The notes under the pieces: generated by a model
What the model saw: only the letters and a program-made list of their open reading frames with translations
Database searches by the model: none
What the model was told of the DNA's origin: nothing
Shown: one piece after another, positions 1 through 64,000 of the stretch
Numbering within the stretch: position 1 is the stretch's first letter
How the letters are laid out: the number at the start of each line of letters is the position of its first letter
IMG/VR virus record: IMGVR_UViG_3300027816_000051
Location: 1 to 64,000 of that record
Direction: 5' to 3' (one strand)
Length of the DNA stretch: 64,000 bases
Position numbers and translations under genes: made by a program

Positions 1-57
1 TCGAACTGGCATCTTCAGATTGGAAGTCTGAAGTAATGACCGTTATACGATATTCGC
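1..57 (-). tRNA. tRNA-Gly(TCC), 3' end cut by window edge
   Basis: Minus strand GCGAATA...TCAGA CTTCCAA TCTGA...GTTCGA; acceptor 3' strand lies outside the window. Confidence 0.9.
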
Positions 58-64
58 TTAAAAG

Positions 65-125
65 GTAGACCCGGGCCCAACAAGCCGTTTTCGTACGCAA
101 CGGAAGGGCCCTTTTTAAGGTCTAC
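65..125 (-). ncRNA. Candidate structured spacer RNA (nested rod hairpin)
   Basis: GTAGACC/GGTCTAC, GGGCCC/GGGCCC and CCGTT/AACGG nested stems. Confidence 0.4.
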
Positions 126-526
126 TTACTTTGATATCTCCATTTCCTACCCTTACCTCTTCGACCAAAAAATTCTGTTAAAGAATGACAGTTAGGACAG
201 AGTAACTCAACATTTGATAAATCATGATTATGTGGGTTACCATCTATATGATTAATTTGGATTGGGACTATCCCTGTATGTTCATTCACTTTATCCCATT
301 CACAAACCATACATTTTTCACCAAATTTTTCTATCAAATATTTTTTTGTTATCTCGTGGATTGTGTCACATCTTGTATATCTTTCAAAATTATTTTCCTC
401 TAAAGATTTGAAAATATTTTTTCTTTGATATTCGAATTGACACTTATTATTACAGTAAAGATTCCTATTAGGAATTTCACAACCACAATTCAAACATTGT
501 TTTTCTTTTTTTTCTCTATTTCTCAT
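122..526 (-). CDS. HNH endonuclease (free-standing, inside tRNA array)
   Basis: CxxC pairs plus C-terminal QINHIDGNPHNHDLSNVELLCPNCHS HNH motif. Confidence 0.9.
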   Translation of the reverse strand: MRNREKKEKQCLNCGCEIPNRNLYCNNKCQFEYQRKNIFKSLEENNFERYTRCDTIHEITKKYLIEKFGEKCMVCEWDKVNEHTGIVPIQINHIDGNPHNHDLSNVELLCPNCHSLTEFFGRRGKGRKWRYQSK

Positions 527-573
527 TGGACAACCATTATGTAATAATAAATATTGGTTGTCCGATAAAAGTG

Positions 574-645
574 AGCGACAGAATGGAATTGAACCATCGT
601 CCCCACCTTGGCAAGGTGGTATAATAACCGTTATACGACTATCGC
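574..645 (-). tRNA. tRNA-Gly(GCC)
   Basis: GCGATAG/CTGTCGC acceptor; CCACC TTGCCAA GGTGG anticodon arm; GTTCAATT T-loop. Confidence 0.93.
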
Positions 646-646
646 G

Positions 647-705
647 TGGAGTGGTCTTCCCATAACGATTTCCTTAACAGGTTTTGGAGTTAAGGGTGCG
701 ACCAC
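647..705 (-). ncRNA. Candidate tRNA-like minihelix / structured spacer ending in T-CCA
   Basis: GTGGTC/GACCAC closing stem followed by TCCA; internal CCTTAAC/GTTAAGG hairpin; too short for a cloverleaf. Confidence 0.35.
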
Positions 706-714
706 ATGATGATA

Positions 715-1167
715 TTATTTTTGATTTTTTTGTTGCCACTCATATGACACCGTATTTTCGGTAATCGGACCACCTTTTGCCCATGTTTTACATGTTCTTG
801 CGGAGTGACATTTAAAGTGATGCATCCAACAGTATCCTAATCTACCACTATCATCAGAAACCGAACCTGGCATACATTCATCCATTCTTGGTGATATATC
901 AAATGCAACACAATTACCACATAGTGATTTTTTAGCGGCTTCAACAGTCGTATTCCAATCGGATGCAACCATTTCCCAATAATCACCGGGTTCATCAATA
1001 TTAAGTGGACCATATTTTATATAATCCGCTTTTATTGATTTGTCTCTATTATTAGTGTTCAACTCTAAATCTTGAGTTGCTTTAGGACACTCCATTTCGG
1101 CTTCAGATAATAATCTTTTGTTTAATCTTTCGATAAGTTGTTTTTTCTTTTTTAATTCAATTCCCAT
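715..1167 (-). CDS. Cys/His-rich hypothetical phage protein
   Basis: Start moved to MGIELKK (1167) because the ORF-track N-terminus abuts tRNA-Ile2 and a TATTTATA motif sits at 1180-1187; CGNC, CWMHHFKC and C motifs suggest metal binding. Confidence 0.8.
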   Translation of the reverse strand: MGIELKKKKQLIERLNKRLLSEAEMECPKATQDLELNTNNRDKSIKADYIKYGPLNIDEPGDYWEMVASDWNTTVEAAKKSLCGNCVAFDISPRMDECMPGSVSDDSGRLGYCWMHHFKCHSARTCKTWAKGGPITENTVSYEWQQKNQK

Positions 1168-1192
1168 GATTTTTTTATATATAAATATCTCG

Positions 1193-1266
1193 TGGTCCCT
1201 CACGGGCTTGAACCGTGGACCTACCGATTATGAGTCGGGTGCTCTAACCAACTGAGCTAAGGGACC
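1193..1266 (-). tRNA. tRNA-Ile2(CAT), lysidine type
   Basis: GGTCCCTTAGCTCAGTTGGTTAGAGCA..GACTCATAATC..GGTC closely follows the bacterial ileX-type pattern; G1-C72. Confidence 0.8.
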
Positions 1267-1268
1267 AA

Positions 1269-1345
1269 TGGTAGTGGTGACGGGATTTGAACCCATAACC
1301 TTGACGGTATAAGCGTCCTGCTCTCACCAATTGAGCTACACCACC
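1269..1345 (-). tRNA. tRNA-Ile(TAT)
   Basis: Cloverleaf with anticodon loop CTTATAC; CCA encoded. Confidence 0.88.
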
Positions 1346-1887
1346 AAATCCAACGAAAACTCTATAATCGTACTCATTAAATGTTCTTCGTCATAGATTT
1401 TTATGTTCTCAAGTTCGATGTTATAAGAACACATATCACAATCCCATAATGCAAATCTTAAACCTTTTTTGAAATCATCCATATCTCGAATGTTCAAAAC
1501 ACCCATGTGACAATAAAGAGGATTGGGTAGGTATTTCCTTTCCAACATTTTATTGTGTTGGTGGTATAAGTCCCATTTTTCTTTATTGCCACTTTCATCC
1601 TTACCATTCCATTCCCCACCATGTTGTGTTGTTACATACCATTCGGTGTCCAATCTTTCATTCTCTAATGAATCTTCTTCAGATACCTCAATGACATTAC
1701 GAGTTTGTAACATATCAGTTGATAGGGTTGGGAGATAATTGTGAACGATTTCCAAACCAACATAATGACCAAGTTGATATTCTGCGGTTAAACTATTTTT
1801 CCACTCGATTCTTTCTTGTTTGAACCTTTCCTCCATTTCAGGAGTGATTGAATCCATCATACTTTTAATAATGTTATTTCTTTCCAT
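1336..1887 (-). CDS. Hypothetical protein (last codons overlap tRNA-Ile(TAT))
   Basis: Start moved to MERNNII (1887); the upstream part of the track ORF is tRNA-Tyr sequence. Confidence 0.75.
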   Translation of the reverse strand: MERNNIIKSMMDSITPEMEERFKQERIEWKNSLTAEYQLGHYVGLEIVHNYLPTLSTDMLQTRNVIEVSEEDSLENERLDTEWYVTTQHGGEWNGKDESGNKEKWDLYHQHNKMLERKYLPNPLYCHMGVLNIRDMDDFKKGLRFALWDCDMCSYNIELENIKIYDEEHLMSTIIEFSLDLVV

Positions 1888-1901
1888 ACTATTACTTTTT
1901 G

Positions 1902-1984
1902 TTGAAAGGGAGGGATTCGAACCCCCGTACCCCGAAGAGAGCAAATTTACAGTCTGCCGGTTTTAACCACTCACCCACCTTTCA
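1902..1984 (-). tRNA. tRNA-Tyr(GTA)
   Basis: GCAGA CTGTAAA TTTGC anticodon arm; long variable arm; GTTCGAAT. Confidence 0.93.
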
Positions 1985-1990
1985 TTGTTG

Positions 1991-2071
1991 TACCGAAGAA
2001 GGGACTCGAACCCCCACGCAATTACGCGCGACATCCTAAGTGTCGTGTGTCTACCATTCCACCACTTCGGC
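1991..2071 (-). tRNA. tRNA-Leu(TAG)
   Basis: GCCGAAG acceptor; CGACA CTTAGGA TGTCG; long variable arm. Confidence 0.93.
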
Positions 2072-2076
2072 AAAGT

Positions 2077-2140
2077 GTAGGACATCGCTTAACCTACGGT
2101 GTTGCTAGCATTACACACCTTCGATGTTTCCATCAGCGAT
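2077..2140 (-). ncRNA. Candidate compact structured RNA with GAAA tetraloop and crossing pairing
   Basis: ATCGCT/AGCGAT, GATG-GAAA-CATC, GGTGT/ACACC, GTAGG/CCTAC. Confidence 0.5.
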
Positions 2141-2147
2141 TTTTTTG

Positions 2148-2219
2148 CTCCCCGACCAAGATTCGAACTTGGGACCCAACGGTTAACAGCCGTTTGCTCT
2201 ACCACTGAGCTATCAAGGA
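2148..2219 (-). tRNA. tRNA-Asn(GTT)
   Basis: AACGG CTGTTAA CCGTT anticodon arm; canonical cloverleaf. Confidence 0.95.
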
Positions 2220-2224
2220 ATTTG

Positions 2225-2298
2225 TAGGGAAAACAGGACTCGAACCTGCGACCCCCTGGTCCCAAACCAGGTGCGCTAACCAACTGCGCTACTTCCCT
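2225..2298 (-). tRNA. tRNA-Pro(TGG)
   Basis: CCTGG TTTGGGA CCAGG anticodon arm. Confidence 0.95.
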
Positions 2299-2305
2299 AT
2301 TAAAA

Positions 2306-2445
2306 AAGATAGTGATGGAGTACCCGTCTCGCTCCAATCTTAACGGCTTCTTCTGAGTTTTATCAGTGCACCGGCCGAGGGTGATGAACACTATGAACCT
2401 TACAACTACTTTGTCGACTTTCATTGTAAGAGTGACCACTATCTT
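2306..2445 (-). ncRNA. Candidate multibranch ncRNA (~140 nt)
   Basis: Perfect 9-bp closing stem AAGATAGTG/CACTATCTT enclosing CTTACAA/TTGTAAG, CGGC/GCCG, CTGA/TCAG and TGGAG/CTCCA stems. Confidence 0.55.
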
Positions 2446-2447
2446 AG

Positions 2448-2519
2448 TAGGCCCACCAAGACTCGAACTTGGAACATCTCATTAGAAGTGAGAAGTTATA
2501 TCCCTTTAACTATGGGCCC
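2448..2519 (-). tRNA. tRNA-Arg(TCT)
   Basis: TCTCA CTTCTAA TGAGA anticodon arm. Confidence 0.95.
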
Positions 2520-2522
2520 ATT

Positions 2523-2724
2523 AAAATGAAAACCTCCTTCTACGCTCACCGTAGTTGTAGATTTGATTGGACATAGTTTACTGTCCACCTGTTGACGTGC
2601 ACATCAGAGCAGGGTCCATCACAGTTCACTTTGGGTCATGTAACTCATTTGGGTAGCTAATCCCAAGAGCCAAAGTTTCTTTCAACGGTGCTAATCCGTC
2701 CTCTGTAAGGAGTTTTTCATTTTT
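2523..2724 (-). ncRNA. Candidate multibranch ncRNA (~200 nt)
   Basis: 16/17-bp terminal stem; several internal hairpins, two with ATTAGC loops. Confidence 0.6.
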
Positions 2725-2725
2725 G

Positions 2726-2810
2726 TACCGAGGATGGGAGTCGAACCCACACGAACATTACTGTCCAAGGGATTTTAAGTCCCTCATGTCTACCATTCCA
2801 TCACCTCGGC
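2726..2810 (-). tRNA. tRNA-Leu(TAA)
   Basis: AGGGA CTTAAAA TCCCT; long variable arm. Confidence 0.95.
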
Positions 2811-2821
2811 ATTTACCAATT

Positions 2822-2840
2822 CCAATATGTCAAAGAACAA
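2822..2840 (-). promoter_or_regulatory. boxA-like antitermination element
   Basis: TTGTTCTTTGACATATTGG, identical to 5482-5500; resembles rrn boxA. Confidence 0.6.
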
Positions 2841-2871
2841 ATCTAATCAAAATATAAACAACAAAATCTTA

Positions 2872-2906
2872 AAAACAAAAAACCCGAACTTTTTTTGAGT
2901 TCGGGT
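2872..2906 (-). terminator. Intrinsic terminator of tRNA leader 1 (attenuator-like)
   Basis: ACCCGAACT-loop-AGTTCGGGT followed by T-rich tract. Confidence 0.8.
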
Positions 2907-2930
2907 CTTCTTATTAGTAGGTTAAGTTCC

Positions 2931-3035
2931 TTACACTTTTAAAAACTCCGAACATGGGTCACATAAATATATACCTCTCCCATTACCACTTAGTGGGTTG
3001 TTCAAGGGTTGTTGTATGTAAACCATTTTCATCAT
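2931..3035 (-). CDS. Putative leader peptide (34 aa, MMKMVYIQQPLNNPLSGNGRGIYLCDPCSEFLKV)
   Basis: Read by hand; lies between a consensus promoter and a terminator; its 3' end contains a strand complementary to the terminator 5' arm. Confidence 0.55.
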   Translation of the reverse strand: MMKMVYIQQPLNNPLSGNGRGIYLCDPCSEFLKV

Positions 3036-3052
3036 TTTGTTTATAACTATCA

Positions 3053-3083
3053 CAAAGATACAAAAAGTTTTTTAATTTCCAAG
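3053..3083 (-). promoter_or_regulatory. Bacteroidota sigma70-type promoter
   Basis: CTTG-N19-TATCTTTG. Confidence 0.8.
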
Positions 3084-3099
3084 TTTTTTTAAAAAAAAA

Positions 3100-3342
3100 T
3101 TAAAATAAATCTTCACACCATATTGGAGTCTTTTCACCAACGTAAGAACCGGAAACATTAAATTCAAAATATTCTACCGCTTCTGTCATATCCATTCCTT
3201 GATTCATAAGTATAGTGATACACTTCTCAACAGAATAGATTAATCTCATTGAAGATGTTTCAATTCCTATTACCGCATCATCAAATCCATCAGCAATTAA
3301 GATTTGTTCATCTTCGTATTGTTCTAAAATTTTTTCTAACAT
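3100..3342 (-). CDS. Hypothetical phage protein
   Basis: Start moved to MLEKIL (3342); ADGFDDAVIG...EYFEFNV..SYVGE.TPI is a protein-like pattern; upstream part of the track ORF is tRNA-Glu. Confidence 0.8.
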   Translation of the reverse strand: MLEKILEQYEDEQILIADGFDDAVIGIETSSMRLIYSVEKCITILMNQGMDMTEAVEYFEFNVSGSYVGEKTPIWCEDLF

Positions 3343-3370
3343 ATTGGTTTTTTTTAATTTAATTTCAGTG

Positions 3371-3442
3371 TAGCCCGACGGGGAATCGAACCCCGCTTTC
3401 ATCCGTGAAAGGGACGTGTCCTAACCGATAGACGACCGGGCC
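3371..3442 (-). tRNA. tRNA-Glu(TTC)
   Basis: CGTCC CTTTCAC GGATG anticodon arm. Confidence 0.93.
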
Positions 3443-3448
3443 AATTTG

Positions 3449-3536
3449 AGGAGAGTGAGGGATTCGAACCCCCGGAACCCTCACGAGTTCTCCTGATTTC
3501 AAGTCAGGTGCAATAAACCAACTCTACCAACTCTCC
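3449..3536 (-). tRNA. tRNA-Ser(TGA)
   Basis: CCTGA CTTGAAA TCAGG; long variable arm; discriminator U. Confidence 0.93.
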
Positions 3537-3540
3537 AATT

Positions 3541-3746
3541 ACCCCACCTGAGATTACGGTGAGTAGTCATTTCGGTTTATTTTCTTTCAAACAACCTGAA
3601 GGGCGTCCCCGTTAAAAAAAGTCAACACTACTGGGAGGAGGTGTGTCGCTCTCCTTTGTTCCCATGAAGTCCCACTCGCGCCGTAGACTTTCTGCGGAAT
3701 CATTCTTAAAGTCTTGATTCGAAGACTCTGAGTATCTCTTACTCAT
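3541..3746 (-). ncRNA. Candidate structured ncRNA (~205 nt)
   Basis: GC-richer non-coding spacer with hairpins TGAGTA/TACTCA, AGTCTT/AAGACT, GGAG/CTCC, AGTAGT/ACTACT, CTCACC/GGTGGG. Confidence 0.45.
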
Positions 3747-3748
3747 TG

Positions 3749-3820
3749 CGGTCCCACCGGGAATCGAACCCGGCACTTCGCCGTGACAGGGCGATATTAT
3801 AGCCGATTAACTATGAGACC
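3749..3820 (-). tRNA. tRNA-Asp(GTC)
   Basis: TCGCC CTGTCAC GGCGA; G73. Confidence 0.95.
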
Positions 3821-3826
3821 AATCGG

Positions 3827-3900
3827 AGCCTCCTGTCGGATTCGAACCAACGACCCGCTGATTACAAATCAGCTGCTCTGGCCAACTGAGCTAAGGAGGC
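3827..3900 (-). tRNA. tRNA-Thr(TGT)
   Basis: GCTGA TTTGTAA TCAGC. Confidence 0.95.
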
Positions 3901-3906
3901 AATAGT

Positions 3907-3990
3907 GGGTCAGAGTAGTCACGGCCACCTCTGTTCCTTCTGACCCTTGTCATAACCGTGGCAAGATGTGGCTCGACCCTAATTATGACC
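3907..3990 (-). ncRNA. Candidate two-hairpin RNA with loop-loop complementarity
   Basis: GTCATAA/TTATGAC and GGGTCAGA/TCTGACCC stems; loops carry GCCAC/GTGGC and CACGG/CCGTG complements. Confidence 0.5.
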
Positions 3991-3995
3991 ATTTG

Positions 3996-4067
3996 TTGCG
4001 GGGGTCGGATTCGAACCGACGACCTTTAGGTTATGAGCCTAACGAGCTACCACTGCTCTACCCCACG
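3996..4067 (-). tRNA. Initiator tRNA-fMet(CAT)
   Basis: C1:A72 mismatch (CGTGGGG/CCCCGCA); TTAGG CTCATAA CCTAA. Confidence 0.88.
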
Positions 4068-4068
4068 A

Positions 4069-4085
4069 TATATTTCAAAGAACAA
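4069..4085 (-). promoter_or_regulatory. boxA-like element (variant)
   Basis: TTGTTCTTTGAAATATA immediately 5' of tRNA-fMet. Confidence 0.5.
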
Positions 4086-4123
4086 ATAAAATATAAGAAG
4101 TAAATTCCATATTTCAAAATGTT

Positions 4124-4201
4124 TGGTTGCGGGACCCGGACTCGAACCGGGAACTTCAGCTTATGAGACTGACGAGATGACCACTTTCTACGCATCCCGC
4201 A
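4124..4201 (-). tRNA. Atypical tRNA(CAT), fMet-like with irregular D-arm
   Basis: TGCGGGA/TCCCGCA acceptor, TCAGT CTCATAA GCTGA, CCA encoded; about 3 extra nt before the D-stem. Confidence 0.7.
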
Positions 4202-4206
4202 ATGTT

Positions 4207-4283
4207 TGGTTGGAATAATAGGAATCGAACCTATAACCTTTCGCGTATCAGACGAATGCTCTAACCAATTGAGCTATATTCCA
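4207..4283 (-). tRNA. tRNA-Ile(GAT)
   Basis: TTCGT CTGATAC GCGAA; CCA encoded. Confidence 0.95.
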
Positions 4284-4286
4284 ATT

Positions 4287-4364
4287 TGGGGTAAATAATC
4301 GGATTCGAACCGACGACCTTCTGGACCACAATCAGACGTTCTAACCAACTGAACTATATCTACC
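4287..4364 (-). tRNA. tRNA-His(GTG)
   Basis: Loop TTGTGGT; encoded G-1 opposite C73; CCA encoded. Confidence 0.93.
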
Positions 4365-4372
4365 ATTTATAA

Positions 4373-4423
4373 ATTATAAGGTTCAAACCTTATAATGAAC
4401 CATTATAAGTCTCACACCTTATA
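4373..4423. repeat. Chain of overlapping short inverted repeats around TTATAA
   Basis: ATTATAAGGTTCAAACCTTATAATGAACCATTATAAGTCTCACACCTTATA. Confidence 0.6.
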
Positions 4424-4426
4424 TTG

Positions 4427-4500
4427 AGGTCCCGAGTGGATTCGAACCACCGAATAAGAGTTTTGCAGACTCCCCCCTTAAGCCACTTGGGTACAGGACC
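4427..4500 (-). tRNA. tRNA-Cys(GCA)
   Basis: GGAGT CTGCAAA ACTCT; U73. Confidence 0.93.
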
Positions 4501-4501
4501 G

Positions 4502-4576
4502 TGGTGATTCCTAAAGGACTCGAACCCTTACTTCAACGTCCGTAGCGTTGCGTGCTATCCATTACACCAAAGAACC
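4502..4576 (-). tRNA. tRNA-Arg(ACG)
   Basis: CAACG CTACGGA CGTTG; CCA encoded. Confidence 0.93.
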
Positions 4577-4577
4577 A

Positions 4578-5006
4578 TTACTTAATTCGTTCATCCCATT
4601 CTTCTTGGGTCCCCAATCTAATTGGAACGAACAATGCAAATCCATCATCATCTTCAAAATGGTTACAATCATCCTCTCTCCAACCAAACTTATATCTCAT
4701 GTGTATAAATTTGTTTGTCTCTTGATTCCATCTTGCGATTGTGGTATTTCTATGTTCACCAATATAAATTTGACCATTTACTAAATCTTTTTTAGGAATC
4801 GCACCTGCGTCAATTAGTTTCGGAACATAGAACTCTCTCCATTCTTTTTCATCCACTCTTGGAAGAGTTGGGACATCTTCGGGATTATTAATCTTTGGTA
4901 AATTCTCCCAATGATTCCTAATCATTCTTTCCCTCTCTTCTTTTAGTTTCATTTTCTCCGCTTCAAATTTCATTTTGACGGCGTTGATGTTATCATTTCT
5001 TTCCAT
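4578..5006 (-). CDS. Hypothetical protein
   Basis: Start moved to MERNDNI (5006); upstream part of the track ORF is tRNA-Trp/Val sequence. Confidence 0.8.
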   Translation of the reverse strand: MERNDNINAVKMKFEAEKMKLKEERERMIRNHWENLPKINNPEDVPTLPRVDEKEWREFYVPKLIDAGAIPKKDLVNGQIYIGEHRNTTIARWNQETNKFIHMRYKFGWREDDCNHFEDDDGFALFVPIRLGTQEEWDERIK

Positions 5007-5028
5007 GTCGTTTATTTTTAAAAGTTTG

Positions 5029-5099
5029 CACAGGTGGAGAGATTCGAACTCCCAACAACGGTTTTGGAGACCGGTATGATACCCTTTCACTACACCTGT
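5029..5099 (-). tRNA. tRNA-Trp(CCA)
   Basis: CGGT CTCCAAA ACCG anticodon arm. Confidence 0.93.
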
Positions 5100-5107
5100 G
5101 TATTGTG

Positions 5108-5180
5108 TAGTCCCTGTCGGATTCGAACCGACGACCCTCTGCATGTAAGGCAGACGCTCTCCCAACTGAGCTAAGGAACT
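5108..5180 (-). tRNA. tRNA-Val(TAC)
   Basis: TCTGC CTTACAT GCAGA. Confidence 0.95.
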
Positions 5181-5190
5181 ATGAAAGGAA

Positions 5191-5313
5191 AGAGGAAGAT
5201 GGTTCAGTGGACATCCTCTTTTACGATTGGCGTTACTTCAGGTGAATATCTGCAAACTCCGAATACATCATCCAATATTCACTCTCGAGATATTGATGTA
5301 TCATTCCCCAATC
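5191..5313 (-). ncRNA. Candidate pseudoknot/switch RNA
   Basis: GATTGG/CCAATC closing stem; crossing TACATCA/TGATGTA and GTGAATAT/ATATTCAC stems; trailing GAGGA/TCCTC hairpin. Confidence 0.5.
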
Positions 5314-5321
5314 AACCTTTG

Positions 5322-5395
5322 TGTCCCCGATGCGACTCGAACGCATAACCCCCACATTAAAAGTGTGGTGCTCTAACCAATTGAGCTACGAAGAC
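5322..5395 (-). tRNA. tRNA-Lys(TTT)
   Basis: CCACA CTTTTAA TGTGG. Confidence 0.95.
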
Positions 5396-5400
5396 AAATG

Positions 5401-5473
5401 TGGTACCGACAGGAATTGAACCTGTGACACCCAGATTTTCAGTCTGGTGCTCTACCAACTGAGCTACGGTACC
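5401..5473 (-). tRNA. tRNA-Phe(GAA)
   Basis: CCAGA CTGAAAA TCTGG. Confidence 0.95.
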
Positions 5474-5481
5474 ATTTTAAA

Positions 5482-5500
5482 CCAATATGTCAAAGAACAA
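5482..5500 (-). promoter_or_regulatory. boxA-like antitermination element
   Basis: TTGTTCTTTGACATATTGG, identical to 2822-2840. Confidence 0.6.
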
Positions 5501-5505
5501 CTTTG

Positions 5506-5575
5506 TGGACACTGTGGGAATCGAACCCAATCGTTCTGATTGCAAATCAGACGGTCTGCCGTTGACATCAGGCCC
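5506..5575 (-). tRNA. Atypical tRNA-Ala(TGC)
   Basis: TCTGA TTTGCAA TCAGA; G3:U70 present; bulged or mismatched acceptor stem; A at position 8. Confidence 0.75.
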
Positions 5576-5582
5576 ATAAAAC

Positions 5583-5610
5583 AAAAAAACCTCGAGATTT
5601 CTCCCGAGGT
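5583..5610 (-). terminator. Intrinsic terminator of tRNA leader 2 (attenuator-like)
   Basis: ACCTCGGGA-GAAA-TCTCGAGGT followed by a T run. Confidence 0.85.
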
Positions 5611-5638
5611 TCCTTTATATCGTTTTAAACTAAACAAC

Positions 5639-5728
5639 TTACAAGACACCTCGGGACATGCAAATATCAGCCACCTCCGCCCATTTTGAACAGATTGTAA
5701 ATGACATTGTATGTGTAAAGCGTCTCAT
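5639..5728 (-). CDS. Putative leader peptide (29 aa, MRRFTHTMSFTICSKWAEVADICMSRGVL)
   Basis: Read by hand; between promoter and terminator; contains TCCCGAGGT, a perfect 9-nt complement of the terminator 5' arm. Confidence 0.6.
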   Translation of the reverse strand: MRRFTHTMSFTICSKWAEVADICMSRGVL

Positions 5729-5758
5729 TGAAGTTTTATTTAATTTTAAAATCTTTTA

Positions 5759-5790
5759 CAAAGATAATAATAAGTATGCTGAAAAACAAG
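5759..5790 (-). promoter_or_regulatory. Bacteroidota sigma70-type promoter heading the tRNA array
   Basis: CTTG-N20-TATCTTTG. Confidence 0.8.
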
Positions 5791-5843
5791 AAAAGTTTGA
5801 AATTTTTTTAAAAAAATATATATAACAATCTCGATTGCCGAGG

Positions 5844-5851
5844 TATTTATA
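5844..5851 (+). promoter_or_regulatory. Putative phage late-promoter motif TATTTATA
   Basis: Same octamer precedes many structural genes on either strand. Confidence 0.6.
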
Positions 5852-5887
5852 GTAAACCAAATAAATAAACTAAACTAAATTACAACT

Positions 5888-6142
5888 ATGAACTTCAAAA
5901 AATGGATTATTGACCTTTTCAAAGATGAAAGAGGGTCAACTTCAATCAAACCGGTAATCGCCCTTTTAGGTGCATTATTCCTTTGCGGAACCATGATGGC
6001 AAATTCTTTTACACATGGTGACATTAAACCATCAGAAGAATTGGTAAACGCGGTGATGGTCATTACCGCTATTGGAATGGGTGCAGATACTTTAGATAAG
6101 TTCTCACATAAAAAGAAATCAGACGACGAAGTTTCTGAGTAA
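5888..6142 (+). CDS. Small 2-TM membrane protein (holin-like)
   Basis: Two hydrophobic segments and a charged C-terminus. Confidence 0.6.
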   Translation: MNFKKWIIDLFKDERGSTSIKPVIALLGALFLCGTMMANSFTHGDIKPSEELVNAVMVITAIGMGADTLDKFSHKKKSDDEVSE

Positions 6143-6147
6143 AAATT

Positions 6148-6172
6148 ATGGGGTTAGATAACCCCATTTTTT
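6148..6172 (+). terminator. Intrinsic terminator
   Basis: ATGGGGTT-AGAT-AACCCCAT plus T run. Confidence 0.7.
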
Positions 6173-6179
6173 CTTTTTT

Positions 6180-6677
6180 GTGATGAAGAGACTGCCCATC
6201 ATATTATTATTATTTCTAATATCATTTGGATTTTCGAATCTGAATGCCCAAACTATTGTTGTTGATACGGTAATCAATAACATTAAAATTGGTCCGTTCA
6301 CCGAAAATAAGAATTTGGCTTTCGGTGTTAAAAATATAATTGAAGAAATCATCAATGAACAGGATAGTTTAATTCTGATTACAGATAAAAATAAAGCAGA
6401 CTACAAAATTAAAGTTGAACTCATATTTTTTGACATTGTAACGACTAACTCGGGGGTTAGTATTTTTCACGAAGACAAAACAACCACCGTCATAAGAATG
6501 AAAGGTGTATTGTACAAAGGTGATAAAAAAATTAAACAGGAATTTTCGGAAGGTAAATCAACCGAAATTTCAACCTCAACCATAATGATTGATGAGGGTG
6601 GTAAATTCAATCAACAATCTGCTAGTTCGGCATTAAAGAAAACAACTCAAAACCTAATAAACAAACTAATACTATGA
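6180..6677 (+). CDS. Exported protein, probable CsgG/TolB-N-like fold
   Basis: Sec signal peptide; C-terminal G.S.....KFNQQSASSALKK parallels the CsgG-like protein at 9477. Confidence 0.6.
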   Translation: MMKRLPIILLLFLISFGFSNLNAQTIVVDTVINNIKIGPFTENKNLAFGVKNIIEEIINEQDSLILITDKNKADYKIKVELIFFDIVTTNSGVSIFHEDKTTTVIRMKGVLYKGDKKIKQEFSEGKSTEISTSTIMIDEGGKFNQQSASSALKKTTQNLINKLIL

Positions 6678-8590
6678 AAAAATTATTATTTATCCTAACC
6701 GCGTTAATTTTTACGACGACCGCGTTTTCTCAAACTACGCCACAGATTGGTAATCCTGTTGCGTATAAAACAATCAAAAGGGGTGACACCCTTGATGTTG
6801 TGTTTAAATACACACCAGCATCTTCTGTTGATGTTAGAACTTTCCAAGTTGATTTTCAATATAGAAAACAACTTTTCACTCACGTATCAACAACTGTCGA
6901 CCCAACTGTGAGTACTATGACACCAGCACTTTCGATTAAGTTCTTTAACAACTACAAATACTCAAGCTACAGTTCGGGAACTGGTTTGTACTCATATTCA
7001 ACGGATACAAATTACACTGTGGCAAGAAACTTTTTGGTTTTGTCAAGTGGTTCTCAAATCACCCAAGACACCTTTTTGATTCACAACAAATTTATCATCA
7101 ACGATGTTGAATCGAACTTCGACGCGGACAGTGTTGAAATAAACTGGGCTCGAATGTTCAAATATGACGGTACTACAATAGGTGATAACATTGCAATCTT
7201 AGATGTTCAAGACATGCATCTTGAACTTTTGGGTAACTTGGTTATCAGTGGTGTTGTTGAATTACCGCCAACAATGAAACTAAATGGTAGAAGACCAACA
7301 GTTATATGTACAAAATACAACACAGGTACATTTGTATCATCAGCACTTTGTGACACTGCGGGTTTCTACTCACTTAACAACGTAGATAAAAATACTAAGT
7401 ATAAATTACTTGTAAGATTCCCCGCGGATAGTATGGAAGTTTTCAGAGATTACGCAGTGACAATATCAGACGCGGTAAAAACATATGATGAATATACAGT
7501 AACTGATGTAAACCAAGGATTTGGTCAACAATATTTGAAAAATGGCTTGGCTTATCTAATAGGTGATATGAACCAAAACGGAAAGTTAGATGGTGGTGAC
7601 CCATACTTGATTTATGCAAACGTTAGTGGTATGAAAAAAATTGACACCACAACCATGATTAGAACATTCCACGCTGATGTTTATGATTCATTAGTGTTAG
7701 GTTCAACACAATGGAATGATTGGCCAAATCATTTAACCGCCACCAATTTTATTACTGATAGTGTTGGATTAACTAATAAGACAGTAAACATTAAGTACTT
7801 TATTCAAGGTGATGTTGACAGAACTTACTCATCGAGAGTATGGAACTCATCAGGTGTATTAGTAGCTAAGGCGGTGTTTAAAGGTAAATTAGATGTTGAG
7901 ATACCTAATACCGCATCATCAGGTAATCAACCAATATACGTACCATTTAATGTAAACACTAATGGTGATAATAATTATGGTCTACAGTTTGAAATGAAAT
8001 ATGATAAAAACAAGGTTAAATTTGAAGAAATCATATCTAATTTTAACGGAGGTCCATGGTTACAGTACGTTACACATGACGCAACTGCTGGTACAATTAG
8101 ATTTGGTGGTATGAATAACCAATTTAAAGATGGTTTAATTGGTCAAGCAACACCATTTAAATTAAAATTTTCACCTATTGGAAATAATGATATTGTGAGT
8201 AATATTTACGTTAGACAATTAATGGACGCATCCGATGAAAGAGGTGACCACTTGAATATTGACTTAGTTAGTAGTGTTGCTGTTATTATGTACAAAATGG
8301 CACCACCTATGAATCAAGACATTGATGAAATTACAGCATCAATTCGTCCAAACCCAACTGGTGGTTGGTTTGAATTAGAAGTAAAATTTCCCAACCCAAA
8401 CATGTCAATGAATGTTTCCATCTATGATAATAGAGGTCAACTAATTAAACAAGTTGGTTCTGTTACCACTAACTATATGGAAACAACTGCCTACAAACAA
8501 ATTGATATGAGTTCTGCATCATCAGGTAATTATTATCTGATTTTGAATAATTATAATAAACAATTAACAAGACAATTTATAAAAGTTTAA
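6674..8590 (+). CDS. T9SS type-A-sorted protein with cohesin-like and dockerin-like modules
   Basis: Signal peptide; GDMNQNGKLDGGDPYLI Ca-loop and later QGDVD; GLQFEMKYDKNKVKFEEI...IRFGG cohesin-like; C-terminal IRPNPT...IYDNRGQLI...GNYYLIL...QFIKV sorting domain. Confidence 0.8.
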   Translation: MKKLLFILTALIFTTTAFSQTTPQIGNPVAYKTIKRGDTLDVVFKYTPASSVDVRTFQVDFQYRKQLFTHVSTTVDPTVSTMTPALSIKFFNNYKYSSYSSGTGLYSYSTDTNYTVARNFLVLSSGSQITQDTFLIHNKFIINDVESNFDADSVEINWARMFKYDGTTIGDNIAILDVQDMHLELLGNLVISGVVELPPTMKLNGRRPTVICTKYNTGTFVSSALCDTAGFYSLNNVDKNTKYKLLVRFPADSMEVFRDYAVTISDAVKTYDEYTVTDVNQGFGQQYLKNGLAYLIGDMNQNGKLDGGDPYLIYANVSGMKKIDTTTMIRTFHADVYDSLVLGSTQWNDWPNHLTATNFITDSVGLTNKTVNIKYFIQGDVDRTYSSRVWNSSGVLVAKAVFKGKLDVEIPNTASSGNQPIYVPFNVNTNGDNNYGLQFEMKYDKNKVKFEEIISNFNGGPWLQYVTHDATAGTIRFGGMNNQFKDGLIGQATPFKLKFSPIGNNDIVSNIYVRQLMDASDERGDHLNIDLVSSVAVIMYKMAPPMNQDIDEITASIRPNPTGGWFELEVKFPNPNMSMNVSIYDNRGQLIKQVGSVTTNYMETTAYKQIDMSSASSGNYYLILNNYNKQLTRQFIKV

Positions 8591-8594
8591 AACT

Positions 8595-8933
8595 ATGAGC
8601 GACGAAACAAACGTACCAGAATCTGACGGAACATGGTCAGGCCTTAAGAAAACATTAATCGGAACTATTTCAACCGCAATTTTAGCTGGTGGTACATGGT
8701 TTACTACTACTCTTATGGGTGGTGGTGAAGAAAAAAATGAACCCACACCAACTCAACAATCGGCACCTGTTATTAATTTAAATGTAGATAATTCTTCTAA
8801 GAACACATCATCAAGTGGTGGGGGAAATACTACAATTATAAAAGAAAGAGTGGTTGAAAAACCATCCAAATCAGAACCTTCTAAACCTAAAAAAGAAGGT
8901 GATGAATTTAAAGAAAAAGAACCACAATGGTAA
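8595..8933 (+). CDS. Membrane-anchored low-complexity protein
   Basis: One N-terminal hydrophobic segment; Ser/Pro/Lys/Glu-rich tail. Confidence 0.75.
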   Translation: MSDETNVPESDGTWSGLKKTLIGTISTAILAGGTWFTTTLMGGGEEKNEPTPTQQSAPVINLNVDNSSKNTSSSGGGNTTIIKERVVEKPSKSEPSKPKKEGDEFKEKEPQW

Positions 8934-9475
8934 ATAATCAACCAACCGGATTTAAAGACCTTCTTAATTCAATGATGAAAAGAAGGTGGTTTATTACCGC
9001 GATTGTTTTAGGTGGATTTATGTTTATTATGGCTGGAATATTTGCCGCCATAATTGGTAAAAATGAAATAGGTGGAGAATGGAAAGAACTTCTTCTTTTA
9101 CTTCTTGGTGCTTTCATTGGTTCTTATGGTAAAATCATTGACTATTGGTTCAGTGATACCGATAAAGATAAAATGTTAGTACAAAAAATGGATGAGGAAG
9201 ATGGTACATCTTTGTCAAACACCGCCGATATGAAAACACCAATCAATCAAAGTTTAGATGAATCTACCCCTCAAGTCACTCCTCAAGTCACCCCCCAAGT
9301 TGGTGTGGAAATAGACGAAGATGGTGATGGTGTAATGGATGGTTTAGATTTTGATAATGATGGTATCATAGATGAATATTTTGAACATCGTCAATGTGAG
9401 CACGTTTGGGGCGACCAAGATAATGACGGTGATTTAGAATGTTTGAAATGTGGTAAGATTAAAGACCCTGAGTAA
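8927..9475 (+). CDS. 2-TM membrane protein with DxDxDG Ca-binding-like repeats and Cys/His motif
   Basis: Two TM segments; DEDGDG, DFDNDG, DQDNDG; CEH...CLKC. Confidence 0.75.
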   Translation: MVNNQPTGFKDLLNSMMKRRWFITAIVLGGFMFIMAGIFAAIIGKNEIGGEWKELLLLLLGAFIGSYGKIIDYWFSDTDKDKMLVQKMDEEDGTSLSNTADMKTPINQSLDESTPQVTPQVTPQVGVEIDEDGDGVMDGLDFDNDGIIDEYFEHRQCEHVWGDQDNDGDLECLKCGKIKDPE

Positions 9476-9476
9476 T

Positions 9477-10235
9477 ATGAAAAATTTCTTATTTAAGAAA
9501 ATTTTATCTCCAATTGTTTTAGTAATACTATGGTTTTTGGCGATGTTACTATTTGCTAATACGGTAAGTGCTCAAGTTGTGGGTAAGACACAAACAGAAC
9601 AATATAAAGCGTCTTTTGAAACAAATGTGTCTATAGATTCTCTTATGGATTATGATGGCCCTCAAATCCCAATACAAATTTTGAAAATTGGTATTAGTGA
9701 TGAGGTGTATGAACAATATCCCGAACTAAAAGAAAAAAAAGTTGGTTTGGGTGTTGCCAATATTACACTTGAATATTTGGAGAATTTAAATAGATTCACA
9801 TTTACCGAAGACAAAACTGAAATCAAAAATCGTATGGTGAAACAATACCAAGCATCTCAAGCCGGTATTAGTTATGACACATTAAATGGTAGAGGTAAGA
9901 TAAGATTGGCACATTATTTTGTGACAATTGAAGTTTATGAATTTTCAGTGAGTGAGGATGAAACCGTAAATCTTAGTAATGGTGTTAAAAATACCGTTGT
10001 AACTAGATTAGGTTTACAGGTTAGATTTACAGACGCAGAAACCGGTCAAATAATCGCCGCAAGTGGTTTAGGTGAAGCGGTAACAGTAAGAGAACTCAGT
10101 CTTTTGAATGATGATAATTTAAGTGAAGTGAAGTTTAATCAATCAACAATAGGTATTAGTACAAAAAAAGCATTAGATATTGCTTGTTCAAGAATTCTAT
10201 TAAGAATGATAAAAAAGGGTGTATTCCCAAAATAA
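9477..10235 (+). CDS. CsgG-family (curli assembly/transport-like) protein
   Basis: Signal peptide; GLGVANITLEYLENLNRFTFTE, VTIEVYEF, LGLQVRFTDAETGQIIAASG pattern typical of the CsgG/TolB-N family; start set at MKNFLFK. Confidence 0.7.
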   Translation: MKNFLFKKILSPIVLVILWFLAMLLFANTVSAQVVGKTQTEQYKASFETNVSIDSLMDYDGPQIPIQILKIGISDEVYEQYPELKEKKVGLGVANITLEYLENLNRFTFTEDKTEIKNRMVKQYQASQAGISYDTLNGRGKIRLAHYFVTIEVYEFSVSEDETVNLSNGVKNTVVTRLGLQVRFTDAETGQIIAASGLGEAVTVRELSLLNDDNLSEVKFNQSTIGISTKKALDIACSRILLRMIKKGVFPK

Positions 10236-10256
10236 CTTCATAATGTTTAAAAGTTA

Positions 10257-10284
10257 ATAAAAGGGGGGTTAAACCCCCTTTTTA
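10257..10284. terminator. Probable bidirectional terminator hairpin
   Basis: A-run, G-run/C-run hairpin, T-run. Confidence 0.6.
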
Positions 10285-10286
10285 AT

Positions 10287-12083
10287 ATGGTTATGAATTT
10301 TAAAACGTTAATATTAAGTTTTTTTCTTATTTTCGTATGTAACATATCGAAAGCACAGGTATCAACATATACCTTTATCGACCCTTGTACAAAAGAGGTA
10401 ACTATGTTTAGTGTACCAATACAGGGTGGTAAAACAATGATTATTTTTTTAGATAATGTTGGTTACTTTGATGCTAATGATTTGTCAAATGGTAATTTTT
10501 CAAATTGGGTAAATCAGGTTTACACAAAATACAGACAGACCAATCCCTGTTCACAACAACAAGGTCAGGTAATTCAAAATCAGATAACCGCACAAATAAT
10601 TGGAGGTACGATTCAGTCAGTTGTTAGTTCTATTTTGTCAAGCAGTCAATCACAATCAACAAGTTTAGAAAGTGGTTCGTCAAGTAGTGATGCTGGTGGA
10701 AAAGACAATAAAAATTCTGAAAAAAAGAAAAATAATAATTCATCCCAAACAAATGGAAATAATTCATCTCAATCAAATACAACGAGTACTACTTCAACTC
10801 AAACTGGAGGACAATCCCAAACGAATTCAGGAACTAATAACTCAAATGGAGGAAGTGGTTCAACATCAGGAAATGGGAATACAACGAATGGTGGAGGGAC
10901 ATCAGGTTCAGGTAACACAACTCAAGGTGGAAATTCAACGACTCAACCGTCTGTAGGAACAAACACGTCTACTAACAACAATTCAGGTTCAACCAATAGT
11001 GGTGGTTCTGGTGGTACTAACAATAGTTCGTCTAATAATACGAACACAACAACCGGTAACAATGGAACATCTACAAATACTTCGGGTGGTTCAACAACTA
11101 ATACAAACGGTTCGGCAACCACAAGTGGTAGTGGTGGTAGTAATACCAACAATTCAAATAGTGGAGGTTCTAATACAAACGGTTCTAATGGTAATACCAC
11201 AGGTGGTTCTACAAATGGTAATAGTGGGGGTTCTAATGGTGGTACCACTAGTGGTACAAATACAACAGGTGGAAGCGGTTCAAGTAATACTAATAACACC
11301 AACACAAATAATCAAAAGGGTGAGGAAGTTGGTGCCACAACACAAATGAATAATGATGCACACAATGATAATAATGCGGGTGGAGGTTCTAATAGTGGTG
11401 GTAAAGGTAAATCAGGGGGTAGTGGTAGTGCGAGGTCAAACCCTATAATAGTTTCTTCTGATATTACCTCAGCACAAAACTTGAATAGAACATTTACACC
11501 TATTGTTAATATAGGTACAAGTAAATCGTCAATGACGGGTTTATCAAGTTATGGTGTTACTGGTATGGTATGGTTAAACTTTAAACAGTTTGCTGTTTCG
11601 GCTAAATACACTAAAATACATTACAGTAAATCAAAAAAATTAAAATTCATACATAATTTAAATTTAACGGGTGTATATACTTACGGAAACTACTTGGGTT
11701 TTGTTGGTTATAGTGGGATTTTAAATGGTGGAAAATACGGTGTAACAGGTTTTAATATAAGTGGTGCAGCCACGATAATATCAGAAGAAAAAAGTGGTTA
11801 TTATTCACCATCAATTACCGCTTTTTATACAAGACCAATTAAGGTTAGTAAAAAAATGATAGTTAGTCCTGAATTATATGTTATTTCTACACCATTGGTT
11901 TATTCAACCAAAGACAAAGTATCAATAAGTGATAGATACGTGAGTGGGTTTATTGGGACGGGTATTGATTATCAAATATCAAAAAGATTTAAGTTAAATG
12001 TCAACTATAAAGCAAATATGAGTACAAATCCGGAATTTCCGATTTTGTCATTCTTTTTAATTGGTAGTAAGATAAATTTATGA
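10287..12083 (+). CDS. Exported protein with long S/T/N/G-rich linker and probable C-terminal beta-barrel
   Basis: Signal peptide; about 260 aa of low complexity; C-terminal alternating amphipathic strands ending GSKINL. Confidence 0.7.
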   Translation: MVMNFKTLILSFFLIFVCNISKAQVSTYTFIDPCTKEVTMFSVPIQGGKTMIIFLDNVGYFDANDLSNGNFSNWVNQVYTKYRQTNPCSQQQGQVIQNQITAQIIGGTIQSVVSSILSSSQSQSTSLESGSSSSDAGGKDNKNSEKKKNNNSSQTNGNNSSQSNTTSTTSTQTGGQSQTNSGTNNSNGGSGSTSGNGNTTNGGGTSGSGNTTQGGNSTTQPSVGTNTSTNNNSGSTNSGGSGGTNNSSSNNTNTTTGNNGTSTNTSGGSTTNTNGSATTSGSGGSNTNNSNSGGSNTNGSNGNTTGGSTNGNSGGSNGGTTSGTNTTGGSGSSNTNNTNTNNQKGEEVGATTQMNNDAHNDNNAGGGSNSGGKGKSGGSGSARSNPIIVSSDITSAQNLNRTFTPIVNIGTSKSSMTGLSSYGVTGMVWLNFKQFAVSAKYTKIHYSKSKKLKFIHNLNLTGVYTYGNYLGFVGYSGILNGGKYGVTGFNISGAATIISEEKSGYYSPSITAFYTRPIKVSKKMIVSPELYVISTPLVYSTKDKVSISDRYVSGFIGTGIDYQISKRFKLNVNYKANMSTNPEFPILSFFLIGSKINL

Positions 12084-14365
12084 GAAATGTACTATTTTTT
12101 ATATTGTTTTTGTTGTTACCTGTCTTAGCTTTTTCACAAGCAACAACAATGTCATTGGGTACAAGTAGTACGGGTGTGGTATCATCTACTTACAATACAT
12201 GGACCAAGGTTGACCCTAATTTAACAATTACAGCAAATGGGACAATAAATGGATTTAGAGTTCAAATATCTCAAACGTACACAAGTGGCGACCAATTGAG
12301 GTCAACATCAACTTTACCAACAGGTGTGAGTGCTTCTTTTAATACTACCACAGGTATATTAGTATTTTCGGGCACAGCAAGTGCAAGTGATTGGCAAACA
12401 GTATTGAGAGGTGTTGAATTTAAATCAACAACATCAACTTGTTACCCACTACAAAGGAGAGTCACATTTGTTGCTGGTTTAGTTTTTTACAACCCATTAA
12501 CTGAACATTTTTATGAATATGTTTCATCATCAGGTTCATGGACAACCGCAAAAACTAATTCTGAGTTAAGGTCTTATTTTGGTAGAGCCGGTTATTTAGC
12601 GACCATGTCTTCTGAAGCTGAAAATAATTTTATTTGGAAATTAATGTCATCAGATGGTTGGTTTGGGGCGTCGGATGAGATGAGTCAGGTTAATACCGCT
12701 AAGGGTTCTACCGTTTATACTTCACAAGCGGCGGTAGAACAAAAATGGCATTGGGTGTCAGGTCCTGAGAAGGGGACACAGTTTTCTAACGGTAGTACCG
12801 CGGTAACGGGTCAATACTCAAAATGGGCTGGTGGTGAACCAAATAATGCGGGTGGTGAACATTATGCACAATTTTATTCCGCGAACAGTGGACAATGGAA
12901 TGATTTACCTAACACTAACTTACCCGGTTATATTTGTGAATATGGAGACATGCCAAACGACCAAACATCAAGTATCACAATATTAACAAGGAATGTTGAA
13001 ATCAGTAACGCTTCAAGTGGTTACATAAGTGGTGGTAACATAAATGTTTGTTCGGGTAGTAACAGCACAACTTTAACGTTAAATGGGTATACAGGTAGTA
13101 TTGTTAGATGGGAATCTTCTTTTGATAACTTTTTTACCGCAGCAACCACAATATCGAGTACATCTTCAAGTATAACAGTAACCAACTTAACTAAAACCAC
13201 ATACTACAGAGCGGTAATAAATTCAACAAGTCCTGTGAGTTGTACAGGTTTAGTAACATCAAGTGTTTATCTGTCTGTAAAACCAACAAAATCAGGTTCA
13301 GTATTTGCGGTAAATAATAGTATATGTGCGGGAGGGCAATCCGAATTAACATTATCTGGTCAACAAGGTAATGTAAATAAATGGCAACGCTCAACTAATG
13401 GAACAACATGGACCGATATATCAAATACAACCACAAGTCTTACCGAAACAATTAGTAGCGCCGGAACTTATTATTATAGGGTAGAAGTTCAAACTCCAAA
13501 TTGTGGTAGTGCGGTCTTTTCTGATTCTAAAATAATCACAGTTACATCGGGAACACCTCCTGTTGGTGGTTCTATATCTTCATCAACACATACTTCTACA
13601 ACAAACTCAGGAACACTTACACTAAGTAGTTACACGGGTACAATTGTTAAATGGCAACGTTCAACAAATGATGGTGTAACATGGACTGACATTGTAAACA
13701 CATCGACAACTTATTCATACACAAATATAACCGTCAAAACATTGTTCAGAGCTCAATTACAAAGTGGTACTTGTGGTTTCGCTTATAGTTCATCAGGTTC
13801 TGTAACGATTATAACTGAAACAATAATCGGTACAATTACGATACCTACAGGTTTATCGGTAAGACCACAAGTAAAATTATATTTGGTTGAAAATGGTGTT
13901 GAGACACTGTTACAAACTGTCACGGTTGGTACAACAGGTACTTACACTTTAAACCCAACAAAATATAACTCAACTTATAAAATAGTTCCTTCGTTTTCAT
14001 CATCATTAACGTCCGCAGATTTTGATAATGTTTTTAATGAGTCACAAAACGAAAATACACCGAGTTTATTACAACCCGGTGTAGTATTGAATAATGGCCC
14101 GAAAATGAAAGCTGGCGATATTAATAAAGATGGTAAGGTAACAATATCGGATGCGTACTTATTAGGTGCTAATTTAACAAGTATGATAACATTTGATGAG
14201 GTTTATTGGTACACCGCGAATGATTTTAATTCGTTAACAATATCAAACTTCAATACAGTCACTCCATCAAATAATTTCTCAATAAATTTTACAAATACAT
14301 CAGTTACTTTTAACATCAAGTATATTGTAAAAGGAGATGCTAACTTATCTTCTTCGTCTTATTGA
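12080..14365 (+). CDS. C-type lectin / Ig-like repeat / dockerin-like adhesin
   Basis: Signal peptide; GYLAT..SEAENNFI..W.G.SD..W.W..G..Y.KWAGGEPNN..E....WND..YICEY C-type lectin; three ICxG..LTLxG..G....WQ repeats; GDINKDGKVTISDAYLL...KGDAN dockerin-like end. Confidence 0.85.
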   Translation: MRNVLFFILFLLLPVLAFSQATTMSLGTSSTGVVSSTYNTWTKVDPNLTITANGTINGFRVQISQTYTSGDQLRSTSTLPTGVSASFNTTTGILVFSGTASASDWQTVLRGVEFKSTTSTCYPLQRRVTFVAGLVFYNPLTEHFYEYVSSSGSWTTAKTNSELRSYFGRAGYLATMSSEAENNFIWKLMSSDGWFGASDEMSQVNTAKGSTVYTSQAAVEQKWHWVSGPEKGTQFSNGSTAVTGQYSKWAGGEPNNAGGEHYAQFYSANSGQWNDLPNTNLPGYICEYGDMPNDQTSSITILTRNVEISNASSGYISGGNINVCSGSNSTTLTLNGYTGSIVRWESSFDNFFTAATTISSTSSSITVTNLTKTTYYRAVINSTSPVSCTGLVTSSVYLSVKPTKSGSVFAVNNSICAGGQSELTLSGQQGNVNKWQRSTNGTTWTDISNTTTSLTETISSAGTYYYRVEVQTPNCGSAVFSDSKIITVTSGTPPVGGSISSSTHTSTTNSGTLTLSSYTGTIVKWQRSTNDGVTWTDIVNTSTTYSYTNITVKTLFRAQLQSGTCGFAYSSSGSVTIITETIIGTITIPTGLSVRPQVKLYLVENGVETLLQTVTVGTTGTYTLNPTKYNSTYKIVPSFSSSLTSADFDNVFNESQNENTPSLLQPGVVLNNGPKMKAGDINKDGKVTISDAYLLGANLTSMITFDEVYWYTANDFNSLTISNFNTVTPSNNFSINFTNTSVTFNIKYIVKGDANLSSSSY

Positions 14366-14703
14366 ATTTGAATTATTTTATTGTAAGTGTCGGTAATCTC
14401 ACCACATGTTTCATAATCTTCATTGGTTTCAAAGAAAGGTAAGATATCTCTAACTAATACTATTGATTCTTGTCTCTTAAATTTTAATTCGGTCTCCCAC
14501 TGTAAACCATTTATCTTAGCGCCCAAGACTAAAGTTACATTGTTTTTATCTTTTCTTTTGAGACTTTTAAATAGATTCGCTAAGGTGCGATAAATAAGTT
14601 CTTTATTGACGTTGTAAAAATCACCAAAACTTTTATAGTCTTGTTTTAGTATTAACTTCTTGATTACGGTGTCATTTGGTTTTTTAGGTAGTTTTGTTGA
14701 CAT
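14359..14703 (-). CDS. Hypothetical protein
   Basis: Clean ORF with an upstream near-consensus host promoter (TTTG-N20-CATATTTG). Confidence 0.7.
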   Translation of the reverse strand: MSTKLPKKPNDTVIKKLILKQDYKSFGDFYNVNKELIYRTLANLFKSLKRKDKNNVTLVLGAKINGLQWETELKFKRQESIVLVRDILPFFETNEDYETCGEITDTYNKIIQIQ

Positions 14704-14786
14704 TGTCGATTTAATTATTGGTTCATCACAAATATGAACAATAAAGTCGACATAAACAAACTTTACCCCAAATTGTTTAAAGTATT

Positions 14787-15197
14787 TTATACAGTATGTT
14801 CAATCTGAACCCGTACACAATTTTGTGGTAATCTATGGATGTGTCTGTAATTGTTGATGTAACCCATCATATTGGCACTACCAATCGCGTTAGCTGAATG
14901 TATAACAACATCAACAACTGGTTTACCATCCAACCATTGTTCCACTAACCACTTGGTACAATCCATACCTGTTTTTTCTTTGATGTTGTTGTAGTCTAAT
15001 TCGTAATTATGATAAACATTACGATGCCATTCAGCCATTGCGGTATCACCTAAATCATGGTCAAGAGAAATTAAACTAATATTCTCCAATCCAATTTCTG
15101 ATACTTTCTCAACAAACTCCTCATATGTTCGAACAATGACCCATTCGTCCTTTAGTACTGGTGTTCTAACGTCATCTAAATAAATTCTTTTTTTCAT
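14787..15197 (-). CDS. Cyclic-phosphate-processing receiver-domain protein
   Basis: IYLDDVRTP, ISLDHDLG, TGMDCTKWL and IHSANAIG motifs; adjacent to RNA ligase and kinase. Confidence 0.8.
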   Translation of the reverse strand: MKKRIYLDDVRTPVLKDEWVIVRTYEEFVEKVSEIGLENISLISLDHDLGDTAMAEWHRNVYHNYELDYNNIKEKTGMDCTKWLVEQWLDGKPVVDVVIHSANAIGSANMMGYINNYRHIHRLPQNCVRVQIEHTV

Positions 15198-15213
15198 TGT
15201 ATGATTTTTCTTA

Positions 15214-16299
15214 CTAATTCTCTTCATCTTTTTTAAATGGTTTTGAATATGGTGGATATAATATTTTCCATATTATATTTTTATATGATTTACCATCCAA
15301 CATATTAAACAGTATTGAAGGGTGGGAATATCTTTTAGCTAATTCAGCAAACTCCGCTCGGGTAAATTCTTTTTGGTATGATTCAAAATAAACGTTACGA
15401 ATTTTGTTGAATATCCATTTATATTCCTTTTCGATATTTTCAAATCGAATCACAAAGTCCTTTACCGTTTCTTTCACCCAACTATTAAATTCATCTGGTA
15501 CCTTCTCAAGTAACTCATCAAATGGTTTATCTTCTTTAAGATATTCCCAAATATCTCTACTTGACACATTAGTTAGTATTCTATGTAAACGAACATACTC
15601 TTCGAATTTTATTTTCATTCTAAAGTTCGATGGGTAGAAACGAATAACAAACCCTTCACTATTTGGGGTGTTTAGTTTTTTATAGTTGTCAAATGTTTCC
15701 TTGTTGAAGGTTACCATAGTGCTATCGACAATATCTTTCTCTTCAATATCCGATGAATGAAAAATTGCTCGAGCGGTGTGCCAGTTTAATTCTCCTATGG
15801 GTGTTGTTACAGATAAAAAGGTAATCTTATCACAACCATAGTTCACTACTATCCTATTTTCGGGATAAATAATTTCACATAAATAGGTAACTTCCTTCAT
15901 GAATTTACTTAAATCATATTTTGATTTAAGAATTTCTAAACCACGAATGGATTGTTCCGAGGTAAAAGAACCTCTTGTTGACATAATCCATTCACCATCA
16001 TAAAAGAAAAGGATTCCAAGAGAACCATCCATTTTATCTTGGATGTGAGTATACTCACTATCCCAAGGAATTAAATTTTTATCAATAACCTCTTCGTAGT
16101 TGAAAAATTTACCAAATGGTTTTGATATTACTTCTCCTGAATGGGTTGTAATAAGACCACGACATTGCATAGTAATATCATCCCACAAAGATTCATATTG
16201 TACTCTTGGTGTGTAATTCCATATGTACAAATCTTTGGTTGGGTGAGTTTGTTTCATTAACAAACCATCCTTATGATATCTCTCTAAAACTTCAATCAC
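15214..16299 (-). CDS. rnlA: T4 Rnl1-like RNA ligase
   Basis: QCRGLI, KPFGKFFNYEE, motif I DKMDGSLG, TYLCEII, EGFVIRF, MKIKFEEY. Confidence 0.92.
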   Translation of the reverse strand: MIEVLERYHKDGLLMKQTHPTKDLYIWNYTPRVQYESLWDDITMQCRGLITTHSGEVISKPFGKFFNYEEVIDKNLIPWDSEYTHIQDKMDGSLGILFFYDGEWIMSTRGSFTSEQSIRGLEILKSKYDLSKFMKEVTYLCEIIYPENRIVVNYGCDKITFLSVTTPIGELNWHTARAIFHSSDIEEKDIVDSTMVTFNKETFDNYKKLNTPNSEGFVIRFYPSNFRMKIKFEEYVRLHRILTNVSSRDIWEYLKEDKPFDELLEKVPDEFNSWVKETVKDFVIRFENIEKEYKWIFNKIRNVYFESYQKEFTRAEFAELAKRYSHPSILFNMLDGKSYKNIIWKILYPPYSKPFKKDEEN

Positions 16300-16709
16300 A
16301 ACTTAATTTCAAAACGATTTTTCATAATCTCTAATTTGTCTTCAGGAACTCCATGTATGTTCTCACCACCGTGTCTGTTTTCAACCACAATAGTGTGAAC
16401 TCTGTAACCATATCTTTTAGCCATTTCAAAATATGGCTCCATTTCCCATTCTTGTGTAAAAGTGTTTGAAACAACAACCCTAACAACACTATTCATCATT
16501 AAATTGGCACATCTTTGTTGACAATCATTATGTGCTTCCCTTAATTTTGTTGGGTCGAAATTATAATTACCCTCTTTATCTGTAAAGTAATCGTCCGCAG
16601 ACAATGGTTTCAACGGGTTATTTGGAGTGTATAAAATTATCTCCCCTAAAGTAGATTTACCCGAACCAGGTAACCCTCTCACTAAAATCAAATCTTTTGT
16701 ATATTCCAT
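16296..16709 (-). CDS. Stand-alone polynucleotide kinase (P-loop, AAA_33-like)
   Basis: LVRGLPGSGKST Walker A; SADDYF; VSNTFTQEWE; HGVP; no HAD phosphatase domain. Confidence 0.85.
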   Translation of the reverse strand: MEYTKDLILVRGLPGSGKSTLGEIILYTPNNPLKPLSADDYFTDKEGNYNFDPTKLREAHNDCQQRCANLMMNSVVRVVVSNTFTQEWEMEPYFEMAKRYGYRVHTIVVENRHGGENIHGVPEDKLEIMKNRFEIKL

Positions 16710-16727
16710 GATAAATTAGATTTATCA

Positions 16728-16759
16728 CAAATATACGTATTAATTTTTAGAATACCAAA
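16728..16759 (-). promoter_or_regulatory. Bacteroidota sigma70-type promoter of the RNA-repair operon
   Basis: TTTG-N20-TATATTTG. Confidence 0.8.
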
Positions 16760-16763
16760 AAAA

Positions 16764-16792
16764 ATAAAAACCCCCAACGGTGAGTCGGGGGT
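16764..16792 (-). terminator. Intrinsic terminator downstream of the clp gene
   Basis: CCCCC...GGGGG hairpin followed by T-rich tract. Confidence 0.7.
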
Positions 16793-16901
16793 TTGCGGTC
16801 ATTTTGTGGATTCAACACCACGGACTATAAAACGAGAGGAAATCGGCAAAGATATCCTGTGTGAATATAAATATATATGTTTTTTTAAAAAGTCTGAATA
16901 T

Positions 16902-18920
16902 TTACCCCTTTTTTTTAAAAATTTTTATTTCTCCGTCTTTAATTTTCAAATTAATTGTTTCGTTTTCTTTGATTTCACCTCTTAAAATTGAATCACTTAA
17001 ATAATCTTCACACATATTTTGGATAATTCTTTTAATAGGTCTCGCACCAAAATCTTCTTGTGTATTCAATTCAGATATCCTTTCTACAATTGTTTTATCA
17101 AAAGAAACTTTAAAATTCTTTTCTTTAAGTCGGATTACTAATTTATTCAATTCAATCTCAATAATCTTTTTAATCACATCTTTATCTAAAGAATTAAAAC
17201 TGATTATATCATCTACTCGATTTAAAAACTCAGGATTAAAATGTTGTTTGAGTGATTTTTGAACAATTGACTTTTTGACTTCATAGTTTTGAGACGTTGA
17301 TGACGACGAACTAAACCCAACACCCTTACCGAATTCGGATACTTTTTTAGCACCGATGTTAGATGTCATAATCACAATAGTGTTGGTAAAATTCACTTTT
17401 CTTCCAAAAGAATCTGTCAAGTGCCCCTCATCCAATATTTGAAGTAGAATGTTGAACACATCTTTATGTGCTTTTTCAACCTCATCAAATAGAACTACTG
17501 AGAATGGATTATTTTTGATTTTTTCAGTGAGTTGTCCACCTTCATCATAACCAACATATCCTGGAGGTGACCCGATTAATTTAGCAACATTGTGTTTTTC
17601 CATGTACTCACTCATGTCAACACGAATTACTTTTTCAGCATCCCCAAAAAGTAGTTCGGCGATACTTTTAGCGAGATACGTTTTACCAACACCTGTTGAA
17701 CCTAAGAAAATAAAAGAACCGATTGGTTTATTGGTATCTTTGATACCAACTCTATTTCTTCTAATGGCTTTAGAGATGATTGATATTGCCTCGTCCTGTC
17801 CAATCACTTTAGATTTTAATTTTTCTTCTAAATTTAATAGATTTGTTGTTTCTCTGTCATCAATTTTAGAAAGAGGTACTCCAGTTATTTGTGATATTAT
17901 CTCGTAAACATCAGCAATTGTTACTGGTGTTTTATTGTCTTTTTGTTTATCTAACCATTTCTTTTTCTCTTCATCTAACTTACTTAATAACTTTCTTTCT
18001 TCATCACGTAACTTAGCTGCCTGTTCGTAGTTTTGACTTTTAACGACTTGTATTTTTTTATCCTTCAAATCATCAGATTCCTTTTTAAGTTTTTCAATAA
18101 TTTCGGGAATCTTTGTGTTGATTTTTTTATCAGAACCTAATTCGTCCATTACGTCAATCGCCTTATCGGGGAACTGACGGTCCGTGATAAATCTAGATGA
18201 GAGACTAACAATAGTTTCAAAAACTTCCGGTTCGTAAAAAACTTTATGGAAGTTTTGATAAGAATCTCTTAGGTTATTTAGAATTTGTACGGTTTCTTCT
18301 TTAGTTGGTTCTTTAAGGATTATCTTTTGGAATCTACGAACCAACGCACCATCTTTTTCGATATGTTTTTTAAATTCGTCAAATGTTGTTGCACCAATAC
18401 ATTGAATTTCACCCCTTGCTAAAGCGGGTTTCATAATATTAGCAGCATCCATTGAACCACTAGCATTACCCGCTCCAACCATAGTGTGAATCTCATCTAT
18501 GAATACAATTACGTTTGGTTCGTTCTGTAATTCATTTAGAATAGCTTTAATCCTTTCTTCAAACTGTCCTCTATATTTCGTGCCAGCAACTAAGGATGTT
18601 AAATCTAACGAGACTATTCTCTTATCTAAAAGATTTGATGGACAATCTCCCTTGACAATCATTTGTGCTAATTTTTCAACCAACGCTGATTTACCAACAC
18701 CCGCATCACCAACTATTACTACGTTGTTTTTCTTTTTTCGAGATAATATCTGTGCAATTCTCTTGACCTCACTATCTCGACCTATAACGGGGTCTACTTT
18801 ACCCTCTTCAACCATTTTATTCAAATCTCTTGAAAAGTTATCAAGGATAGGGGTGGTTGAACCCTTCCTTGTTTTCTTTGGGTTGGTTGTGTTTCCTTCT
18901 TCGAAAAAATCTACTGACAT
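16902..18920 (-). CDS. clpC: ClpC/ClpA-type Hsp100 AAA+ ATPase lacking the N-terminal Clp-repeat domain
   Basis: LDNFSRDL, DPVIGRD, GDAGVGKS, RGQFEER, UVR-like QNYEQAAKLRDEE, GSTGVGKT, GSPPGYVGY, FGARPI. Confidence 0.9.
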   Translation of the reverse strand: MSVDFFEEGNTTNPKKTRKGSTTPILDNFSRDLNKMVEEGKVDPVIGRDSEVKRIAQILSRKKKNNVVIVGDAGVGKSALVEKLAQMIVKGDCPSNLLDKRIVSLDLTSLVAGTKYRGQFEERIKAILNELQNEPNVIVFIDEIHTMVGAGNASGSMDAANIMKPALARGEIQCIGATTFDEFKKHIEKDGALVRRFQKIILKEPTKEETVQILNNLRDSYQNFHKVFYEPEVFETIVSLSSRFITDRQFPDKAIDVMDELGSDKKINTKIPEIIEKLKKESDDLKDKKIQVVKSQNYEQAAKLRDEERKLLSKLDEEKKKWLDKQKDNKTPVTIADVYEIISQITGVPLSKIDDRETTNLLNLEEKLKSKVIGQDEAISIISKAIRRNRVGIKDTNKPIGSFIFLGSTGVGKTYLAKSIAELLFGDAEKVIRVDMSEYMEKHNVAKLIGSPPGYVGYDEGGQLTEKIKNNPFSVVLFDEVEKAHKDVFNILLQILDEGHLTDSFGRKVNFTNTIVIMTSNIGAKKVSEFGKGVGFSSSSSTSQNYEVKKSIVQKSLKQHFNPEFLNRVDDIISFNSLDKDVIKKIIEIELNKLVIRLKEKNFKVSFDKTIVERISELNTQEDFGARPIKRIIQNMCEDYLSDSILRGEIKENETINLKIKDGEIKIFKKKG

Positions 18921-19030
18921 ACGAAATAATTTTCTTTAAGTATACAAAAAGAATCCCGTAAAAACAAATGTTGACTCCGAGAAGTTGTTTTTAGGAATAT
19001 CAGTTTCTACAAACATAAATAAAAAATGAC

Positions 19031-19050
19031 ACCCCTACAAGGGGTTTTTT
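19031..19050 (+). terminator. Hairpin/terminator in divergent intergenic region
   Basis: ACCCC-TACAA-GGGGT plus T run. Confidence 0.5.
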
Positions 19051-19091
19051 ATTTGATATTTATTATGTATACTAATATCTAAAAAAAAATT

Positions 19092-19337
19092 ATGTCAATT
19101 ATTTTAGAAAAAACAGAAGGTAACATTACAGAGGTTGTGGTTTCATCATCAAATCTGAATCGAGCGATTTATAATTCCTCTGAAAACCATTTATCGATTG
19201 AATTTAATAATGGCTCTATTTATGAGTATGAAAATGTGCCGCTAGAGATTTTTGAAAATTTTAAAAAATCGGAATCTCAAGGTAAATTTTTTAATTCGAA
19301 TATATCGAGAACGTACAAATATAAAAAAATCAAATGA
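19092..19337 (+). CDS. KTSC-domain protein
   Basis: SSNL...Y....L.IEFNNGSIYEYENVP...F.....S.GKFFN..I. Confidence 0.9.
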   Translation: MSIILEKTEGNITEVVVSSSNLNRAIYNSSENHLSIEFNNGSIYEYENVPLEIFENFKKSESQGKFFNSNISRTYKYKKIK

Positions 19338-20122
19338 GTGTAATTGATGAAATAATTGAAGATATGGAAAAGGACCAAGAGATTGTAAAGTCTTTTGTTC
19401 CAAAAGAGACATTACCAAAAAATATCTTTGATATTAATAATGGTAAATCTATTTTAAATTCTGAAGTCAGAAAAAAAATGTTAGAAATAACAGAAGAATT
19501 TATTGACTTTGTTGGAGTTAATTTTTTCATTTACGATATTATTTTTATTGGTTCATTAGCAAACTATAATTGGTCTGAATATTCAGACGTTGATATTCAC
19601 ATATTAATCGATTATGACGAATTTGATGAGTCCGAAAACAAAGACTTGGTCGTTTATCATCAAATTGTGCAAGAGTTTTTTGATGTCAAAAGAAGATTGT
19701 GGAATGAAACCACAGACATTAAAATAAAAGGATACGAGGTCGAAATGTACGTTCAAGACGTAGATGACAAATATGTTGCTACGGGTGTTTATTCAATTTT
19801 AAATAACGAATGGATTGTTGAACCTAAAAAAATTGAGTCGGCTTTCGATATAGATGAGAAGAAAATTTTAGAAAAGTCTGAAGAATATGCGAAAGAGGTA
19901 GAACGTTTAGAAGACTTAAACAACAAAGGTCAAGACGTTTCAAAAGAAATAAAAACCCTAAAAGATAAACTTAAAAAATTCAGACAGTCGGGATTAGAAA
20001 AAGGAGGTGAGTATTCTTATGAAAATTTAACCTTCAAATTATTAAGAAGAAATGGGTTTATCGAAAAACTTTTTAATATCAAAAGTTCAATACGAAATAA
20101 AAAATTGTCCTTACCGCAATAG
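19334..20122 (+). CDS. Pol-beta superfamily nucleotidyltransferase
   Basis: IGSLANYNWSEYSDVDIHIL (hGS..DxD) and YEVEMYVQD. Confidence 0.85.
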   Translation: MSVIDEIIEDMEKDQEIVKSFVPKETLPKNIFDINNGKSILNSEVRKKMLEITEEFIDFVGVNFFIYDIIFIGSLANYNWSEYSDVDIHILIDYDEFDESENKDLVVYHQIVQEFFDVKRRLWNETTDIKIKGYEVEMYVQDVDDKYVATGVYSILNNEWIVEPKKIESAFDIDEKKILEKSEEYAKEVERLEDLNNKGQDVSKEIKTLKDKLKKFRQSGLEKGGEYSYENLTFKLLRRNGFIEKLFNIKSSIRNKKLSLPQ

Positions 20123-20196
20123 AAACAATAAATTTTTTATCTATATGCATGTATTTATAGGATACAAGAATAATATAATTATCAACATTTAAAGAA

Positions 20197-21234
20197 ATGG
20201 CAGATTTAAAACCATTAGGAAGCGAAAAACTTAACGGAGACGACAAACTAAGACGTATCCTCGAGTTGACCTATTACGGTAATGATAAAAAATCATCTAC
20301 CCCTAACCAATCACCAGTATCTAAAACTGAATATCTTTCTGAATCCGTAAGTGGTTTCAGATTTGGTATTGTAAGAGAAAAAGATGGATACTACGTAAAA
20401 AAAGGTTTAAACGAAAATTCATTAGACTACATTGGTGGTCTTTTCATGAAAAATAAAAACAGATTTAATTCATATGCTGAAGCACTAAAAAGATTAGAGT
20501 TATTATCGGGAGGTGAATTAAATGAAGCGACTAAGTACGTTTTAAAACAAAAACCAACTTCAGAACCCGCTAACGAAGCTCCTGTTCCATCACCAGAAAT
20601 GGGTGAGGTTCCGCCAGCTCCCGTAGCTCCTGAGGGTGACGTACCACCATCACCCGAAATGGGTGGTGATGTTCCGATGGCACCTGAAGGGGATGTTCCG
20701 ATGTCACCTGAAGGAGATGAAATGGGTGATGATTTACCATCTGATGAATCAGGTAAACCTTCTGATTATATGGCCGAAATCCAAAAATTTGCTGGAAAAT
20801 TGGGTCAAGAATTGAGAGACCAAAAAGATAAAATGGAAAGTGACGATATTAAATACGTACTTAACATGATTATCTCGGCTGTTGATTTAGACAAATTAGA
20901 AGATGATGATATTGAAGAAATTGGTAAAAAATTTGATAGAGACATAGAAGATGATGTTGCGTTATCTGACGAACCTTCTGATGATATGTCTGACGTTCCT
21001 TCTGATGATGAAACAACACCAGCTGAACCAACCGCAGATGATGATTTAGGTGAAATGCACGCAATGGACAAATTGGAAAGTTTTATAAACACACCAATGT
21101 CAACCGATGAAGAAATTGATTTATCTAAATACGCAGATTTGGGTGGTGATGATGTTAAAGAAATTGATTTAGATGAAATAAAAAAAGAAATCAACAAAAC
21201 TATATCTGATACTTTAGGTAAATACTTTAAGTAA
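20197..21234 (+). CDS. Acidic Pro-rich hypothetical late protein
   Basis: TATTTATA at 20152; PEGDVP-type repeats. Confidence 0.8.
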   Translation: MADLKPLGSEKLNGDDKLRRILELTYYGNDKKSSTPNQSPVSKTEYLSESVSGFRFGIVREKDGYYVKKGLNENSLDYIGGLFMKNKNRFNSYAEALKRLELLSGGELNEATKYVLKQKPTSEPANEAPVPSPEMGEVPPAPVAPEGDVPPSPEMGGDVPMAPEGDVPMSPEGDEMGDDLPSDESGKPSDYMAEIQKFAGKLGQELRDQKDKMESDDIKYVLNMIISAVDLDKLEDDDIEEIGKKFDRDIEDDVALSDEPSDDMSDVPSDDETTPAEPTADDDLGEMHAMDKLESFINTPMSTDEEIDLSKYADLGGDDVKEIDLDEIKKEINKTISDTLGKYFK

Positions 21235-21235
21235 A

Positions 21236-21637
21236 ATGCGTCTTATCTATGTCAACGAAATCGGAACCGATTATAAGGGTCAAAAACAGTATGAATTCAT
21301 CTTTAGTGAATCAACTGAAATAGACATGGACGAATGGTTTGACGTACCCGCATCATCGACCTCAACATCTAAATCACCAAACATAGAATATATAGACCAA
21401 GTAGGTCTCCTTCAAGACACCGATATAGTTTTTGAATTAATACAAAATTCAGACTATTTCGGTGTTATTGATGCTGTGGACGGTATAATAGCCATGGCTT
21501 GGGAAAAATCTAATTTTGATTTAGAAGAAGACAGATTGTTTTTTCGATTTGGTGAATCATATGAAAACGTTTCAAAAAAATTAAAAGAAAGGGGAATATC
21601 CCTTGAAAAAAAATCAATAAAATTCAAAGAATCATGA
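21236..21637 (+). CDS. Hypothetical protein
   Basis: Clean ORF in operon. Confidence 0.8.
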   Translation: MRLIYVNEIGTDYKGQKQYEFIFSESTEIDMDEWFDVPASSTSTSKSPNIEYIDQVGLLQDTDIVFELIQNSDYFGVIDAVDGIIAMAWEKSNFDLEEDRLFFRFGESYENVSKKLKERGISLEKKSIKFKES

Positions 21638-22239
21638 ATAGAAAATTAATCATTGAAAAATTAATAATAGAAGGGTTTTCAGAGAGAACTCTTTCTCGTT
21701 TAAATGATAACGAATTATCTACCCTATCAAAAACAGTTCTTAAAGAAGCTGTTATGATTAAAAAAGATAATTTAAAAGATATTGCAGCAGCTAAAGCCGC
21801 TGGTAAAACTATTGAAACTTACGAATCAAAAGTTTGTCCAAAATGTGGTATGAAAAACTGTAAGTGTAAGGATAAGAAACATCAAGACGTTAATGAAATT
21901 GAAGAGTGGGTGTTAGATTTAGCTGAATCAAAATATTCACAATTCACATCTAAAAACGATATCATGAGTATTATTAGTGAGAAAATAGAAACAACGTTCC
22001 AACCTATGCCAAAAACTAAAGCAAAAAAAGGTCACAATGGTGTACCTGAGTTTATGACATATGATTCTATCATGGCCGCAGCGCAACCCGCACCTGTTGA
22101 AACACCTGTTGAAACCCCAACAAAACCAAAAACACCAACAAGACCTCAAGAAGACGAACCATTTGACCCGTTTGAACCACAACCAGGTCCCGATACTAAA
22201 CCAAAGGCGTTAGCCGAAAAGAAAAAAATCAAAAAATGA
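21634..22239 (+). CDS. Hypothetical protein with CPKC..CKC motif
   Basis: Overlapping start/stop coupling with neighbours. Confidence 0.8.
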   Translation: MNRKLIIEKLIIEGFSERTLSRLNDNELSTLSKTVLKEAVMIKKDNLKDIAAAKAAGKTIETYESKVCPKCGMKNCKCKDKKHQDVNEIEEWVLDLAESKYSQFTSKNDIMSIISEKIETTFQPMPKTKAKKGHNGVPEFMTYDSIMAAAQPAPVETPVETPTKPKTPTRPQEDEPFDPFEPQPGPDTKPKALAEKKKIKK

Positions 22240-23675
22240 AATTCAAAAAGAAAGATTTAATATCTTTACTGGAAGATATTAACGAAATGCCAATGGATTT
22301 TGATTCGGAAGATAGACCGAATATAGACATACAAAGGGCACTATCCACAGGTGATACTCCTCTTAAGAAAGTCCCACTACCTCAATCAGGTCAAGAACCT
22401 AATAAAAACTTTCAGGAATTATTAGCCTCCGAAAGATATAGACAAGTTGTTGCGAGATTAAGGGAACTTACAGGTTCTAATGTTAGATTAACAGATGATG
22501 AAGGCGGAATTATGCCGTTGGTTCAGATGATGATGACGGCACATAATGAAATTGTTCAAACAGAACAAAACCATAGACCCGAATTAATCGCATTAGGTGT
22601 TAAATTGGCTGTTGATGAGATACCTGTTTTATCAAGAAAAGAAATTGCAACCTTAAGTGAGGGTGACAATGGAGGAATTGAATTTGATAATGGAATTTAT
22701 AAAGTTTTTTATAGATTACCCGACGGTAGTAAAAAATATAAAATACAATACGACGCCAAACTTGTTAGTCAAGGTCAAGTAAATCCTGAAGGTTTTAACC
22801 GAGAAATGCAAAATCAACCAAACATCGACCCTGTTGATGTTGAGAAGGATTTAGCAACCGATTTGGAAAAAATGGATTTTGAAAAAGCTAAGAGAAGGAT
22901 GATTAACGCGATGATTCAAGGTGTATCAAAAAAAGGTCACTACATGTATTCATACGTCGCGGATAAACTCGCAGAAATTACTGGTTCTAATAATATAGTT
23001 AATAACTATGGTATTTTAATGTCAATAAATGACACATTATATTGGCAATTAAGTGATAATCAAATGAAAGGTATGATGGGGGGTGCTGGTATGGGTGGAA
23101 AAGAACAAGTTAAACGTAGTACAACACCACCAACAGTTTATGTAGAAGCGGTAAATTTTCCAATTTTAGTACATGAATTAATTAAGGGTACTTATGAATT
23201 ATTCGGTATTCAAGGAAGACCAAAAGATGATGAGGGTAAAGAAGACCCAAGATTCGCTGAAATTGAACAATCGGAAGATACTCTTGAAAAAGAGGTTTGG
23301 GATTTAAGATTAGGTCCCGCCATTTATGATAGAATCAGACAACAATTTCCCGATGAAATTTTTAATGAGGAAGAGTCATATTATCTTCAAAACTACCTAA
23401 TCACAAGTATTTTTAGATTACCAGCAAAAGAGTTCTTGGTTTTCACTAAAGAAGTTGTATCGGGTTCTCGTGAAGGTAAAAGATTAATGGGTGTTTTACT
23501 TCAAGGAATTAGTCAAATGTTACAAGACAAAGATTATAACGAAGCAATTAATAGATTTAACCAAGAATTGGAACAAGTTACCGATAAAATAGATGATGAT
23601 GATTTAAGAGATTTCTTAGGAGATATTGGTATACGATTATCGGATGACGATGGTCCACAAGGTCCTACGGTATAA
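22236..23675 (+). CDS. Hypothetical protein (479 aa) upstream of terminase
   Basis: Long ORF; no motif recognised. Confidence 0.85.
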   Translation: MKFKKKDLISLLEDINEMPMDFDSEDRPNIDIQRALSTGDTPLKKVPLPQSGQEPNKNFQELLASERYRQVVARLRELTGSNVRLTDDEGGIMPLVQMMMTAHNEIVQTEQNHRPELIALGVKLAVDEIPVLSRKEIATLSEGDNGGIEFDNGIYKVFYRLPDGSKKYKIQYDAKLVSQGQVNPEGFNREMQNQPNIDPVDVEKDLATDLEKMDFEKAKRRMINAMIQGVSKKGHYMYSYVADKLAEITGSNNIVNNYGILMSINDTLYWQLSDNQMKGMMGGAGMGGKEQVKRSTTPPTVYVEAVNFPILVHELIKGTYELFGIQGRPKDDEGKEDPRFAEIEQSEDTLEKEVWDLRLGPAIYDRIRQQFPDEIFNEEESYYLQNYLITSIFRLPAKEFLVFTKEVVSGSREGKRLMGVLLQGISQMLQDKDYNEAINRFNQELEQVTDKIDDDDLRDFLGDIGIRLSDDDGPQGPTV

Positions 23676-23682
23676 AAGTTTT

Positions 23683-23709
23683 AAGGGTGGTTTTTAACCA
23701 CCCTTTTTC
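23683..23709 (+). terminator. Intrinsic terminator
   Basis: AAGGGTGG-loop-CCACCCTT plus T run. Confidence 0.75.
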
Positions 23710-23721
23710 ATATTTATATAT

Positions 23722-25497
23722 ATGAGTAATCAAAAAATAGAACAATTAAAAGAGTATGCCCGTATTTTAAAAGATACACCATATGCTTTAAGAACATATC
23801 TACAGACTTACGATAACACTCAGAAAAGATACGTCCCGTTAGAACTTTTTCCTGACCAAATTCAATTGTTAAAAGACTACGAATCGTACAATGAAAATAT
23901 CACAAGAAAGTATAGACAGGCAGGTGTAACAACTGTTACCGCGGCTTGGATTTCTAAAAAGTTACAATTAGCAAAACCTGAAAATCCTGAAAGGGTTCTT
24001 GTTATTGCGAACAAAAAAGATACTGCGGTAGAAATGGCTAATAAGATTAGAAATTTCTTAGACCAATGGCCTGATTGGATTAATGTTGGGTTTTCACCCG
24101 ATAAAAACTCAGAAAGTAGATTTAGATTAAACAATGGATGTGAGGTAAAAGCTGTAGCAACTTCTGCGGATGCGTTACGTGGTTATACACCAACTATACT
24201 TGTATTTGACGAAGCTGCGTACATTGAAGCCGGTGAAGACTTTTGGGCTGCATCTATGGCGTCTCTATCTACGGGTGGTAAGATTATTCTTATTTCGACA
24301 CCAAACGGTTTTGACCCAATTTATTACGGTGTTTACGACCAAGCGATTAGAGGTGTAAACGATTTTCATATTACCGATTTAAGATGGTTTAAAGACCCGA
24401 GATACACAAAAGATTTAAGATGGGTTAAGTGTAGTGATATAGTCCATTACATGTTGAATAGAGAGCAATACGATGATGACGAAGTTGTAATGACCGACTT
24501 TGAAATTCAAAACTATAAACAATACGAAGAAGAAGGTTATAAACCTTTATCTTCTTGGTTTGAATCAATGTCAAAAAAATTCAAATTTGATAGAAGAAAA
24601 ATTGCACAGGAATTAGAGTGTGACTTTCTTGGTTCAGGTGATGGTGTAATTCCTTCAGATGTTCAAGACAATATTGTAAAAAATATGTTGAGAGACCCTA
24701 AGGAAAAATACATGCAAGGAACATTTTGGCAATGGAAAGAACCAATTCAAGGACACAAATACATAATGGGTGTTGATGTTTCTCGTGGGGATAGTGAAGA
24801 CTTTTCATCAATAAACATAATTGACTTTGATGAGAGGGAACAAGTGGCTGAATACATTGGTAAAATACCACCTGACGATTTGGCGTCCGTCGCATACAAA
24901 TGGGGTGTTCTTTATGAAGCATTTATTGTTGTTGATATCACTGGTGGAATGGGTGTTGCAACATCAAGAAAACTACAAGAATTGAACTACAAAAATCTCT
25001 ATATTGATGGTATCAACACAAAGAATATTTGGGAATATAATTCCAAAGCGATGGAGAAAATCCCCGGTATTAATTTCAATAATAAGAGGACTCAAATCGT
25101 TGCGGCATTTGAAGAACAATTAAGAAAAGGATTTCAGGTTAGGTCCGCAAGGTTAATGAATGAATTAAACACATTTGTTTACATCAATGGTAGACCAGAC
25201 CACATGAAAGGAGCTCACGATGATGCTATCATGAGTATGTCTATGGCTCTATATGTTGGGGACATTTCTTTCTCTCAACTAAGTAAAAATGAAAACGCAA
25301 ATAAAGCGATGTTAGAATCGTGGACAATATCTGAAAGGACGTATGAACCAAATAAATCTTTTTATTCATATGGTACCGCATTTGACCAAATAGGTTCAAT
25401 GTCTATGGATAATGACCCAAATGTCCCAAGACACAACAACAATGCAACAAAAGAACAATACGCACAGTATTCTTGGTTATTTGGTAAAAAAAGATAA
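23722..25497 (+). CDS. terL: Terminase large subunit (T4 gp17-like)
   Basis: KYRQAGVTT, LVFDEAAYI, LISTPNG, QELECDFLGSG, GVDVSRG..D.S, HDDAIMS. Confidence 0.95.
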   Translation: MSNQKIEQLKEYARILKDTPYALRTYLQTYDNTQKRYVPLELFPDQIQLLKDYESYNENITRKYRQAGVTTVTAAWISKKLQLAKPENPERVLVIANKKDTAVEMANKIRNFLDQWPDWINVGFSPDKNSESRFRLNNGCEVKAVATSADALRGYTPTILVFDEAAYIEAGEDFWAASMASLSTGGKIILISTPNGFDPIYYGVYDQAIRGVNDFHITDLRWFKDPRYTKDLRWVKCSDIVHYMLNREQYDDDEVVMTDFEIQNYKQYEEEGYKPLSSWFESMSKKFKFDRRKIAQELECDFLGSGDGVIPSDVQDNIVKNMLRDPKEKYMQGTFWQWKEPIQGHKYIMGVDVSRGDSEDFSSINIIDFDEREQVAEYIGKIPPDDLASVAYKWGVLYEAFIVVDITGGMGVATSRKLQELNYKNLYIDGINTKNIWEYNSKAMEKIPGINFNNKRTQIVAAFEEQLRKGFQVRSARLMNELNTFVYINGRPDHMKGAHDDAIMSMSMALYVGDISFSQLSKNENANKAMLESWTISERTYEPNKSFYSYGTAFDQIGSMSMDNDPNVPRHNNNATKEQYAQYSWLFGKKR

Positions 25498-25549
25498 TCC
25501 TTTATTATAAAAATAAAATTAATTATATTCTCTTAAACTATTTATATAC

Positions 25550-27358
25550 ATGGCGGAAAGTAATTTGACGGTATTTCAGAGATTGACAAAAATGTTTGGG
25601 TTTCCTGGTAAGGTAACTCCTGAAGAAGCTCCGTCTTTCAATTTTGACAAAGAACAAATTTTAAAAACAAGTAGTAGAGAGGAATACGAAAAGGCGATGT
25701 TACAAGCTCAACAGAGCCAGTACGTTGCGGATAAGTGGACAAAACTTGACCAATCTCTTTATAATCAATCTGTATACTATGAACCAAATAGGATATCAGC
25801 TTACTACGATTATGAATCAATGGAGTTTACTCCTGAAATTTCAGCAGCGTTAGACATTTATGCGGAAGAATCAACAACACTATCAGAAAAGGGTGAAATA
25901 TTAACTATTTTTTCAGAATCGACAAGAATTAAATCCATTCTTGAAGATTTGTTTATGAATAGATTGGATTTGAATACCAATCTACAGATGTGGACAAGAG
26001 GTGTTTGTAAATATGGTGATAATTTTGTTTACCTTAAAATAGACCCCGAAAGAGGTATAATTGGGTGTCAACAATTACCAAATATTGAAATAGAAAGACA
26101 CGAAGGAAAAGAGAGTAAAACTTCTAATCAACAAAACACAATGCAACTTCCTACAAGGGAATTGAGATTCCAATGGAAGAACAAAGATTTAGAATTTCAA
26201 GCTTGGGAAATTGCACATTTTAGGTTATTAGGTGATGATAGAAAACTTCCTTATGGTACATCTATGTTAGATAAAATCAGAAGGATTTGGAAACAGTTAC
26301 TTTTAGCTGAAGACGCTATGTTGATTTACAGAACAACAAGAGCACCTGAAAGAAGAGTCTTTAAAATATTTGTTGGAAACATGGACGATAAAGATATCGA
26401 AGCTTATGTTCAACGTGTGGCAAATAAATTTAAAAGAGACCAAATTGTTGATTCAAGAAACGGCCAGGTTGATATGAGGTATAACCAAATGGCGGTTGAC
26501 CAAGATTATTTTATTCCTGTTCGTGACCCTGCTCAAACAAACCCGATTGAAACATTAGCGGGAGCACAGAACTTAGGTGAGATTGCGGATATTGAATATA
26601 TCCAAAAGAAAATGTTAGCGGCTCTTCGTATACCAAAAGCTTTCTTAGGGTTTGAAGAGGTTGTAGGTGATGGTAAAACTCTCGCGTTAATGGATATACG
26701 TTTTGCGAGAACAATTAATAGAATTCAAAAATCAATTATTCAAGAATTAAATAAAATTGCACTAATACACCTTTATTTACTTGGATTAGAAGATGAGTTG
26801 GATAATTTTACATTGTCTTTAACTAATCCGTCGGCACAGTCTGACTTATTAAGAATTGAACAATGGAAAGAAAAAATTACACTATATAAAGACGCAACTT
26901 CAGACCAATCTCAGATTGGTATTCTTCCTGTTTCACATACTTGGGCTAAGAAAAATATTCTTGGTATGAGTGATAGTGAAGTAATTCTTGATTTACAACA
27001 ACAAAGAATTGAAAGAGCAATTGGATTTGAATTGACAAATACACAAAACGTTATTAAACGAAGTGGTGTATTTGATGATGTTGATTCCAAATATGGTGTT
27101 CCTGAAGAAGAAAGACAAGAGGGTGGTGAAACTGCCGGTGGTGAAGCTGGTGGAATGGATATGGGTGCGGGTGCACCACCACCTCCGCCACCAGCCGGTG
27201 GAGGGGAAGCTCCATTAAGCGAAAACGAAACAAAAAAACATAATATTTTAAGTATGTTGAGTGAAAACAATAAATTGGAAGATTTATTTGATATGAATAG
27301 AGCTCAACAGAATATTTATGAAATAGAAAATAAACTAAAAGACTTCTTAAACGAATAA
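25550..27358 (+). CDS. Portal protein (T4 gp20-like)
   Basis: EISAALDIYAEE, EDAMLIYRTTRAPERRVF, QDYFIPVR, IETLAGAQNLGEIADIEY, LRIPKAFL. Confidence 0.95.
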   Translation: MAESNLTVFQRLTKMFGFPGKVTPEEAPSFNFDKEQILKTSSREEYEKAMLQAQQSQYVADKWTKLDQSLYNQSVYYEPNRISAYYDYESMEFTPEISAALDIYAEESTTLSEKGEILTIFSESTRIKSILEDLFMNRLDLNTNLQMWTRGVCKYGDNFVYLKIDPERGIIGCQQLPNIEIERHEGKESKTSNQQNTMQLPTRELRFQWKNKDLEFQAWEIAHFRLLGDDRKLPYGTSMLDKIRRIWKQLLLAEDAMLIYRTTRAPERRVFKIFVGNMDDKDIEAYVQRVANKFKRDQIVDSRNGQVDMRYNQMAVDQDYFIPVRDPAQTNPIETLAGAQNLGEIADIEYIQKKMLAALRIPKAFLGFEEVVGDGKTLALMDIRFARTINRIQKSIIQELNKIALIHLYLLGLEDELDNFTLSLTNPSAQSDLLRIEQWKEKITLYKDATSDQSQIGILPVSHTWAKKNILGMSDSEVILDLQQQRIERAIGFELTNTQNVIKRSGVFDDVDSKYGVPEEERQEGGETAGGEAGGMDMGAGAPPPPPPAGGGEAPLSENETKKHNILSMLSENNKLEDLFDMNRAQQNIYEIENKLKDFLNE

Positions 27359-27363
27359 TAAAA

Positions 27364-28104
27364 ATGACAAACTTTGGTGAATTAAAAACAAAACTGTTAA
27401 CAAAACTTACCGAATCTTACACCTCAAATAATAAAGGTGAAATTAAAGATTTAGTAAATAAACTAAAATCAAATAAATCTTTATCTGAAATGTATATGTT
27501 TTATGAAAATATTGAAAACTTAAACATTTCATCAAAAGATAAAGCCAAATTATATGTGGAATCTATTGAACCTATTTTGATTGAAAAAACAAAATCTTTG
27601 AAAAAAGAAATGAAGGAGTTTGGTAAATCACTCAAAGACGTTGTGGTGGAATCAAATTCACTTTATAATGATTTGGATGTTCTTTCAGAAGAGACTAATA
27701 TGCACAATATCGCGTCTAAGATTGACGCTAGAGAAAACTTAATGTCTCATTTAATTAAAGAAAAGAAAAAAGAGGTTTTTGAAAAACCTTCAGTTCAAAT
27801 TGAAAACCATTCTTTATTGAATACGGTATTGGTAAATAATTTCAATATTAAGTATGGTGATTTTTTAAATGAGGAACAAAAAGAAACTTTTAATAAGATT
27901 GTATCAATGACTAACGAGGAGTTGATTAGTGAAATGAACTCTGTTAAAAAAGAACTCAATAACAAATTAGATTCACTCTTAAAAGAATCTACTGAAGATT
28001 CTGTAGTTAGTAAACTTACGAATGTAAAATCGGAAGTGGAAAAATCGGAAATTTCAAAATTCAATTACTATAAATTAATTGAATTAAAGAACGGTTTAAT
28101 TTGA
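27364..28104 (+). CDS. Hypothetical head-module protein
   Basis: Charged helical ORF between portal and protease. Confidence 0.8.
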   Translation: MTNFGELKTKLLTKLTESYTSNNKGEIKDLVNKLKSNKSLSEMYMFYENIENLNISSKDKAKLYVESIEPILIEKTKSLKKEMKEFGKSLKDVVVESNSLYNDLDVLSEETNMHNIASKIDARENLMSHLIKEKKKEVFEKPSVQIENHSLLNTVLVNNFNIKYGDFLNEEQKETFNKIVSMTNEELISEMNSVKKELNNKLDSLLKESTEDSVVSKLTNVKSEVEKSEISKFNYYKLIELKNGLI

Positions 28105-28296
28105 TTTTTCTTCGTCGGTAAACAATTGTTGCTTATAAATCGCCTTTAATTTTTTACCCCTTCTTTCAACCGATGGTTTAGTGTATTCTTGTTTTTCTCT
28201 AAGTTTTTCGGTTTGTTTAGTTTTCTGAACCTTGTATTTGTATTTTTTTAATGCAGATTCAAGGTTCTTTTCTTTACTGACGTTTACTATTATCAT
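28096..28296 (-). CDS. rpsU: Ribosomal protein bS21
   Basis: NLESALKKYK.KV.KTK...LRE.QEYTKPSVERR..K.KA.Y.Q matches the Bacteroidota-type S21 pattern. Confidence 0.9.
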   Translation of the reverse strand: MIIVNVSKEKNLESALKKYKYKVQKTKQTEKLREKQEYTKPSVERRGKKLKAIYKQQLFTDEEKSN

Positions 28297-28393
28297 AATC
28301 TTTTTTTGAAATATAAATGAAAAGTTTTGATTTGTTAAGTTTATTTTGTATATTTTAAATACACCATAAAATATATAAGTATGATATTATTAA

Positions 28394-28819
28394 ATGAAAA
28401 AAGGAAAGTTTATTTCAATCGGTGTACACAATAATGTAAAAATTGGATACGGTACGGTTGATTATAAGAACTTAAAAACAATCTACGTCCAATTAAACTC
28501 ATGGACTCAACCACTAATAAATGACCACGATTTTGAAAAATTGATTTCAAAAACAAGAAGACAGATAAAAGAAAAAGTATATTCTTTAAATTCTGATTTA
28601 TTCAAAAAAGAATCAATTGTTGACTTGGATATTAAAACTAGTGGTATAAAGACAAACAAAAGGTCTTTTATGGACCTTGAAATTACCTTGTACGTTGATA
28701 AATTTTTTGATGTGCGTTCTAAAGAGGTTAAAAGTATTATCACCAACTTATCAGAATCTATAGTAGATACCGTTCTGACAGACGAAACTTTATTTAATTT
28801 CTTTGAAAAAAAGAATTAA
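28394..28819 (+). CDS. Hypothetical protein
   Basis: Clean ORF. Confidence 0.8.
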   Translation: MKKGKFISIGVHNNVKIGYGTVDYKNLKTIYVQLNSWTQPLINDHDFEKLISKTRRQIKEKVYSLNSDLFKKESIVDLDIKTSGIKTNKRSFMDLEITLYVDKFFDVRSKEVKSIITNLSESIVDTVLTDETLFNFFEKKN

Positions 28820-28854
28820 TTCAGTATTCGGGGTATTTATTATAAAAAAGTTGG

Positions 28855-29538
28855 ATGAAAATACTCGGCCCAAATGAAACCGGTAAAGGTATATTAATAG
28901 AATACGACGCTGGTTATATATCACCAAAAGAAAATCAGAAAATTATTTCTGAAATGAAAGACGTGGACTACTCTCAGGATGTAGTTCTTTACGCTGTTTT
29001 ACAAAAATACGATACACCGAATAAAAACGGTAGAATCTACCCTGAAAGTATTCTTAAGAGAGAGAATGAAAAATATCAATCTCTTATAAAGAAGGGTAGT
29101 GCGTTAAATGAATTAAATCACCCAACTTCTTCCCTAATAGATTTAGATAGAGTTTCACATTCAATTTTAGAAACTTGGTGGGATGGTAAAATCCTAATGG
29201 GTAAAATCAAATTGTTCACATCTCCCGCTTGGAAAAAAATGGGTATTGTTAGTACTAAAGGCGACCAAGCCGCCATGTTATTAATGAATGGTGCAACACT
29301 TGGTATATCATCAAGAGGTGTTGGTTCCTTAAAAAATATTAAAGGTCAAAACATTGTTCAAGAAGATTTTGAATTAGTTTGTTTTGATTTGGTGTCATCC
29401 CCAAGTACACCAGGTGCCTATGTATTCTCCGATTTAAAAGACAGGGACCAATACCAAGAATCAATTCAAGAAAACCCAACAGACGCAAATAGAATGAAAA
29501 ATCTAATGTCTAAGTTGGATAGTTATTTAGGTAAATAA
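28855..29538 (+). CDS. Prohead core protease (T4 gp21-like)
   Basis: NKNGRIYP, ELNHP, DRVSH, GISSRGVGS, FDLVSSPSTPGA. Confidence 0.95.
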   Translation: MKILGPNETGKGILIEYDAGYISPKENQKIISEMKDVDYSQDVVLYAVLQKYDTPNKNGRIYPESILKRENEKYQSLIKKGSALNELNHPTSSLIDLDRVSHSILETWWDGKILMGKIKLFTSPAWKKMGIVSTKGDQAAMLLMNGATLGISSRGVGSLKNIKGQNIVQEDFELVCFDLVSSPSTPGAYVFSDLKDRDQYQESIQENPTDANRMKNLMSKLDSYLGK

Positions 29539-29618
29539 TAATTTATTATTGGTTATCATACTATAATCAGTATTTTTTTACATTATCAGCATATTTATAG
29601 GTAAATATATTTAATAAA

Positions 29619-30872
29619 ATGAGCGAAAAATCCATTCTAGAACAAGCATTACTTCAAGTACAGACTCTTGAAGAGGCAGTAAAGGCAAACGCAAAAGGTA
29701 TACTTGCTTCAACTATGAAGCAAGAAATCGGCGATTTGTTGAAAGAATCAATGGAAGATGAGGAAGAAGTTGTTAAAGAACAACCTAATCCTGAAGAAGA
29801 CCCCGCAGACGATGTATCAGCTGATGCTGACGATAACACAGGGGATGATAAATCGGACGAAGATGATGATTCATCTGACGAACTATCTAAGGGCATCGAC
29901 TCAAAAGATTCATCTGATGACGACTTTGGCGACATGGGTAACATGAACGACTTTGGCGATATGGGTGATGACGTGGTTGATATGACCAACGCCGATGAAG
30001 ACGAAATTTTAAAGGTTTTCAAAGCAATGAGTCCTGAGGATGGTGTAATCGTTAAGAAAGATGATGACCACATTGAATTGTCTGATGGTGATGATGAGTA
30101 TATCATTAAGTTAGGTGAGGAAGATTTGGATGAAACCATGATGTCTGAAGATGATTACTATGAAGGTCACGACGAAGACCACTCTGATAAAGATTTAGAA
30201 GAGGGTGATGAGTCTGAATATTCAAATGAAGAATTGGAAGAAATGATGGATGACACTGAAGAAACTGTTTACGAAATCGAACTTGATGATGTTGATGAAG
30301 ACATGATGAGTGATGAAGACCCTAATATGGGAGATGAATCACTTGAAGAATATGTCGACGAGACTTACGAAGGTGATGAGCCTGTAGAAGGTGATGTTGA
30401 AGAATCTGCTCGTACTAAAGGTTACGGTTACCATGGAGGTCTTAAAAGTAAAAATGTATTTAAGGCCGGTAATAAAAGAGAAGAAATCAACGAAGAAGTT
30501 AGCAAACTTAGAAAACAAAATGATGAGTATAAGAAAGCTCTTGTATTATTCAAAGAAAAGTTAAATGAGGTTGCTGTATTTAACGCCAACTTAGCTTACG
30601 CTACTCGTTTGTTTACTGAACACTCAACCACCAAACAAGAGAAGTTAAACATCTTAAAAAGATTCGATTCAATTTCAACCTTGAAAGAGTCTAAGAACTT
30701 ATATAGTTCTATAAAAACTGAATTAGATACTAAAAAACCTGTAACTGAATCAGTGGTTGATAAAATAACAACGTCACAAACATCTTCTTCTTCAAAAGTA
30801 TTGTCGGAATCAAAAGCATATGAGAATCCACAATTCAAGAGAATGAAAGATTTAATGACAAAAATAAAATAA
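29619..30872 (+). CDS. Prohead scaffold (gp22-like position), highly acidic
   Basis: Acidic central region and coiled-coil end; lies between protease and capsid. Confidence 0.75.
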   Translation: MSEKSILEQALLQVQTLEEAVKANAKGILASTMKQEIGDLLKESMEDEEEVVKEQPNPEEDPADDVSADADDNTGDDKSDEDDDSSDELSKGIDSKDSSDDDFGDMGNMNDFGDMGDDVVDMTNADEDEILKVFKAMSPEDGVIVKKDDDHIELSDGDDEYIIKLGEEDLDETMMSEDDYYEGHDEDHSDKDLEEGDESEYSNEELEEMMDDTEETVYEIELDDVDEDMMSDEDPNMGDESLEEYVDETYEGDEPVEGDVEESARTKGYGYHGGLKSKNVFKAGNKREEINEEVSKLRKQNDEYKKALVLFKEKLNEVAVFNANLAYATRLFTEHSTTKQEKLNILKRFDSISTLKESKNLYSSIKTELDTKKPVTESVVDKITTSQTSSSSKVLSESKAYENPQFKRMKDLMTKIK

Positions 30873-30899
30873 ACTTAAAAATTAAAAATCAATACTAAA

Positions 30900-32663
30900 A
30901 TGGGAGCATTATTAGAATCTGGTATGGTTGGTAACATTGGTCTTAAGCACCTACGTGTTATCAAAGAAGATACCATCAAAAAATGGGACGACTTAGGATT
31001 CCTTGAGGGTCTTAACGGTCACCAAAAAGACAACATCGCACAATTGTATGAAAACCAAGCTTCATACCTAATCAACGAATCGGCTGTGGCTGATGCTTCA
31101 GGTTCATTTGAAACTGTAGTATTCCCTATCATCCGTCGTGTTTTCTCTAAATTGTTAGCGAACGACATCGTATCTGTACAAGCAATGAACTTACCTATCG
31201 GTAAATTGTTCTACTTCGTACCTAAAATCCAAGACAGAACTGCAGGAGGTGCACACCGTCAACCATACGGTTTCCCTTCTTCTGAAACTGACCCAGCTGC
31301 CGGTTACACTGGTAACAACTTGTATGACCGTTTCTACGAAGCTGATGATTCAGTTGATTCTGGTTTGTTTGACTACTCAAAAGGTGCTTACACAACAATT
31401 ACTGGTGTAACATCTGAATTTGTTACTTTCAGTAACGGTGTTGCTTCAACTCAATCAGCTATCGCTTCAGGTACCTCAGTATCAAGTGTGATTGCTAAAA
31501 TTACAGGTTTCACAACTTACGAAGGTGCTGGTAAACTTGCGGGTCCTAACGGTCATGTTATGGATACTGAAGAGTTCTTAGCATCATTAACTGTTTATAC
31601 CCTATCAGGTCTTGATAGTTCATTGTATAGTCACTTAGGTGCTACAGTAGCTGCTAACATTCCTTTTAACGTAGTAACTCAAAAATACGGTAAAGGTATC
31701 GTTGAGTACGGTTCTAAAGACAGTGGTAGAACAGGTAAATATGCTAACATTTGTGACGCCGAAGGAGTTATCTACTTATCTATCGACTTACAAAAGTATA
31801 ACGGTACAACAACAGGTTTCACAAACTATACAGTTGCCGCTAATACATCATTAGCATCAACTGACATTAAGGTAAGTTGGAGAGAATATAGTTCATTAGA
31901 ATTCGAAGAAGAAATCGGTGAAGTATCTTTCGACCTTGAGTCAGTAACAGTTTCTGTAACTGAAAGAAAGTTGAGAGCTAGCTGGTCTCCTGAATTGGCA
32001 CAAGACGTAAGTGCATTCCACAACATCGATGCTGAAGCCGAATTGACAGCTTTATTGTCTGAGCAAATCGCAGCAGAAATCGACCGTGAAATCCTTCGTG
32101 ACCTTCGTAAAGGTGCGGCTTGGACAGCTAAGTGGGACTACAACGAATGGAGATACGGTAACAACGGTTCATCATTCGCTGGATACACTCAAAAAGATTG
32201 GAACCAAACTTTGGTTACCAAGATTAACCAAATCTCAGCTCAAATCCACAAAACTACCTTAAGAGGTGGAGCTAACTGGATTGTTGTATCTTCTGAGGTA
32301 TCTGCAGTATTTGATGACTTGGAATACTTCCACGTTTCAAACGCAAATCCTGAGCAAGACCAATACAACATGGGTATCGAGAAAATCGGTTCATTAGCAG
32401 GTCGTTACCAAGTGTTCAGAGACCCGTATTTACCAGCAGGTAAAATCATCATTGGACACAAAGGTAAATCATTGTTGGACGCTGGTTACATCTACGCACC
32501 ATACGTTCCATTACAATTGACACCTACAATGTACAATCCATTCAACTTTACACCAATCAAAGGTATCATGACCAGATACGCTAAGAAAATGGTTAACAAC
32601 CGTTACTTTGGTGTGGTAAACGTAAGTGGTTTGTCTACATTCAGTCTTGACACCTTGAGATAA
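30900..32663 (+). CDS. Major capsid protein (T4 gp23-like)
   Basis: PIIRRVF...DIVSVQAMNLP.G..F, RKLRASWSPELAQD..A.H.IDAEAEL, YAPYVPL, GIMTRY. Confidence 0.97.
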   Translation: MGALLESGMVGNIGLKHLRVIKEDTIKKWDDLGFLEGLNGHQKDNIAQLYENQASYLINESAVADASGSFETVVFPIIRRVFSKLLANDIVSVQAMNLPIGKLFYFVPKIQDRTAGGAHRQPYGFPSSETDPAAGYTGNNLYDRFYEADDSVDSGLFDYSKGAYTTITGVTSEFVTFSNGVASTQSAIASGTSVSSVIAKITGFTTYEGAGKLAGPNGHVMDTEEFLASLTVYTLSGLDSSLYSHLGATVAANIPFNVVTQKYGKGIVEYGSKDSGRTGKYANICDAEGVIYLSIDLQKYNGTTTGFTNYTVAANTSLASTDIKVSWREYSSLEFEEEIGEVSFDLESVTVSVTERKLRASWSPELAQDVSAFHNIDAEAELTALLSEQIAAEIDREILRDLRKGAAWTAKWDYNEWRYGNNGSSFAGYTQKDWNQTLVTKINQISAQIHKTTLRGGANWIVVSSEVSAVFDDLEYFHVSNANPEQDQYNMGIEKIGSLAGRYQVFRDPYLPAGKIIIGHKGKSLLDAGYIYAPYVPLQLTPTMYNPFNFTPIKGIMTRYAKKMVNNRYFGVVNVSGLSTFSLDTLR

Positions 32664-32683
32664 TTTTAAAAAATCTCATAATA

Positions 32684-32712
32684 GAAAGGGGGACATTAGT
32701 CCCCCTTTTTTA
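32684..32712 (+). terminator. Intrinsic terminator after capsid gene
   Basis: AAGGGGGAC-loop-GTCCCCCTT plus T run. Confidence 0.85.
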
Positions 32713-32741
32713 TTGCGGTGTTTTTTACGTATATTTGTAAT

Positions 32742-33095
32742 ATGGGAAAAATATCAAAAAAAGATATACAAAAAACCATCAATTCCAACGAACCGTTTGA
32801 TTATGAAAAATTAAGATTGGATGTATTAAAAGGTTTGATAGAAAGTAGGAATATTGAGTGTAAACAAACAAAAGATGAGATGGTTAAACATCTTACCATG
32901 GACGACCAAGGTAAGTACATTAGACCTGTCACATATCAAAAGGCACCTGACGGTAAATTTATTGTTGGTATTGATATTGGTGATTCAGATAATTGTAGAG
33001 AGATGGGTAAATTAGTAGAAAAGGGTCTCGCTGAAAATCTTAGATTATATTACGATAACAGAGTACATTTTATTTCAAACCAAAAATTAATATGA
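32742..33095 (+). CDS. Hypothetical protein (possible SAP/Rho-N-like helical motif)
   Basis: Start set at MGKISK after TATATTTG (32730); LKGLIESRNI...TKDEMVKHL. Confidence 0.7.
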   Translation: MGKISKKDIQKTINSNEPFDYEKLRLDVLKGLIESRNIECKQTKDEMVKHLTMDDQGKYIRPVTYQKAPDGKFIVGIDIGDSDNCREMGKLVEKGLAENLRLYYDNRVHFISNQKLI

Positions 33096-33532
33096 ATTGG
33101 ACAGATTATTTCTTAAACATTGCTGAACAGGTAAAATTAAAATCTAAAGACGAATCCACACAAATAGGTGCGGTAGTTGTTGGATTGGATAATGAGGTAC
33201 TTTCTACGGGTTATAATTCCTTTCCGAGAGGTTTAGATGACACAAAACAAGAACGTCAGGAAAGACCTGAAAAGTACTTTTGGTTTGAACATGCTGAACG
33301 TAACGCGATTTATAATGCAGCGAGAATAGGGGTATCTTTGAAGAATTCGAAAATTTATTTAACTTCAGGAATACCTTGTATGGACTGTGCTAGAGGTATA
33401 GTAAATAGTGGGATTAAAACTGTTTACTGTAAAGAGGTGTGTACCACAAAAAATAAGGAAAAGTGGGAAGAGTCTCAAAAGAAATCACTCCAACTTCTCC
33501 TCGAATGTGGGGTTGTTGTTAATTATTATTAA
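33092..33532 (+). CDS. dCMP deaminase
   Basis: SKD.STQIGA, GYNSFPRG, HAERNAI, PCMDCA. Confidence 0.95.
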   Translation: MNWTDYFLNIAEQVKLKSKDESTQIGAVVVGLDNEVLSTGYNSFPRGLDDTKQERQERPEKYFWFEHAERNAIYNAARIGVSLKNSKIYLTSGIPCMDCARGIVNSGIKTVYCKEVCTTKNKEKWEESQKKSLQLLLECGVVVNYY

Positions 33533-34561
33533 TTACCAAGTTTTACAAGCCCAATATCTCGCTTTCCATCTTGGTCCAGGATTATTACAATTGTGTCTGG
33601 CTCTAAATGATTTTCTTCTTTCGGGATTATTTTTTTTAATTCTCATTACTTTACCCTTAGCGGATTTGCCACCAAATCCAAAGTTTACTTTAACAACCTT
33701 TCCTTTATCGTTTTTAACGTAAACTTTAAATTTCTTTATATCACCTTGCATAATTTTACCAAGTTCTACCTTTCTTCCTTGGTATTCCGCCTCGTTTAAA
33801 ACGTTAATGACTTCATAATTAGTTTCTTCAATTGGACCATATTCGTTTTCGTAAATGAATGTAATTTCTTCATCTGATAAATCTATATAACCACTCAGAT
33901 ATAATTCTTTACATTCTTCTAATAATTGAAAAAAACTATCGGTACCTAATTTGTACACATTTTCTAATAATGATTTTTTTGAAGTAACATGATACTTCAA
34001 AGCGTTTGAAATTTCCACATTTTCAGTAATCAATTTTGGATATTGAATTGATTCTCGTATCAAAGATAAATCCAATTTAATATTGTTTTCCATATTTTCA
34101 TCAAATCTTGTCATTGTCGGTTTATTACCTTTACCAATTTTGGGCTCTTTTTTTTCTGCCCTTCTCTTTTGAGAAGTCATAGATTTTTTTTCTTTTTTAC
34201 TATATGAGGAAGCTATTTTTGGAGTTTCTTTTGAAACCTTTTTTTGTGGCCTACATTTTGGGTAACCCTTTCTACCTTCTTCACCGTTGGCAGATTTTCT
34301 ACCACAAGGTGGATGTTTACCATCAATCTTACGGGAAACATCGACCCATTTTTCTTTGAACCATCTGGATAAATCTTCTTTTATCACCTCACCAGATTCA
34401 ATAGATTCATTTACATAAGATAAATCTTCTTCACTAATATAAATCTTCATTGTGTACTTATCTGTATTATCATGACCACATTTATGACATGTATATGGGT
34501 CATCTCCACCATCAGATAGAGACCAATTCCAACCACATTCACAAACGATTTTTTTATCCAT
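33533..34561 (-). CDS. Multi-module hypothetical phage protein (Zn ribbon plus basic Cys/Trp modules)
   Basis: CECG..CHKC; RWFKEKWVD..CGR..YPKCRP; SFRARHNC..ARYWAC. Confidence 0.85.
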   Translation of the reverse strand: MDKKIVCECGWNWSLSDGGDDPYTCHKCGHDNTDKYTMKIYISEEDLSYVNESIESGEVIKEDLSRWFKEKWVDVSRKIDGKHPPCGRKSANGEEGRKGYPKCRPQKKVSKETPKIASSYSKKEKKSMTSQKRRAEKKEPKIGKGNKPTMTRFDENMENNIKLDLSLIRESIQYPKLITENVEISNALKYHVTSKKSLLENVYKLGTDSFFQLLEECKELYLSGYIDLSDEEITFIYENEYGPIEETNYEVINVLNEAEYQGRKVELGKIMQGDIKKFKVYVKNDKGKVVKVNFGFGGKSAKGKVMRIKKNNPERRKSFRARHNCNNPGPRWKARYWACKTW

Positions 34562-34992
34562 TATTTTTTACCTGAACAATATGAGCCAGAACATTTTTTC
34601 TTTCCGTCGAGACCTTTTATTTTACCTTTACAAACTTGAACAGCGTATCCATTTGCGTATGCACTTGGATAAACTTTAAATTTTGATTTAGCGGCCGATA
34701 CACCTCTTGCACATAATTTGTTTGATTTTGCCTCGTTTATTGATTCTTTGGTTGTGTTCATCATAAAATCAAAAACTTGGTCAATATTTTCTTTTGCAAC
34801 TGCGACATGGTCGTCAGCCCAATCGTGACCATTTTGTATAATAGATTCAACCACAGATGGGTCTAATTCCAACAACATTTGACACTGTCTATGTAATTGT
34901 TTTAAGTTACTGAAAAACATATAGTTTTCAGTGATATTACCATCTTTGAAACTATCAAGTTGGTTTTTGATTAAATTATCTAAATTATCCAT
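34561..34992 (-). CDS. Hypothetical phage protein
   Basis: TATTTATA at 34996; C-terminal KLCARG..KFKVYPSAYANGYA basic module. Confidence 0.85.
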   Translation of the reverse strand: MDNLDNLIKNQLDSFKDGNITENYMFFSNLKQLHRQCQMLLELDPSVVESIIQNGHDWADDHVAVAKENIDQVFDFMMNTTKESINEAKSNKLCARGVSAAKSKFKVYPSAYANGYAVQVCKGKIKGLDGKKKCSGSYCSGKK

Positions 34993-35006
34993 AGTTATAA
35001 ATATTT

Positions 35007-36380
35007 TTAAATCTCTGATAATATTTCAAACTTCACGTAGTCATTGTAAAATATTTCCTCAGTATATGTCTTGGATTTAAACTCCATAAAGTATTCTCTT
35101 GGAATCATGTAGGATGTATCCAAATAGAAAGAGTTTTCGTTTGTCACATCAACCTTTGTCCAATCGTAAACAATTACATTTGTTTTACCTTCTTTTATAA
35201 AGATTCGGTAATAAACTTCATCAAACAATATTGTTTTTGACTGTTCAATAGATTTGAGATAAAGTACAATTTTCTTTAATTCACCTCTTATTATTTTTTC
35301 GTTCTGTTTTATGCCTGAGAACTGAATTTTGTAGTTTTGAGTTTCAGTTGGGTTCGTACCAATACTATATCCTGATGTGTATGGTTTTGGTACAAATTTT
35401 TGAGTAACGTCACTTACGGATATACCGTCAACTGATAGTCCTTTCCATTTATCATAGAAAAATCTTTTACCGTCACATAGTTGTCCTGTCAATCCAAATC
35501 TAACTTTGTATACCCCTTTTCTAACTCTTGTTGTTGTAAGACCTGTGAGACCTGAAATTGGGGTACTACTTGAGTTGAGAATGTCAACGGTTGGGTTGCT
35601 TGTTAAATTGTAATAATTAGAACCTTTTGTTACATACAAATAAAGGTTATTGTACCTCTCTTCTATAAAATTGTGTCGGTTATCATCAATTCTATCATCA
35701 AAAGTTGATTCAACAAATGGTTCAAAAAAAGTTTGTGTATATTTTGAGAAGAATGCAACAGATTGTTGTGTTTCACCAGTCGTGATTGTTTCGTAAGCTG
35801 ATGTAAATGCTAAACCCAATCCGTGGTCGGTGTTTCCTGATACAATAATACCATTTACATAATTCGTGATATCAACGTCAATGTCTTCATTACCATTATT
35901 AAAATGGATTGTACTTAAGACGGTTGCACCTGTATAAATACCCGGATACGTCCATCCTGAAGTGGTTGTCCTGTCGTACCAATTAGATGGTCTTGTATCG
36001 TACAATTTGTTTCCTAAACTATCGTCATATGTTGTGAATTCGTAATCGTATCCAACACCCTCATCCCAAGATTGTGGTATAGAAAATAATATTAAATCAA
36101 AAGAAGTTGCACGGTCTTTTCCGTTAGATTTACTGTCCCCTATTAATTTAGGGTCACCAACGACCGTGTTAGTCATTTTAAGATGATGAGTAGTTCCTGT
36201 GGTGATAACTAAATCACCATTAGATATTTTACTTTGTAAATCTGTAAAATCAACTTTAAATATGAATCTGGAAAACCCATCCCCATAATAAATCTCAGTT
36301 GTTGGATTTTTTGCGGTGTTGACCCTACTATTTTCTATGATAGTATTGTTCTTTGAAAAATATGAGCGATAGTACGACAT
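35007..36380 (-). CDS. Probable virion structural protein (beta-rich)
   Basis: Late motif at 36392; Thr/Gly/Tyr-rich composition. Confidence 0.65.
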   Translation of the reverse strand: MSYYRSYFSKNNTIIENSRVNTAKNPTTEIYYGDGFSRFIFKVDFTDLQSKISNGDLVITTGTTHHLKMTNTVVGDPKLIGDSKSNGKDRATSFDLILFSIPQSWDEGVGYDYEFTTYDDSLGNKLYDTRPSNWYDRTTTSGWTYPGIYTGATVLSTIHFNNGNEDIDVDITNYVNGIIVSGNTDHGLGLAFTSAYETITTGETQQSVAFFSKYTQTFFEPFVESTFDDRIDDNRHNFIEERYNNLYLYVTKGSNYYNLTSNPTVDILNSSSTPISGLTGLTTTRVRKGVYKVRFGLTGQLCDGKRFFYDKWKGLSVDGISVSDVTQKFVPKPYTSGYSIGTNPTETQNYKIQFSGIKQNEKIIRGELKKIVLYLKSIEQSKTILFDEVYYRIFIKEGKTNVIVYDWTKVDVTNENSFYLDTSYMIPREYFMEFKSKTYTEEIFYNDYVKFEILSEI

Positions 36381-36404
36381 TCCTTTTATAGTATAAATAT
36401 CGTT

Positions 36405-37964
36405 TTAGTTGATTTTAATAGATTTATTTGTTAACTCATCCCTTAATTTATTATATAGTATTTCCAATTTTGCGTGGTCAGAGTATCCATTTTTAACATA
36501 CTCTTTATTGATATTGTGAACATGACCAGTTAAAACATTGTAAAGAGCGTCAATAAAATCTAATAGTATTTCACCTCTAACTAAAGAATATGTGTTTGGT
36601 TCTATCTTTTCAATATAATCAGACTGTTCATATTCATAAGTGTTTAAAACAGGGAAATCAATTTTCTTATCAGTAAAATTGGTATCCGTTGAAAGTAAAT
36701 AAATTTTATCCGCGGTTATATTTCCAAAAGTTTGTTCAAAAGACGTGGTATCTGTTTTTAAAACTTTTACCGTTCTGTCTACTGTTCTTGTGTTAGGATT
36801 TACTTTGTCTTTACTATAAACCAAACTAGATTTAGATGTTGAACCCGGTAATTTAATGTTATTAAATAACGTTAATCTATCAGATTGTTCTGTTGTAGTA
36901 ACACTTCGGTTTTCAAATTCACTTGTTGGTCTATAAAAAAACGGATAGATGTTAGAATCTGATTGTGTAACTATTAAATCAGTCAAAATTTTAAATGAAA
37001 CAATACCATTAAATCCATTACTTTGAATTTGAGTTAATTTGTTTCTAATTTCTTGGTAAATTAATTTTATTTTATTTGTTAATGTTGACCCACTATAATC
37101 TGTTATTGTGTTTAACTCACTTCTAAAAGTATATGTGTTACCCGACTCGTATAAAAATACGGATTCACCAGCCAATATTTGTGTTGATTCAGTAAAGTTA
37201 CTTGAATTGTACTTTTTTGTTACATTTGGTTTTATTTGGTACAAATAAAAATTTACATAGTTTGGATTTGAAAGATTATCAACATCGTATTCTATTATGA
37301 ATTTTAAATTTGAATTTTCAGTGATACTTTCTTTTTTTGTCTCTTCTGTTACAAATTGTTTTGGTCCGAATTTTTTTAAATGAAGTTTTGCAACTTTATC
37401 GGAAACAATCGGAAATCCTTTTGTTAGGAGTTCTCTGTTTTGGTCACTGGTAACATCCTTTTGAACTAATTTACCACCTCTTAACACTAATCCGTCTTGT
37501 GTGAATAGAGCATCAGAGCCGTATTTTCCACCAACAGAGTAGTCTTTATATTTTGATAATGCATTTTTACAATTTTCGGGTAGTGTACCTTCTTCATTTT
37601 TTATAATATCCACTTTATCCTCCACAGATACACCATATGATGTTAAAGATATTTGGGTGTTAAATTCTTGAGAATTAAAATCGTACCTTGTTGAGAATGG
37701 TCCAGCGATGTATTCTTGGTTTACTGTTGTTTTATTCGTATCATAACGAATTATTTTTACCGCTTGTTTAAATTCAGGTATAAAATTTATGTTGTTAGGT
37801 AAAAATGGTGCAGCAACAAAAGGGTCATCCTTACTCCAATGTTGTATACCCTCTTTAATGTTTGATTTACCACCAATATAATCATCATAATCAACTACAC
37901 GAATTCTACCTAACCCTTTAGGGTCGTTATTATCTAAACAAACACCAATGTCAACTATTTTCAT
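36405..37964 (-). CDS. Baseplate hub/spike protein (gp5/VgrG-like OB-fold N-terminus)
   Basis: IGVCLDNNDPKGLGRIRV...WS...P..P..F.P N-terminus; HVH near C-terminus. Confidence 0.7.
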   Translation of the reverse strand: MKIVDIGVCLDNNDPKGLGRIRVVDYDDYIGGKSNIKEGIQHWSKDDPFVAAPFLPNNINFIPEFKQAVKIIRYDTNKTTVNQEYIAGPFSTRYDFNSQEFNTQISLTSYGVSVEDKVDIIKNEEGTLPENCKNALSKYKDYSVGGKYGSDALFTQDGLVLRGGKLVQKDVTSDQNRELLTKGFPIVSDKVAKLHLKKFGPKQFVTEETKKESITENSNLKFIIEYDVDNLSNPNYVNFYLYQIKPNVTKKYNSSNFTESTQILAGESVFLYESGNTYTFRSELNTITDYSGSTLTNKIKLIYQEIRNKLTQIQSNGFNGIVSFKILTDLIVTQSDSNIYPFFYRPTSEFENRSVTTTEQSDRLTLFNNIKLPGSTSKSSLVYSKDKVNPNTRTVDRTVKVLKTDTTSFEQTFGNITADKIYLLSTDTNFTDKKIDFPVLNTYEYEQSDYIEKIEPNTYSLVRGEILLDFIDALYNVLTGHVHNINKEYVKNGYSDHAKLEILYNKLRDELTNKSIKIN

Positions 37965-38161
37965 TATATTTTTCTATTTTCAATCTCTGTTGTTATCGTT
38001 TCATGTAGATTCTCAATAAACTCTAATTTTTTTGTCAATTCAACGATGTATAATTTTAATTCCTCGTGTTGTTTAAAAAGAAACTCCTCAGCATCAAATA
38101 AATCTTTATTTGATTTATCTTTAGCATTTTCTACAATGTTTTGTAATTTTTCAATATTCAT
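37964..38161 (-). CDS. Small coiled-coil hypothetical protein
   Basis: Coupled ORF. Confidence 0.7.
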   Translation of the reverse strand: MNIEKLQNIVENAKDKSNKDLFDAEEFLFKQHEELKLYIVELTKKLEFIENLHETITTEIENRKI

Positions 38162-38162
38162 A

Positions 38163-40121
38163 TTATTGTTTTTTACCTACGCCCGTTATAAAACCAGGTG
38201 GTATTACCGCCCCCCCTGCAAGTGGCGGTCCGGGTAACGTCCCACCTTTTAATACAATTTTTACAAATGAATTAGCGTCTTCTTCTTCGGTGTACCCATC
38301 AACAACAGATTTTACCAAATTACCTATGTCATTTGATTCACCATATAGTGGCCCTGTTGGTACTCCCGCAGCTTCTAGTTTATTCATAATGTTCATAAAC
38401 GCCCTGTCTTGACTAAATCCGGGTAATGAATCTGAGAATAATAAAAGAATTGACGGTATTGTTATTGGTGCTTTTTGTGATAACGCAGCTTCAATTGTTG
38501 ACAAAATTGTTTGAAACAAGTCATAACAATTATTAATTTCTGTTTCTAAAGCTTTTCTCAATAACGCAATTAATGATGTAATAATTAGTAGATATCTTTT
38601 ATACTTATTTTTAATAATTCTTTGTACAATACTTTGAATAAAAGCCAATAAATCTACTTTTATCAATCTCCAAAATTCTCTTATAAATAACCAAAATAAA
38701 TCTTTAATTATTGCACCTATAGCTTTGTAGAATTTCTTGGCTAGTTCTTTACTATTTAAATACACATTAGTCAATCCGGTTTTAAATATTTTATACAATA
38801 CTATAATTGGTAAAAATATTTTAGCCGATAAAATTGACATTACCAAAGCCTTCGGTAAACTTATAATAAAATTGTTTAATAGGTTATTTAAAAATGCACT
38901 AATATCAAAAGAAGAATCAGATTGTGATAAAGCGTCTTTGGATAAATTTTCTAAAGTTTTATCAACCGCTTTATCTACACTCTGATTGTTTGTTAAGTAA
39001 ATGAAATCTTCCACGTGCATATCATCCACAGGAATTTCAAAATTATAACAGTCTTTAAACCTTAATACTCTTTTAAATCTATTTTGTTCGTCATCTAAGT
39101 CAATACCTTCTACATCGTCGAAATCAAAATAAAATTCAATATCTTGGTCGTTTTCACTAAACATATCAACCGGTGTCTGATTCTTTAACTCATCTTTTTG
39201 AGTATTTGAACCACACACTTTGAATAATTTATCAATTAGTCTTAGAGATTTATTTAATGATACAGTAAATTTACTTGAGTCACTACAACTTGAACCACCT
39301 TGTATAGTTAACATCATAGCGGTCTTCATAATATCTTCAATATCAGGAAATTCCAAAGACTCATAATAATCTTTGATGAAGTCTTGTACTTTGGTTGTAC
39401 CCGTTGTACCTTGAGTTAATCCTGTGATTAAAAATTGTTGTGTTGAAGCACTCCATTGAGTACTAAATAGGTTTTTACCATTGTTTGATGAGTAAGTGTA
39501 TAAACCTCCTGAAGACATTAAATCATAAAATTTTCTATTCGCCTTTTGTTTGTTTTTATCCGGTGACTTTTTCTCATAAATTAATTGACCACAATCTGAA
39601 TCGGGGTCAATTGTAAAAATATCTAAAAAGTCAAATTCATCGGGTTTTAAAACTATTGAATCTATGTTAAAAACAGACTGACTGCCACAAATTCCATCAC
39701 CCATAAAAAGAGCTTCAGAAAAGTGTTTAATTGCTATTTGTTTTGCAGATTGTAAAGTTGTTTTTGCGGAAGAAACCGCATAACGTTTTATTTTTCCTTT
39801 TACAAGATTCTTATCAACGTTGACAGGTACACTGTCACTTTTTGTTGGTGTAGTATCGGTTTTTGTTTTTTTGTTACTGGTAATAAATTGTTCTGTAATT
39901 TCTAACAATTCTTTAAAGATGTCTTTATTATTTTCTACCTTGGATTTTAATTTGTTTTTTAAGTCCGCACTTTTTTTAGAAAATAACTCGTTTGGGTCCG
40001 GTATGTTTTTTTGATAAGAGTCAGCAACAGAACCCAATGAACCTTTTGGGTCGTCATTAATTTTTTTTATCGCCTCAATCGAAGCTTGAAGTTTTTTTTT
40101 GGGTTCTTTTGAATTAGCCAT
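38163..40121 (-). CDS. Hypothetical protein (652 aa), possibly baseplate-associated
   Basis: Long ORF in late operon. Confidence 0.8.
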   Translation of the reverse strand: MANSKEPKKKLQASIEAIKKINDDPKGSLGSVADSYQKNIPDPNELFSKKSADLKNKLKSKVENNKDIFKELLEITEQFITSNKKTKTDTTPTKSDSVPVNVDKNLVKGKIKRYAVSSAKTTLQSAKQIAIKHFSEALFMGDGICGSQSVFNIDSIVLKPDEFDFLDIFTIDPDSDCGQLIYEKKSPDKNKQKANRKFYDLMSSGGLYTYSSNNGKNLFSTQWSASTQQFLITGLTQGTTGTTKVQDFIKDYYESLEFPDIEDIMKTAMMLTIQGGSSCSDSSKFTVSLNKSLRLIDKLFKVCGSNTQKDELKNQTPVDMFSENDQDIEFYFDFDDVEGIDLDDEQNRFKRVLRFKDCYNFEIPVDDMHVEDFIYLTNNQSVDKAVDKTLENLSKDALSQSDSSFDISAFLNNLLNNFIISLPKALVMSILSAKIFLPIIVLYKIFKTGLTNVYLNSKELAKKFYKAIGAIIKDLFWLFIREFWRLIKVDLLAFIQSIVQRIIKNKYKRYLLIITSLIALLRKALETEINNCYDLFQTILSTIEAALSQKAPITIPSILLLFSDSLPGFSQDRAFMNIMNKLEAAGVPTGPLYGESNDIGNLVKSVVDGYTEEEDANSFVKIVLKGGTLPGPPLAGGAVIPPGFITGVGKKQ

Positions 40122-40495
40122 TAGTCTCTATATGTTCCTGACGACTCTCCCTCAGTATCATTCATCAGTTTTTCCAATATGACCCTATCTTCATCAGTAA
40201 GTTGTAATTTACCTCCACTTGAATTAGGTCCACTTCCTTGAGTTTGTTTTAATAAAGCACCTTGGAGTTTAACTAACGAAATCTTCTTTTCAGTACAATC
40301 GTTTAGTATTTTTTGTTGTTCTTTAATGACGGGACCAATAACACTCATGTCTTCAGCGTCTTTCATAAATGTTAACATTTTTTTAGTTATCATCGACGCG
40401 GTATTTTTCTGTTCAACAATATCATTGTAGATTTCTTGCATTAATGCCAATGCTGAGTCGGTGTCTAATGATATTATGTTTTTCTTTTCCCTCAT
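40121..40495 (-). CDS. Hypothetical protein
   Basis: TATTTATA at 40500. Confidence 0.8.
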   Translation of the reverse strand: MREKKNIISLDTDSALALMQEIYNDIVEQKNTASMITKKMLTFMKDAEDMSVIGPVIKEQQKILNDCTEKKISLVKLQGALLKQTQGSGPNSSGGKLQLTDEDRVILEKLMNDTEGESSGTYRD

Positions 40496-40516
40496 AATAT
40501 ATAAATAGAGAAATAG

Positions 40517-41215
40517 TTAATTTATGAATCCTACCATGATTCCTTCGTAAACTTTTTTATATCTCTTTAAAGAAAGTCTAATTTCTTTTGTGGATAATGA
40601 AGTCATTTCTCTTAGTGACAAAAGAATTAAATTTTTATTGAATTTATTTCCCTCACCCACTTGAAATATTTTTTCAAAGTTGCTAAAAATCTCAATCAAT
40701 GCATATCCTAATTTTTGTTCATTATCATTCAACTCTTCGACCTCCATAAAAGTTTCCAATTCAATTATAAATTTTATTATAACATCTTTATAATCAATAT
40801 GATATTCATCAATTGAGTATGAGTGTTCCGCACTTTCTTCTAAATCAGATGATATGTCATCATATGAGACACTTCGATTCATTTCCTTAGTGTCTTTTTG
40901 AATAGCACCCATCAAATAATTTTTACAGATGGTCCCAAAATAAGAATAAGCTTTATGGTTTTTGGTGTGGTCGAATTTGTTAATTTTTGTCATAAGAAAC
41001 GACATTGTATCTGCGTGTATGTCCACAAATTCAAAGTCTTTTCTATACAATTTATAACGTCGAATTATACTTTCGACCATTATTGTGAGAGGTTCTCTTA
41101 AATATTCGTTGAATATCTTATTCTTTTCTGTATCGGATTCGGATTCTAGGTATCTTACAACCGCTTGTTCTTGCTCCTCCCCAAAATATATTTTTTGGGT
41201 TCGTTTACGCGGCAT
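40517..41215 (-). CDS. Phage sigma factor (T4 gp55-like late sigma)
   Basis: KINKFDHTKNHKAYSYFGTICKNYL parallels the gp55/sigma region-2 NFD..K....AYF pattern. Confidence 0.75.
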   Translation of the reverse strand: MPRKRTQKIYFGEEQEQAVVRYLESESDTEKNKIFNEYLREPLTIMVESIIRRYKLYRKDFEFVDIHADTMSFLMTKINKFDHTKNHKAYSYFGTICKNYLMGAIQKDTKEMNRSVSYDDISSDLEESAEHSYSIDEYHIDYKDVIIKFIIELETFMEVEELNDNEQKLGYALIEIFSNFEKIFQVGEGNKFNKNLILLSLREMTSLSTKEIRLSLKRYKKVYEGIMVGFIN

Positions 41216-41218
41216 ATA

Positions 41219-41998
41219 TTAATTTTCTACATAGTTTATGTCTCTGTTATTTTTAAAGAAAAACTCTTTTTTTGCAGTGTCTAACCAAAATTTAACCTCT
41301 TCTTGTGAGAGTCTCATTTTCTCTGAATTTTTATAATTCCAAAATAAAGAATCCTCTCTAAAGTTTACGTGTTGGTATCCTAATCTTGGAATCGTCATCA
41401 CAATAACATTGTTATGTGTTAATCTTAATAAAAATTCATAACCAAACGTTAGTTTAATATTTGATTTTAATTTACCATACTCCGTTATAACAGAAGTTTT
41501 GTATAGACCACCATTAATTTGAAAGTTTTGATATTCTAATAAGGCTTCATTATCTAAGAATCCCTGTTTATCTGTGAATCCGTAAGCCCAAGTCGATTCA
41601 TTGGTGTAACTTAAAAATTTACCTTCAACATTGATATCTTTTACTAAACTTAAAAAGGCACCGACTTCAGGGTTTTCATTTCTGTATGAGTTTACTAATG
41701 TTAACCAGTTTTTGTGGTACTCATCATCAACTTCCAAAATTGAAAACCACTCTGTGTCACAATTTGTGATACCAAGATTAATTTGTGAACAAAAATCATG
41801 TTCTCCACTGTTTTCGATTATTTTATATTCTAAATTAGATTGTTCAATGTTTATTTTTGAAACGACACTTGATGGTCCAACAATCAACAATTTCACATCG
41901 TTATAAAATTGTTCAACTGAACTGAATGCGTTTTTAAACATTGTTTCATATTCCTCGTCCCATTTATGAATGGGTAAAATTATTGATATGTCTTTCAT
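41219..41998 (-). CDS. Glycosyltransferase family 2
   Basis: ISIILPIH, INLGI, WFSILEVDDEY, YEFLLRL. Confidence 0.85.
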   Translation of the reverse strand: MKDISIILPIHKWDEEYETMFKNAFSSVEQFYNDVKLLIVGPSSVVSKINIEQSNLEYKIIENSGEHDFCSQINLGITNCDTEWFSILEVDDEYHKNWLTLVNSYRNENPEVGAFLSLVKDINVEGKFLSYTNESTWAYGFTDKQGFLDNEALLEYQNFQINGGLYKTSVITEYGKLKSNIKLTFGYEFLLRLTHNNVIVMTIPRLGYQHVNFREDSLFWNYKNSEKMRLSQEEVKFWLDTAKKEFFFKNNRDINYVEN

Positions 41999-43068
41999 GC
42001 TACTTCTTCTTTATTTTCTTCTTTTATTTTATTTAACGCCTTTTCTATTGCGTCAATTCTTTTATTTATGAATGAATCAAAAATATTTAATATGTTACTT
42101 TTTGTAATATCTGATTCATATGGTAACAATGTGTCTTTCATTTTCTTTTTGACATCATCATTAATTTCAACTCCCTCTAACCAAGCGTTGATATATGTTC
42201 CAAGGATTTCAACAATTTTTGAATCGTCATATGTCCACATTCCATTCTCACTTAACCAATCTGGTTCGTTCTTTGGTATTTTACCGATTACAGGTACTCC
42301 TGACTTCATCGATTCTAACGGGAAGGTTCCAAATGTGGAATCTTCATCTACCCATACCGAAACAACACATTCTCTTAGGTTATCGGCGAATTCTTGGTAA
42401 GACATATTAACCATGTCTCTAAAAGTCAACCATCTCAAATGTGGGTATCTAATATAAAATTCAGATATAATTCTCTTATTTGTTGACCTGTCTTTACACA
42501 TTATTGCAATGATTGGTTTTGTGTTTTTATCACTAACCTTAAATTCATCACTAATAATTGGAGGAATAATATGCACTAAAGACTCAGGGAAAACCTCACT
42601 AATGTATTTTTTAGAAAATTCAGTAGTTGTGATTACTCTATCAAATCCGTAGTCAGACCATCTACTACCAATTGGTAATGTTTCAAAAATGTATTCTTTT
42701 TGTTGAACTAACATGACTTTTACACATCTAATATTTGTCATGGACTCCAAAACATTTGAATAGTACTCGGGAACAATAATAACGTCTTCAATTTTAATTT
42801 CAACTCGGTCGTCTTTAATTGTTACGATTTCCAATTCAGAGTATGTATCCCCTAACCAAGAGTTAACCCCTGAATATGTTTTATCTTCAACAAGTAATTT
42901 TGAATTATACCCATTTTGCTTTAAAGTTAAAGCAATGTCGTAAATGTGTTTTACTGACGCTCTTGGGTTGTTTTTGGTATCGTACACCAAAAAATATATG
43001 GTGTTAGTTTTGGTGTTTAGTTTTTCTAAAGCCACCGATAATTTTTCTATGTTTTCTTTGTTATTCAT
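41995..43068 (-). CDS. Glycosyltransferase (GT-B/GT4-like)
   Basis: C-terminal STFGTFPLESMKSGVPVIG motif. Confidence 0.8.
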   Translation of the reverse strand: MNNKENIEKLSVALEKLNTKTNTIYFLVYDTKNNPRASVKHIYDIALTLKQNGYNSKLLVEDKTYSGVNSWLGDTYSELEIVTIKDDRVEIKIEDVIIVPEYYSNVLESMTNIRCVKVMLVQQKEYIFETLPIGSRWSDYGFDRVITTTEFSKKYISEVFPESLVHIIPPIISDEFKVSDKNTKPIIAIMCKDRSTNKRIISEFYIRYPHLRWLTFRDMVNMSYQEFADNLRECVVSVWVDEDSTFGTFPLESMKSGVPVIGKIPKNEPDWLSENGMWTYDDSKIVEILGTYINAWLEGVEINDDVKKKMKDTLLPYESDITKSNILNIFDSFINKRIDAIEKALNKIKEENKEEVA

Positions 43069-43342
43069 CTTCTGATATTAATATGTCATATTTTATTAGT
43101 GTGTTAAAAGCAATTTTAAAAGATATTGATAAACCGTTTTCACCGAATTCACCTAATCCTTCATCCACTTCTTCAAACTCATTTAGTATTCTTTCAATAC
43201 AAGTTTTGATAATCTCATATTTGAATAGGTTTATTTCTAATGTTGTGGTTCCGTCTTCATTTTGGATTTGATTACCCGTTTGACATTTGTTACTGATTCC
43301 ATCAACATCGATATAATAGTTTTTACCGAAAATTTCAACCAT
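43061..43342 (-). CDS. Hypothetical protein
   Basis: Clean ORF; overlapped by 3' end of the upstream gene. Confidence 0.75.
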   Translation of the reverse strand: MVEIFGKNYYIDVDGISNKCQTGNQIQNEDGTTTLEINLFKYEIIKTCIERILNEFEEVDEGLGEFGENGLSISFKIAFNTLIKYDILISEDE

Positions 43343-43917
43343 GTTTTATTTATTTCTGATAATTTATTTATTTGTAGTTTATTTGTAAAGTTATTATTAT
43401 AAAAGGTATTAAATTTTATAACCTTTTTGTGTATTGGACATTGTGAAACAACATTTATATCATCTGTTATCCATAAATCACATTTTTTCCATAATTTTTT
43501 TATCTCATCAGGCGTTGAAAAAACGATATTATCAGCCATAATACCGTTTTTTGAAAGAAAGAAAAGTGTGGCAGGTTTTGCTTTACCTTTTTCACTTAAA
43601 CCAACTAAAGTTATTTTAGCATTTTTGTTTTCAAAAATGAATGTGTTTAATTCAGTGGCGGCTTGATTATAACTTAAACCGGCGTGTCCATATATTTCAA
43701 TTGGGAAATCGAAATATAAAAATTTATTAAATTCATCGATTGATTGAAACTTGTAGGTACTTAACAAATTTTCAATAGATATTGGTACACCATTTACACC
43801 ATAATCAAACTTTTCTTCTTCGTCTGTTTCAGTGTTTAAGAAATAATCTTTATAATGGTAATCAAATTTCTGTATCGTGTTTCTTAAAACACCATCAATA
43901 CTAACAAATATTTCCAT
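43237..43917 (-). CDS. HAD-like 5'(3')-nucleotidase homolog with altered motif I
   Basis: FVSIDGVLRN (DxDGVL with first Asp replaced by Ser); LWITDD motif IV-like. Confidence 0.65.
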   Translation of the reverse strand: MEIFVSIDGVLRNTIQKFDYHYKDYFLNTETDEEEKFDYGVNGVPISIENLLSTYKFQSIDEFNKFLYFDFPIEIYGHAGLSYNQAATELNTFIFENKNAKITLVGLSEKGKAKPATLFFLSKNGIMADNIVFSTPDEIKKLWKKCDLWITDDINVVSQCPIHKKVIKFNTFYNNNFTNKLQINKLSEINKTWLKFSVKTIISMLMESVTNVKRVIKSKMKTEPQH

Positions 43918-43954
43918 ATAGGAAATATAATAGATAAAATATTATAAGTAAAGT

Positions 43955-44671
43955 TTAATCGTACCTTTTTAAGATTTGAGTGATGATTGGATTTCTAACA
44001 ATATCCTCATTACCAAATTCAAATACACCGACATTTTTTAAATCACCAAGTCTTACTTTTGCGTCGTATAATCCGGTTTTTGTTTTGTCTTTAAATTTGT
44101 CTGATTGTTCTAAATCTCCTGAAATAAAAAACTTTGAATTGAACCCAATACGGGTCAATAAAAGTTTCATTTGTGACGGGGTTGTGTTTTGAGCTTCTTC
44201 GAATACTAAAATTGTGTTGTCAACATTCCAACCTCTCATATAAGCCAATGCGGCAATTTCAATAAATCCTTCATCCTTTAATTTTTCTCTAGCATCTTTA
44301 CCAATTATTTTATTTAGTAAATAATATGAAGGATAGATGTATGGGTCAAGTTTTTCTTCTAATCCACCGGGTAGTGAACCTAATTTTTCCTCAGCTTCAA
44401 CCGCTGGTCTAACAATGATAATTTTTTCGTATTTATTACTGTCGTCCCAAAGTAAATCAACAGCCCTTTTCATTGCAATATATGATTTACCAACACCAGC
44501 AGGACCAAAACAAAGTGTTATTTCGTTTTCACCTAAAGTTCTCCAATAGTCTTCTTGATTCTTGGTTAGAAATTTTTCTTTAGGTTGTTTTATTATTTGC
44601 CTAATTCTATCTTTTTTAGGTGTTTTTTTATCTTCTACAAGATTTACGGTTTTTGTTGTTGATTTTCTCAA
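43955..44671 (-). CDS. phoH: PhoH-family ATPase
   Basis: GPAGVGKS, IVRPAVEA.EKLGSLPG, LAYMRG, EEAQNTT..QMK.LLTRIG..SK..ISGD..Q.D. Confidence 0.95.
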   Translation of the reverse strand: MRKSTTKTVNLVEDKKTPKKDRIRQIIKQPKEKFLTKNQEDYWRTLGENEITLCFGPAGVGKSYIAMKRAVDLLWDDSNKYEKIIIVRPAVEAEEKLGSLPGGLEEKLDPYIYPSYYLLNKIIGKDAREKLKDEGFIEIAALAYMRGWNVDNTILVFEEAQNTTPSQMKLLLTRIGFNSKFFISGDLEQSDKFKDKTKTGLYDAKVRLGDLKNVGVFEFGNEDIVRNPIITQILKRYD

Positions 44672-44697
44672 TTGAGTGTTTTTTATTAATATAATTA

Positions 44698-45303
44698 TTA
44701 TGAACCTGTAGAACCAAATCCACCTTCACCCCTATCTGTTTGAGACAATTCGTCCACCTCTACAAAGGTTACAGAAGGATAAGGTATTATCATTATTTGA
44801 GCAATTCTATCACCCACTTTATAATCTAATTCATCTAATCTGACATCGTTTTTACCAAAGACTTTTTTAAATGTTGCTTGGATTTCACCTCTATATCCAC
44901 TGTCAATAACCCCAACACAATTTGTAAGTGATAAATCGGTTTTTCTAATAGAAGAGCGAGGAAAAACTAAACCAACGTATCCTTTTGGTATTTCCATGGC
45001 GATTCCTGTACCATAAGTAACATCAAATGTGGTATTTGAAATTATTTCTGTTGCAACCAAATCCATACCAGCGTCCCCATCTTTTGCGTATTTGGGAATT
45101 ACCGCTTTCGGATGTAATCTTTTAACTTTAACTTCAAAACGATTAACCTGTTCCTCAACTTGATTTTTAATATCATCACCGAGATTAAATAATAAATTAT
45201 TTAAATCTCCCATAATTGATGTGTCGTCAGAATTATCACTAAGGATTTCTTTTTCTAATTCTTGTAGTCGTTTGATATACGACTCAATTTCATTTTTGTC
45301 CAT
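44698..45303 (-). CDS. dut: dUTPase (trimeric type) with N-terminal extension
   Basis: DAGMDL, PRSS, GVIDSGYRGEI, DRIAQ, RGEGGFGSTG. Confidence 0.95.
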   Translation of the reverse strand: MDKNEIESYIKRLQELEKEILSDNSDDTSIMGDLNNLLFNLGDDIKNQVEEQVNRFEVKVKRLHPKAVIPKYAKDGDAGMDLVATEIISNTTFDVTYGTGIAMEIPKGYVGLVFPRSSIRKTDLSLTNCVGVIDSGYRGEIQATFKKVFGKNDVRLDELDYKVGDRIAQIMIIPYPSVTFVEVDELSQTDRGEGGFGSTGS

Positions 45304-45856
45304 TTTTTTCTTCTATGATTGATAGTTCAAAACCGATTCTTATTACGTTGGATAAAGTACCCGAACGATATTTCGCCATTTTATCATCAGATTCTTTATC
45401 TGAATTCATAATTGATTGAAATTCATCTTCTGATAATTTTACTCCATTGTTTACCGCATAATATACTGCTCGTTCTCCTGATTTCATTGAAACTTCTTGT
45501 TCATTGAATTCGTACATTTTACCAAGGTTTTTTCTATGCCATTCACTTGGGTTTGGTTTAAACATAAAAGTTTTACCAATCTGTGATAAAAATATACACT
45601 TCAAAATAGAAGAAGTTTCTACCCTCATTGTTTCAGGGAGTAGTTCATTGGTTTTAACCGAATACTTCGCAGCTTTAAAACAATGACTTAATAGACCACC
45701 CGGAAAACACCCATACATGTCTAAAGATGTGGATGCTGGTGCTAAAAAAAAGTCATTACCCAAAAAGTCTAACAACTCTTCTGTAAAAATTTTATATTTT
45801 GAGTTCGTTTCAAGAAACTTTTTCTTGTTTGACTCTATTTGTTCTGCGGTTAACAT
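45290..45856 (-). CDS. Degenerate HD-domain (YhaM-like) protein
   Basis: APAS...GGLLSH retained, but LHDxGK is LSQIGK. Confidence 0.65.
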   Translation of the reverse strand: MLTAEQIESNKKKFLETNSKYKIFTEELLDFLGNDFFLAPASTSLDMYGCFPGGLLSHCFKAAKYSVKTNELLPETMRVETSSILKCIFLSQIGKTFMFKPNPSEWHRKNLGKMYEFNEQEVSMKSGERAVYYAVNNGVKLSEDEFQSIMNSDKESDDKMAKYRSGTLSNVIRIGFELSIIEEKNGQK

Positions 45857-45861
45857 TTTAA

Positions 45862-46095
45862 TTATTTTTTAAAGTACTCAGGAGTATTTTGTGGGTCAAT
45901 AATACATTCGATTGGCATCTTTACAATCGCCAAACTTTCTGAAGACCTCATGTCTCCGGCTCTGTACTTTGAAACAACCAAAGTCGCTTCTTCAACCGAC
46001 TCAGCTTCTACAATGTACTTAACTTTTTGTAATCTTGGATTACCGTTTCTGTCTAAATTTTCGGTTTCATAACCTACTGTTACTAAATAATGCAT
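45862..46095 (-). CDS. Small protein resembling DUF4494
   Basis: Y.V...YE....NG....K.KYIVEAESVEEA pattern. Confidence 0.55.
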   Translation of the reverse strand: MHYLVTVGYETENLDRNGNPRLQKVKYIVEAESVEEATLVVSKYRAGDMRSSESLAIVKMPIECIIDPQNTPEYFKK

Positions 46096-46107
46096 GGTTT
46101 TTTGTTT

Positions 46108-47328
46108 TTAAATTATTGATTTGAAAAATTCTGTTCTGTTTTTTGAAACTGTTACTAAAGAGTATTTGTCTTTCACTGTTTCGTATAATCTATTACCCAA
46201 GTCTTCAACCATATTTGGATTGTCTATTAATAATTTCATATACTTTGACCACAGTTTATGGTTTTTGTTTTCATGTACTAATAAAGCATTACCGTCATCT
46301 AATAACTTACCTTCTTTGTATGCAGTTTTTAAATCAATTGTATACGGCATTGTTTCACTTGCAATGATAGGTTTTTTATGGAAGCCCGCCTCAATTATTT
46401 TTAATTGTGATTTACAGGAATTGAATTCTGATGGTATGATTGGTGCTAAAGATACATCAAATAAGTTATAATTAGAACCATATCTACCAATTGGTTGTGT
46501 CCAAACTCTTCTATATTTTTTATCACTAACGTCAATTTCTGGTGTTTGTGTAAAATTCATTAAATATGATTTATACTCGGGGTCAACTGTTTTGTAATTG
46601 TCCGTAAATATTTGTTCGTATTTGTACCAAACCGTTTCGGTGGGTTGAATTTGTCTTGTTTTTCTTTCGCCTGTTTGTGGATTTACTTCCGTGATTGAAC
46701 CCCTTAAATCGTAACCACACAAAACAAATTGAATATTATCGTATTGATTAGCAATCATTGAAATTCCACCTCTAATTTGTTCTAAATCATGTAAGTGAGT
46801 TGAACCTCCAAGCCACCCAAATCTAAGTCTATCTGACTCTGTGGGTTTAGGTTGGAATTGACTTTCATTCGGGTCAATTGCATTGGGGAATACTAAAACA
46901 TTTTTTAAATTTAATCTTTTTCTTAAAGTTTCAGCAAAATATTCGGTCGTACACGTAACGTAGTCCGACTCTTTCATCATGTCGGCTTTTTTCTTCGGTA
47001 ACTCGTTTTCTCTAATGTGAAAATACATTGGGTGTCTATGGTCGGGAGACCAATGGTCATCAATATCCATTACGATTTTAATACCTTGGGATTTTAACCA
47101 CTTAATTCTTGAAATATTTTCTTCGTGACTTGTTTGATGGATAAAACTATGGAATACTACAATATCGTAGTTCTTAAAAAAATTATCACTGTTTTCAACA
47201 GATAATGCAATGTCGACATGAAATTCGTCGGCATAATGGTCTCCAATAAATTTATATGGGTCTAATATTCTATATTTACCCACACCATGTGTATCGGGGG
47301 GTATTGCTAAAATTCTAATTTTTGACAT
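46108..47328 (-). CDS. Glycosyltransferase (GT-B/GT4-like)
   Basis: GVGKYRI..P, DIDDHW, VFPNAID, FGWLGGSTH..DL, FN.CKS.LKIIEAG. Confidence 0.88.
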   Translation of the reverse strand: MSKIRILAIPPDTHGVGKYRILDPYKFIGDHYADEFHVDIALSVENSDNFFKNYDIVVFHSFIHQTSHEENISRIKWLKSQGIKIVMDIDDHWSPDHRHPMYFHIRENELPKKKADMMKESDYVTCTTEYFAETLRKRLNLKNVLVFPNAIDPNESQFQPKPTESDRLRFGWLGGSTHLHDLEQIRGGISMIANQYDNIQFVLCGYDLRGSITEVNPQTGERKTRQIQPTETVWYKYEQIFTDNYKTVDPEYKSYLMNFTQTPEIDVSDKKYRRVWTQPIGRYGSNYNLFDVSLAPIIPSEFNSCKSQLKIIEAGFHKKPIIASETMPYTIDLKTAYKEGKLLDDGNALLVHENKNHKLWSKYMKLLIDNPNMVEDLGNRLYETVKDKYSLVTVSKNRTEFFKSII

Positions 47329-47379
47329 TCAAATTTTTCCTTTTTATAAATTATAAGAAAAAAAATTGAAAAGTCAAAC

Positions 47380-47961
47380 TTACTTAGATTTATTTACGCC
47401 AGTAATTTTACCTTTAAAAACAGAATCACCAACCTTTAATACCAAATTTTCATTGATACTCATGGTTTGTTGTGCCGTTAAAATTTGATTGAGTTTGGAA
47501 TCCATAATTTCGACTACAGTCTTTCTTACAATGTTTTCAATTATTGGTGTAAGTTGTTTAACTAAATCTGAACTATCCACTTGTGAACTCCTTTGTTGTG
47601 TAGATTTTTTTGTGGCGACACCTTCAGATTCCATTAGTTTTTTTGTTTTTTCAACAAAGTTTAAATCTAAAGAATCTGATAAACTAATTTGAGGTATCGG
47701 ATTTTCAATCATCGCTCTTTTGATTGCTTCAGGTAATTTGGATTCTTGTATTTTTTGCAAATTAGGTTGTTGTGGTTGTCTAATTTGTGGATTTTGATTT
47801 GATGATGATAATACATCTTCAGGGTTACTTCTTAATATTTCTTCGTTTACATGGCCAGTTTCAAAGTCTCCAGTTTCAACTTTGTTCAATATTTTTTTGG
47901 CTTGTACTAGTCTTTGCATTAGGTCATTTTGTGATATCACCCCTTGTCCTGTTTTTTCCAT
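47380..47961 (-). CDS. Hypothetical protein
   Basis: Clean ORF. Confidence 0.8.
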   Translation of the reverse strand: MEKTGQGVISQNDLMQRLVQAKKILNKVETGDFETGHVNEEILRSNPEDVLSSSNQNPQIRQPQQPNLQKIQESKLPEAIKRAMIENPIPQISLSDSLDLNFVEKTKKLMESEGVATKKSTQQRSSQVDSSDLVKQLTPIIENIVRKTVVEIMDSKLNQILTAQQTMSINENLVLKVGDSVFKGKITGVNKSK

Positions 47962-47988
47962 ATTGATTTTTTTATAAAATAAGTATTT

Positions 47989-48843
47989 TTAAAAGAAAAT
48001 TAAAGTCTTGATTCTTTTTAATTGTTCTTGCAGTTCAACGGGTTCTTCCGATGACGGTTCAATAACTTTAATATTATCTTGTTTTAGTAGTCTATCTAAA
48101 TCTGACTCAGAATCTTTTTCCATTCTTCTTCTTGTTCCCTCACCCGCATTTACATTTCCACCAATTTCTGTTTGTGATTTTTTCCAATCATCCATTTTCT
48201 TTTTGTATAAATCATCAATCGCGGTTTTAAAATCTTCAGGATTAATTTGTTTTATATTGTCAACAACTTTTACTTTAGTTTTTAAATCATTGAAAACTTC
48301 GACTTCTCTTTTTGGTGTTTCAACCGGAGTGACCGTTGGTTTTTCTTTTGGTTTTGGTTGAGGTAGTTCCTGTCTTCTTGGTTCTTCTTTACGTTTTGGT
48401 TCAGGTGATGGTGTTGGTTTTGTTTGTTGGGGTTGTTTCACGGCTCCCCAATCACTTGTTACATATGTTGTGGAAAAACTTTTATCATCACCTTCTTTAT
48501 ATCCGGGTCTTTTTTGTGTGAATTGTTCGTCCTCGTAAACTTGTACTGAACCAGATGATATTCTGTCTAAAATAAATGTTCTCCATCCATGCTCTCTAAA
48601 TCCTTTTTTAGAAACTGACGGTGGTTGTACCCACCCTCTGACAGCTAAATTTCCTTTTTTAGTTAATCCCGATGCAACCAATTCGGCTTTAATTCTTCTA
48701 CCAGGTAAAACTTCACCTTTTGGTCCTCTATAATCAAAAGAAACGGGCATCCTATTTTTAATAGCATATTCAAGAGTTTTTTGGGTACCCCTTGAAGGTG
48801 CCTCAGTAAGAATGTTTGTTAATATTGATTCAAAGTTTATCAT
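47989..48843 (-). CDS. WYL-domain protein (no HTH) with Pro/Glu/Lys-rich tail
   Basis: AIKNRMPVSFDY......R......L...LAVRGW......WRTFILDRI matches the WYL pattern. Confidence 0.7.
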   Translation of the reverse strand: MINFESILTNILTEAPSRGTQKTLEYAIKNRMPVSFDYRGPKGEVLPGRRIKAELVASGLTKKGNLAVRGWVQPPSVSKKGFREHGWRTFILDRISSGSVQVYEDEQFTQKRPGYKEGDDKSFSTTYVTSDWGAVKQPQQTKPTPSPEPKRKEEPRRQELPQPKPKEKPTVTPVETPKREVEVFNDLKTKVKVVDNIKQINPEDFKTAIDDLYKKKMDDWKKSQTEIGGNVNAGEGTRRRMEKDSESDLDRLLKQDNIKVIEPSSEEPVELQEQLKRIKTLIFF

Positions 48844-49508
48844 TAAAAATCAGGATATGTTTTTGTACTACCGTATTTGTTTTTAGCGCCTAAAGTTGTC
48901 CTCTCATTTATGTCGGTAACAGTACCTACACCACCTGTATTATTTTCTCCTCTACCTCTTTCATCACCATCTGATATTGCATTTGGGTTAATGGTTGAGT
49001 ACCCAAAATTATTATTGTAAATATTTTTAGCTAATAGAGTTGTCCTCTCATTTATGTCGGTAACAGTGCCTACACCACCTGTATTATTTTCTCCTCTACC
49101 TCTTTCATCACCATCTGACAAAGCGTTTGGATTACCTGAAGAATATTGAAAAGAGTTATTGTAAATATTTTTAGCTAAAAGACTATTTCTTTCCGCGATG
49201 TCGGTTTTAGAACCAATACTATTATTCAGTTCTCCTTTACCTTTTTCATCACCGTCTGACAGTGCGTTAGGATTACCACTGTTATACTGATTTGTTGGAC
49301 CGTAAGGATTTTTTGCGACTAAAGAAGTTCTTTCCATGATATCAGTTTTAGAACCAATATTTCCGCTTAATTCACCTTTTCCTCTTTCATCACCGTCTGA
49401 TAACGCACCAGTATTATTTGAACTGTACAAATCTCCAAGATTGTATTCGTTCCTTGACATGAGAATGTTTCTCTCTCTATCTCCGATTATTTCTAATTGT
49501 GTTGGCAT
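48843..49508 (-). CDS. Tandem 47/48-aa repeat protein
   Basis: Four repeats of NALSDGDE(R/K)G(K/R)GE...G..TDI.ER..L.AKN.Y. Confidence 0.85.
   Translation of the reverse strand: MPTQLEIIGDRERNILMSRNEYNLGDLYSSNNTGALSDGDERGKGELSGNIGSKTDIMERTSLVAKNPYGPTNQYNSGNPNALSDGDEKGKGELNNSIGSKTDIAERNSLLAKNIYNNSFQYSSGNPNALSDGDERGRGENNTGGVGTVTDINERTTLLAKNIYNNNFGYSTINPNAISDGDERGRGENNTGGVGTVTDINERTTLGAKNKYGSTKTYPDF
48878..49420. repeat. 141/144-bp tandem coding repeat
   Basis: CTCTCATTTATGTCGGTAACAGT at 48901 and 49045 (period 144). Confidence 0.9.
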
Positions 49509-49509
49509 A

Positions 49510-50007
49510 TTAGTAACTAATTAATTTTTTTATTTTATCTATTTCTTCAAATAATTTCATTGATGTAAGTGGAGATACACTCGTCTTATGAGAATTACTC
49601 TTAATCAAATTTGTTGGAATTTTAAAACTAAATCTTTTTTTGTGTGATTTTAAATGACTGTTTTTTCTTTCCCCTGTCATTGACGTAATCTCATCGGCTC
49701 TTTTTTTGGAGTCTTTTCTATTACTTACTAAATCTCTTTCTCCTTGTAAAAATTGTTTAGCCCATTTTTCCATGAGGTCTCCGCCACATAAGTCGTACTT
49801 AGTTTTTTCTTGCATTTTATCCATATTTTGGATGTCATGGATAATTCTTTTAAGTTGACCGTATTTTACTTTTTTATCAATTAAAAGTTTTTTAGCTCTT
49901 TCAATACCTCGCACATTTTCACCGTTTAAACCAACTACAGTGTGGTTTATCTTGTCTAAAATATCTTGCGGGATATCAAAAATTCTACCTTTTAATTCTT
50001 TATTCAT
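49510..50007 (-). CDS. Hypothetical basic protein
   Basis: Clean ORF in late operon. Confidence 0.8.
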   Translation of the reverse strand: MNKELKGRIFDIPQDILDKINHTVVGLNGENVRGIERAKKLLIDKKVKYGQLKRIIHDIQNMDKMQEKTKYDLCGGDLMEKWAKQFLQGERDLVSNRKDSKKRADEITSMTGERKNSHLKSHKKRFSFKIPTNLIKSNSHKTSVSPLTSMKLFEEIDKIKKLISY

Positions 50008-50761
50008 CGGAATCTTCTTCCTTTTTAAGGATATTAATTACATCTTCAACAGATACGTTATTTTTTACTAAAGTATTTTTTAAAGACATAACCTGTCTTT
50101 TAATAATTGGACTTAATTCTGTTTCAATATCTTCTGTTTGGTCTTTTTTTACTAAATCACTACTGTTAGATTTTTTATTAAGAACACTTTCAACATAATC
50201 ATTTACAAATTTTTTAGGATTTTCAATAAGTCTGACCTTGTCTCCTTTTAATTTTTCATCATAACCATAGGAAGATAATCTTTCTTTGCTCTCATCATCA
50301 CTCATACCTAAATCGTCTTCAAAATATTCATAAGCACCTTCAATGTCTTCGTCCTGACCTAAAGTTTTTTCATAACCTAAAGCTTTACTTAAATCAGACT
50401 CCGTCCAATATTTTATGGTTGTATTTGTCCCATGAGCAATACCATGTGTACCCATTTGACCAAAACCTGTTTTGACAACTTTATCGGTTATTGCGTGAGA
50501 ACCACCTTTACTTGCTTTAGAAATTGGAATTTTTCTTCTTGCTACGTTACCTTTTTCATCAACAATTTCATCTACCTCAGTTTCAACCTTTTCTGGAATT
50601 TTCTCAAAGTCGGTATCATCAGAATATTCTTTGGCCCACTTTGACCATTTTTTTCTTTCTTTCTTTGGGATTGACTTATCGTTTGCTTTCGCGTAGAAAT
50701 ATCTTTGTTGTTTTTTGGACGCAAATGTCTCTTCAATTATATTTTTAACATATTTATCCAT
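50000..50761 (-). CDS. Hypothetical protein
   Basis: TATTTATA (minus) at 50778; FASKKQQRYFYAKA motif. Confidence 0.8.
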   Translation of the reverse strand: MDKYVKNIIEETFASKKQQRYFYAKANDKSIPKKERKKWSKWAKEYSDDTDFEKIPEKVETEVDEIVDEKGNVARRKIPISKASKGGSHAITDKVVKTGFGQMGTHGIAHGTNTTIKYWTESDLSKALGYEKTLGQDEDIEGAYEYFEDDLGMSDDESKERLSSYGYDEKLKGDKVRLIENPKKFVNDYVESVLNKKSNSSDLVKKDQTEDIETELSPIIKRQVMSLKNTLVKNNVSVEDVINILKKEEDSDE

Positions 50762-50777
50762 GCAATTATCTTTTTAA

Positions 50778-50810
50778 TATAAATATCAAAAGAAAGGAAA
50801 GATATTTATA
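50778..50810. promoter_or_regulatory. Back-to-back divergent TATTTATA motifs
   Basis: Minus copy 50778-50785 and plus copy 50803-50810 between divergent genes. Confidence 0.7.
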
Positions 50811-50817
50811 GAATATC

Positions 50818-52161
50818 ATGAATAGTCAAAACATACTTAAATTTTGGGGGAGTAAATTAGATTTACAACTCGATTCTTCGGAATATTACGATTACGAAAT
50901 CTCTAAAACTGAATTAGATTACGATGATTTGGTTTTAGATTTAGATAACACTATCGTGTATACCGGATTGACTATTAATACAACGGGTTTATCGGGAACC
51001 GATTGTACAAGAGATACAATATCTTTGGTTGAATATAACAATACAGTCAATGATGCTTCCTATGTGTATTTGGGACTCTCTTGGACTTTACAATATTCTG
51101 CATTTACGGCTACATTAGGTAATTCCGATACTATATTACAAAACGACGTTTATTCTTATACACTGAATAATAACACTCATTATTTAATAAATAGTGGTTA
51201 TAACAACGCTTTATCAAATCCATTTTCTTTACAAACATCGGGATTAGGTTCTTCGTCATATGCGTGTACTGAACAATTAGGAGGAGATGATTGTTGTCCT
51301 CAGGATTTAATATCTGAAGCAAAACCTTGGGCTTATCAAATAAATCATGGTGCGGGGGTTGATAATTGTTCCTACAAAGTCAAAAGAAGAACAGAAAAAG
51401 GATGGACAATTGATTTGGTTTTAAATAGAAATAATTCAGGTTGGTCGAGCGGAAGAACCATTTATTATTTAGGTGTGAGAGGTGAATCTGATTTAAGAAA
51501 CTACGCAGATAATAACCTATCTTTTTCTTTTACAAATGACGGTAGAATTCAATGGAGAGCAATAAGATATTCGGGTATTTGTACAACAAACAGTGGATAC
51601 AGTGAAACTTTTTATACATCTTCAGGTCAAACACCTGTTTTATGTACAAGTGGAACATCTAAAGATTTTAATATCACAATAACTTTTGAAAGAGATAAAT
51701 ATTTTAATGATTGTGAATTAGAAAATGATGGTGGTTGGAATGATTTGATTACAGGTCGAACATTGACCACCCCGATTAGTAGTTGGTTAACGGGAGCGAC
51801 TCCAACATATGAAGACATTGAAATTTTAAATAAAAAATGGGCACTAGAAAGAAATAGAAGAATTGGTACATTAAAAATTTATTTAAATGGAAGAACCATA
51901 TATAAATTAAAAGGATGGGAAGAAGTTATCCCTTCAACAAGGGGTAATCAAATAATGATTCAATCGTGGGCTGGTGGTACACAATATTCTGGTGGCATAC
52001 ATAATATGGGTATTTCTTGTTTTAATTTTAAAAGAGTACAATATTATGAAGAACCATTAAATTTTGTAAGAGTAAGACATCATTATCTTGTTGATACTAA
52101 ACCCAACTATGACATAACGGAATGTGTTGAAAATTGTGTGGATAGTATGATTGGCCTTTAA
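50818..52161 (+). CDS. Probable virion protein (beta-rich, possible LamG-like C-terminus)
   Basis: Late motif upstream; GTLKIYLNG strand pattern. Confidence 0.6.
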   Translation: MNSQNILKFWGSKLDLQLDSSEYYDYEISKTELDYDDLVLDLDNTIVYTGLTINTTGLSGTDCTRDTISLVEYNNTVNDASYVYLGLSWTLQYSAFTATLGNSDTILQNDVYSYTLNNNTHYLINSGYNNALSNPFSLQTSGLGSSSYACTEQLGGDDCCPQDLISEAKPWAYQINHGAGVDNCSYKVKRRTEKGWTIDLVLNRNNSGWSSGRTIYYLGVRGESDLRNYADNNLSFSFTNDGRIQWRAIRYSGICTTNSGYSETFYTSSGQTPVLCTSGTSKDFNITITFERDKYFNDCELENDGGWNDLITGRTLTTPISSWLTGATPTYEDIEILNKKWALERNRRIGTLKIYLNGRTIYKLKGWEEVIPSTRGNQIMIQSWAGGTQYSGGIHNMGISCFNFKRVQYYEEPLNFVRVRHHYLVDTKPNYDITECVENCVDSMIGL

Positions 52162-52193
52162 AAAAATGATACAAATTGATATAATTTAAATAA

Positions 52194-53120
52194 ATGGATA
52201 CTTTAAAAATAGTTTCGACAAATTATACAGGTCAAAGTGCGGTTATTACTTATTATCCAGATACTGGTGGTACTATTAATCTTGGCACCCAAGTATTACC
52301 CTATGATTATGTTGCGTCTTATTTTTATGGAACATATTCTTTATTTTTTCCCGCGTTTGGTAGTACTTGTACACTGTACGTAGAAGATTTATCAGGTAAT
52401 TTTTTACTACAAGAAAACGGTGATTATATTTTCCAAGAAAACTATTATAAAATAAAAATAGAAACAGGTCCATCTCCGACCCCAACAGTGACACCTTCAA
52501 CAAGTGTAACACCATCGATAACACCATCTGTTACACCGTCTATAACCCCAAGTGTAACACCATCTGTTACACCGTCTGTTACACCAAGTAGAACACCTTC
52601 AACAAGTGTAACACCATCAATAACACCAAGTAGAACACCGTCGGTTACCCCAACACCAACACCAACACCATCAAGACCCGCATACACATATTATAGGTGG
52701 CAGATTACTGAAAGTAAAACATCACCACCTAATGCGAATTGCATACAAGCATCCGAATTCGTTTTTCAAATAGGTGGTGTAGACCAAAGTATGGCTGGTG
52801 TTACGGTAACTAACCCAAGTGGTAATAACCCTGTTGGTGAGGAACCTCCAAAGTTAGCGGATGGTAATTTAACAACTAAAGCTTTGGATTTGAATTTTGT
52901 AACAAATGGAAATGTAAGTAATTTTATTTTTCAATTTAGTAGTGCAAAGGCGTTTACGGGTTATAGATGGGGTACCGCAAATGATGAAGAAAGTAGAGAC
53001 CCTAAATCATGGACGATTGCCGGTAGTAATAATGGAACAACTTGGACAACGTTACATACGGTATCAGGATTTAACTCTACCACCACAAGAAATACGTATC
53101 AAACACCTCAAACGTATTAA
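52194..53120 (+). CDS. Protein with (T/S)P-rich linker and discoidin/F5-8-like domain
   Basis: TPSV/TPSI repeats; [11 protein letters not shown]...[19 protein letters not shown]. Confidence 0.75.
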
Positions 53121-53149
53121 AATATAAAAATAGATATTTATAAAATAAG

Positions 53150-53782
53150 ATGAATTTACCAATATCCCAATTACCCGAACTTACAGGTTTAACCGCAAAT
53201 GCGGAGTTTGCTGTTTCTCAAGGTGGAACCACATATAGAGTTAAAAATAGTGTTTTAGCTCCATTTCCAACGGTTTATGGTTTGTTTTCTCAAACAGGAA
53301 ATAGTGTAACTATAAGTGGTACAACATCAGAATTAAGTGTTATTGACGGTGGGGTTGGAACCTTAAGTGTTCCCGCTAATGGATTTAGGGTTGGTGATAG
53401 CTTTAGAGCGGATTTTGGTGGTCTTTTATCCGCAAAAAATGGTGATGATATAAGAATAAAAGTTAAAACTGGTTCGGTAATTTTAGCAGATTCTGGACTT
53501 CAAAATATGACAACATCAGTTGATGACGTTTGGCAACTTTCTATAAATTTCACAATTAGGTCTCTCGGTGTTGCGGGTGTTGCCAGTATAGTTGCTCTTG
53601 GTGTATTTCATACAACAAAACAATCTAATGGTTCACAAGGTGGGTTTGCGTTCAATACGGTTAATAGTACTACGTTTGATACCACCGTTTCAAATACAAT
53701 TGAAGTAACAGCTCAGTTTAGTTCAAGTGACCCCGCAAATAAAATATATAGTGACATTTTTGTATTAAATAAAATATATTAA
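53150..53782 (+). CDS. Probable virion structural/fibre protein
   Basis: TATTTATA at 53135; PISQLPEL N-terminus; beta-rich. Confidence 0.65.
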   Translation: MNLPISQLPELTGLTANAEFAVSQGGTTYRVKNSVLAPFPTVYGLFSQTGNSVTISGTTSELSVIDGGVGTLSVPANGFRVGDSFRADFGGLLSAKNGDDIRIKVKTGSVILADSGLQNMTTSVDDVWQLSINFTIRSLGVAGVASIVALGVFHTTKQSNGSQGGFAFNTVNSTTFDTTVSNTIEVTAQFSSSDPANKIYSDIFVLNKIY

Positions 53783-53787
53783 ATAAG

Positions 53788-54156
53788 ATGGAATTTTTTA
53801 TAAGACAAGGTGCTTCACAACCGATATTAAAAATGAGACTTATTGATGATGGAAAAAATGATAAATCCGGATTCAACGATATGTTGGAAAGTTGTGATAT
53901 TACTTTTGATATGTTTGATGTTGAGACAGGTGAACCTGAAATCCTAAACTCAACTTGTTTAATCACCACAAGAGACAAAAAGTACAATCAAACCACAGAC
54001 GAATATTATATTACCCACCAATTCACAGAATCACAAACCGCAAGAATTGGTAAGTATGAAGGTAAAGTTACAGTTCAATTTTTAGATACCAACTTAAATC
54101 CAACCACAAAACTGATTCTTCCTGTAAAGGAAAAATTATTTATCACCATATTTTGA
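53788..54156 (+). CDS. BppU-like baseplate N-terminal domain protein
   Basis: FFIRQG...P.L...L.D...G.YEG.V.VQF....ILP pattern. Confidence 0.6.
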   Translation: MEFFIRQGASQPILKMRLIDDGKNDKSGFNDMLESCDITFDMFDVETGEPEILNSTCLITTRDKKYNQTTDEYYITHQFTESQTARIGKYEGKVTVQFLDTNLNPTTKLILPVKEKLFITIF

Positions 54157-54182
54157 TATGTGATGATTATTTCGTATAATTG
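54152..54182 (+). promoter_or_regulatory. Near-consensus host-type promoter for DNA polymerase
   Basis: TTTG-N19-TATAATTG. Confidence 0.6.
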
Positions 54183-54243
54183 TTAGCAAGACAAACTACA
54201 ACACGGTGTTGTAAGCAAATGTGTCAAAACAAAAATATACGAT

Positions 54244-57141
54244 ATGTCAGAAGTTATTTCTCAAGAGGTAATCGAAAGTTTTTTAAATGGTTGGGACCCT
54301 GAAGAATACATTGTAGGGGTTGAATACGATTACCAAACCAACAAAATTTACAAAATTATTCAAGACCCTGTAAGGGGTAAGGTAGTAAAACCCGACACTT
54401 TAACTCCATTTCTATGGGTTGGTGATTTAAGTTCTTGTAATTTCTATCAAGGAAGTAAATCCATACAAAAGAAAAAAATGGGGGAATACGGTATTATTAT
54501 TGATAAACTTGAGACCCAAGGTAATGATAGACTTGAAAATGGACAAAATTTTTTAGTAAAAAGTCTAAAGGGTTATCGTGAATTAATTAGTTTTTTCAAA
54601 CAAGGCGGTATTGACCCGTGGGGTGATAATTTTAAACACTTATTTACTATTTTATCACCTGTAGAACAATATCTTATTCAAAAGAAAAAAAGATTATTTA
54701 AAGGTATTGATGATTATTCAGGTGTTCATCGATTTGTATTCGATATCGAGACCACGGGCCTTGAACCTGAGACTAATGAGATAATTCTTATTGGAGTAAA
54801 GGACAACCGTGGTTTACAAAAAACCATACCCGCTTTTGGTCCTGATGGTGAGAAAAAATGTATCGAAGAATTTTTTGAAATAATAAAAGAATTAAAACCA
54901 ACAATTATTGGTGGGTATAATTCAGCGTCATTTGACTTTCCATTCATATTAAAAAGAGCCGAAATTTTAGGTGTTGATATTGTTGAGTGTACATCAATAC
55001 TCACATCGGATGGGATTAAACAAAAAGAAGGTGTATTAAAGTTAGCAAATGAAATTGAACCTTACACTCAACATATCATTTGGGGTCATAATATTGTTGA
55101 TATCGCTCACGCAGTAAGAAGGGCACAAGCAATTAATTCGGAAATTAAATCTTGGGGATTGAAATACATTACCCAATATTTGGAAAAAGAAAAACCAAAT
55201 CGGGTATATGTCGATGGTGCTTTTATTTCAAAAATATATTTGGAAAATGATAGTTATTACGTTAACCCTAAAACAGGTAAATACAAAAAGATTGGTGAAC
55301 CCGGTACTGAAAATTTATTAGACAAATACCCTAATAAATACGAAATATGGCCAGGTCAAAGAATTGTAGAACAGTATCTTGATGATGACTTGTACGAAAC
55401 AATGATTGTGGATGATTCGTTCTCTCAATCTACGTTCTTACTTTCTAAATTGGTACCAACAACTTATGAAAGAATTGCAACGATGGGAACTGCAACACTT
55501 TGGAAAATTATCATGTTAGCTTGGTCATATGAAAACGGTTTGGCAATACCCACCAAAGATGAAAAAAGAGCAATTACAGGAGGTCTTTCAAGATTATTAA
55601 ATGTCGGATACTCCAAGAATATTGTAAAATTTGACTACGCATCTCTTTACCCATCAATCCAATTGGTTTATGATGTATTTCCTGAATGTGATGTTATGGG
55701 TGTTCAGAAGTCTATGTTAAAGTACTTTAGAAACATTCGTATCAAATATAAAAGACTTGCTGGTGAACTTAAAGATAGTGACCCCGTACAAGCAGAAATG
55801 TACGACCGTAAACAATTACCAATCAAGATTTTTATCAACGCTTATTTTGGTTCCTTGTCCGCACCACAGGTATTTCCATGGGGTGATATGAACATGGGTG
55901 AAACCATCACATGTACTGGTCGTCAGTGTCTTCGTATGATGATTATGTTCTTTGAGAAAAAAGGATATAAACCTCTTGTAATGGATACGGACGGTGTTAA
56001 CTTTTCTACTCCCGATGATATTGATACCCACATATACATTGGTAAAGGTTTGAATGAATTAGTAGAAGAAGGGAAAGAATACGTTGGTATCGAAGCAGAT
56101 ACCGCGGAATTCAATGACACTTTTATGAGAAATGAAATGGGTCTTGATATTGATTACACCGCACCTGCGTGTATCAACGTTTCAAGAAAAAATTACATCA
56201 TTAAACTTCTTAAAAAAGGTAAAGAAAAAATCAAACTTACGGGGAATACTATTAAATCAAAAAAACTTCAACAATATGTTGTAGAATTTTTAGATGAAGG
56301 ATTAAAACACCTATTAAATGGCGATGGATTATCTTTTGTTGAGCTTTATTACAGATATGTCCAACAAATTTATGATAAGAAAATCCCATTGTCTAAAATG
56401 GCTAATAAGTCTCGTGTAAAACAATCGGTCGAGGATTACAAAAAACATATTAAAAAAACCACGAAAGCTGGTTCTTTGATGTCTCGACAAGCACATATGG
56501 AGTTGGTTATTCAGAATAACTATCCCGCCAGTCTTGGTGAGACCATTTACTATATTAATAATGGTGAAAAAAAATCAGACGGTGATGTTCAGAAAATAAC
56601 AAAACCAACCAAAAAACAACAAGAGGAGTTTACTAAATTACACGGTAAACCAATGCCAGATAATTACATACAGATTAATTGTTACATGATTTCTGAAAAG
56701 GAGTTAACAAACAATCCCGACATGACTGGTGATTATAACGTGGCGAGATACTTGACTAATTTTAATAAGAGAATAGAACCATTGTTAGTTGTTTTCAACC
56801 CTGAAATACGTCACGATATTTTGGTTGAAAAACCCGAAGACAGACAATATTTTACAAGAGCTCAATGTGAATTAGTAAGTGGGTTTCCTCTTAAGGAAGA
56901 TGGTCAAGATAAGTACGATGAGGTAATGACACTATCTGATAGTGAAGTACTATTTTGGAATAGAGTAAAAAGAGACCCTTTCTTTATGTATGTGGAGGAC
57001 AGTTTGAAGTTAGCAGACCCTTATTGGGTGGATTTGAATAGAAAAGTGGTATCTCTACAAGCTGAAAGTATCAAGAGTAATGAGGATGAGATTATTCAGA
57101 CCAACGGTAATGATTACGCTTATCACGCAACCAATATCTAA
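54244..57141 (+). CDS. Family B DNA polymerase
   Basis: Exo FDIETTG, GYNSASFDFPF; Pol FDYASLYPSI, KIFINAYFG, MDTDG, RKNY. Confidence 0.97.
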   Translation: MSEVISQEVIESFLNGWDPEEYIVGVEYDYQTNKIYKIIQDPVRGKVVKPDTLTPFLWVGDLSSCNFYQGSKSIQKKKMGEYGIIIDKLETQGNDRLENGQNFLVKSLKGYRELISFFKQGGIDPWGDNFKHLFTILSPVEQYLIQKKKRLFKGIDDYSGVHRFVFDIETTGLEPETNEIILIGVKDNRGLQKTIPAFGPDGEKKCIEEFFEIIKELKPTIIGGYNSASFDFPFILKRAEILGVDIVECTSILTSDGIKQKEGVLKLANEIEPYTQHIIWGHNIVDIAHAVRRAQAINSEIKSWGLKYITQYLEKEKPNRVYVDGAFISKIYLENDSYYVNPKTGKYKKIGEPGTENLLDKYPNKYEIWPGQRIVEQYLDDDLYETMIVDDSFSQSTFLLSKLVPTTYERIATMGTATLWKIIMLAWSYENGLAIPTKDEKRAITGGLSRLLNVGYSKNIVKFDYASLYPSIQLVYDVFPECDVMGVQKSMLKYFRNIRIKYKRLAGELKDSDPVQAEMYDRKQLPIKIFINAYFGSLSAPQVFPWGDMNMGETITCTGRQCLRMMIMFFEKKGYKPLVMDTDGVNFSTPDDIDTHIYIGKGLNELVEEGKEYVGIEADTAEFNDTFMRNEMGLDIDYTAPACINVSRKNYIIKLLKKGKEKIKLTGNTIKSKKLQQYVVEFLDEGLKHLLNGDGLSFVELYYRYVQQIYDKKIPLSKMANKSRVKQSVEDYKKHIKKTTKAGSLMSRQAHMELVIQNNYPASLGETIYYINNGEKKSDGDVQKITKPTKKQQEEFTKLHGKPMPDNYIQINCYMISEKELTNNPDMTGDYNVARYLTNFNKRIEPLLVVFNPEIRHDILVEKPEDRQYFTRAQCELVSGFPLKEDGQDKYDEVMTLSDSEVLFWNRVKRDPFFMYVEDSLKLADPYWVDLNRKVVSLQAESIKSNEDEIIQTNGNDYAYHATNI

Positions 57142-58260
57142 TTAGATTACGTTAAATGGTGATTGGAAAGGTCTGTACTTAAGTGCTTTGTTTAGGTTTT
57201 CCGCTTCCGCTCCTTTTCTTTCCATTAACTTATCGGGTCTTAATCTTTCTAAACGATTCATTAATTCCTCAATAAGTTTTAATTTTTCATCTTTACCTTC
57301 TTGTAACAATGTTGAATAATCTAACTTAACAGAACTATCAGGTACTTGTAAATCACCTGAGAATTTACCCCATATTCTACCTAAACCTTCTTTTGAATAT
57401 GCGATAAGATATTTCCTAACCCAGTTTTGTGCTGGTTTATTTAACATGTCCCAAGTAAGTTCTTCGGTTTCAACATCAGAAGGTAATTTTACAATACCAC
57501 TATTTTTGTCTAAACAAGTATCGGGGTCTGTGGTATCATAATACCAATACCACACTTTTTGTCTATTGTTTTGAATCGAACCAAAATCAAATCTACCACC
57601 TGGTACATTGTATAGGTGAACTATTTTTGTTCCGTTTGGTCCTGCCGTAATTCTATATGTTAAGTCACCACCAATTAATCGGTTTTTAATATTTCTATCG
57701 CCCATTCTTAATAATAAATCATAAGCTGGTAATAAGAAATAAGAACCCGAAGCTCCTTGTTGTGCAAATCCACCGACACCACCAAAAGCAACACCCCCAA
57801 GACCACCAAAACCGCCTAAAAATGGGTCAACAATTGAGTCTGTTAATTCCGCTCTTGAGAACCACAATAATTCATTAATCTCTCTACCAGCAGGAATCAC
57901 ATAAGTTTGTGTGTTCGCAGATAATGAAATATAATCTTTTTTTAATTCACTATTACCACCCGTCTGTAGACCTACAATCTTAGAGTAAGAATGGGTGTAT
58001 TGTGTCTCGTAATCTAAACTCCTTGTGGTAAACGCTCTTGTTAATGATTGTGTATCCACATTAAGACCAGCGAGTGCTGACCACTGTGATTCAATCAACC
58101 AATCACTTACATATTGTTCATATTCAGATACTGACAACTCTAAAAAGGTGTCCATTTGTTCTTCTGTGAGTTCAACTCCCCTAACGGGTAAACCCAATAA
58201 ATGAAACACTTGGGTGTACAATTTTTGTTTTTCAGTATTTGAAATGACAGTTGTTGACAT
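57142..58260 (-). CDS. Neck protein (T4 gp13-like)
   Basis: WVRKYLIAYSKEGLGRIWGKF...V.LD...LLQEGKDEK..L.EEL; start set at MSTTVIS. Confidence 0.75.
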   Translation of the reverse strand: MSTTVISNTEKQKLYTQVFHLLGLPVRGVELTEEQMDTFLELSVSEYEQYVSDWLIESQWSALAGLNVDTQSLTRAFTTRSLDYETQYTHSYSKIVGLQTGGNSELKKDYISLSANTQTYVIPAGREINELLWFSRAELTDSIVDPFLGGFGGLGGVAFGGVGGFAQQGASGSYFLLPAYDLLLRMGDRNIKNRLIGGDLTYRITAGPNGTKIVHLYNVPGGRFDFGSIQNNRQKVWYWYYDTTDPDTCLDKNSGIVKLPSDVETEELTWDMLNKPAQNWVRKYLIAYSKEGLGRIWGKFSGDLQVPDSSVKLDYSTLLQEGKDEKLKLIEELMNRLERLRPDKLMERKGAEAENLNKALKYRPFQSPFNVI

Positions 58261-58264
58261 TAAC

Positions 58265-58295
58265 TTTGATTTATCAATAAATATCTGTATATTTG
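58265..58295 (+). promoter_or_regulatory. Bacteroidota sigma70-type promoter
   Basis: TTTG-N19-TATATTTG. Confidence 0.8.
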
Positions 58296-58315
58296 TTTTA
58301 ATATTCCAAATATTA

Positions 58316-59470
58316 ATGTATTCCACCGGAAACTTAAGAAACATAGAAAACCACGTAAAAAAGATTTGCACAATAAAGGGACCTATCAAGGACCTTTTTT
58401 TGAGTGAATGGAGAGAGGTTTTTAAGGAATGCTACTTGAGTAAAAACCAATATGGTTTTTGTCAAAAAAATGGGACATATGGTGTTTTAACCCCAAGGGG
58501 GTCGTGGTCTCCTGTAAATCAGTTTAATACGAACTATATTGTCAACATAAAAATTGTTGAGAAATTAAACGAATGGATTTTTCAAGATTATTTTCTTAAG
58601 GGAATAAACAATCTAAATGGCGTACCATTAAAAGAAATTACTTTTGATGGTAATAGTTCAAGTTATATTGAAGAAGAAATAAAAAACTATTTTAAATGGT
58701 TTCGAGTATACAAAGACAAAATATTGATAGACCATAGGACTGTTGGTCCTAGCGATTTTTTATATGAACTTTTTCATATTGCATCCAAAACGATTGGTAC
58801 GGGTACATATGGTGAATTGTGTATTGAACATTATTTTAAAAAAAATGTAAAAACAGCTAAGATTTACAGGACATCATTGGTGAGGGGTTCTTCGATTGAC
58901 ATGGTTAACGGTTGTGATTTATTCACGGTCAACAACGATGATAATACAAAAGTTAAAAGAATCCAAAGCAAGGTTGTTAAATTTCAAGGTGATAGTTTTA
59001 AAAATATTATAGATGTAAGGGATTACATTGGTAAAAATATTGATTATTTAGTTTTGGTATCATTGAACTATGATTTTAGATTTCATACTGTGAACCCAAC
59101 GAGAATGATTTTTTTACATCTTAAAGAAGATACCATTATAACCGAATTAAATGGTTGGTATACATATAACAAAAATAATATACTAATGGAAGAAAAAATT
59201 GATGATATTTTTAACTCAAAAATTTTCTTTGAGTTTTTCATGTATTGTTCAAAAAACGATGTAGAGTTTTCTCTTGAAGTTTCTGAAGACACAAACTTAA
59301 ATTTTATAAAAGAAGAAAGAAAAGTTTGTGTGAGTTTGCCTTCAAGTAGTGAAAATTTTGATATTGATAAAATCCACGATGTGTGGGTTGAAATAATTCA
59401 GAGTATTTCTCAAAAACAAGAGGACATTGATTTCATGATGAATATCTTAAAGAATCTCTTTAAGAATTGA
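58316..59470 (+). CDS. Hypothetical protein with possible PD-(D/E)XK nuclease motif
   Basis: GTYGE....YF...D...G.DL....IQSK; start set at MYSTGN. Confidence 0.55.
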   Translation: MYSTGNLRNIENHVKKICTIKGPIKDLFLSEWREVFKECYLSKNQYGFCQKNGTYGVLTPRGSWSPVNQFNTNYIVNIKIVEKLNEWIFQDYFLKGINNLNGVPLKEITFDGNSSSYIEEEIKNYFKWFRVYKDKILIDHRTVGPSDFLYELFHIASKTIGTGTYGELCIEHYFKKNVKTAKIYRTSLVRGSSIDMVNGCDLFTVNNDDNTKVKRIQSKVVKFQGDSFKNIIDVRDYIGKNIDYLVLVSLNYDFRFHTVNPTRMIFLHLKEDTIITELNGWYTYNKNNILMEEKIDDIFNSKIFFEFFMYCSKNDVEFSLEVSEDTNLNFIKEERKVCVSLPSSSENFDIDKIHDVWVEIIQSISQKQEDIDFMMNILKNLFKN

Positions 59471-61201
59471 TTGTGCAAAACTTTCTGAGAAATCTCCATC
59501 ACCCATTACTTGGTCGATAATATTCTTTTTCTTTTGAAGCATATTATACACTATCTTTTCAATAGTATTTTCGAAAATCGGATAATACACTAATACATTT
59601 TTCTTTTGTCCGTATCTAAACGCTCTGTCTTCTGCTTGACTGTGATGTGCAGGAACAAATGATAAGTCATTCATAATCACACATTCCGCAGCGGTTAAGG
59701 TGATACCAACTCCACCTGCAATAATATTTGAAATAAACACTTTTACTTTGTCTTCATTTTGAAAACGGTCAACAGATTGTTGTCTTTTTTCTTTAGACAT
59801 TCTACCATCTAAAACCACCGAGTTCTTTTTGTATTTCTCATGTAACATATCTAAAGACATGGTGAAGTTCGTAAACACAATAACCTTTTTACCTTGTTCT
59901 AAACATCTATCAATAATCTCACAAGTATAATCAATTTTTTCCTGAGAGATAATTTGTCTAACTTTCATTAAACGATTAATAGTAACAGATAATGATTCTT
60001 TGTTTTTAGATTCACTTGTAATTCTTAAAAAGTCCTCAAGTTCTTCATCATAGTATGTACTCTTTAAATCTAAGAATATTGGTGTGATAATTTTATCGGG
60101 AAGGTCTAATATGTCAGTTTTCATTCTTCTTAAAACAAGATTTTTAGTTCTCATTCTAAGTTCATCTAAATTTGTTGCACCGTTAGTATTCCATATTTTC
60201 TTTTTGTTTACCGTGAATTGATAACCACCACAATACCTTTTAACATAACCTTGCCAATTTAACGTAACATTTGAATTTACGATTCTTAATAGATTATAAT
60301 AATTGATTGGTTTTGAGGTCATGGGTGTACCTGTAAGTAACCAAACTTTTGGTATATTTTTTAATATATCATTTATTAATTTAGTTCTTTGAGCGGTAGT
60401 ATTTGATATGTAATGAGCTTCATCTACTATTGCCAAATCAAATTTTTCATTGGCAATTAAATTAGTATTTTCTTGACCAATTTCAGGTGTTTCAGTTGAG
60501 TGATAGTTTTTTACAATATCATAATTTATAATATAGTAATTAAATGTTGAACCCCACTTACGACCTTCAACAATTAAAGTTTTCTTATCTGAGTAATTTT
60601 CAATTTCTCTCTGCCAATTAATCTTTAGAGATGCTGGGCATATTATTAAAATCTTTTTTGCTCCACTTTCTAAAGAGGCAATAATCGCTGATGTGGTTTT
60701 ACCCAGTCCCATATCATCAGCGAGAATATATTTGTCGTTGGCCAATAATTTCTCAATAGCTTCTTTTTGGTGAGGTAATGGAGGTCGGTTATCGTAAGAT
60801 GAATAATCAATCTCTCTGTTTAATTTTTTTTCCTCTTGGATGATTGCGGATTTAGGAACCCACATAGCTGAATTTTTTTCAGTTTCAAAAATTTTACCCC
60901 ATATGTGATATGCCATATCACTTTCACATAATAACTTTTCACACCATATTTTTTCGGGTGGTTTTGTTAGATGTTTAGATTCCATTAACTTGTCTGCAAA
61001 TCCATCAACAATACTGATATATTTTTTTGCAACCCGAGGAACTACCTCATGGTATTTTAAAACATACTCAGCTTGGGGTCTTGTTAACTGAAAACCTTTA
61101 ACTTCAGATAACTTTCTTTTCCACTCAATTAGTTGGTTGTTAAAACCTTCGTAAGTGGACAAAATTTCCCTTGCTTCTATCTCAGGAATCTTACTCTGCA
61201 T
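59447..61201 (-). CDS. SNF2-family (SMARCAL1/HARP-like) helicase
   Basis: ILADDMGLGKT, IICPASLK.NW, IVDEAHYI, LTGTP, LRRMK, GGVGITLTAA, QAEDRAFRYGQ. Confidence 0.95.
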   Translation of the reverse strand: MQSKIPEIEAREILSTYEGFNNQLIEWKRKLSEVKGFQLTRPQAEYVLKYHEVVPRVAKKYISIVDGFADKLMESKHLTKPPEKIWCEKLLCESDMAYHIWGKIFETEKNSAMWVPKSAIIQEEKKLNREIDYSSYDNRPPLPHQKEAIEKLLANDKYILADDMGLGKTTSAIIASLESGAKKILIICPASLKINWQREIENYSDKKTLIVEGRKWGSTFNYYIINYDIVKNYHSTETPEIGQENTNLIANEKFDLAIVDEAHYISNTTAQRTKLINDILKNIPKVWLLTGTPMTSKPINYYNLLRIVNSNVTLNWQGYVKRYCGGYQFTVNKKKIWNTNGATNLDELRMRTKNLVLRRMKTDILDLPDKIITPIFLDLKSTYYDEELEDFLRITSESKNKESLSVTINRLMKVRQIISQEKIDYTCEIIDRCLEQGKKVIVFTNFTMSLDMLHEKYKKNSVVLDGRMSKEKRQQSVDRFQNEDKVKVFISNIIAGGVGITLTAAECVIMNDLSFVPAHHSQAEDRAFRYGQKKNVLVYYPIFENTIEKIVYNMLQKKKNIIDQVMGDGDFSESFAQSILKEIL

Positions 61202-61254
61202 ACAATAAGTTAAATATAGTAAAATAGAATCAATAAATGAACTATTTATAGTAA

Positions 61255-61767
61255 ATGAAGAATAAACTACCGATAACCAGATTAAGTAAATTTTTTTCTC
61301 AAACTGATTTTGATTTAAATGTTCAGTTAGGGGAAGAATACTTGCATGGTGATTTAGGTATGAAATTAGTTTTATTTAGAGTAGATAGACAAAAAACCGA
61401 CACTGATGATGTATACGGTGAAGTTGGTAAAGACCAAATTAAATTTTTACCACCTACCGAATTTTTCGGATTGGTTAAAATTGAAGAACCTAAAAACAAT
61501 TCATATACTAAAGGTGTAAATAGATATTTGGAACCCGGTAATATGACCATTTCAGTTTATATAAAACACTTAGAAGAAATGGGTATTGATATTAGATATG
61601 GTGATTTTATTGGGTACCCCGAATCGGAAGAAAGAATTAGATACTATACGGTGGTAAACGATGGAAAAGTTACTTCCGATAATAAACATAATATGTTTGG
61701 TTTTAGACCTCATTATAGAACTATCACCTGTGCAATTGCACAAGAATCTGAATTTAGAGGAATTTAA
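61255..61767 (+). CDS. Head completion/neck protein (gp14-like)
   Basis: TATTTATA at 61243; D..YGE....KF..P; position before the gp15-like gene. Confidence 0.6.
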
Positions 61768-61769
61768 TT

Positions 61770-64000
61770 ATGGGATTACCAAAAAGAAAAAAAGATATTA
61801 AAGTATACGGTGTAAACCAAAACGCGGATGGTCCTGCAATTACCGGTAGAAGAAAAGAATTATTAGAAGAAATAATTAAATCTGATACTTTTCTTCCTGA
61901 TTCGATATTGCACGACGACCTTGATTTGGGTATGTTAGAATTTGTAAAAGAAAATTTTAAAGTAATATCTGACGGGGACCAAATACCAATGATTCCAAAA
62001 ATTCTCACAATTCAAAGATGGGGTGAGTATACCAACAATTGGTCTTTTAGTGATGAAGATGGAAATATTAAGTTACCATTTATTGCTGTTGTAAGAAAAC
62101 CTGAAGTTCAGTTAGGTACAAACCCATCTATTCAAAGAACTATTCCTGATAGAAGAGACTTTTTTTATGCATCGGTTCCGACTTGGGATGGAAATCAAAT
62201 GGGTGCGGACATATACAAAATACCTCAACCAATTGCGGTTGATATTAGTTTTGATGTAACTATTGTTTGTACAAAATTTAGAGATATAAATAAGTTCAAT
62301 CAAAAGGTTTTACAAAAGTTTTCATCTCGTCAAGCATACACTCGAGTAAAAGGTCATTATATCCCAATTGTATTAGATAGAATCGAAGATAATACTCCGA
62401 TGGATACTTTAGATGGTAGAAGATTCTACATTCAAAATTACGGGTTTACAATGTTAGGATTCTTAATTGATGATGAAGAATTTGAAGTTTCTCCTGCAAT
62501 TAACAGAAGTATTACCATGGTGGAACCCGATTTAAGGTCAATTCCATCTATAAAAAAAATTGAAAACTCAATAACAATATCATCAAATTATAGTAGTGGT
62601 TCAATCGTTGCGGACTACACCGCAACCGCAACAAATAAGGTAGATAAGACGGTTGAAATTTCATTTACTGACACTTTATTAACTGTGACTGGTAGTTCAA
62701 TATCAATTCCTGTTAAAATTTTTATTGAACCAAATCAATTAAGTGGTACTACACAATATACTGTCGATGGTACGTTTAGTAATTTAACTTTGGTTAATAA
62801 TTTTAGTTCGGTAGATATTAATACGTCGTCTAAAACAAAATTTAGATATGATTTTACAACACAATCAACTTTTACAATACCAATAACACCGACCCCAACA
62901 CCTTCAATAACACCATCTTCATCTGTAACACCATCAATAACCCCAACATCAACACCTACGGTTACCCCTACTTTAACCTCAACCTCTATTATCACCCCAA
63001 CCATAACTGTAACACCTTCAGTTACCCCCTCAGTAACACCGTCAATTACTCCGTCACTTACATCATCGGTTACACCAACCCCTACTTTAACCTCAACACC
63101 CACAGTTACCCCTTCGGTAACAATTGAGTCTTCACCGACACCATCACCAACTCAATCAGTAACACCATCCATTACTCCCAATAGTTCTGTCACACCATCG
63201 GCCACCCCAACACCATCATTGATGGTGGATGATAAACTATTAATTTCTGGTGGATTCTCATTATACAATGGCACATTATATAATGACATAATTAAATTAA
63301 ACTCAAATGGTTCAGTTGATAGTTCATTTAGCGGTGGAACCGGATTTGATAATTTCTTAGAAAATCACATAATATATAATAACAAAATTTACGGTGCGGG
63401 TTATTTTACAACATACAGTGGTGTATCGTCCAATTATATAATTAGATTAAACTTAGACGGTTCAATCGATAATACATTCAGTATCGGAACGGGATTCAAT
63501 AGTATCACAAAATTTGTTGTACCCCAATCTGATGGAAAACTATTAATCGGTGGATATTTTACATCATATAATGGCACGTCGGCGAATAAAATTATTAGGT
63601 TAAATTCTGACGGAACAATTGATAATACATTTAGTGGTTCAACGTCTACTACTTATGATGCAAACTCAACTGTTCAAGATGTTTCTTTACAATCAGATGG
63701 TAAAATGATTCTTTGTGGTAGTATGACCACAAGAAGAATTGAGAGACTTAATTCCGATAAGAGTCACGATTCTAGTTTTACAACTACAGTCGGTACGGGA
63801 TTTAATGCCTACACATACATGTCATCGGTACAATCAGATGGTAAGATTGTCGTTGGTGGAGATTTTACATCATATAGTGGAGTGACATCTAATAGAATAA
63901 TTAGATTAAATTCCGGAGGAACTATCGATGATACATTTATTATTGGAACCGGATTTAATAATAGTGTTTATTTTGTCTCGACTCTTTCAAGTGGTAAAAT
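61770..64000 (+). CDS. gp15-like tail terminator fused to T/P/S linker and Delta-60 repeat beta-propeller (partial, runs off window)
   Basis: Open frame read by hand from ATG 61770; [25 protein letters not shown] gp15-like; QSDGK(L/I)..GG.FTSY.G...[12 protein letters not shown] repeats. Confidence 0.8.

What the first reader, a model, noticed from the sequence alone, without database searches (positions are those of the whole stretch)
2523..2724. ~200-nt ornate RNA with 16/17-bp terminal stem and two ATTAGC hairpin loops
Seen (minus): AAAATGAAAA-A-CTCCTT pairs with AAGGAG-G-TTTTCATTTT. Inside are ACGG-ATTAGCA-CCGT (2685-2699), TTGGG-ATTAGCTA-CCCAA (2649-2666) within a CTTTGG/CCAAAG stem, and TGGACA/TGTCCA. 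Repeated loop sequences are typical of protein-binding or sponge RNAs. Known: ornate ncRNAs such as GOLLD occur in phage tRNA clusters, but this is much shorter.
Basis: partly seen in the sequence, partly recalled or inferred. Interest (0 to 1): 0.6.

Follow-up and report, generated by a model that had tools for sequence, protein, structure and literature searches.

The report
tRNA-linked full-length freshwater-1 phage RNA
This is a real, roughly 200-nt, highly folded non-coding RNA that a freshwater jumbo phage encodes directly behind a tRNA gene; its 62-nt core is the catalogued 'freshwater-1' motif, but the conserved RNA is three times larger than the catalogue entry and its function is still unknown.

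Summary
In detail: window 2523-2724 (minus strand) folds into a long terminal stem enclosing several hairpins, two of which carry ATTAGC loops.

Rfam already knows the middle of it. RF02979 'freshwater-1' matches 2562-2623 at 84.7 bits (cut-off 72).

137 unique homologues from freshwater phage and metagenome contigs show that the whole ~200 nt is the conserved unit. It has nine covarying helices: 96.9% of cells pair, against 32-43% in slid controls.

The RNA almost always starts at the 3' end of a same-strand tRNA (127 of 150 loci). It is essentially absent from cellular genomes. Short contigs from four metatranscriptome libraries cover it.

The 'two identical loops = sponge' idea fails. Only about 7 of 130 homologues have ATTAGC in both loops.

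Instead, the second loop toggles between two six-base palindromes, UAGCUA and UAAUUA, about 10 times on the tree. The P5 apex is palindromic in five different versions. I read this as RNA-RNA kissing, possibly self-assembly.

Best reading: a stable phage RNA co-transcribed with tRNAs, excised by tRNA-processing enzymes and acting in trans. It is a member of a known family with unknown function, and the family's boundaries need revising.

A second, uncatalogued conserved RNA lies next door at 2299-2446.

The parts
2523..2724 (-). The complete RNA, about 202 nt: the full-length form of the freshwater-1 motif, running from the 5' strand of P1 to the 3' strand of P1.
   Evidence: nhmmer with a full-length profile finds 169 hits (137 unique). 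105 of the 123 untruncated ones cover the whole model. Covariation supports nine helices.
2707..2724 (-). P1 5' strand (A-rich). It begins 1 nt after tRNA-Leu.
   Evidence: All 8 P1 pairs counted show compensatory changes. P1 is 12-17 bp long in homologues.
2523..2539 (-). P1 3' strand (U-rich). It ends 3 nt before tRNA-Arg.
2702..2706 (-). P2 5' strand, ACAGA. It stacks on P1 and closes the three-way junction of P2, P3 and P4.
   Evidence: It pairs with 2621-2624. Column pair 22-116 switches G-C to U-A in 13 of 43 sequences, and 99.5% of cells pair.
2684..2700 (-). P3 hairpin with loop A, AUUAGCA. The GC in the loop is invariant.
   Evidence: 4 of 5 pairs are compensatory. Loop A counts: ATTAGCA 64, ATTAGCG 22, AATAGCG 11 of 130.
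2676..2683 (-). Junction J3/4, GAAAGAAA. It holds the near-invariant UGAAAG when read with the preceding U.
   Evidence: Invariant columns in alignment A1.
2629..2675 (-). P4 arm. It consists of outer stem CUUUGG/CCAAAG, inner stems P4a (CUC/GAG) and P4b (UUGGG/CCCAA), loop B AUUAGCUA with the palindrome UAGCUA at 2654-2659, and the conserved internal-loop sequence AUGAC.
   Evidence: 5 of 6 outer pairs are compensatory. P4a varies as CUC/GAG, CUUA/UAAG, CUCUC/GAGAG and CUUC/GAAG. For loop B statistics.
2562..2623 (-). The Rfam freshwater-1 core. It contains invariant GAUGGACC, hairpin P5 (2588-2613, apex GUGCAC at 2597-2602), hairpin P6 (2568-2587) and AAUCAAA.
   Evidence: RF02979 scores 84.7 bits against a gathering score of 72, E = 2.4e-18, covering model positions 1-62 of 62.
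2540..2554 (-). P7 hairpin, CUACG-GUGAG-CGUAG.
   Evidence: 4 of 5 pairs are compensatory and 100% of cells pair. P7 is absent in a minority of homologues such as L010 and L018.
2725..2810 (-). Upstream tRNA-Leu(UAA). Its 3' processing would create the RNA's 5' end.
   Evidence: ARAGORN and Rfam. A same-strand tRNA abuts the element in 127 of 150 loci.
2447..2519 (-). Downstream tRNA-Arg(UCU). RNase P cleavage at its 5' end would create the RNA's 3' end.
   Evidence: A downstream tRNA lies within 15 nt in 57 of 127 loci.
2838..2845 (-). TAGATTTG, matching the Bacteroidota -7 promoter motif TAnnTTTG, 27 nt upstream of tRNA-Leu. This is the inferred promoter of the unit that carries tRNA-Leu, the RNA and tRNA-Arg.
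   Evidence: The same motif sits just upstream of the tRNA in L003, L008, L024, L048 and L115, and 7 nt upstream of the element itself in L010. It is not statistically enriched locally, so this is an inference.
2877..2911 (-). Intrinsic terminator of the preceding transcription unit. It separates that unit from the one carrying the tRNA and the RNA.
   Evidence: Terminator scan: 14-pair stem followed by a T run.

Best explanation
Window 2523-2724(-) encodes the full-length form of the phage 'freshwater-1' RNA, a roughly 200-nt stable non-coding RNA acting in trans.

Production. It is transcribed together with tRNAs, here from a Bacteroidota-type promoter upstream of tRNA-Leu. It is cut out by the host's tRNA-processing enzymes: 3'-end processing of the upstream tRNA makes its 5' end, and RNase P at the downstream tRNA (or a terminator) makes its 3' end. 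This step is inferred, not shown.

Fold. Its two ends are clamped by the 12-17 bp helix P1. Inside are two domains. One is a three-way junction (P2, P3, P4) carrying invariant UGAAAG and AUGAC. The other is the known core (GAUGGACC, P5, P6, AAAUC) plus P7.

Loops. The apical loop of P4b and the apex of P5 are self-complementary palindromes, and evolution keeps them palindromic. I infer that they make RNA-RNA kissing contacts. The most likely options are contacts between copies (dimer or closed oligomer) or between loop A and loop B. The RNA would then work as a folded RNA particle, like the larger GOLLD and ROOL RNAs of phage tRNA islands, rather than as a sponge with repeated protein sites. 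Its cellular target is unknown.

My confidence by layer:
- Real structured RNA belonging to freshwater-1: about 0.95.
- tRNA-linked excision: about 0.75.
- Kissing or self-assembly: about 0.35.

The single confidence figure given for this explanation (0.6) is for the statement as a whole.
For: - Family: Rfam RF02979 matches at 84.7 bits, above its cut-off.
- Extent: all core-containing loci carry the same flanks. 105 of 123 untruncated unique homologues cover the whole 204-position profile.
- Structure: nine helices, 96.9% of cells paired, 33 of 46 pairs compensatory, 0 of 500 shuffles as good, slid controls 32-43%.
- Not coding: no ORF of 50 aa or more overlaps the interval, and there is no tRNA or tmRNA call.
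- tRNA linkage: a same-strand tRNA ends within -7 to +3 nt of the profile start (which lies about 3 nt before P1) in 127 of 150 loci. Most of the remaining 23 have an atypical tRNA-like T-arm and acceptor stem at that place. L010 has a TATCTTTG promoter motif 7 nt upstream instead. So the RNA's 5' end coincides with the P1 start in every context.
- Phage origin: the window encodes terminase, portal, major head protein and DNA polymerase, and a protein with a T9SS sorting domain. Among one genome for each of 185,579 prokaryote species, only one true hit appears, on a 2.9-kb contig of a lake MAG.
- Expression: contigs of four metatranscriptome libraries from four studies match exactly at 2527-2709, 2533-2754 and 2443-2709, and with three mismatches at 2544-2753. 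Nearby stretches 1800-1860 and 3081-3385 have none.
- Loop B palindrome: the central dinucleotide of its hexamer switches AU to GC, and these are adjacent positions. This is the 4th-strongest covariation signal among all column pairs in 105 sequences. The tree needs about 10 such switches, at least 7 of them forced by well-supported branches.
- P5 palindrome: the apex is GUGCAC, UGGCCA, GUCGAC, AUGCAU or UGUACA, with one wobble exception.
- Precedent: GOLLD and ROOL, from phage tRNA islands, and RNAs under 200 nt assemble through kissing loops (PMC12286853; bioRxiv 10.64898/2026.07.01.735769).
Against: - The RNA evidence is limited. Logan contigs give no strand, ends or abundance, and DNA carry-over is not excluded. 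Some contigs bridge the tRNA/element junctions, so processing is inferred, not shown.
- 28 of 130 homologues have a non-palindromic loop B (RUCGCAA). Homodimer kissing through loop B therefore cannot be universal.
- Loop A and loop B types mix freely, so intramolecular A-B pairing is not supported by covariation either.
- A perfectly palindromic hairpin apex could also arise from template-switch mutation at DNA inverted repeats, without selection.
- No target or partner protein was found.
- TAnnTTTG is not enriched locally: 4 observed against 3 expected.
Confidence: 0.6

Rival explanations
1. A cis-acting ribozyme that matures the upstream tRNA. It would cleave at its own 5' end to release the tRNA 3' end, doing the job proposed for theta (HDV-like) ribozymes.
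For: The element starts within a few nucleotides of a tRNA 3' end in about 90% of loci, including loci with a single tRNA. It has many invariant junction nucleotides and an ornate fold. [quoted passage not shown]
Against: - No Rfam ribozyme family matches, even at E = 10, and the fold is not a nested double pseudoknot.
- There is only one copy per array of 20 or more tRNAs, while all the other tRNAs do without it.
- A 17-bp helix that clamps both ends suggests a stable product rather than a discarded trailer.
- L010 has a promoter-like motif (TATCTTTG) 7 nt upstream and L257 has no tRNA directly upstream; both appear to lack an upstream tRNA.
- RNA-library contigs bridge the tRNA-Leu/element junction.
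Confidence: 0.1
2. One reading: a protein-binding or sponge RNA whose repeated AUUAGC loops titrate a host or phage protein.
For: Loop A (AUUAGCR) is conserved in about 86 of 130 homologues, with GC invariant. In this window loop B repeats it. L003-type loci carry a further downstream hairpin with loop GAUUAGCGUU. The invariant single-stranded segments could be protein sites.
Against: Both loops read ATTAGC in only about 7 of 130 homologues. Loop B is usually AGUAAUUA, AGUAGCUA or RUCGCAA. The pattern of change in loop B, a double substitution that preserves a palindrome, points to a base-pairing constraint rather than a sequence-readout constraint.
Confidence: 0.15
3. An RNA that binds tRNA or other RNA. 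It would act as a decoy or regulator, pairing through loop A (which contains NGC followed by a purine, codon-like) or through GAUGGACC with a tRNA or another host RNA.
For: It is always embedded in tRNA arrays. UUAGCA in loop A is complementary to a UGCUAA anticodon loop of the tRNA-Ser(GCU) type (my own reading of the sequence). Phage tRNA islands are thought to counter host attacks on tRNAs (general knowledge).
Against: The first 'codon' position varies (AGC, UGC, CGC), which would change the tRNA identity. No complement to the invariant segments was found among the window's tRNAs or elsewhere in the window beyond chance. No covariation with a partner could be tested.
Confidence: 0.07
4. Not an RNA gene at all, but a DNA-level element: a MITE-like insertion with terminal inverted repeats, or a cis terminator or insulator of the tRNA operon.
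For: It has terminal inverted repeats of 17 bp, sits next to many different tRNA types, and has a U-rich 3' arm.
Against: The terminal repeats covary instead of being conserved in sequence. G-U pairs are tolerated on one strand only. There is one copy per genome. The interior has about 50 invariant positions and seven further covarying helices. It is present in RNA libraries.
Confidence: 0.03

Closest known systems
freshwater-1 RNA motif (Rfam RF02979; a bioinformatic discovery from freshwater metagenomes, function unknown)
   Same: The window's 2562-2623(-) matches all 62 model positions at 84.7 bits, above the cut-off of 72. The habitat is the same: the sequencing runs and contigs are from freshwater or lakes.
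   Different: The Rfam model covers only P5, P6 and their flanks. The conserved RNA also has P1, P2, P3, P4, P4a, P4b and P7, and is about 200 nt long. At its gathering score the 62-nt model fails to list 6 of 14 divergent full-length homologues. I could find no paper text on the motif, so what its discoverers said about tRNA proximity comes only from my memory.
GOLLD and ROOL RNAs (large ornate RNAs of phages and prophages, often near tRNA islands; RNA-only nanocages by cryo-EM, PMC12286853)
   Same: Phage-encoded, located in tRNA arrays, ornate multi-helix fold, unknown function. GOLLD is present in the same arrays in L067 and L132. Kissing loops hold those assemblies together.
   Different: This RNA is 3-4 times smaller and shows no sequence or model similarity to them: there is no GOLLD match in this phage and no Rfam hit other than freshwater-1. 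Assembly of this RNA is only inferred.
Phage T4 RNAC and RNAD
   Same: [quoted passage not shown] This is the same genomic logic: a non-tRNA RNA riding in a phage tRNA operon.
   Different: No sequence relationship was tested or is expected. The host (E. coli) and the sizes differ. I did not fetch or fold the T4 genes.
Theta (minimal HDV-like) ribozymes next to phage tRNAs (PMC10879173)
   Same: They lie immediately 3' of phage tRNA genes (77% within +/-1 nt). The phages are assigned to Bacteroidota and Bacillota hosts.
   Different: Theta ribozymes are minimal HDV-like ribozymes (a nested double pseudoknot, from my general knowledge) from gut phages, often beside suppressor tRNAs. This RNA is about 200 nt, has a different topology and clamps its own two ends. 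Self-cleavage is untested.
Kissing-loop dimerisation or assembly elements: HIV-1 DIS and phi29 pRNA (from my own knowledge), and short phage-associated RNAs such as manA (bioRxiv 10.64898/2026.07.01.735769)
   Same: Loop B consists of two unpaired bases followed by a six-base palindrome, which is the DIS layout. The palindrome is preserved by double substitutions. The manA oligomers are held by intermolecular loop-loop pairs.
   Different: No experimental evidence of dimers exists here. 22% of homologues lack the loop B palindrome.

Membership tests
freshwater-1 RNA (RF02979) | Covariance-model score at or above the curated gathering score (72 bits) over the full model. | tested here: met
   84.7 bits, model positions 1-62 of 62, E = 2.4e-18, at 2562-2623(-).
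freshwater-1 RNA (RF02979) | Two adjacent hairpins flanked by conserved single-stranded sequence (UGUGAUGGACC ... AAUNAAA). | tested here: met
   The cmscan alignment shows both hairpins and all flanks at posterior probability 1.00. Pair counts for both hairpins (P5, helices 6-7; P6, helix 8) are 97.5-100% paired.
freshwater-1 RNA (RF02979) | Occurrence in freshwater or aquatic metagenomic sequence rather than in classified organisms (as I recall the family's description). | tested here: met
   All homologues come from IMG/VR or metagenome contigs, and the runs are labelled freshwater or lake. There was no match in 50,697 GenBank phage records by blastn. Among species-representative genomes there was one mis-binned-looking 2.9-kb MAG contig.
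GOLLD RNA (RF02032) | Match to the GOLLD covariance model. | tested here: not met
   No GOLLD match in the window or in the 288-kb record. GOLLD is a separate gene in L067 and L132.
HDV-like / theta self-cleaving ribozymes | HDV-like nested double-pseudoknot fold. | tested here: not met
   No HDV-family or other ribozyme model matches 2515-2730, even at E = 10. The covariation-supported topology is P1 and P2 enclosing hairpins.
HDV-like / theta self-cleaving ribozymes | Cleavage site directly adjacent to a tRNA 3' end. | tested here: inconclusive
   Adjacency is met: 127 of 150 loci have a tRNA within -7 to +3 nt. Whether any cleavage is autocatalytic cannot be told from sequence.
tRNA / tmRNA | Cloverleaf or tRNA-like domain recognised by ARAGORN or Rfam. 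| tested here: not met
   No call inside 2523-2724.
Other housekeeping structured RNAs (RNase P RNA, 6S, SRP, Y RNA) | Match to the respective Rfam models. | tested here: not met
   Only freshwater-1 is reported at E up to 10. My by-eye comparison with RNase P conserved regions gave no consistent P4-type pairing.
Kissing-loop self-assembling RNAs | A self-complementary loop sequence kept self-complementary by covariation. | tested here: met
   Loop B is UAAUUA or UAGCUA in 82 of 130 homologues. The adjacent central positions covary (GC 57, AU 48; 4th-ranked corrected mutual information), with about 10 switches on the tree. The P5 apex occurs as five palindromic versions. Exception: 28 of 130 have RUCGCAA.
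Kissing-loop self-assembling RNAs | Demonstrated dimer or oligomer formation. | not testable with these tools
   This needs native gel, SEC-MALS or cryo-EM of the transcript.

The most novel reading that the evidence does not exclude
Full-length freshwater-1 RNA is a self-assembling RNA. Its two palindromic apical loops (P4b and P5) would make intermolecular kissing contacts that build a dimer or a closed multi-copy particle. That would make it a 200-nt miniature of the GOLLD and ROOL nanocages, made from the same phage tRNA operons and possibly working with its conserved neighbour RNA at 2299-2446.
Probability: 0.3. Interest if true: 0.75.

Novelty: new member of a known kind. Interest (0 to 1): 0.5.

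Why it matters
Phage tRNA islands keep yielding elaborate RNAs of unknown purpose, such as GOLLD, ROOL and T4 RNAC/RNAD.

This case shows that a catalogued 62-nt motif is only the middle third of a nine-helix, roughly 200-nt RNA. That RNA is almost always fused to the 3' end of a tRNA, is phage-specific and appears in metatranscriptomes.

Three practical gains follow:
- A full-length model would annotate it better, because the current model misses divergent copies.
- The likely hosts can be narrowed to Bacteroidota.
- The RNA is small enough for direct biochemistry and cryo-EM.

If the palindromic loops do drive assembly, this would be a compact system for asking what RNA particles from phage tRNA islands do.

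Tried and rejected
- Literature on 'freshwater-1': two full-text searches found nothing. The 2017 discovery paper's main text does not mention it, and its supplements are not held.
- GenBank phages: blastn of 2300-2900 matched only the tRNA-Leu part, so no cultured phage carries the element at that sensitivity.
- First loose pattern scan: mostly chance hits, which had to be filtered with an nhmmer profile.
- RNase P-like, hammerhead-like (CUGAUG in P5) and GNRA/11-nt-receptor readings: I considered these by eye and dropped them. The motifs are not conserved across homologues, and no Rfam model matches.
- Pseudoknot search over all column pairs: off-structure signals were isolated and followed the two main clades, and no contiguous pseudoknot helix appeared. 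A lone J3/4-J4/2 pair (G-C/A-U, 82% paired) stays unexplained.
- Intramolecular pairing of loop A with loop B: a 3-4 bp complement exists in each class, but loop types mix freely, so covariation does not support it.
- Hetero-kissing between the P5 apex and the palindromic hairpin of the neighbouring RNA: apex types agree in only 3 of 10 contigs.
- Antisense targets of GAUGGACC or UGAAAG in the window: nothing beyond chance.
- GOLLD in this phage: absent.
- Not done: I built no covariance model, because the nhmmer profile was sufficient. No RNA 3D prediction tool was available.

Full report
**Observation**

On the minus strand, 2523-2724 lies exactly between tRNA-Leu(UAA) (2725-2810) and tRNA-Arg(UCU) (2447-2519). 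These belong to an array of at least 23 same-strand tRNA genes. These are the 16/17-bp terminal stem, the two hairpins with ATTAGC loops, the CTTTGG/CCAAAG stem and the TGGACA/TGTCCA hairpin.

The interval folds better than all 200 shuffles (-59.2 kcal/mol, z = -3.46). The opposite strand also folds well (z = -2.96), so energy does not decide the strand.

**What is already known**

Rfam family RF02979, 'freshwater-1', matches 2562-2623(-) over its whole 62-position model at 84.7 bits (gathering score 72). It is the only non-tRNA family in the 64-kb window, and the only match to the interval even at E = 10. The finding is therefore a member of a catalogued family of unknown function.

I found no paper text on the motif. 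Two searches gave nothing, and the 2017 discovery paper holds it only in supplements that are not available here.

**The conserved unit is about 200 nt, not 62**

I scanned IMG/VR with the core pattern, ran a looser scan filtered with an nhmmer profile of the whole interval, and scanned metagenome contigs once. Together these gave 169 hits, 137 of them unique. Of 123 untruncated unique sequences, 105 cover the entire 204-position profile. Ten lack only the last hairpin.

RNAalifold on 43 diverse sequences (alignment A1, 75% mean column identity) predicts P1 stacked on a helix P2 that the single-sequence fold had missed. P2 is ACAGA pairing with UCUGU. P2 encloses P3 (loop A) and the P4 arm (loop B). 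Then come P5 and P6, which form the Rfam core, and P7.

Counting pairs for this structure gives the following:
- 46 pairs in 9 helices, with 96.9% of cells paired.
- 33 pairs with changes on both sides.
- A covariation score of 0.471.
- No shuffle of 500 reaches these values.
- Sliding the partners by 1-3 columns drops pairing to 32-43% and the score to 0.05-0.08.

Conserved G-U pairs fix the strand as minus. P4a also covaries: CUC/GAG, CUUA/UAAG, CUCUC/GAGAG, CUUC/GAAG.

About 50 positions are invariant, mostly in junctions: UGAAAG, AUGAC, GAUGGACCCUGCUCU, AACAGGUG and AAAUC.

At its gathering score the 62-nt Rfam model does not list 6 of 14 divergent full-length homologues.

**Genomic context**

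The window is part of a 288-kb IMG/VR virus record. It encodes terminase, portal, major head protein, DNA polymerase and helicase, so it is a tailed jumbo phage.

One structural-region protein ends in a T9SS sorting domain, a Bacteroidota hallmark. The Bacteroidota -7 promoter motif TAnnTTTG appears in several places:
- 27 nt upstream of tRNA-Leu in this window, just after an intrinsic terminator.
- Just upstream of the tRNA in several loci that carry only a single tRNA.
- 7 nt upstream of the element itself in L010.

The host assignment is an inference.

The element is single-copy in this phage. It is absent from GenBank phages at blastn sensitivity. Among one genome for each of 185,579 prokaryote species, it appears only on one 2.9-kb contig of a lake MAG.

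**Linkage to tRNA**

In 127 of 150 loci with enough upstream sequence, a same-strand tRNA ends within -7 to +3 nt of the profile start. The tRNA is of 11 different types, most often Leu-UAA, Gly-UCC, Phe-GAA and Tyr-GUA.

Most of the other 23 loci show a T-arm and acceptor stem of an atypical tRNA at the same place. Rfam calls such long tRNAs in L044, L134 and L115. Four loci have an extra 72-nt structured insert between the tRNA and the element. L010 has a promoter-like motif directly upstream instead of a tRNA, and L257 has no tRNA there either.

A downstream tRNA lies within 15 nt in 57 of 127 loci. Elsewhere a terminator-like hairpin or a gene follows.

So the RNA's 5' end coincides with the start of P1 in every context. 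The simplest reading is release by the tRNA 3'-processing enzyme and RNase P, with P1 protecting both ends. This is inferred, not shown.

**Expression**

Six metatranscriptome runs hold part of the stretch. I laid four of them, from four studies. The contigs found were:
- 2527-2709, a whole 183-nt contig, exact match.
- 2533-2754, exact match.
- 2443-2709, a whole 267-nt contig, exact match.
- 2544-2753, three mismatches.

No contig covers 1800-1860 or 3081-3385.

Contigs give no strand, ends or level, and DNA carry-over cannot be excluded. Several contigs bridge the tRNA junctions, so precursor (or DNA) is present.

**The loops**

Loop A is AUUAGCA or AUUAGCG in 86 of 130 unique sequences, with GC invariant.

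Loop B is distributed as follows:

| Loop B | Count of 130 |
|---|---|
| AGUAAUUA | 49 |
| AGUAGCUA | 21 |
| AUUAGCUA | 12 |
| GUCGCAA or AUCGCAA | 28 |

Both loops read ATTAGC in about 7 of 130 sequences. The repeat is therefore specific to this lineage.

In 82 of 130 sequences, loop B is two unpaired bases followed by a six-base palindrome, UAAUUA or UAGCUA. The two differ by a double change at the adjacent central positions (AU to GC). That adjacent-column pair has the 4th-highest corrected mutual information of all column pairs in a 105-sequence alignment, in the same range as true helix pairs.

A tree built without these columns needs about 10 switches between the two states, at least 7 of them forced by well-supported branches. 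Some sequences that are identical elsewhere differ only there, for example L014 against L030 and L022.

Adjacent bases cannot pair with each other within one molecule. The constraint therefore points to pairing with another loop: a second copy, or loop A. Loop A contains both AUUA and UAGC and is 4-bp complementary to either state.

The P5 apex also occurs as five different palindromes (GUGCAC, UGGCCA, GUCGAC, AUGCAU, UGUACA), with a single wobble exception.

There are three points against a simple homodimer model:
- The RUCGCAA class is not palindromic.
- Loop A and loop B types combine freely.
- Perfect palindromes can also arise by template-switch mutation.

I therefore put RNA-RNA kissing or self-assembly at about 0.35. 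Precedents exist. GOLLD and ROOL from phage tRNA islands form cages held by kissing loops (PMC12286853). RNAs under 200 nt, including a motif found in cyanophages, form oligomers through intermolecular loop-loop pairs (bioRxiv 10.64898/2026.07.01.735769).

**Rivals**

- A theta-like tRNA 3'-processing ribozyme (PMC10879173) fits the adjacency. It does not fit the fold, the single copy per array, the end-clamping helix, or the loci that appear to lack an upstream tRNA. I put it at 0.1.
- The sponge reading keeps loop A as a possible protein site but loses its key argument. I put it at 0.15.
- A tRNA-binding decoy (0.07) and a DNA-level element (0.03) have little support.

[quoted passage not shown] They are the oldest analogy for such a gene.

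**Verdict**

It is a member of a known family whose catalogued extent is too short.

The new points are:
- the full nine-helix architecture;
- the near-obligate fusion to a tRNA 3' end;
- the phage-only distribution, with a probable Bacteroidota host;
- the presence in RNA libraries;
- the loops that are kept palindromic.

The function remains unknown. Interest is moderate (0.5).

**Limits**

Noticed in passing
window 2299-2446 (-): A second conserved non-coding RNA candidate, 148 nt, lies between tRNA-Arg(UCU) and tRNA-Pro(UGG). It has no Rfam hit and no tRNA call. Homologues (76-98% identity, full-length or the 3' 80 nt) occur in 9 other distinct phage contigs that also carry the freshwater-1 element, on the same strand. 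Its features are a terminal stem GAUAGUGG/CCAUCACUAUC with compensatory changes, a hairpin with an invariant GUCGAC loop, a hairpin whose apex toggles among GUGCAC, GGGCCC, AGGCCU and AUGCAU, and an invariant UUAAGAUUGGAGCGAGA. An RNA-library contig covers 2323-2556. The fold z-score is only -0.31.
   Followed up: partly
window 2877-3060 (-): A small independent transcription unit. It has a TATCTTTG promoter-like motif at 3053-3060, a 34-codon ORF (MMKMVYIQQPLNN...), and an intrinsic terminator at 2877-2911. An exact 193-nt contig from one RNA library covers 2878-3070.
   Followed up: no
window 5181-5320, 3537-3747, 3901-3994 (-): Other gaps between tRNAs in the array are conserved at 80-85% identity in distinct phage contigs: L066, L097 and L017 for the first, L029 for the second, L082 for the third. 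They may hold further unannotated RNAs or odd tRNAs.
   Followed up: no
L067:2193-2606 (-), L132:3357-3791 (+), L074:7375-7771 (+): GOLLD RNA (325 and 241 bits) and a tmRNA gene share the tRNA arrays that carry the freshwater-1 element in related phage contigs. The window's own 288-kb record has no GOLLD.
   Followed up: partly
L002, L028, L172, L174 (between tRNA-Gly and the element): A conserved insert of about 72 nt (GAGACAUACUUAGUGAGAA...CUCACUAUUGUGUGUCUU), with its own terminal stem, separates the tRNA from the element. L241 has a different insert of about 72 nt at the same place.
   Followed up: no
L115, L234, L265, L163, L221, L134, L044 (directly upstream of the element): Atypical long tRNA-like genes of 99-114 nt, with a normal T-arm and acceptor stem, sit where ARAGORN finds nothing. 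Rfam's tRNA model calls some of them.
   Followed up: no
L003/L004/L013-type loci, about 50-75 nt downstream of the element: After a terminator-like hairpin there is another hairpin, UUAGGAUA-GAUUAGCGUU-UAUCCUAA, whose loop repeats the loop A sequence GAUUAGC.
   Followed up: no
window 6674-8590 (+): A 638-aa phage protein ends in a T9SS C-terminal sorting domain (Por_Secre_tail, E = 3e-8). This hints at a Bacteroidota host.
   Followed up: no
window 122-526 (-): A 134-aa ORF inside the tRNA array has weak HNH endonuclease and treble-clef matches, below the Pfam cut-offs. It may be a homing endonuclease.
   Followed up: no
alignment of 105 sequences, columns 50/156 and 25/155 (J3/4 against J4/2 of the three-way junction): An isolated long-range pair covaries G-C/A-U (82% paired). 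A neighbouring pair switches A-A to G-G. These may be tertiary contacts in the junction or a clade effect.
   Followed up: no

Follow-up and report, generated by a model that had tools for sequence, protein, structure and literature searches.

Leader ORFs written in the codons of their own tRNA block, putative transcription attenuators of the tRNA operons of a large freshwater Bacteroidota phage

Results

Organization of the tRNA region

The window analysed here is a stretch of 64,000 nucleotides (positions 1 to 64,000 of IMG/VR record IMGVR_UViG_3300027816_000051), in which 23 tRNA genes were identified on the minus strand at 573-5473, with a further tRNA cut by the contig start at 1-57 and a weak tRNA-Ala-like piece at 5506-5575. 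The tRNA genes are arranged in two blocks, each headed by a unit of promoter, short ORF, intrinsic terminator and boxA-like 19-mer, as follows (all minus strand):

5759-5766: Bacteroidota-type -7 promoter box TATCTTTG of leader 1, with a TTG about 20 nt upstream
5639-5728: leader ORF 1, 29 codons plus stop, with codons 2-22 as the "sensing" part
5645-5655: seg1 of leader 1, the last codons of the ORF, complementary to the 5' half of the terminator (antiterminator strand)
5582-5613: intrinsic terminator of leader 1 (seg2 5613-5601; seg3 plus T-run 5596-5582)
5506-5575: tRNA-Ala(UGC)-like element between the terminator and boxA, with G3:U70 but two acceptor-stem mismatches
5482-5500: boxA-like 19-mer 1, 9 nt before tRNA-Phe
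3370-5473: tRNA block 1 (Phe, Lys, Val, Trp, Arg(ACG), Cys, His, Ile(GAT), Met, Met, Thr, Asp, Ser(UGA), Glu), with one embedded ORF
4071-4084: internal boxA variant (TGTTCTTTGAAATA) before tRNA-Met, preceded by a promoter-like site at 4117-4090 and no terminator
3053-3060: -7 promoter box TATCTTTG of leader 2
2931-3035: leader ORF 2, 34 codons plus stop, with codons 2-24 as the sensing part
2941-2955: seg1 of leader 2, antiterminator strand inside the end of the ORF
2876-2911: intrinsic terminator of leader 2
2822-2840: boxA-like 19-mer 2, 12 nt before tRNA-Leu(UAA)
1-2810: tRNA block 2 (Leu(UAA), Arg(UCU), Pro, Asn, Leu(UAG), Tyr, Ile(UAU), Met, Gly(GCC) and a cut Gly(UCC)), with embedded ORFs and a freshwater-1 RNA, continuing beyond the contig start

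The tRNA-Ala-like element scored 31.8 bits with the Rfam tRNA model, whereas the homologous piece in another locus of the comparison (L017) scored 47.3 bits, with anticodon UGC. The promoter 8-mer TATCTTTG occurs 9 times in the window against 4.2 expected, so that on its own it is only weakly informative. On the other hand, the 19-mer TTGTTCTTTGACATATTGG occurs twice in the window against 0.07 expected, and it was found in 68 viral contigs, almost always inside tRNA arrays on the same strand.

Alternative pairing in the leaders

In each leader the last codons of the ORF (seg1) match the 3' half of the terminator, so that seg1 can pair with the terminator's 5' half (seg2) as an antiterminator. 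In leader 1, the seg1:seg2 hairpin folds at -24.6 kcal/mol against -19.6 for the terminator, and the stop codon lies 6 nt after seg1, whereas in leader 2 the antiterminator folds at -15.6 kcal/mol against -17.9 for the terminator. In both leaders the start-codon region pairs with seg1 in a 5' hairpin (-23.9 kcal/mol in leader 2); although this "protector" hairpin is clear in the window, it is not statistically general across families (median z = -1.6).

This architecture recurs in dozens of otherwise unrelated viral contigs, where a terminator and a small ORF whose end matches the terminator's 3' half lie upstream of the 19-mer, with stem sequences that differ between loci. The longest seg1:seg2 Watson-Crick run averaged 6.29 against 4.55 +/- 0.19 in shuffles. 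Moreover, 27 of 31 leaders have an ORF of at least 20 codons ending at seg1, against 3.3 +/- 1.6 in shuffles. It could be argued that the small ORFs are incidental or encode micropeptides, and that the hairpins are either ordinary terminators or small-RNA genes upstream of constitutively transcribed tRNAs, or else a protein- or RNA-binding switch unrelated to translation. Indeed, translation of the ORFs is inferred from sequence alone, leader 1 folds very stably (z = -6.55), as a structured RNA would, and the N-terminal peptide sequences are conserved within families. However, the frequency of ORFs ending at seg1, the seg1/seg3 duplication with varying sequence and the codon-tRNA matching described below have no explanation under this view, and the terminators follow a promoter directly and end no upstream gene; hence, we consider it very unlikely.

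Codons of the leaders and tRNAs of their own blocks

The codons of each leader are those read by the tRNAs of its own downstream block. In leader 1, 18 of 21 sensing codons are read by the tRNAs of block 1 (genome background 0.46, P = 0.0013) and all 13 tRNA species of the block are sampled, whereas in leader 2, 20 of 23 sensing codons are read by the tRNAs of block 2 and all 12 species are sampled. Three of the latter tRNAs lie beyond base 1 of the window, but are seen in L044, a locus 100% identical over 2817 nt. The exclusive-codon table was 17:1 against 1:18 (Fisher p = 2e-8), and no random stretch of this phage's genes covered all species in 300,000 trials.

Across 14 leaders, precision for the leader's own block was 0.656 against 0.383 +/- 0.042 when permuted, a value reached by none of 100,000 permutations, and recall was 0.924 against 0.591 +/- 0.052. 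Although leaders of one family are not independent data points, and some leaders match their arrays poorly (for example, locus L011 at 0.26, these arrays being cut by locus ends), the result held in a second, out-of-sample set anchored on a different motif, where precision was 0.427 against 0.287, reached only by the true assignment among 40,320 permutations, and recall was 0.839 against 0.572.

In this regard, the leaders might sense general translation capacity (ribosome loading, elongation rate, coupling) rather than particular tRNAs, with codon content being secondary, since any slowing of the lead ribosome would free seg1, only 1-3 codons per tRNA are present, and many leaders share an A-rich MKN start. 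Nevertheless, this reading does not explain why two leaders in one genome use nearly disjoint codon sets that follow their own blocks, why every tRNA species of a block is sampled, or why this replicates in a second set, and we regard it as unlikely.

RNA-repair operon and other translation-related genes

Further genes related to RNA repair and translation were identified in the window:

14359-14703 (minus strand): conserved 114-aa protein at the end of the repair operon
14787-15227 (minus strand): cRec (cyclic-phosphate-processing receiver) domain protein, predicted healer of 2',3'-cyclic phosphate ends
15214-16299 (minus strand): Rnl1-family RNA ligase (361 aa), with motif I KxDG
16296-16709 (minus strand): P-loop polynucleotide-kinase-like protein (137 aa, P-loop GLPGSGKST)
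16902-18920 (minus strand): two-ring Clp/Hsp100 ATPase (ClpB/ClpA/ClpC-like, no N-terminal domain), upstream on the same strand
19092-19337 (plus strand): KTSC-domain protein (81 aa)
19334-20122 (plus strand): Pol-beta-type nucleotidyltransferase candidate (GS..DxD motif)
28129-28287 (minus strand): phage-encoded ribosomal protein bS21

The kinase was supported by Pfam AAA_33 (E = 2.9e-13) and by a PHROG annotated as polynucleotide kinase; the ligase by PF09511 (E = 8.5e-15) and PHROG 562 (E = 3.7e-61), its motif I lysine aligning with that of T4 Rnl1 in 2c5u; and the cRec protein by PF20274 (E = 1.4e-22), its role being a prediction from PMC7824862. The 114-aa protein returned no family match, but is syntenic in three related loci (L113, L114 and L115), and the Clp/Hsp100 ATPase is 74-93% identical in relatives. 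The KTSC assignment is firm (PF13619, E = 2.2e-19), whereas that of the nucleotidyltransferase is weak, since the Pfam NTP_transf_2 match (E = 0.0013) was below the cut-off, a DrrA-like motif alignment gave E = 0.2, and a fold search with a poor structure model gave nothing significant. For bS21, PF01165 scored 41.6 bits, above the cut-off, and the protein fits the bS21 phage clades of PMC9723584.

Relationship between the tRNA array and RNA repair

A sequence-only reading of this DNA had described translation-coupled leaders and boxA on the tRNA array, an RNA-repair operon under the same host-type promoter class, KTSC plus nucleotidyltransferase, and bS21, and every one of these items is indeed present in the sequence. 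That reading further inferred an integrated rescue system, in which the phage senses host translation shut-down, switches on replacement tRNAs and repairs cut ones. This interpretation was only partly supported: demand-driven tRNA supply is strongly supported, by evidence that goes further than that of the earlier reading, whereas integration with RNA repair is not supported.

In favor of a single stress-sensing circuit, all modules are present within 28 kb, the ClpB-like/kinase/Rnl1/cRec and KTSC/nucleotidyltransferase blocks are syntenic in relatives at 50-75% amino-acid identity, TAnnTTTG-type boxes precede both the leaders and the kinase gene, and the theme is plausible, the general idea that jumbo phages pair tRNA provisioning with RNA repair against attacks on translation being already published (PMC7824862). 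However, among 32 large viral records carrying the 19-mer, Rnl1 occurs only in 6 close kin of this phage. Near-complete genomes with the 19-mer in their tRNA arrays carry another ligase type or no ligase that we found: one (G004) pairs kinase and cRec with an Rnl2-type ligase, another (G027) has RtcB, and a third, 100% complete (G021), has neither Rnl1, RtcB nor cRec; of the three, a leader ORF was verified only for G021 (locus L046). Furthermore, no leader-peptide attenuator or boxA precedes the kinase/Rnl1 operon, and the shared -7 box is a generic host promoter element.

In four metatranscriptomes the array is represented by contigs at least 99% identical, which cover its spacers, whereas none at that identity cover the repair region. 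One contig spans leader 2, its terminator, boxA and the start of tRNA-Leu (2795-3042), ending at 3042, about where transcription would start. These are assembled contigs without strand or depth information, and read-through there could equally reflect constitutive leakiness. Taken together, we consider the integrated system unlikely.

Discussion

The window holds the tRNA region of a jumbo phage of about 290 kb that infects freshwater Bacteroidota, in which the tRNA genes form at least two operons, and the best reading, held with fairly good though not full confidence, is that each is gated by a ribosome-mediated transcription attenuator that supplies tRNAs on demand. We found no prior description of such an arrangement. 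In this model, a host-type promoter starts a transcript that opens with the 29- or 34-codon ORF. If the ribosome translates smoothly to the stop codon, it would cover seg1, the downstream seg2 and seg3 would fold into the intrinsic terminator, and RNA polymerase would stop before the tRNAs. If the ribosome stalls earlier in the ORF, seg1 would be free to pair with seg2, the terminator could not form, and polymerase would read on through a boxA element, which presumably recruits NusB/NusE for processive antitermination through the untranslated array, and make the tRNAs. If no ribosome loads at all, pairing of the start-codon region with seg1 in both window leaders should leave the terminator intact, as in classical 1:2 / 2:3 / 3:4 attenuators.

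The codons in the stall-competent part of each ORF follow the tRNAs of the same operon down to the isoacceptor, for example ATA with Ile-UAU, ATC/ATT with Ile-GAU, AGA with Arg-UCU, CGC with Arg-ACG, TCA with Ser-UGA, and AGT with Ser-GCU. Shortage of any one of those tRNAs would therefore switch on the operon that supplies it, and abundance would switch it off, as a direct negative feedback. Sequence and comparison establish the anatomy, its recurrence with varying stem sequences, the ORF statistics and the codon-tRNA matching, whereas translation of the ORF, stalling, the direction of the switch, conditional termination and Nus-factor use are inferred, all evidence being computational. Each tRNA is represented by only 1-3 codons rather than the tandem runs of classical attenuators, so that a stall would need severe depletion. 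The kinase/Rnl1/cRec operon is best regarded as a separate heal-and-seal tRNA-repair module, and bS21, a tmRNA just beyond the contig start, and KTSC as further independent translation-support genes.

Leader-peptide attenuators of amino-acid biosynthesis operons (trp, his, thr, leu, phe, ilv) likewise have a short ORF directly after the promoter, mutually exclusive antiterminator and terminator hairpins with the ORF overlapping the switch strand, a 5' hairpin that sequesters the switch strand when untranslated (as in the window leaders), and regulatory codons chosen to report on the product's availability. Here, however, the regulated products are tRNAs themselves and not enzymes, the ORF carries one to three codons for each of up to 13-17 different tRNAs instead of a run for one amino acid, matching is at the isoacceptor (codon) level, a boxA follows the terminator, and the system is phage-borne; the Rfam His and Thr leader models matched only at chance level (E = 0.6-1.0). 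T-box riboswitches are also leader RNAs with terminator/antiterminator alternatives that report on tRNA status, but they bind one uncharged tRNA directly, need no translation, control synthetase or amino-acid genes and are typical of Firmicutes, whereas here a ribosome reading many codons would be the sensor, and no T-box match was found with Rfam.

With regard to rRNA-operon boxA and lambda nut boxA, the core GTTCTTTGA fits the boxA consensus, and the element is placed at the head of a long untranslated, structured transcript. The 19-mer is identical to a true rRNA-operon boxA site in a Balneolaceae genome, after tRNA-Ile and tRNA-Ala and 138 nt before the 23S gene, and boxA is necessary and sufficient for assembly of the rrn antitermination complex (PMC10250234). 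Nevertheless, the exact 19-mer is mostly not at rRNA operons in bacterial genomes, so that its boxA identity rests on one rRNA operon plus the general consensus. In the phages, it lies after an attenuator terminator at the head of tRNA arrays, in a 19-nt extended form conserved across unrelated phages.

The repair operon recalls T4 Pnkp and Rnl1, which repair tRNA-Lys cut by the anticodon nuclease PrrC, in that an Rnl1-family ligase with the motif I lysine is encoded beside a P-loop polynucleotide kinase in a phage that also carries tRNAs. In contrast, the kinase is a stand-alone 137-aa protein without the HAD phosphatase domain, end-healing is predicted to fall to a cRec-domain protein, repair activity is inferred, and there is no known cognate host nuclease. 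The neighborhood is one more example, with no difference in kind, of the cRec-RNA ligase operons of jumbo phages (Iyer et al., 2021; PMC7824862), where cRec lies next to an RNA ligase and a kinase, with the same proposed role and the same general pairing with tRNA provisioning, in a paper that does not mention attenuators (no occurrence of "attenuat"). Finally, while the study of bS21-encoding freshwater Bacteroidota phages (Chen et al., 2022; PMC9723584) does not describe the regulation of the tRNA arrays (no occurrence of "terminator"), those phages share with this one the genome size, about 33% GC, freshwater origin, 5-25 tRNAs, and bS21 on the reverse strand near the terminase gene.

Genomic context and layout of the tRNA region

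The window is the first 64 kb of a 288,260-bp IMG/VR virus record estimated to be 92% complete, and it has about 33% GC. It carries a T4-type large terminase, a protein with a type IX secretion sorting domain and the ribosomal protein bS21 on the reverse strand, and near-identical DNA is present in many lake and freshwater metagenomes. All of this fits the freshwater bS21-encoding phages of 293-331 kb that infect Bacteroidota (PMC9723584). The genes that bear on this placement are the following:

23722-25497, plus strand: T4-type large terminase
28129-28287, minus strand: bS21 (Ribosomal_S21, 41.6 bits, above the cut-off), on the reverse strand near the terminase gene, the context described in PMC9723584
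6674-8590, plus strand: 638-aa protein ending in a type IX secretion sorting domain (Por_Secre_tail, E = 3e-8)
12080-14365, plus strand: 761-aa protein with a weak C-type lectin match

The last two are probably host-surface-binding or structural proteins, and they point to a Bacteroidota host.

ARAGORN identified 23 tRNA genes, all on the minus strand between 573 and 5473 and none elsewhere in the genome, while Rfam added a tRNA cut by the contig start (1-57) and a weak tRNA-like piece at 5506-5575. On the minus strand, two units share the same layout, namely a Bacteroidota-type -7 box TATCTTTG with a TTG about 20 nt upstream, a short ORF, a GC-rich hairpin followed by a T-run, the 19-mer TTGTTCTTTGACATATTGG, and a tRNA 9-12 nt later:

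5728-5639, minus strand: leader ORF 1, 31 nt after its -7 box
5613-5582, minus strand: intrinsic terminator of leader 1
3035-2931, minus strand: leader ORF 2, 18 nt after its -7 box
2911-2876, minus strand: intrinsic terminator of leader 2

The first unit lies in a divergent intergenic region, so its terminator ends no upstream gene. A scan for sigma-70 consensus promoters was uninformative (18 sites found against 17.8 expected). The RNA-repair operon, the KTSC gene, the nucleotidyltransferase candidate and bS21 are likewise where a previous sequence-only reading had placed them, and the observation made in that reading is confirmed.

Attenuator anatomy of the leaders

In both units the last codons of the ORF (seg1) repeat the sequence of the 3' half of the terminator (seg3), and both are complementary to the 5' half of the terminator (seg2), in the classical 1:2 / 2:3 / 3:4 arrangement. 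The whole of leader 1 folds with z = -6.55.

Predicted folding energies of the alternative structures (kcal/mol; leader 1, leader 2)
seg1:seg2 antiterminator: -24.6, -15.6
seg2:seg3 terminator: -19.6, -17.9
5' hairpin (start-codon region paired with seg1): -31.4, -23.9

The exact 19-mer occurs in 68 viral contigs, almost always inside tRNA arrays on the same strand and often 6-14 nt before a tRNA. Upstream of it, most loci have a terminator and a small ORF ending in a seg1 that matches seg3, and the stem sequences differ between loci, with cores that include CCCATCTC, CCCGAAC, CCTCGGG, CCAGTC, GCTTCGA and CCCCTCTC. Two shuffle tests support this architecture. Across 21 distinct stems, the longest seg1:seg2 Watson-Crick run averaged 6.29 against 4.55 +/- 0.19 in dinucleotide shuffles. 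Furthermore, 27 of 31 leaders have an ATG-initiated ORF of at least 20 codons whose stop lies within a few nucleotides of seg1, against 3.3 +/- 1.6 (maximum 8) in shuffles; the other four also have ORFs, which fell outside our search window. In nearly all of the 27 leaders the stop codon falls -1 to +18 nt from the end of seg1, with one algorithmic outlier at -11, so that a ribosome finishing the ORF would occlude the 5' strand of the antiterminator. A 5' protector hairpin, which we expected to be general across leader families, is clear in the window but not significant overall.

Each leader indexes the tRNAs of its own block

We defined a sensing part of each ORF as codon 2 up to 10 nt before seg1, since a ribosome stalled there would leave seg1 free, and conservative, simplified wobble rules were applied. 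For 14 leaders from about 11 families, the fraction of sensing codons read by the tRNAs of the leader's own downstream block was 0.656, against 0.383 +/- 0.042 when blocks were permuted among leaders, and none of 100,000 permutations reached the observed value. Conversely, 92.4% of the tRNA species of a block have a cognate codon in its leader, against 59.1 +/- 5.2% when permuted, and ten of the 14 leaders cover every species. Leaders within a family are not independent, and blocks cut by locus ends add noise to these figures. In the window, the two leaders use almost disjoint codon sets, without tandem runs of one codon.

Sensing codons of the two window leaders (leader 1, leader 2)
Sensing codons read by own block: 18 of 21, 20 of 23
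Sensing codons read by the other block: 2, 3
Codons exclusive to block 1 : block 2: 17 : 1, 1 : 18
tRNA species of own block sampled: 13 of 13, 12 of 12

Fisher's exact test on the exclusive-codon table gave p = 2e-8, and random stretches of this phage's own genes covered about 6 species on average and never all of them in 300,000 trials. Three tRNAs of block 2 (Gly-UCC, Gln and Ser-GCU) lie beyond base 1 of the window, and are seen in locus L044, which is 100% identical to the window over the 2817 nt from boxA 2 to base 1 and continues further.

The matching is at the codon level and not at the amino-acid level. Ile is ATC/ATT in leader 1, whose block has Ile-GAU, and ATA twice in leader 2, whose block has Ile-UAU; Ser is TCA in leader 1 and AGT in leader 2; and Arg is CGC in leader 1 and AGA in leader 2, with one AGA in leader 1 being a misfit. 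The other two misfits of leader 1 are Ala codons, and the tRNA-like piece between its terminator and boxA is a tRNA-Ala(UGC) with G3:U70, scoring 47.3 bits in the relative L017 and 31.8 bits here. Moreover, the window has Val-UAC in the array and Val codons in the leader, whereas L017 has neither.

Since the hypothesis arose from the first set, a second search was anchored on a different boxA variant joined to a T-run. Of 61 non-identical contexts, 14 had a terminator and 12 of those carried a leader ORF, including new families, for example a leader rich in I, N, K, P and R before Pro, Asn, Ile-UAU and Arg-UCU. For eight of these leaders, own-block precision was 0.427 against 0.287 +/- 0.039, reached only by the true assignment among all 40,320 permutations, and recall was 0.839 against 0.572 +/- 0.063 (P about 1e-4).

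The boxA-like element

The core GTTCTTTGA fits the boxA consensus. In the Balneolaceae rRNA operon of locus L082, the exact 19-mer lies after tRNA-Ile and tRNA-Ala, 138 nt before the 23S gene, and a related site lies 76 nt before the 16S gene, these being the two canonical boxA positions, whose role in assembling the antitermination complex has been described (PMC10250234). We expected the exact 19-mer to be the rRNA boxA of the hosts; however, in other bacterial genomes it is rare and not at rRNA operons, and only the rRNA operon of L082 carries it exactly. The extended 19-mer is therefore largely specific to phage tRNA arrays, and only the core is generic boxA. Its position after the terminator of the attenuator would make functional sense, since a termination-resistant polymerase should be assembled only after the regulatory decision, although this step is inference.

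At 4071-4117 (minus strand), an internal promoter-like site (TTGAAA, 16-nt spacer, TATATT) is followed by a boxA variant and tRNA-Met, with no terminator; the distal half of block 1 may also have an ungated promoter. In addition, this phage encodes a tmRNA about 4.6 kb beyond base 1 of the window (L044, 13556-13955), with its own TATCTTTG box and a boxA-like TGTTCTTTGACTTA directly before it, and no attenuator. The record of the phage itself lacks this tmRNA because the contig ends, and tmRNAs are also present in loci L024 and L042.

Evidence for transcription of the array

Evidence of transcription is weak but consistent. Four freshwater metatranscriptomes, available as assembled contigs, contain contigs at least 99% identical on the array, including non-tRNA spacers at 2443-2709, 3474-3664 and 3559-3719. 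One contig spans 2795-3042, that is leader 2, its terminator, boxA and the start of tRNA-Leu, and ends about where transcription should begin. These data cannot show conditional termination, but the same runs have no such contigs on 13500-19400, which argues against DNA carry-over.

The RNA-repair module and its neighbours

On the minus strand, a two-ring Clp/Hsp100 ATPase gene is followed by genes for a stand-alone P-loop kinase, an Rnl1 ligase, a cRec-domain protein and a conserved 114-aa protein. The ligase matches PF09511 (E = 8.5e-15), and its KxDG motif, with the motif I lysine, aligns with T4 Rnl1 in 2c5u. The kinase matches AAA_33 (E = 2.9e-13) and PHROG 505 'polynucleotide kinase' (E = 8.6e-9), with a P-loop reading GLPGSGKST, but it has 137 aa and no second domain, so that the HAD-type 3'-phosphatase / cyclic phosphodiesterase domain of T4 Pnkp is absent from it. 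A cRec protein (PF20274, E = 1.4e-22), with DD and D motifs, is encoded instead next to the ligase, overlapping the end of the Rnl1 gene. The operon may work like Pnkp/Rnl1, but is not the T4 arrangement. The block, together with the divergent KTSC/nucleotidyltransferase pair, is syntenic in relatives at 50-75% identity, with one relative lacking cRec; the cRec-ligase synteny holds in the records G009 and G017. The location of cRec next to RNA ligases in jumbo phages, its predicted role in opening 2',3'-cyclic phosphates, for which enzymatic activity has never been shown, and the general pairing of RNA repair with tRNA provisioning have already been described by Iyer et al. 2021 (PMC7824862), where KTSC is mentioned only as a possible RNA-binding helper.

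The nucleotidyltransferase candidate is a motif-level call only. It scores 19.6 bits against NTP_transf_2 (cut-off 21), and its GS..DxD motif aligns to DrrA at E = 0.2. NCBIfam and PDB sequence searches yielded no annotation, and no similarity was found to the RlaP (PF10127) of G004, a complete 299-kb phage record. An AlphaFold2 model built with four orthologues reached a pLDDT of 62.6, with a best Foldseek match at E = 0.025.

No attenuator or boxA precedes the kinase gene. At 16760-16854 (minus strand), between the ClpB-like gene and the kinase gene, there is only a conserved unit of about 90 nt, comprising a promoter-like box, a small hairpin whose stem sequence varies between relatives, and a strong terminator, which is also present in the related loci L113, L114 and L115 and represents a candidate small RNA.

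Distribution of the modules among related viruses

The sequence-only reading had inferred a possible integrated translation-rescue system, in which the phage senses host translation shut-down, switches on replacement tRNAs and repairs cut ones, and it had named independent distribution of the modules, together with tRNA output insensitive to translation stress, as grounds for rejection. The co-occurrence check that it had proposed was run on 32 viral records longer than 60 kb that carry the 19-mer.

Records carrying each gene (of 32)
Rnl1: 6, all close kin of this phage
cRec: 11
RtcB: 3
bS21: 12

Near-complete genomes that carry the 19-mer in tRNA arrays differ from one another. G021 (269 kb) has none of the ligases or cRec, and G027 (376 kb) has RtcB. 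G004 pairs kinase and cRec with an Rnl2-type ligase, an Rv2179c-like 3'-5' exoribonuclease, an RlaP nucleotidyltransferase and a dATP/dGTP diphosphohydrolase (locus L116, 3102-11227), and the kinase-cRec pair therefore travels with different ligases. Among these three, the leader ORF was verified only for G021 (locus L046), and the G004 and G027 sites had no terminator by our criteria. The modules are thus separable and show no shared control element beyond a generic host promoter box. Independent distribution is largely observed for the link to RNA repair, and not for the tRNA-sensing part; the sequence-only interpretation is supported only in part.

Interpretation and comparison with known systems

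The proposed mechanism belongs to ribosome-mediated transcription attenuation, from which it differs in what is regulated (tRNA genes), in how the sensor is written (a multi-codon index of the contents of the operon, specific to isoacceptors), in its coupling to boxA, and in its phage setting. It is not a T-box, and Rfam returned no known leader or riboswitch above threshold, the matches to His_leader (25.4 bits against 49) and Thr_leader (22.1 bits against 55) having E = 0.6-1.0, so that the leaders of the window are not members of these families, though the architecture is similar. Near and distant BLAST searches of the region and of two leaders against GenBank phage records found nothing relevant, and full-text literature searches found no prior description of leader-peptide control of tRNA genes or phage tRNA arrays, although coverage of the literature was incomplete and this is not proof of novelty. 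The repair operon, bS21 and KTSC, on the other hand, add further examples to systems already described.

Although the layout, its recurrence and the codon-tRNA matching are read from sequence and comparison, the mechanism as a whole is inferred from sequence; this applies to the dependence of termination on translation of the leader and on supply of charged tRNA, to the binding of NusB/NusE with processive antitermination, and to the direction of the switch, which is deduced from geometry. With this reservation, we consider it somewhat more likely than not that uncultured jumbo phages of Bacteroidota share a previously undescribed class of regulatory element, in which a translated leader ORF acts as a codon-by-codon index of the tRNA genes behind it, so that a ribosome stall at any indexed codon opens an attenuator and, through a downstream boxA, transcribes that tRNA operon. 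This would be the first known direct feedback from decoding demand to tRNA gene transcription, and would act as a built-in detector of host tRNA depletion or cleavage.

How phages control their tRNA genes, and why they carry particular sets of them, is an old open question, for which current ideas are codon compensation and replacement of tRNAs destroyed by host defences or by host shut-off. A leader whose codons list the tRNAs of its own operon makes this question testable, since it predicts which shortage induces which operon, and it gives a natural single-tRNA stall reporter for Bacteroidota, where Shine-Dalgarno-independent translation and attenuation are little studied. Moreover, the promoter, index ORF, seg1 resembling seg3, T-run and boxA constitute a sequence signature that can be searched for in other phages and in cellular tRNA operons, and show boxA, as identified from sequence, being used by phages at the head of tRNA arrays. 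The result also corrects the tempting view that every translation-related gene in the neighbourhood forms one circuit.

Other elements of the tRNA array

A freshwater-1 RNA (Rfam RF02979, 84.7 bits against a gathering score of 72) lies inside the array at 2562-2623 (minus strand), between tRNA-Leu(UAA) and tRNA-Arg(UCU), and the RNA-library contig covering 2443-2709 shows no differences. The same motif is present in the arrays of relatives (L024, L027, L028, L044 and L063), which gives an orphan motif a genomic home in phage tRNA arrays. A GOLLD RNA (302.7 bits) sits near the tRNA array of a 234-kb relative (L042, 3658-4066, minus strand).

Protein-coding ORFs at 4578-5005, 3100-3402, 1336-1895 and 715-1166 (minus strand) are embedded in the array and abut or overlap the neighbouring tRNA genes, with one stop codon lying inside tRNA-Ile at 1345, which implies mRNAs cut out of the tRNA precursor; the families are of unknown function (PHROGs 18490 and 13182). 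A 134-aa ORF with Cys-rich, HNH-like motifs at 122-526 (minus strand), next to the array, may be a homing endonuclease. Finally, one of the three CAU-anticodon tRNAs, for which initiator, elongator Met or lysidine-modified Ile identities may be considered, is atypical (4124-4194, minus strand), since ARAGORN places its anticodon at position 30 and Rfam scores it only 35 bits.

What the first reader, a model, noticed from the sequence alone, without database searches (positions are those of the whole stretch)
2822..5500. Three rrn boxA-like elements inside the phage tRNA array
Seen: identical 19-mer TTGTTCTTTGACATATTGG at 2822-2840 and 5482-5500, and a variant TTGTTCTTTGAAATATA at 4069-4085, each just 5' of a run of tRNAs. 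Known: boxA (about GYTCTTT(A/G)A) recruits NusB/NusE and partners for rRNA-operon antitermination. Inference: the phage recruits the host rrn antitermination complex to transcribe long untranslated tRNA runs past Rho and hairpins.
Basis: partly seen in the sequence, partly recalled or inferred. Interest (0 to 1): 0.65.

Follow-up and report, generated by a model that had tools for sequence, protein, structure and literature searches.

The report
Host-type boxA elements in phage tRNA array
A 288-kb freshwater phage of Bacteroidota carries, in front of three runs of its own tRNA genes, exact copies of the short RNA signal (boxA) that its host phylum uses in ribosomal-RNA and tRNA operons to make RNA polymerase termination-resistant, and dozens of other uncultured phages do the same.

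Summary
TTGTTCTTTGACATATTGG occurs at 2840-2822 and 5500-5482, and a variant at 4085-4068. Each sits 1-11 nt before a tRNA.

Bacteroidota 16S-23S spacers carry GTTCTTTGACAT(A/G)(T/G)TG(G/A) before 23S, and three sampled genomes have the phage 17-mer exactly. Host rrn leaders and non-rrn tRNA operons also carry GTTCTTTGA a few nt before the first tRNA.

In IMG/VR, 30 of 121 exact 16-mer hits lie beside same-strand tRNAs, against 0 of 120 for a reversed control. Phage arrays also exist with other host-lineage boxA variants.

Identity as a host-type boxA is therefore well supported. Recruitment of NusB/S10 and antitermination remain inferred.

Three complications:
- The array is not one untranslated run; it contains ORFs, promoters and two strong terminator hairpins.
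- Many phage copies directly abut a terminator-like hairpin.
- In some phages the motif fills the spacer of a canonical Bacteroidota promoter.

Verdict: a new variant of a known kind (boxA/Nus antitermination), not found in the literature searched. Interest is moderate to high.

The parts
5482..5500 (-). boxA copy a (TTGTTCTTTGACATATTGG); 5 nt after tRNA-like 5575-5506, 8 nt before tRNA-Phe
   Evidence: The 17-nt core is identical to host spacer boxA. It is 100% conserved in the orthologous phage locus L010 while the flanks diverge. Predicted unpaired.
4068..4085 (-). boxA copy b (TTGTTCTTTGAAATATAT); between two tRNA-Met genes, abutting the second
   Evidence: The GAAAT variant resembles the host leader form GTTCTTTGAAAGT and phage variants.
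2822..2840 (-). boxA copy c (TTGTTCTTTGACATATTGG); 36 nt after hairpin, 11 nt before tRNA-Leu(taa)
   Evidence: Conserved in ortholog L120. Contained in the RNA-library contig X15 record 1, which spans 2795-3042.
2877..2911 (-). intrinsic-terminator-like hairpin plus U-run upstream of copy c
   Evidence: Folds at -18.3 kcal/mol, z -4.9. Identical in L120. RNA contig X17 record 17 ends at 2878, whereas X15 record 1 runs through it.
5585..5615 (-). intrinsic-terminator-like hairpin plus U-run upstream of tRNA-like element and copy a
   Evidence: Folds at -21.5 kcal/mol, z -6.7. L010 has a hairpin of different sequence at the same place.
5506..5575 (-). weak tRNA-like element; reading the sequence by eye gives an anticodon loop TTTGCAA (UGC, Ala)
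   Evidence: Rfam tRNA 31.8 bits. Not called by ARAGORN. 68/70 nt conserved in L010.
3053..3060 (-). TATCTTTG, Bacteroidota-type -7 promoter box with TTG in the -33 window; drives sORF 3035-2931 and, by read-through, copy c
   Evidence: RNA contig X15 record 1 ends at 3042. Conserved in L120.
5759..5766 (-). TATCTTTG, Bacteroidota-type -7 promoter box at the head of the array
   Evidence: No RNA-library coverage above 5775 in the four runs laid.
2838..2845 (-). TAGATTTG promoter-like box overlapping the first three bases of copy c
   Evidence: Also present in L120. It would place a transcription start inside boxA, so it bears on the promoter rival.
1..5575 (-). tRNA array (24-25 tRNA genes, all minus strand) interspersed with ORFs and untranslated gaps; cut by the contig end

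Best explanation
The three elements are phage copies of the host phylum's rrn/tRNA-operon boxA. Proposed mechanism: once transcribed as single-stranded RNA at the head of a tRNA sub-run, each copy is bound by the host NusB-S10 (NusE) heterodimer. With NusG, NusA and accessory factors this converts host RNA polymerase into an rrn-type, termination-resistant and fast elongation complex. That complex carries transcription through the untranslated, highly structured tRNA and ncRNA stretches.

Copies recur every 1.2-1.4 kb (5500, 4085, 2840), as boxA recurs in rrn leader and spacer. This would reload polymerases that enter from upstream units, reading through the hairpins at 5615-5585 and 2911-2877, or from internal promoters.

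What is shown:
- Sequence identity with host boxA.
- Sense orientation and a constrained distance to the tRNA.
- The same layout in host tRNA operons.
- Wide recurrence in phage tRNA arrays.
- Presence of the element in RNA-library contigs.

What is inferred: Nus-factor binding, and any effect on termination, elongation speed or tRNA yield.
For: 1. Match to host spacers. Bacteroidota 16S-23S spacers have GTTCTTTGACAT(A/G)(T/G)TG(G/A) about 100-250 nt before 23S. The phage 17-mer is exact in L290 (G012), L297 (G088) and L252 (G164), and there is one change in L299. Rhodothermaceae and Ignavibacteriales spacers carry the full 18-mer after tRNA-Ile/Ala.

2. Host use. In complete host genomes the 12-mer occurs about once per rrn operon. 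rrn leaders have a TAnnTTTG promoter, then 20-25 nt, then GCTCTTTAAAA or GTTCTTTACA, plus GTTCTTTGAAAGT about 150 nt before 16S.

3. Host tRNA operons outside rrn show promoter, small hairpin, GTTCTTTGA, then 6-20 nt, then tRNA (L328, L329, L331, L332, L267). The gapped pattern hit 10 of 151 genomes against 0 for the control. This matches the phage spacing of 9-16 nt.

4. Recurrence in phages. In IMG/VR, 30 of 121 exact hits lie within 200 nt of a same-strand tRNA, against 0 of 120 for the reversed control. Further, unascertained copies occur in the same arrays.

5. Host tracking. Phage arrays with other host-lineage variants (GACATGATGA, GACATGGTGA) have them 11 nt before tRNA-Leu(taa).

6. 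Selection. Orthologous loci keep the motif unchanged while the flanks diverge.

7. Factors and RNA. The core is 9/12 identical to E. coli UGCUCUUUAACA and shares UCUUUGA with the B. subtilis boxA shown to bind NusB (PMC13753749). It is predicted unpaired. NusB is present in the host genomes and absent from the phage. RNA-library contig X15 record 1 runs from about 11 nt below the 3053 promoter box through the hairpin and boxA c into tRNA-Leu.
Against: - No binding or functional data exist.
- Two window copies and 14 of 30 phage copies lie just downstream of a canonical terminator-shaped hairpin. That is an odd place for an antitermination loading site unless the hairpin is leaky or plays a boxB-like role.
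- In 6 of 28 phage instances a canonical TAnnTTTG box follows the motif, so the motif is the -33 to -7 spacer and would not be in that transcript. In copy c and L120 a TAGATTTG box overlaps the motif.
- Few intrinsic terminators lie downstream of the copies, so the need for antitermination rests on assumed Rho action.
- The RNA evidence is from assembled contigs. These cannot show 5' ends, and DNA carry-over is not formally excluded.
- The true host species is unknown. The comparison is at phylum level.
Confidence: 0.6

Rival explanations
1. DNA-level promoter element. The motif, often together with the preceding T-run plus G, is part of a promoter that restarts transcription right after the upstream terminator. 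The -33/spacer region, or a degenerate -7 TTTG box, would give each tRNA run a short leader.
For: - The motif commonly follows a terminator hairpin directly, with only 9-16 nt to the tRNA, so a promoter seems needed there.
- L111/L053 have TTG-N19-TATCTTTG and L061/L079/L093 have TTG-N18-TATCTTTG, with the motif filling the spacer.
- Copy c and L120 have TAGATTTG overlapping the motif.
- In the bacterial loci L200 and L239 the motif's TTTG lies 18 nt before a TAnnTTTG box.
Against: - 20 of 28 instances have no TAnnTTTG at a usable distance, including copies a and b.
- Copy a has a tRNA-like gene where the -33 element would be.
- In host tRNA operons and rrn leaders the same sequence lies clearly downstream of a separate canonical promoter, and in spacers it lies far from any promoter.
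- The match to host boxA extends 8 nt beyond TTTG, and its variants track host spacer variants. A promoter model does not predict this.
- An RNA-library contig runs through the hairpin and the motif.
Confidence: 0.15
2. RNA processing or folding signal without antitermination. The conserved single-stranded stretch would be a recognition or cleavage site for a host maturation nuclease, or one strand of a processing helix as in pre-rRNA. It would separate the upstream mRNA, stabilised by its 3' hairpin, from the tRNA precursor.
For: - In host G033 the reverse complement of the 12-mer lies just 3' of 23S, so the spacer boxA region is one strand of the 23S processing stem.
- Conservation in hosts and phages extends beyond the 12-nt boxA core, to ATATTGG.
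- The motif keeps a fixed short distance to the tRNA 5' end.
- It sits directly after 3' hairpins.
Against: - No complementary partner exists in the phage: there is no plus-strand copy in the array, and folding leaves the motif unpaired.
- tRNA 5' ends are made by RNase P without leader sequence requirements (established knowledge).
- The core that is invariant is the boxA core itself.
Confidence: 0.12
3. Passive hitch-hiker. The motif was captured together with tRNA genes from host rrn spacers or tRNA operons and persists without function in the phage.
For: - Copy a follows a tRNA-like element whose anticodon loop reads UGC (Ala) by eye, which is the host spacer order tRNA-Ala then boxA. L064 has tRNA-Ala(tgc), then the motif, then tRNA-Ile.
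- Host tRNA operons carry the motif at the same distance.
Against: - The motif precedes many different tRNAs: Leu, Phe, Met, Ser, Thr, Glu, Ile, Asn.
- It stays invariant while flanks and the neighbouring leader diverge.
- It occurs in several copies per array and in many unrelated contigs.
- The alignment of the tRNA-like element with host spacer tRNA-Ala shows only generic tRNA similarity.
Confidence: 0.08

Closest known systems
rrn antitermination signal (boxB-boxA-boxC in leader and 16S-23S spacer; NusB-S10, NusG, NusA, SuhB, S4 complex)
   Same: - The core sequence is the same and matches the host-phylum spacer version up to 17/17 nt.
- It is in sense and untranslated.
- It is repeated along the transcription unit.
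- It is often preceded by a hairpin, as in E. coli boxB-boxA and B. subtilis rrn leaders (PMC13753749).
- tRNAs lie downstream.
   Different: - It is encoded by a phage and sits ahead of tRNA runs, not rRNA.
- The preceding hairpin is GC-rich with a U-run, which is terminator-shaped.
- The distance to the mature RNA is 1-16 nt, against 100-250 nt in rrn.
- No processing-stem partner is present.
Host (Bacteroidota) tRNA-operon leaders with GTTCTTTGA (found here: L328, L329, L331, L332, L267)
   Same: The layout is the same: promoter, short hairpin or leader, boxA-like core, 6-20 nt, first tRNA.
   Different: The host operons have an obvious TAnnTTTG promoter 15-40 nt upstream and no terminator. 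I found no published description of these leaders, so their function is also inferred.
Lambdoid phage nut sites (boxA + boxB with N protein)
   Same: A phage uses a host-type boxA RNA to engage Nus factors for processive antitermination.
   Different: - In nut, boxA is followed by a boxB hairpin that binds the phage N protein. Here the hairpin lies upstream and looks like a terminator.
- No N-like factor was sought.
- The targets are tRNA genes rather than delayed-early genes.
boxA upstream of non-rRNA targets: suhB 5'UTR and CRISPR arrays (PMC5725501; cited in PMC13753749)
   Same: boxA is used outside rRNA. For CRISPR arrays it protects a long untranslated, repetitive RNA from Rho-dependent termination, which is the same rationale as for a tRNA array.
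   Different: Those cases are chromosomal and gammaproteobacterial, with a single copy at the 5' end. This case is phage-borne, has several copies, and is in Bacteroidota.

Membership tests
rrn-type boxA (Nus-factor loading RNA) | Core sequence matching the boxA consensus (E. coli UGCUCUUUAACA / GYTCTTTAANA; Gram-positive UCUUUGAAA) | tested here: met
   GUUCUUUGACAU is 9/12 identical to the E. coli core, has Y at position 2, and has G at position 8 as in B. subtilis.
rrn-type boxA (Nus-factor loading RNA) | The same sequence is present in the host's rrn leader and 16S-23S spacer | tested here: met
   Exact 17-mer in the spacers of G012, G088 and G164, with close variants in at least 10 other Bacteroidota spacers. 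Related cores occur in leaders. The test is at phylum level only, because the actual host species is unknown.
rrn-type boxA (Nus-factor loading RNA) | Lies on the transcribed strand, downstream of a promoter, in untranslated RNA | tested here: inconclusive
   All three copies are in sense and intergenic. TATCTTTG boxes lie 212 and 258 nt upstream. An RNA-library contig spans promoter-proximal leader, hairpin, boxA c and tRNA-Leu. However, contigs cannot show 5' ends, and strong hairpins intervene.
rrn-type boxA (Nus-factor loading RNA) | Single-stranded in the nascent RNA | tested here: met
   Minimum-free-energy and centroid folds leave the motif unpaired or in weak, non-significant pairs. 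This is prediction only.
rrn-type boxA (Nus-factor loading RNA) | Host encodes NusB (and S10) | tested here: met
   The Pfam NusB family scores over its cut-off in G088, G012, G001, G033 and the B. thetaiotaomicron control. There is no match in the phage record.
rrn-type boxA (Nus-factor loading RNA) | Binds NusB-S10 and renders RNA polymerase resistant to Rho or intrinsic termination | not testable with these tools
   Needs binding assays and read-through reporters.
Lambdoid nut site | boxA followed by a boxB hairpin bound by a phage N-type protein | tested here: not met
   No hairpin lies between the motif and the tRNA (1-16 nt). The hairpins lie upstream and carry U-runs. An N homologue was not searched for.
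Bacteroidota sigma-A promoter (-33 TTG / -7 TAnnTTTG, 18-20 nt spacer) | TAnnTTTG at the proper distance from a TTG, placed to start transcription upstream of the tRNA | tested here: not met
   Copies a and b have no TAnnTTTG. Copy c has an overlapping TAGATTTG with a 16-nt spacer to TTG, which would start transcription inside the motif. The feature is met in 6 of 28 other phage instances.
Intrinsic terminator (the upstream hairpins) | GC-rich stem-loop followed by a U-run | tested here: met
   Hairpin 2911-2877 folds at -18.3 kcal/mol and 5615-5585 at -21.5 kcal/mol; both are followed by 6-7 U. Termination efficiency is unknown: one RNA contig ends at the hairpin foot and another reads through.

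The most novel reading that the evidence does not exclude
Host-type boxA placed at the head of tRNA sub-operons, frequently fused to the U-run of a terminator hairpin, may be a widespread and so far undescribed cis-regulatory module of Bacteroidota phages. Through it the phages would put their tRNA arrays under the host's rRNA-type elongation/antitermination machinery, without any N-like protein. Because the phage copy follows the host lineage's own spacer boxA variant, the element could also serve as a host-prediction marker. A more speculative extension is that abundant boxA-bearing phage RNA also titrates NusB-S10 away from host rrn operons.
Probability: 0.45. Interest if true: 0.72.

Novelty: new variant of a known kind. 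Interest (0 to 1): 0.6.

Why it matters
Phage tRNA arrays are common in large phages, but how such long, untranslated, highly structured regions are transcribed efficiently is rarely addressed.

If these elements load Nus factors, the phage gains rRNA-like transcription of its tRNAs (fast, and resistant to Rho and to hairpins) simply by copying a 12-19 nt host signal. That would be a second, N-independent way for phages to exploit the Nus system.

It would also extend boxA-dependent control to tRNA operons in Bacteroidota, a phylum whose transcription elongation control is little studied.

Finally, it gives a short sequence marker that links uncultured phages to host lineages.

Tried and rejected
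- **Exact 18-mer scan of genome contigs.** Most hits were a multi-copy DDE transposase ORF on the opposite strand in Chitinophagales MAGs (contig ends; Pfam). These were set aside as irrelevant.
- **Exact TGTTCTTTGAMATAT in 401 Bacteroidota genomes.** Only 22 genomes matched, against about 14 control hits. This first looked like a refutation. It is explained by hosts having A or G, not T, before GTTC.
- **Rfam search for 23S across genomes.** It failed on the server and was replaced by BLAST with a 23S 5' fragment.
- **Rfam on phage loci that looked rrn-like.** Only tRNAs were found, no rRNA.
- **GenBank phages.** No close relative of the array was found, and no cultured phage has the motif in a tRNA array at this sensitivity.
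- **Capture from a host spacer.** Alignment of the tRNA-like element plus boxA with a host spacer showed only generic tRNA similarity.
- **Leader-peptide attenuator idea (weak His_leader hit).** Rejected. The sORF before copy c is a conserved small protein gene with synonymous changes, and the leader before copy a is not conserved.
- **The 36346 match.** Rejected as a fourth element.
- **Literature searches.** No description of boxA in phage tRNA arrays or in Bacteroidota was found.
- **Not used:** Complex prediction, which does not take RNA.


Full report
**Observation**

The window is the first 64 kb of a 288,260-bp IMG/VR virus record (33% G+C, CheckV 92% complete).

ARAGORN finds 23 tRNA genes. 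Rfam adds a truncated one at 1-57 and a weak one at 5575-5506. All are on the minus strand within 1-5575.

So all three copies are in sense with the tRNAs and lie in intergenic DNA. They sit 11, 8 and 1 nt before tRNA-Leu(taa), tRNA-Phe and tRNA-Met respectively.

Chance does not explain this:
- No shuffle of 100 reached the observed count.
- The 10-mer TGTTCTTTGA occurs only six times in 288 kb, three of them here.
- The window's fourth match (36346, + strand) is antisense inside an ORF and is a chance hit.

**Surroundings**

The array is not one untranslated run. On the minus strand it holds:
- ORFs at 4578-5012, 3100-3339, 1336-1890, 715-1203 and 122-526.
- Two Bacteroidota-type -7 boxes (TATCTTTG) at 5766-5759 and 3060-3053.
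- Two strong terminator-shaped hairpins at 5615-5585 and 2911-2877, folding at -21.5 and -18.3 kcal/mol, each followed by a U-run.

The order of elements is as follows.
- Head of the array: promoter, roughly 150-nt leader, hairpin, tRNA-like element, boxA a, then tRNA-Phe and onward.
- Before copy c: promoter, a 34-codon ORF (3035-2931), hairpin, 36 nt, boxA c, then tRNA-Leu and onward.
- Copy b lies between two tRNA-Met genes.

The copies are 1,415 and 1,245 nt apart.

A T9SS C-terminal sorting domain in the neighbouring 638-aa protein and the TAnnTTTG promoter boxes point to a Bacteroidota host. The phage sequence is held by freshwater and lake metagenomes from at least 16 studies.

**Is it the host's boxA?**

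Using the 5' end of 23S as a probe, I collected spacers from a sample of 91 Bacteroidota genomes. Every spacer I could anchor except one (L296) has GYTCTTTGACA before 23S, and most read GTTCTTTGACAT(A/G)(T/G)TG(G/A), about 100-250 nt before 23S.
- The phage 17-mer GTTCTTTGACATATTGG is exact in L290 (G012) and L297 (G088). It is also exact in L252 (G164) from another search.
- L299 differs by one base.
- A Bacteroidales-like group has GACATGGTGAAAAAG, and another group has GACATGATGAAAGC.

In complete genomes the 12-mer occurs about once per rrn operon. In G033 its reverse complement lies just 3' of 23S, so the spacer boxA region is also one strand of the 23S processing stem.

rrn leaders show a TAnnTTTG promoter, then 20-25 nt, then GCTCTTTAAAA or GTTCTTTACA. 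A further GTTCTTTGAAAGT lies about 150 nt before 16S.

An earlier survey requiring a T before GTTC found the 15-mer in only 22 of 401 genomes. That is explained by hosts having A or G at that position.

**Host tRNA operons**

The same core heads non-rrn tRNA operons in Bacteroidota.
- L328 (G001): TACCTTTG, a 5-bp hairpin, the motif, 12 nt, then tRNA-Gly-Leu-Leu-Gly.
- L329 (G092): upstream of tRNA-Thr-Tyr-Gly-Thr.
- L331 (G123): upstream of tRNA-Ala.
- L332 (G099): upstream of tRNA-Gly.
- L267 (G242): upstream of tRNA-Gly.

The gapped pattern coupling GTTCTTTGA to a tRNA D-loop hit 10 of 151 genomes and the reversed control hit none. Five of those ten hits were spacer tRNAs, four were non-rrn tRNA operons and one was a coding-region false positive.

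The distance to the tRNA is 6-20 nt, which matches the phage.

**Other phages**

Of 121 exact 16-mer hits in the first 120 IMG/VR loci:
- 30 lie within 200 nt of a same-strand tRNA.
- 16 of those are 9-30 nt upstream of a tRNA.
- Only three loci have only antisense tRNAs.

The reversed pattern gave 120 hits, none near a tRNA.

The same arrays hold further boxA-like copies that were not selected by the search, including forms preceded by A-runs as in hosts.

Orthologous loci keep the motif unchanged while the flanks diverge (L120 for copy c, L010 for copy a).

Phage arrays also exist with the other host variants. GACATGATGAAAAG (L352/L392) and GACATGGTGA (L364) each lie 11 nt before tRNA-Leu(taa). 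So the phage element follows host-lineage boxA variation beyond the core.

No cultured phage in GenBank showed the motif in a tRNA array.

**Mechanism**

The best reading is that these are functional boxA RNAs that load host NusB-S10.
- The core shares 9 of 12 positions with E. coli boxA.
- It shares UCUUUGA with the B. subtilis element shown by NMR to bind NusB.
- In B. subtilis, a small hairpin also directly precedes boxA (PMC13753749).
- boxA is known to act outside rRNA, at suhB and CRISPR arrays (PMC5725501; PMC13753749).
- The motif is predicted single-stranded.
- NusB is present in the host genomes and absent from the phage.

RNA-library contigs from freshwater metatranscriptomes fit transcription through the element.
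- X15 record 1 covers 2795-3042. That runs from about 11 nt below the 3053 box, through the small ORF and the hairpin, across boxA c and into tRNA-Leu.
- X17 record 17 ends at the hairpin foot (2878).
- X15 record 7, from a relative, covers hairpin, tRNA-like element, boxA a and tRNA-Phe.
- ORF bins at 3085-3318 and 4606-4956, and the region above 5775, are empty in most or all runs. This argues against uniform DNA carry-over.

These are contigs, not reads. They show presence in RNA libraries, not 5' ends.

**Difficulties and rivals**

Three facts complicate the boxA reading:
- Fourteen of 30 phage copies, and two of three here, lie just after a terminator-shaped hairpin.
- In six of 28 instances a canonical TAnnTTTG box follows, so the motif fills the promoter spacer (TTG-N18/19-TATCTTTG).
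- In copy c and L120 a TAGATTTG box overlaps the motif.

A promoter role therefore cannot be dismissed. But most instances lack a usable -7 box. The host contexts place the same sequence downstream of separate promoters or deep in spacers. A promoter model also does not predict that the 3' flank co-varies with host spacers.

A pure processing-signal role is possible, given the 23S stem in G033. However, the phage has no complementary partner.

A passive relic is unlikely given invariance amid diverging flanks, multiple copies per array and many different neighbouring tRNAs.

**Novelty**

Literature searches found no description of boxA in phage tRNA arrays or in Bacteroidota.

I file this as a new variant of a known kind: boxA/Nus-type processive antitermination, as in rrn, lambda nut, suhB and CRISPR arrays. 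Here it is phage-borne, N-independent, multi-copy and dedicated to tRNA runs.

- Confidence that the element is a host-type boxA copy: about 0.9.
- Confidence that it works by Nus-factor loading: about 0.6.

Noticed in passing
window 2562-2623 (-): A full-length match to Rfam freshwater-1 RNA (RF02979; 84.7 bits against a gathering score of 72). It sits inside the tRNA array between tRNA-Leu(taa) and tRNA-Arg(tct). RNA-library contigs X16 record 8 and X17 record 16 cover it without differences.
   Followed up: partly
window 5506-5575 (-): A tRNA-like element (Rfam 31.8 bits, missed by ARAGORN). Reading the sequence by eye, its anticodon loop is TTTGCAA (UGC, Ala) and its acceptor stem pairs poorly. 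It is 68/70 nt conserved in L010 and lies directly between a terminator hairpin and boxA copy a. tRNA-Ala(UGC) followed by boxA is the host spacer order.
   Followed up: partly
window 3537-3747, 2299-2446, 5181-5320, 3901-3994, 2072-2146 (-): Untranslated gaps of 75-210 nt between tRNAs with no Rfam match at E<=1. Some are covered by RNA-library contigs (for example 3608-3664 and 3851-4002). They may be further phage ncRNAs.
   Followed up: no
window 2931-3035 (-): A 34-codon ORF with its own TATCTTTG promoter and terminator. It is conserved in L120 with several synonymous changes, so it is probably a real small protein. A 29-codon ORF at about 5639-5728 is not conserved in L010.
   Followed up: partly
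window 6674-8590 (+): A 638-aa protein with a T9SS C-terminal sorting domain (Por_Secre_tail, E 3e-8). This indicates a Bacteroidota host and a phage protein that could be exported by the host's type IX secretion system.
   Followed up: partly
window 122-526 (-): An ORF inside the tRNA array with weak treble-clef and HNH endonuclease matches, below the Pfam cut-offs. It may be a homing endonuclease among the tRNA genes.
   Followed up: no
window 1-57 (-): The record begins inside a tRNA gene, so the array is cut by the contig end and may be longer.
   Followed up: no
L197:15-1187 (-) and many Chitinophagales contig ends (L126, L130, L153 and others): A multi-copy IS (DDE_Tnp_1 transposase) carries the reverse complement of the 18-mer inside its coding sequence. 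It dominates exact-pattern scans of genomes and is a trap for anyone counting this motif.
   Followed up: yes
G033:C1:199115-199126 (+) and 1402295-1402306 (-): The reverse complement of the spacer boxA 12-mer lies just 3' of 23S in both rrn operons. In this Bacteroidota genome the boxA region therefore doubles as one strand of the 23S processing stem.
   Followed up: partly
L340, L344, L365, L379, L384, L397; L338/L341/L387; L345/L367/L395: Recurrent non-coding-looking contexts in other IMG/VR contigs carry GTTCTTTGACATGATGAAAA without an adjacent ARAGORN-called tRNA. They may be boxA-led ncRNAs in gut-type phages.
   Followed up: no
L031, L086, L107: In these phage contigs the motif follows a tRNA by 5-6 nt and is followed at once by AAGGAGA and an ATG. 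There, boxA appears to lead into a protein-coding gene.
   Followed up: no
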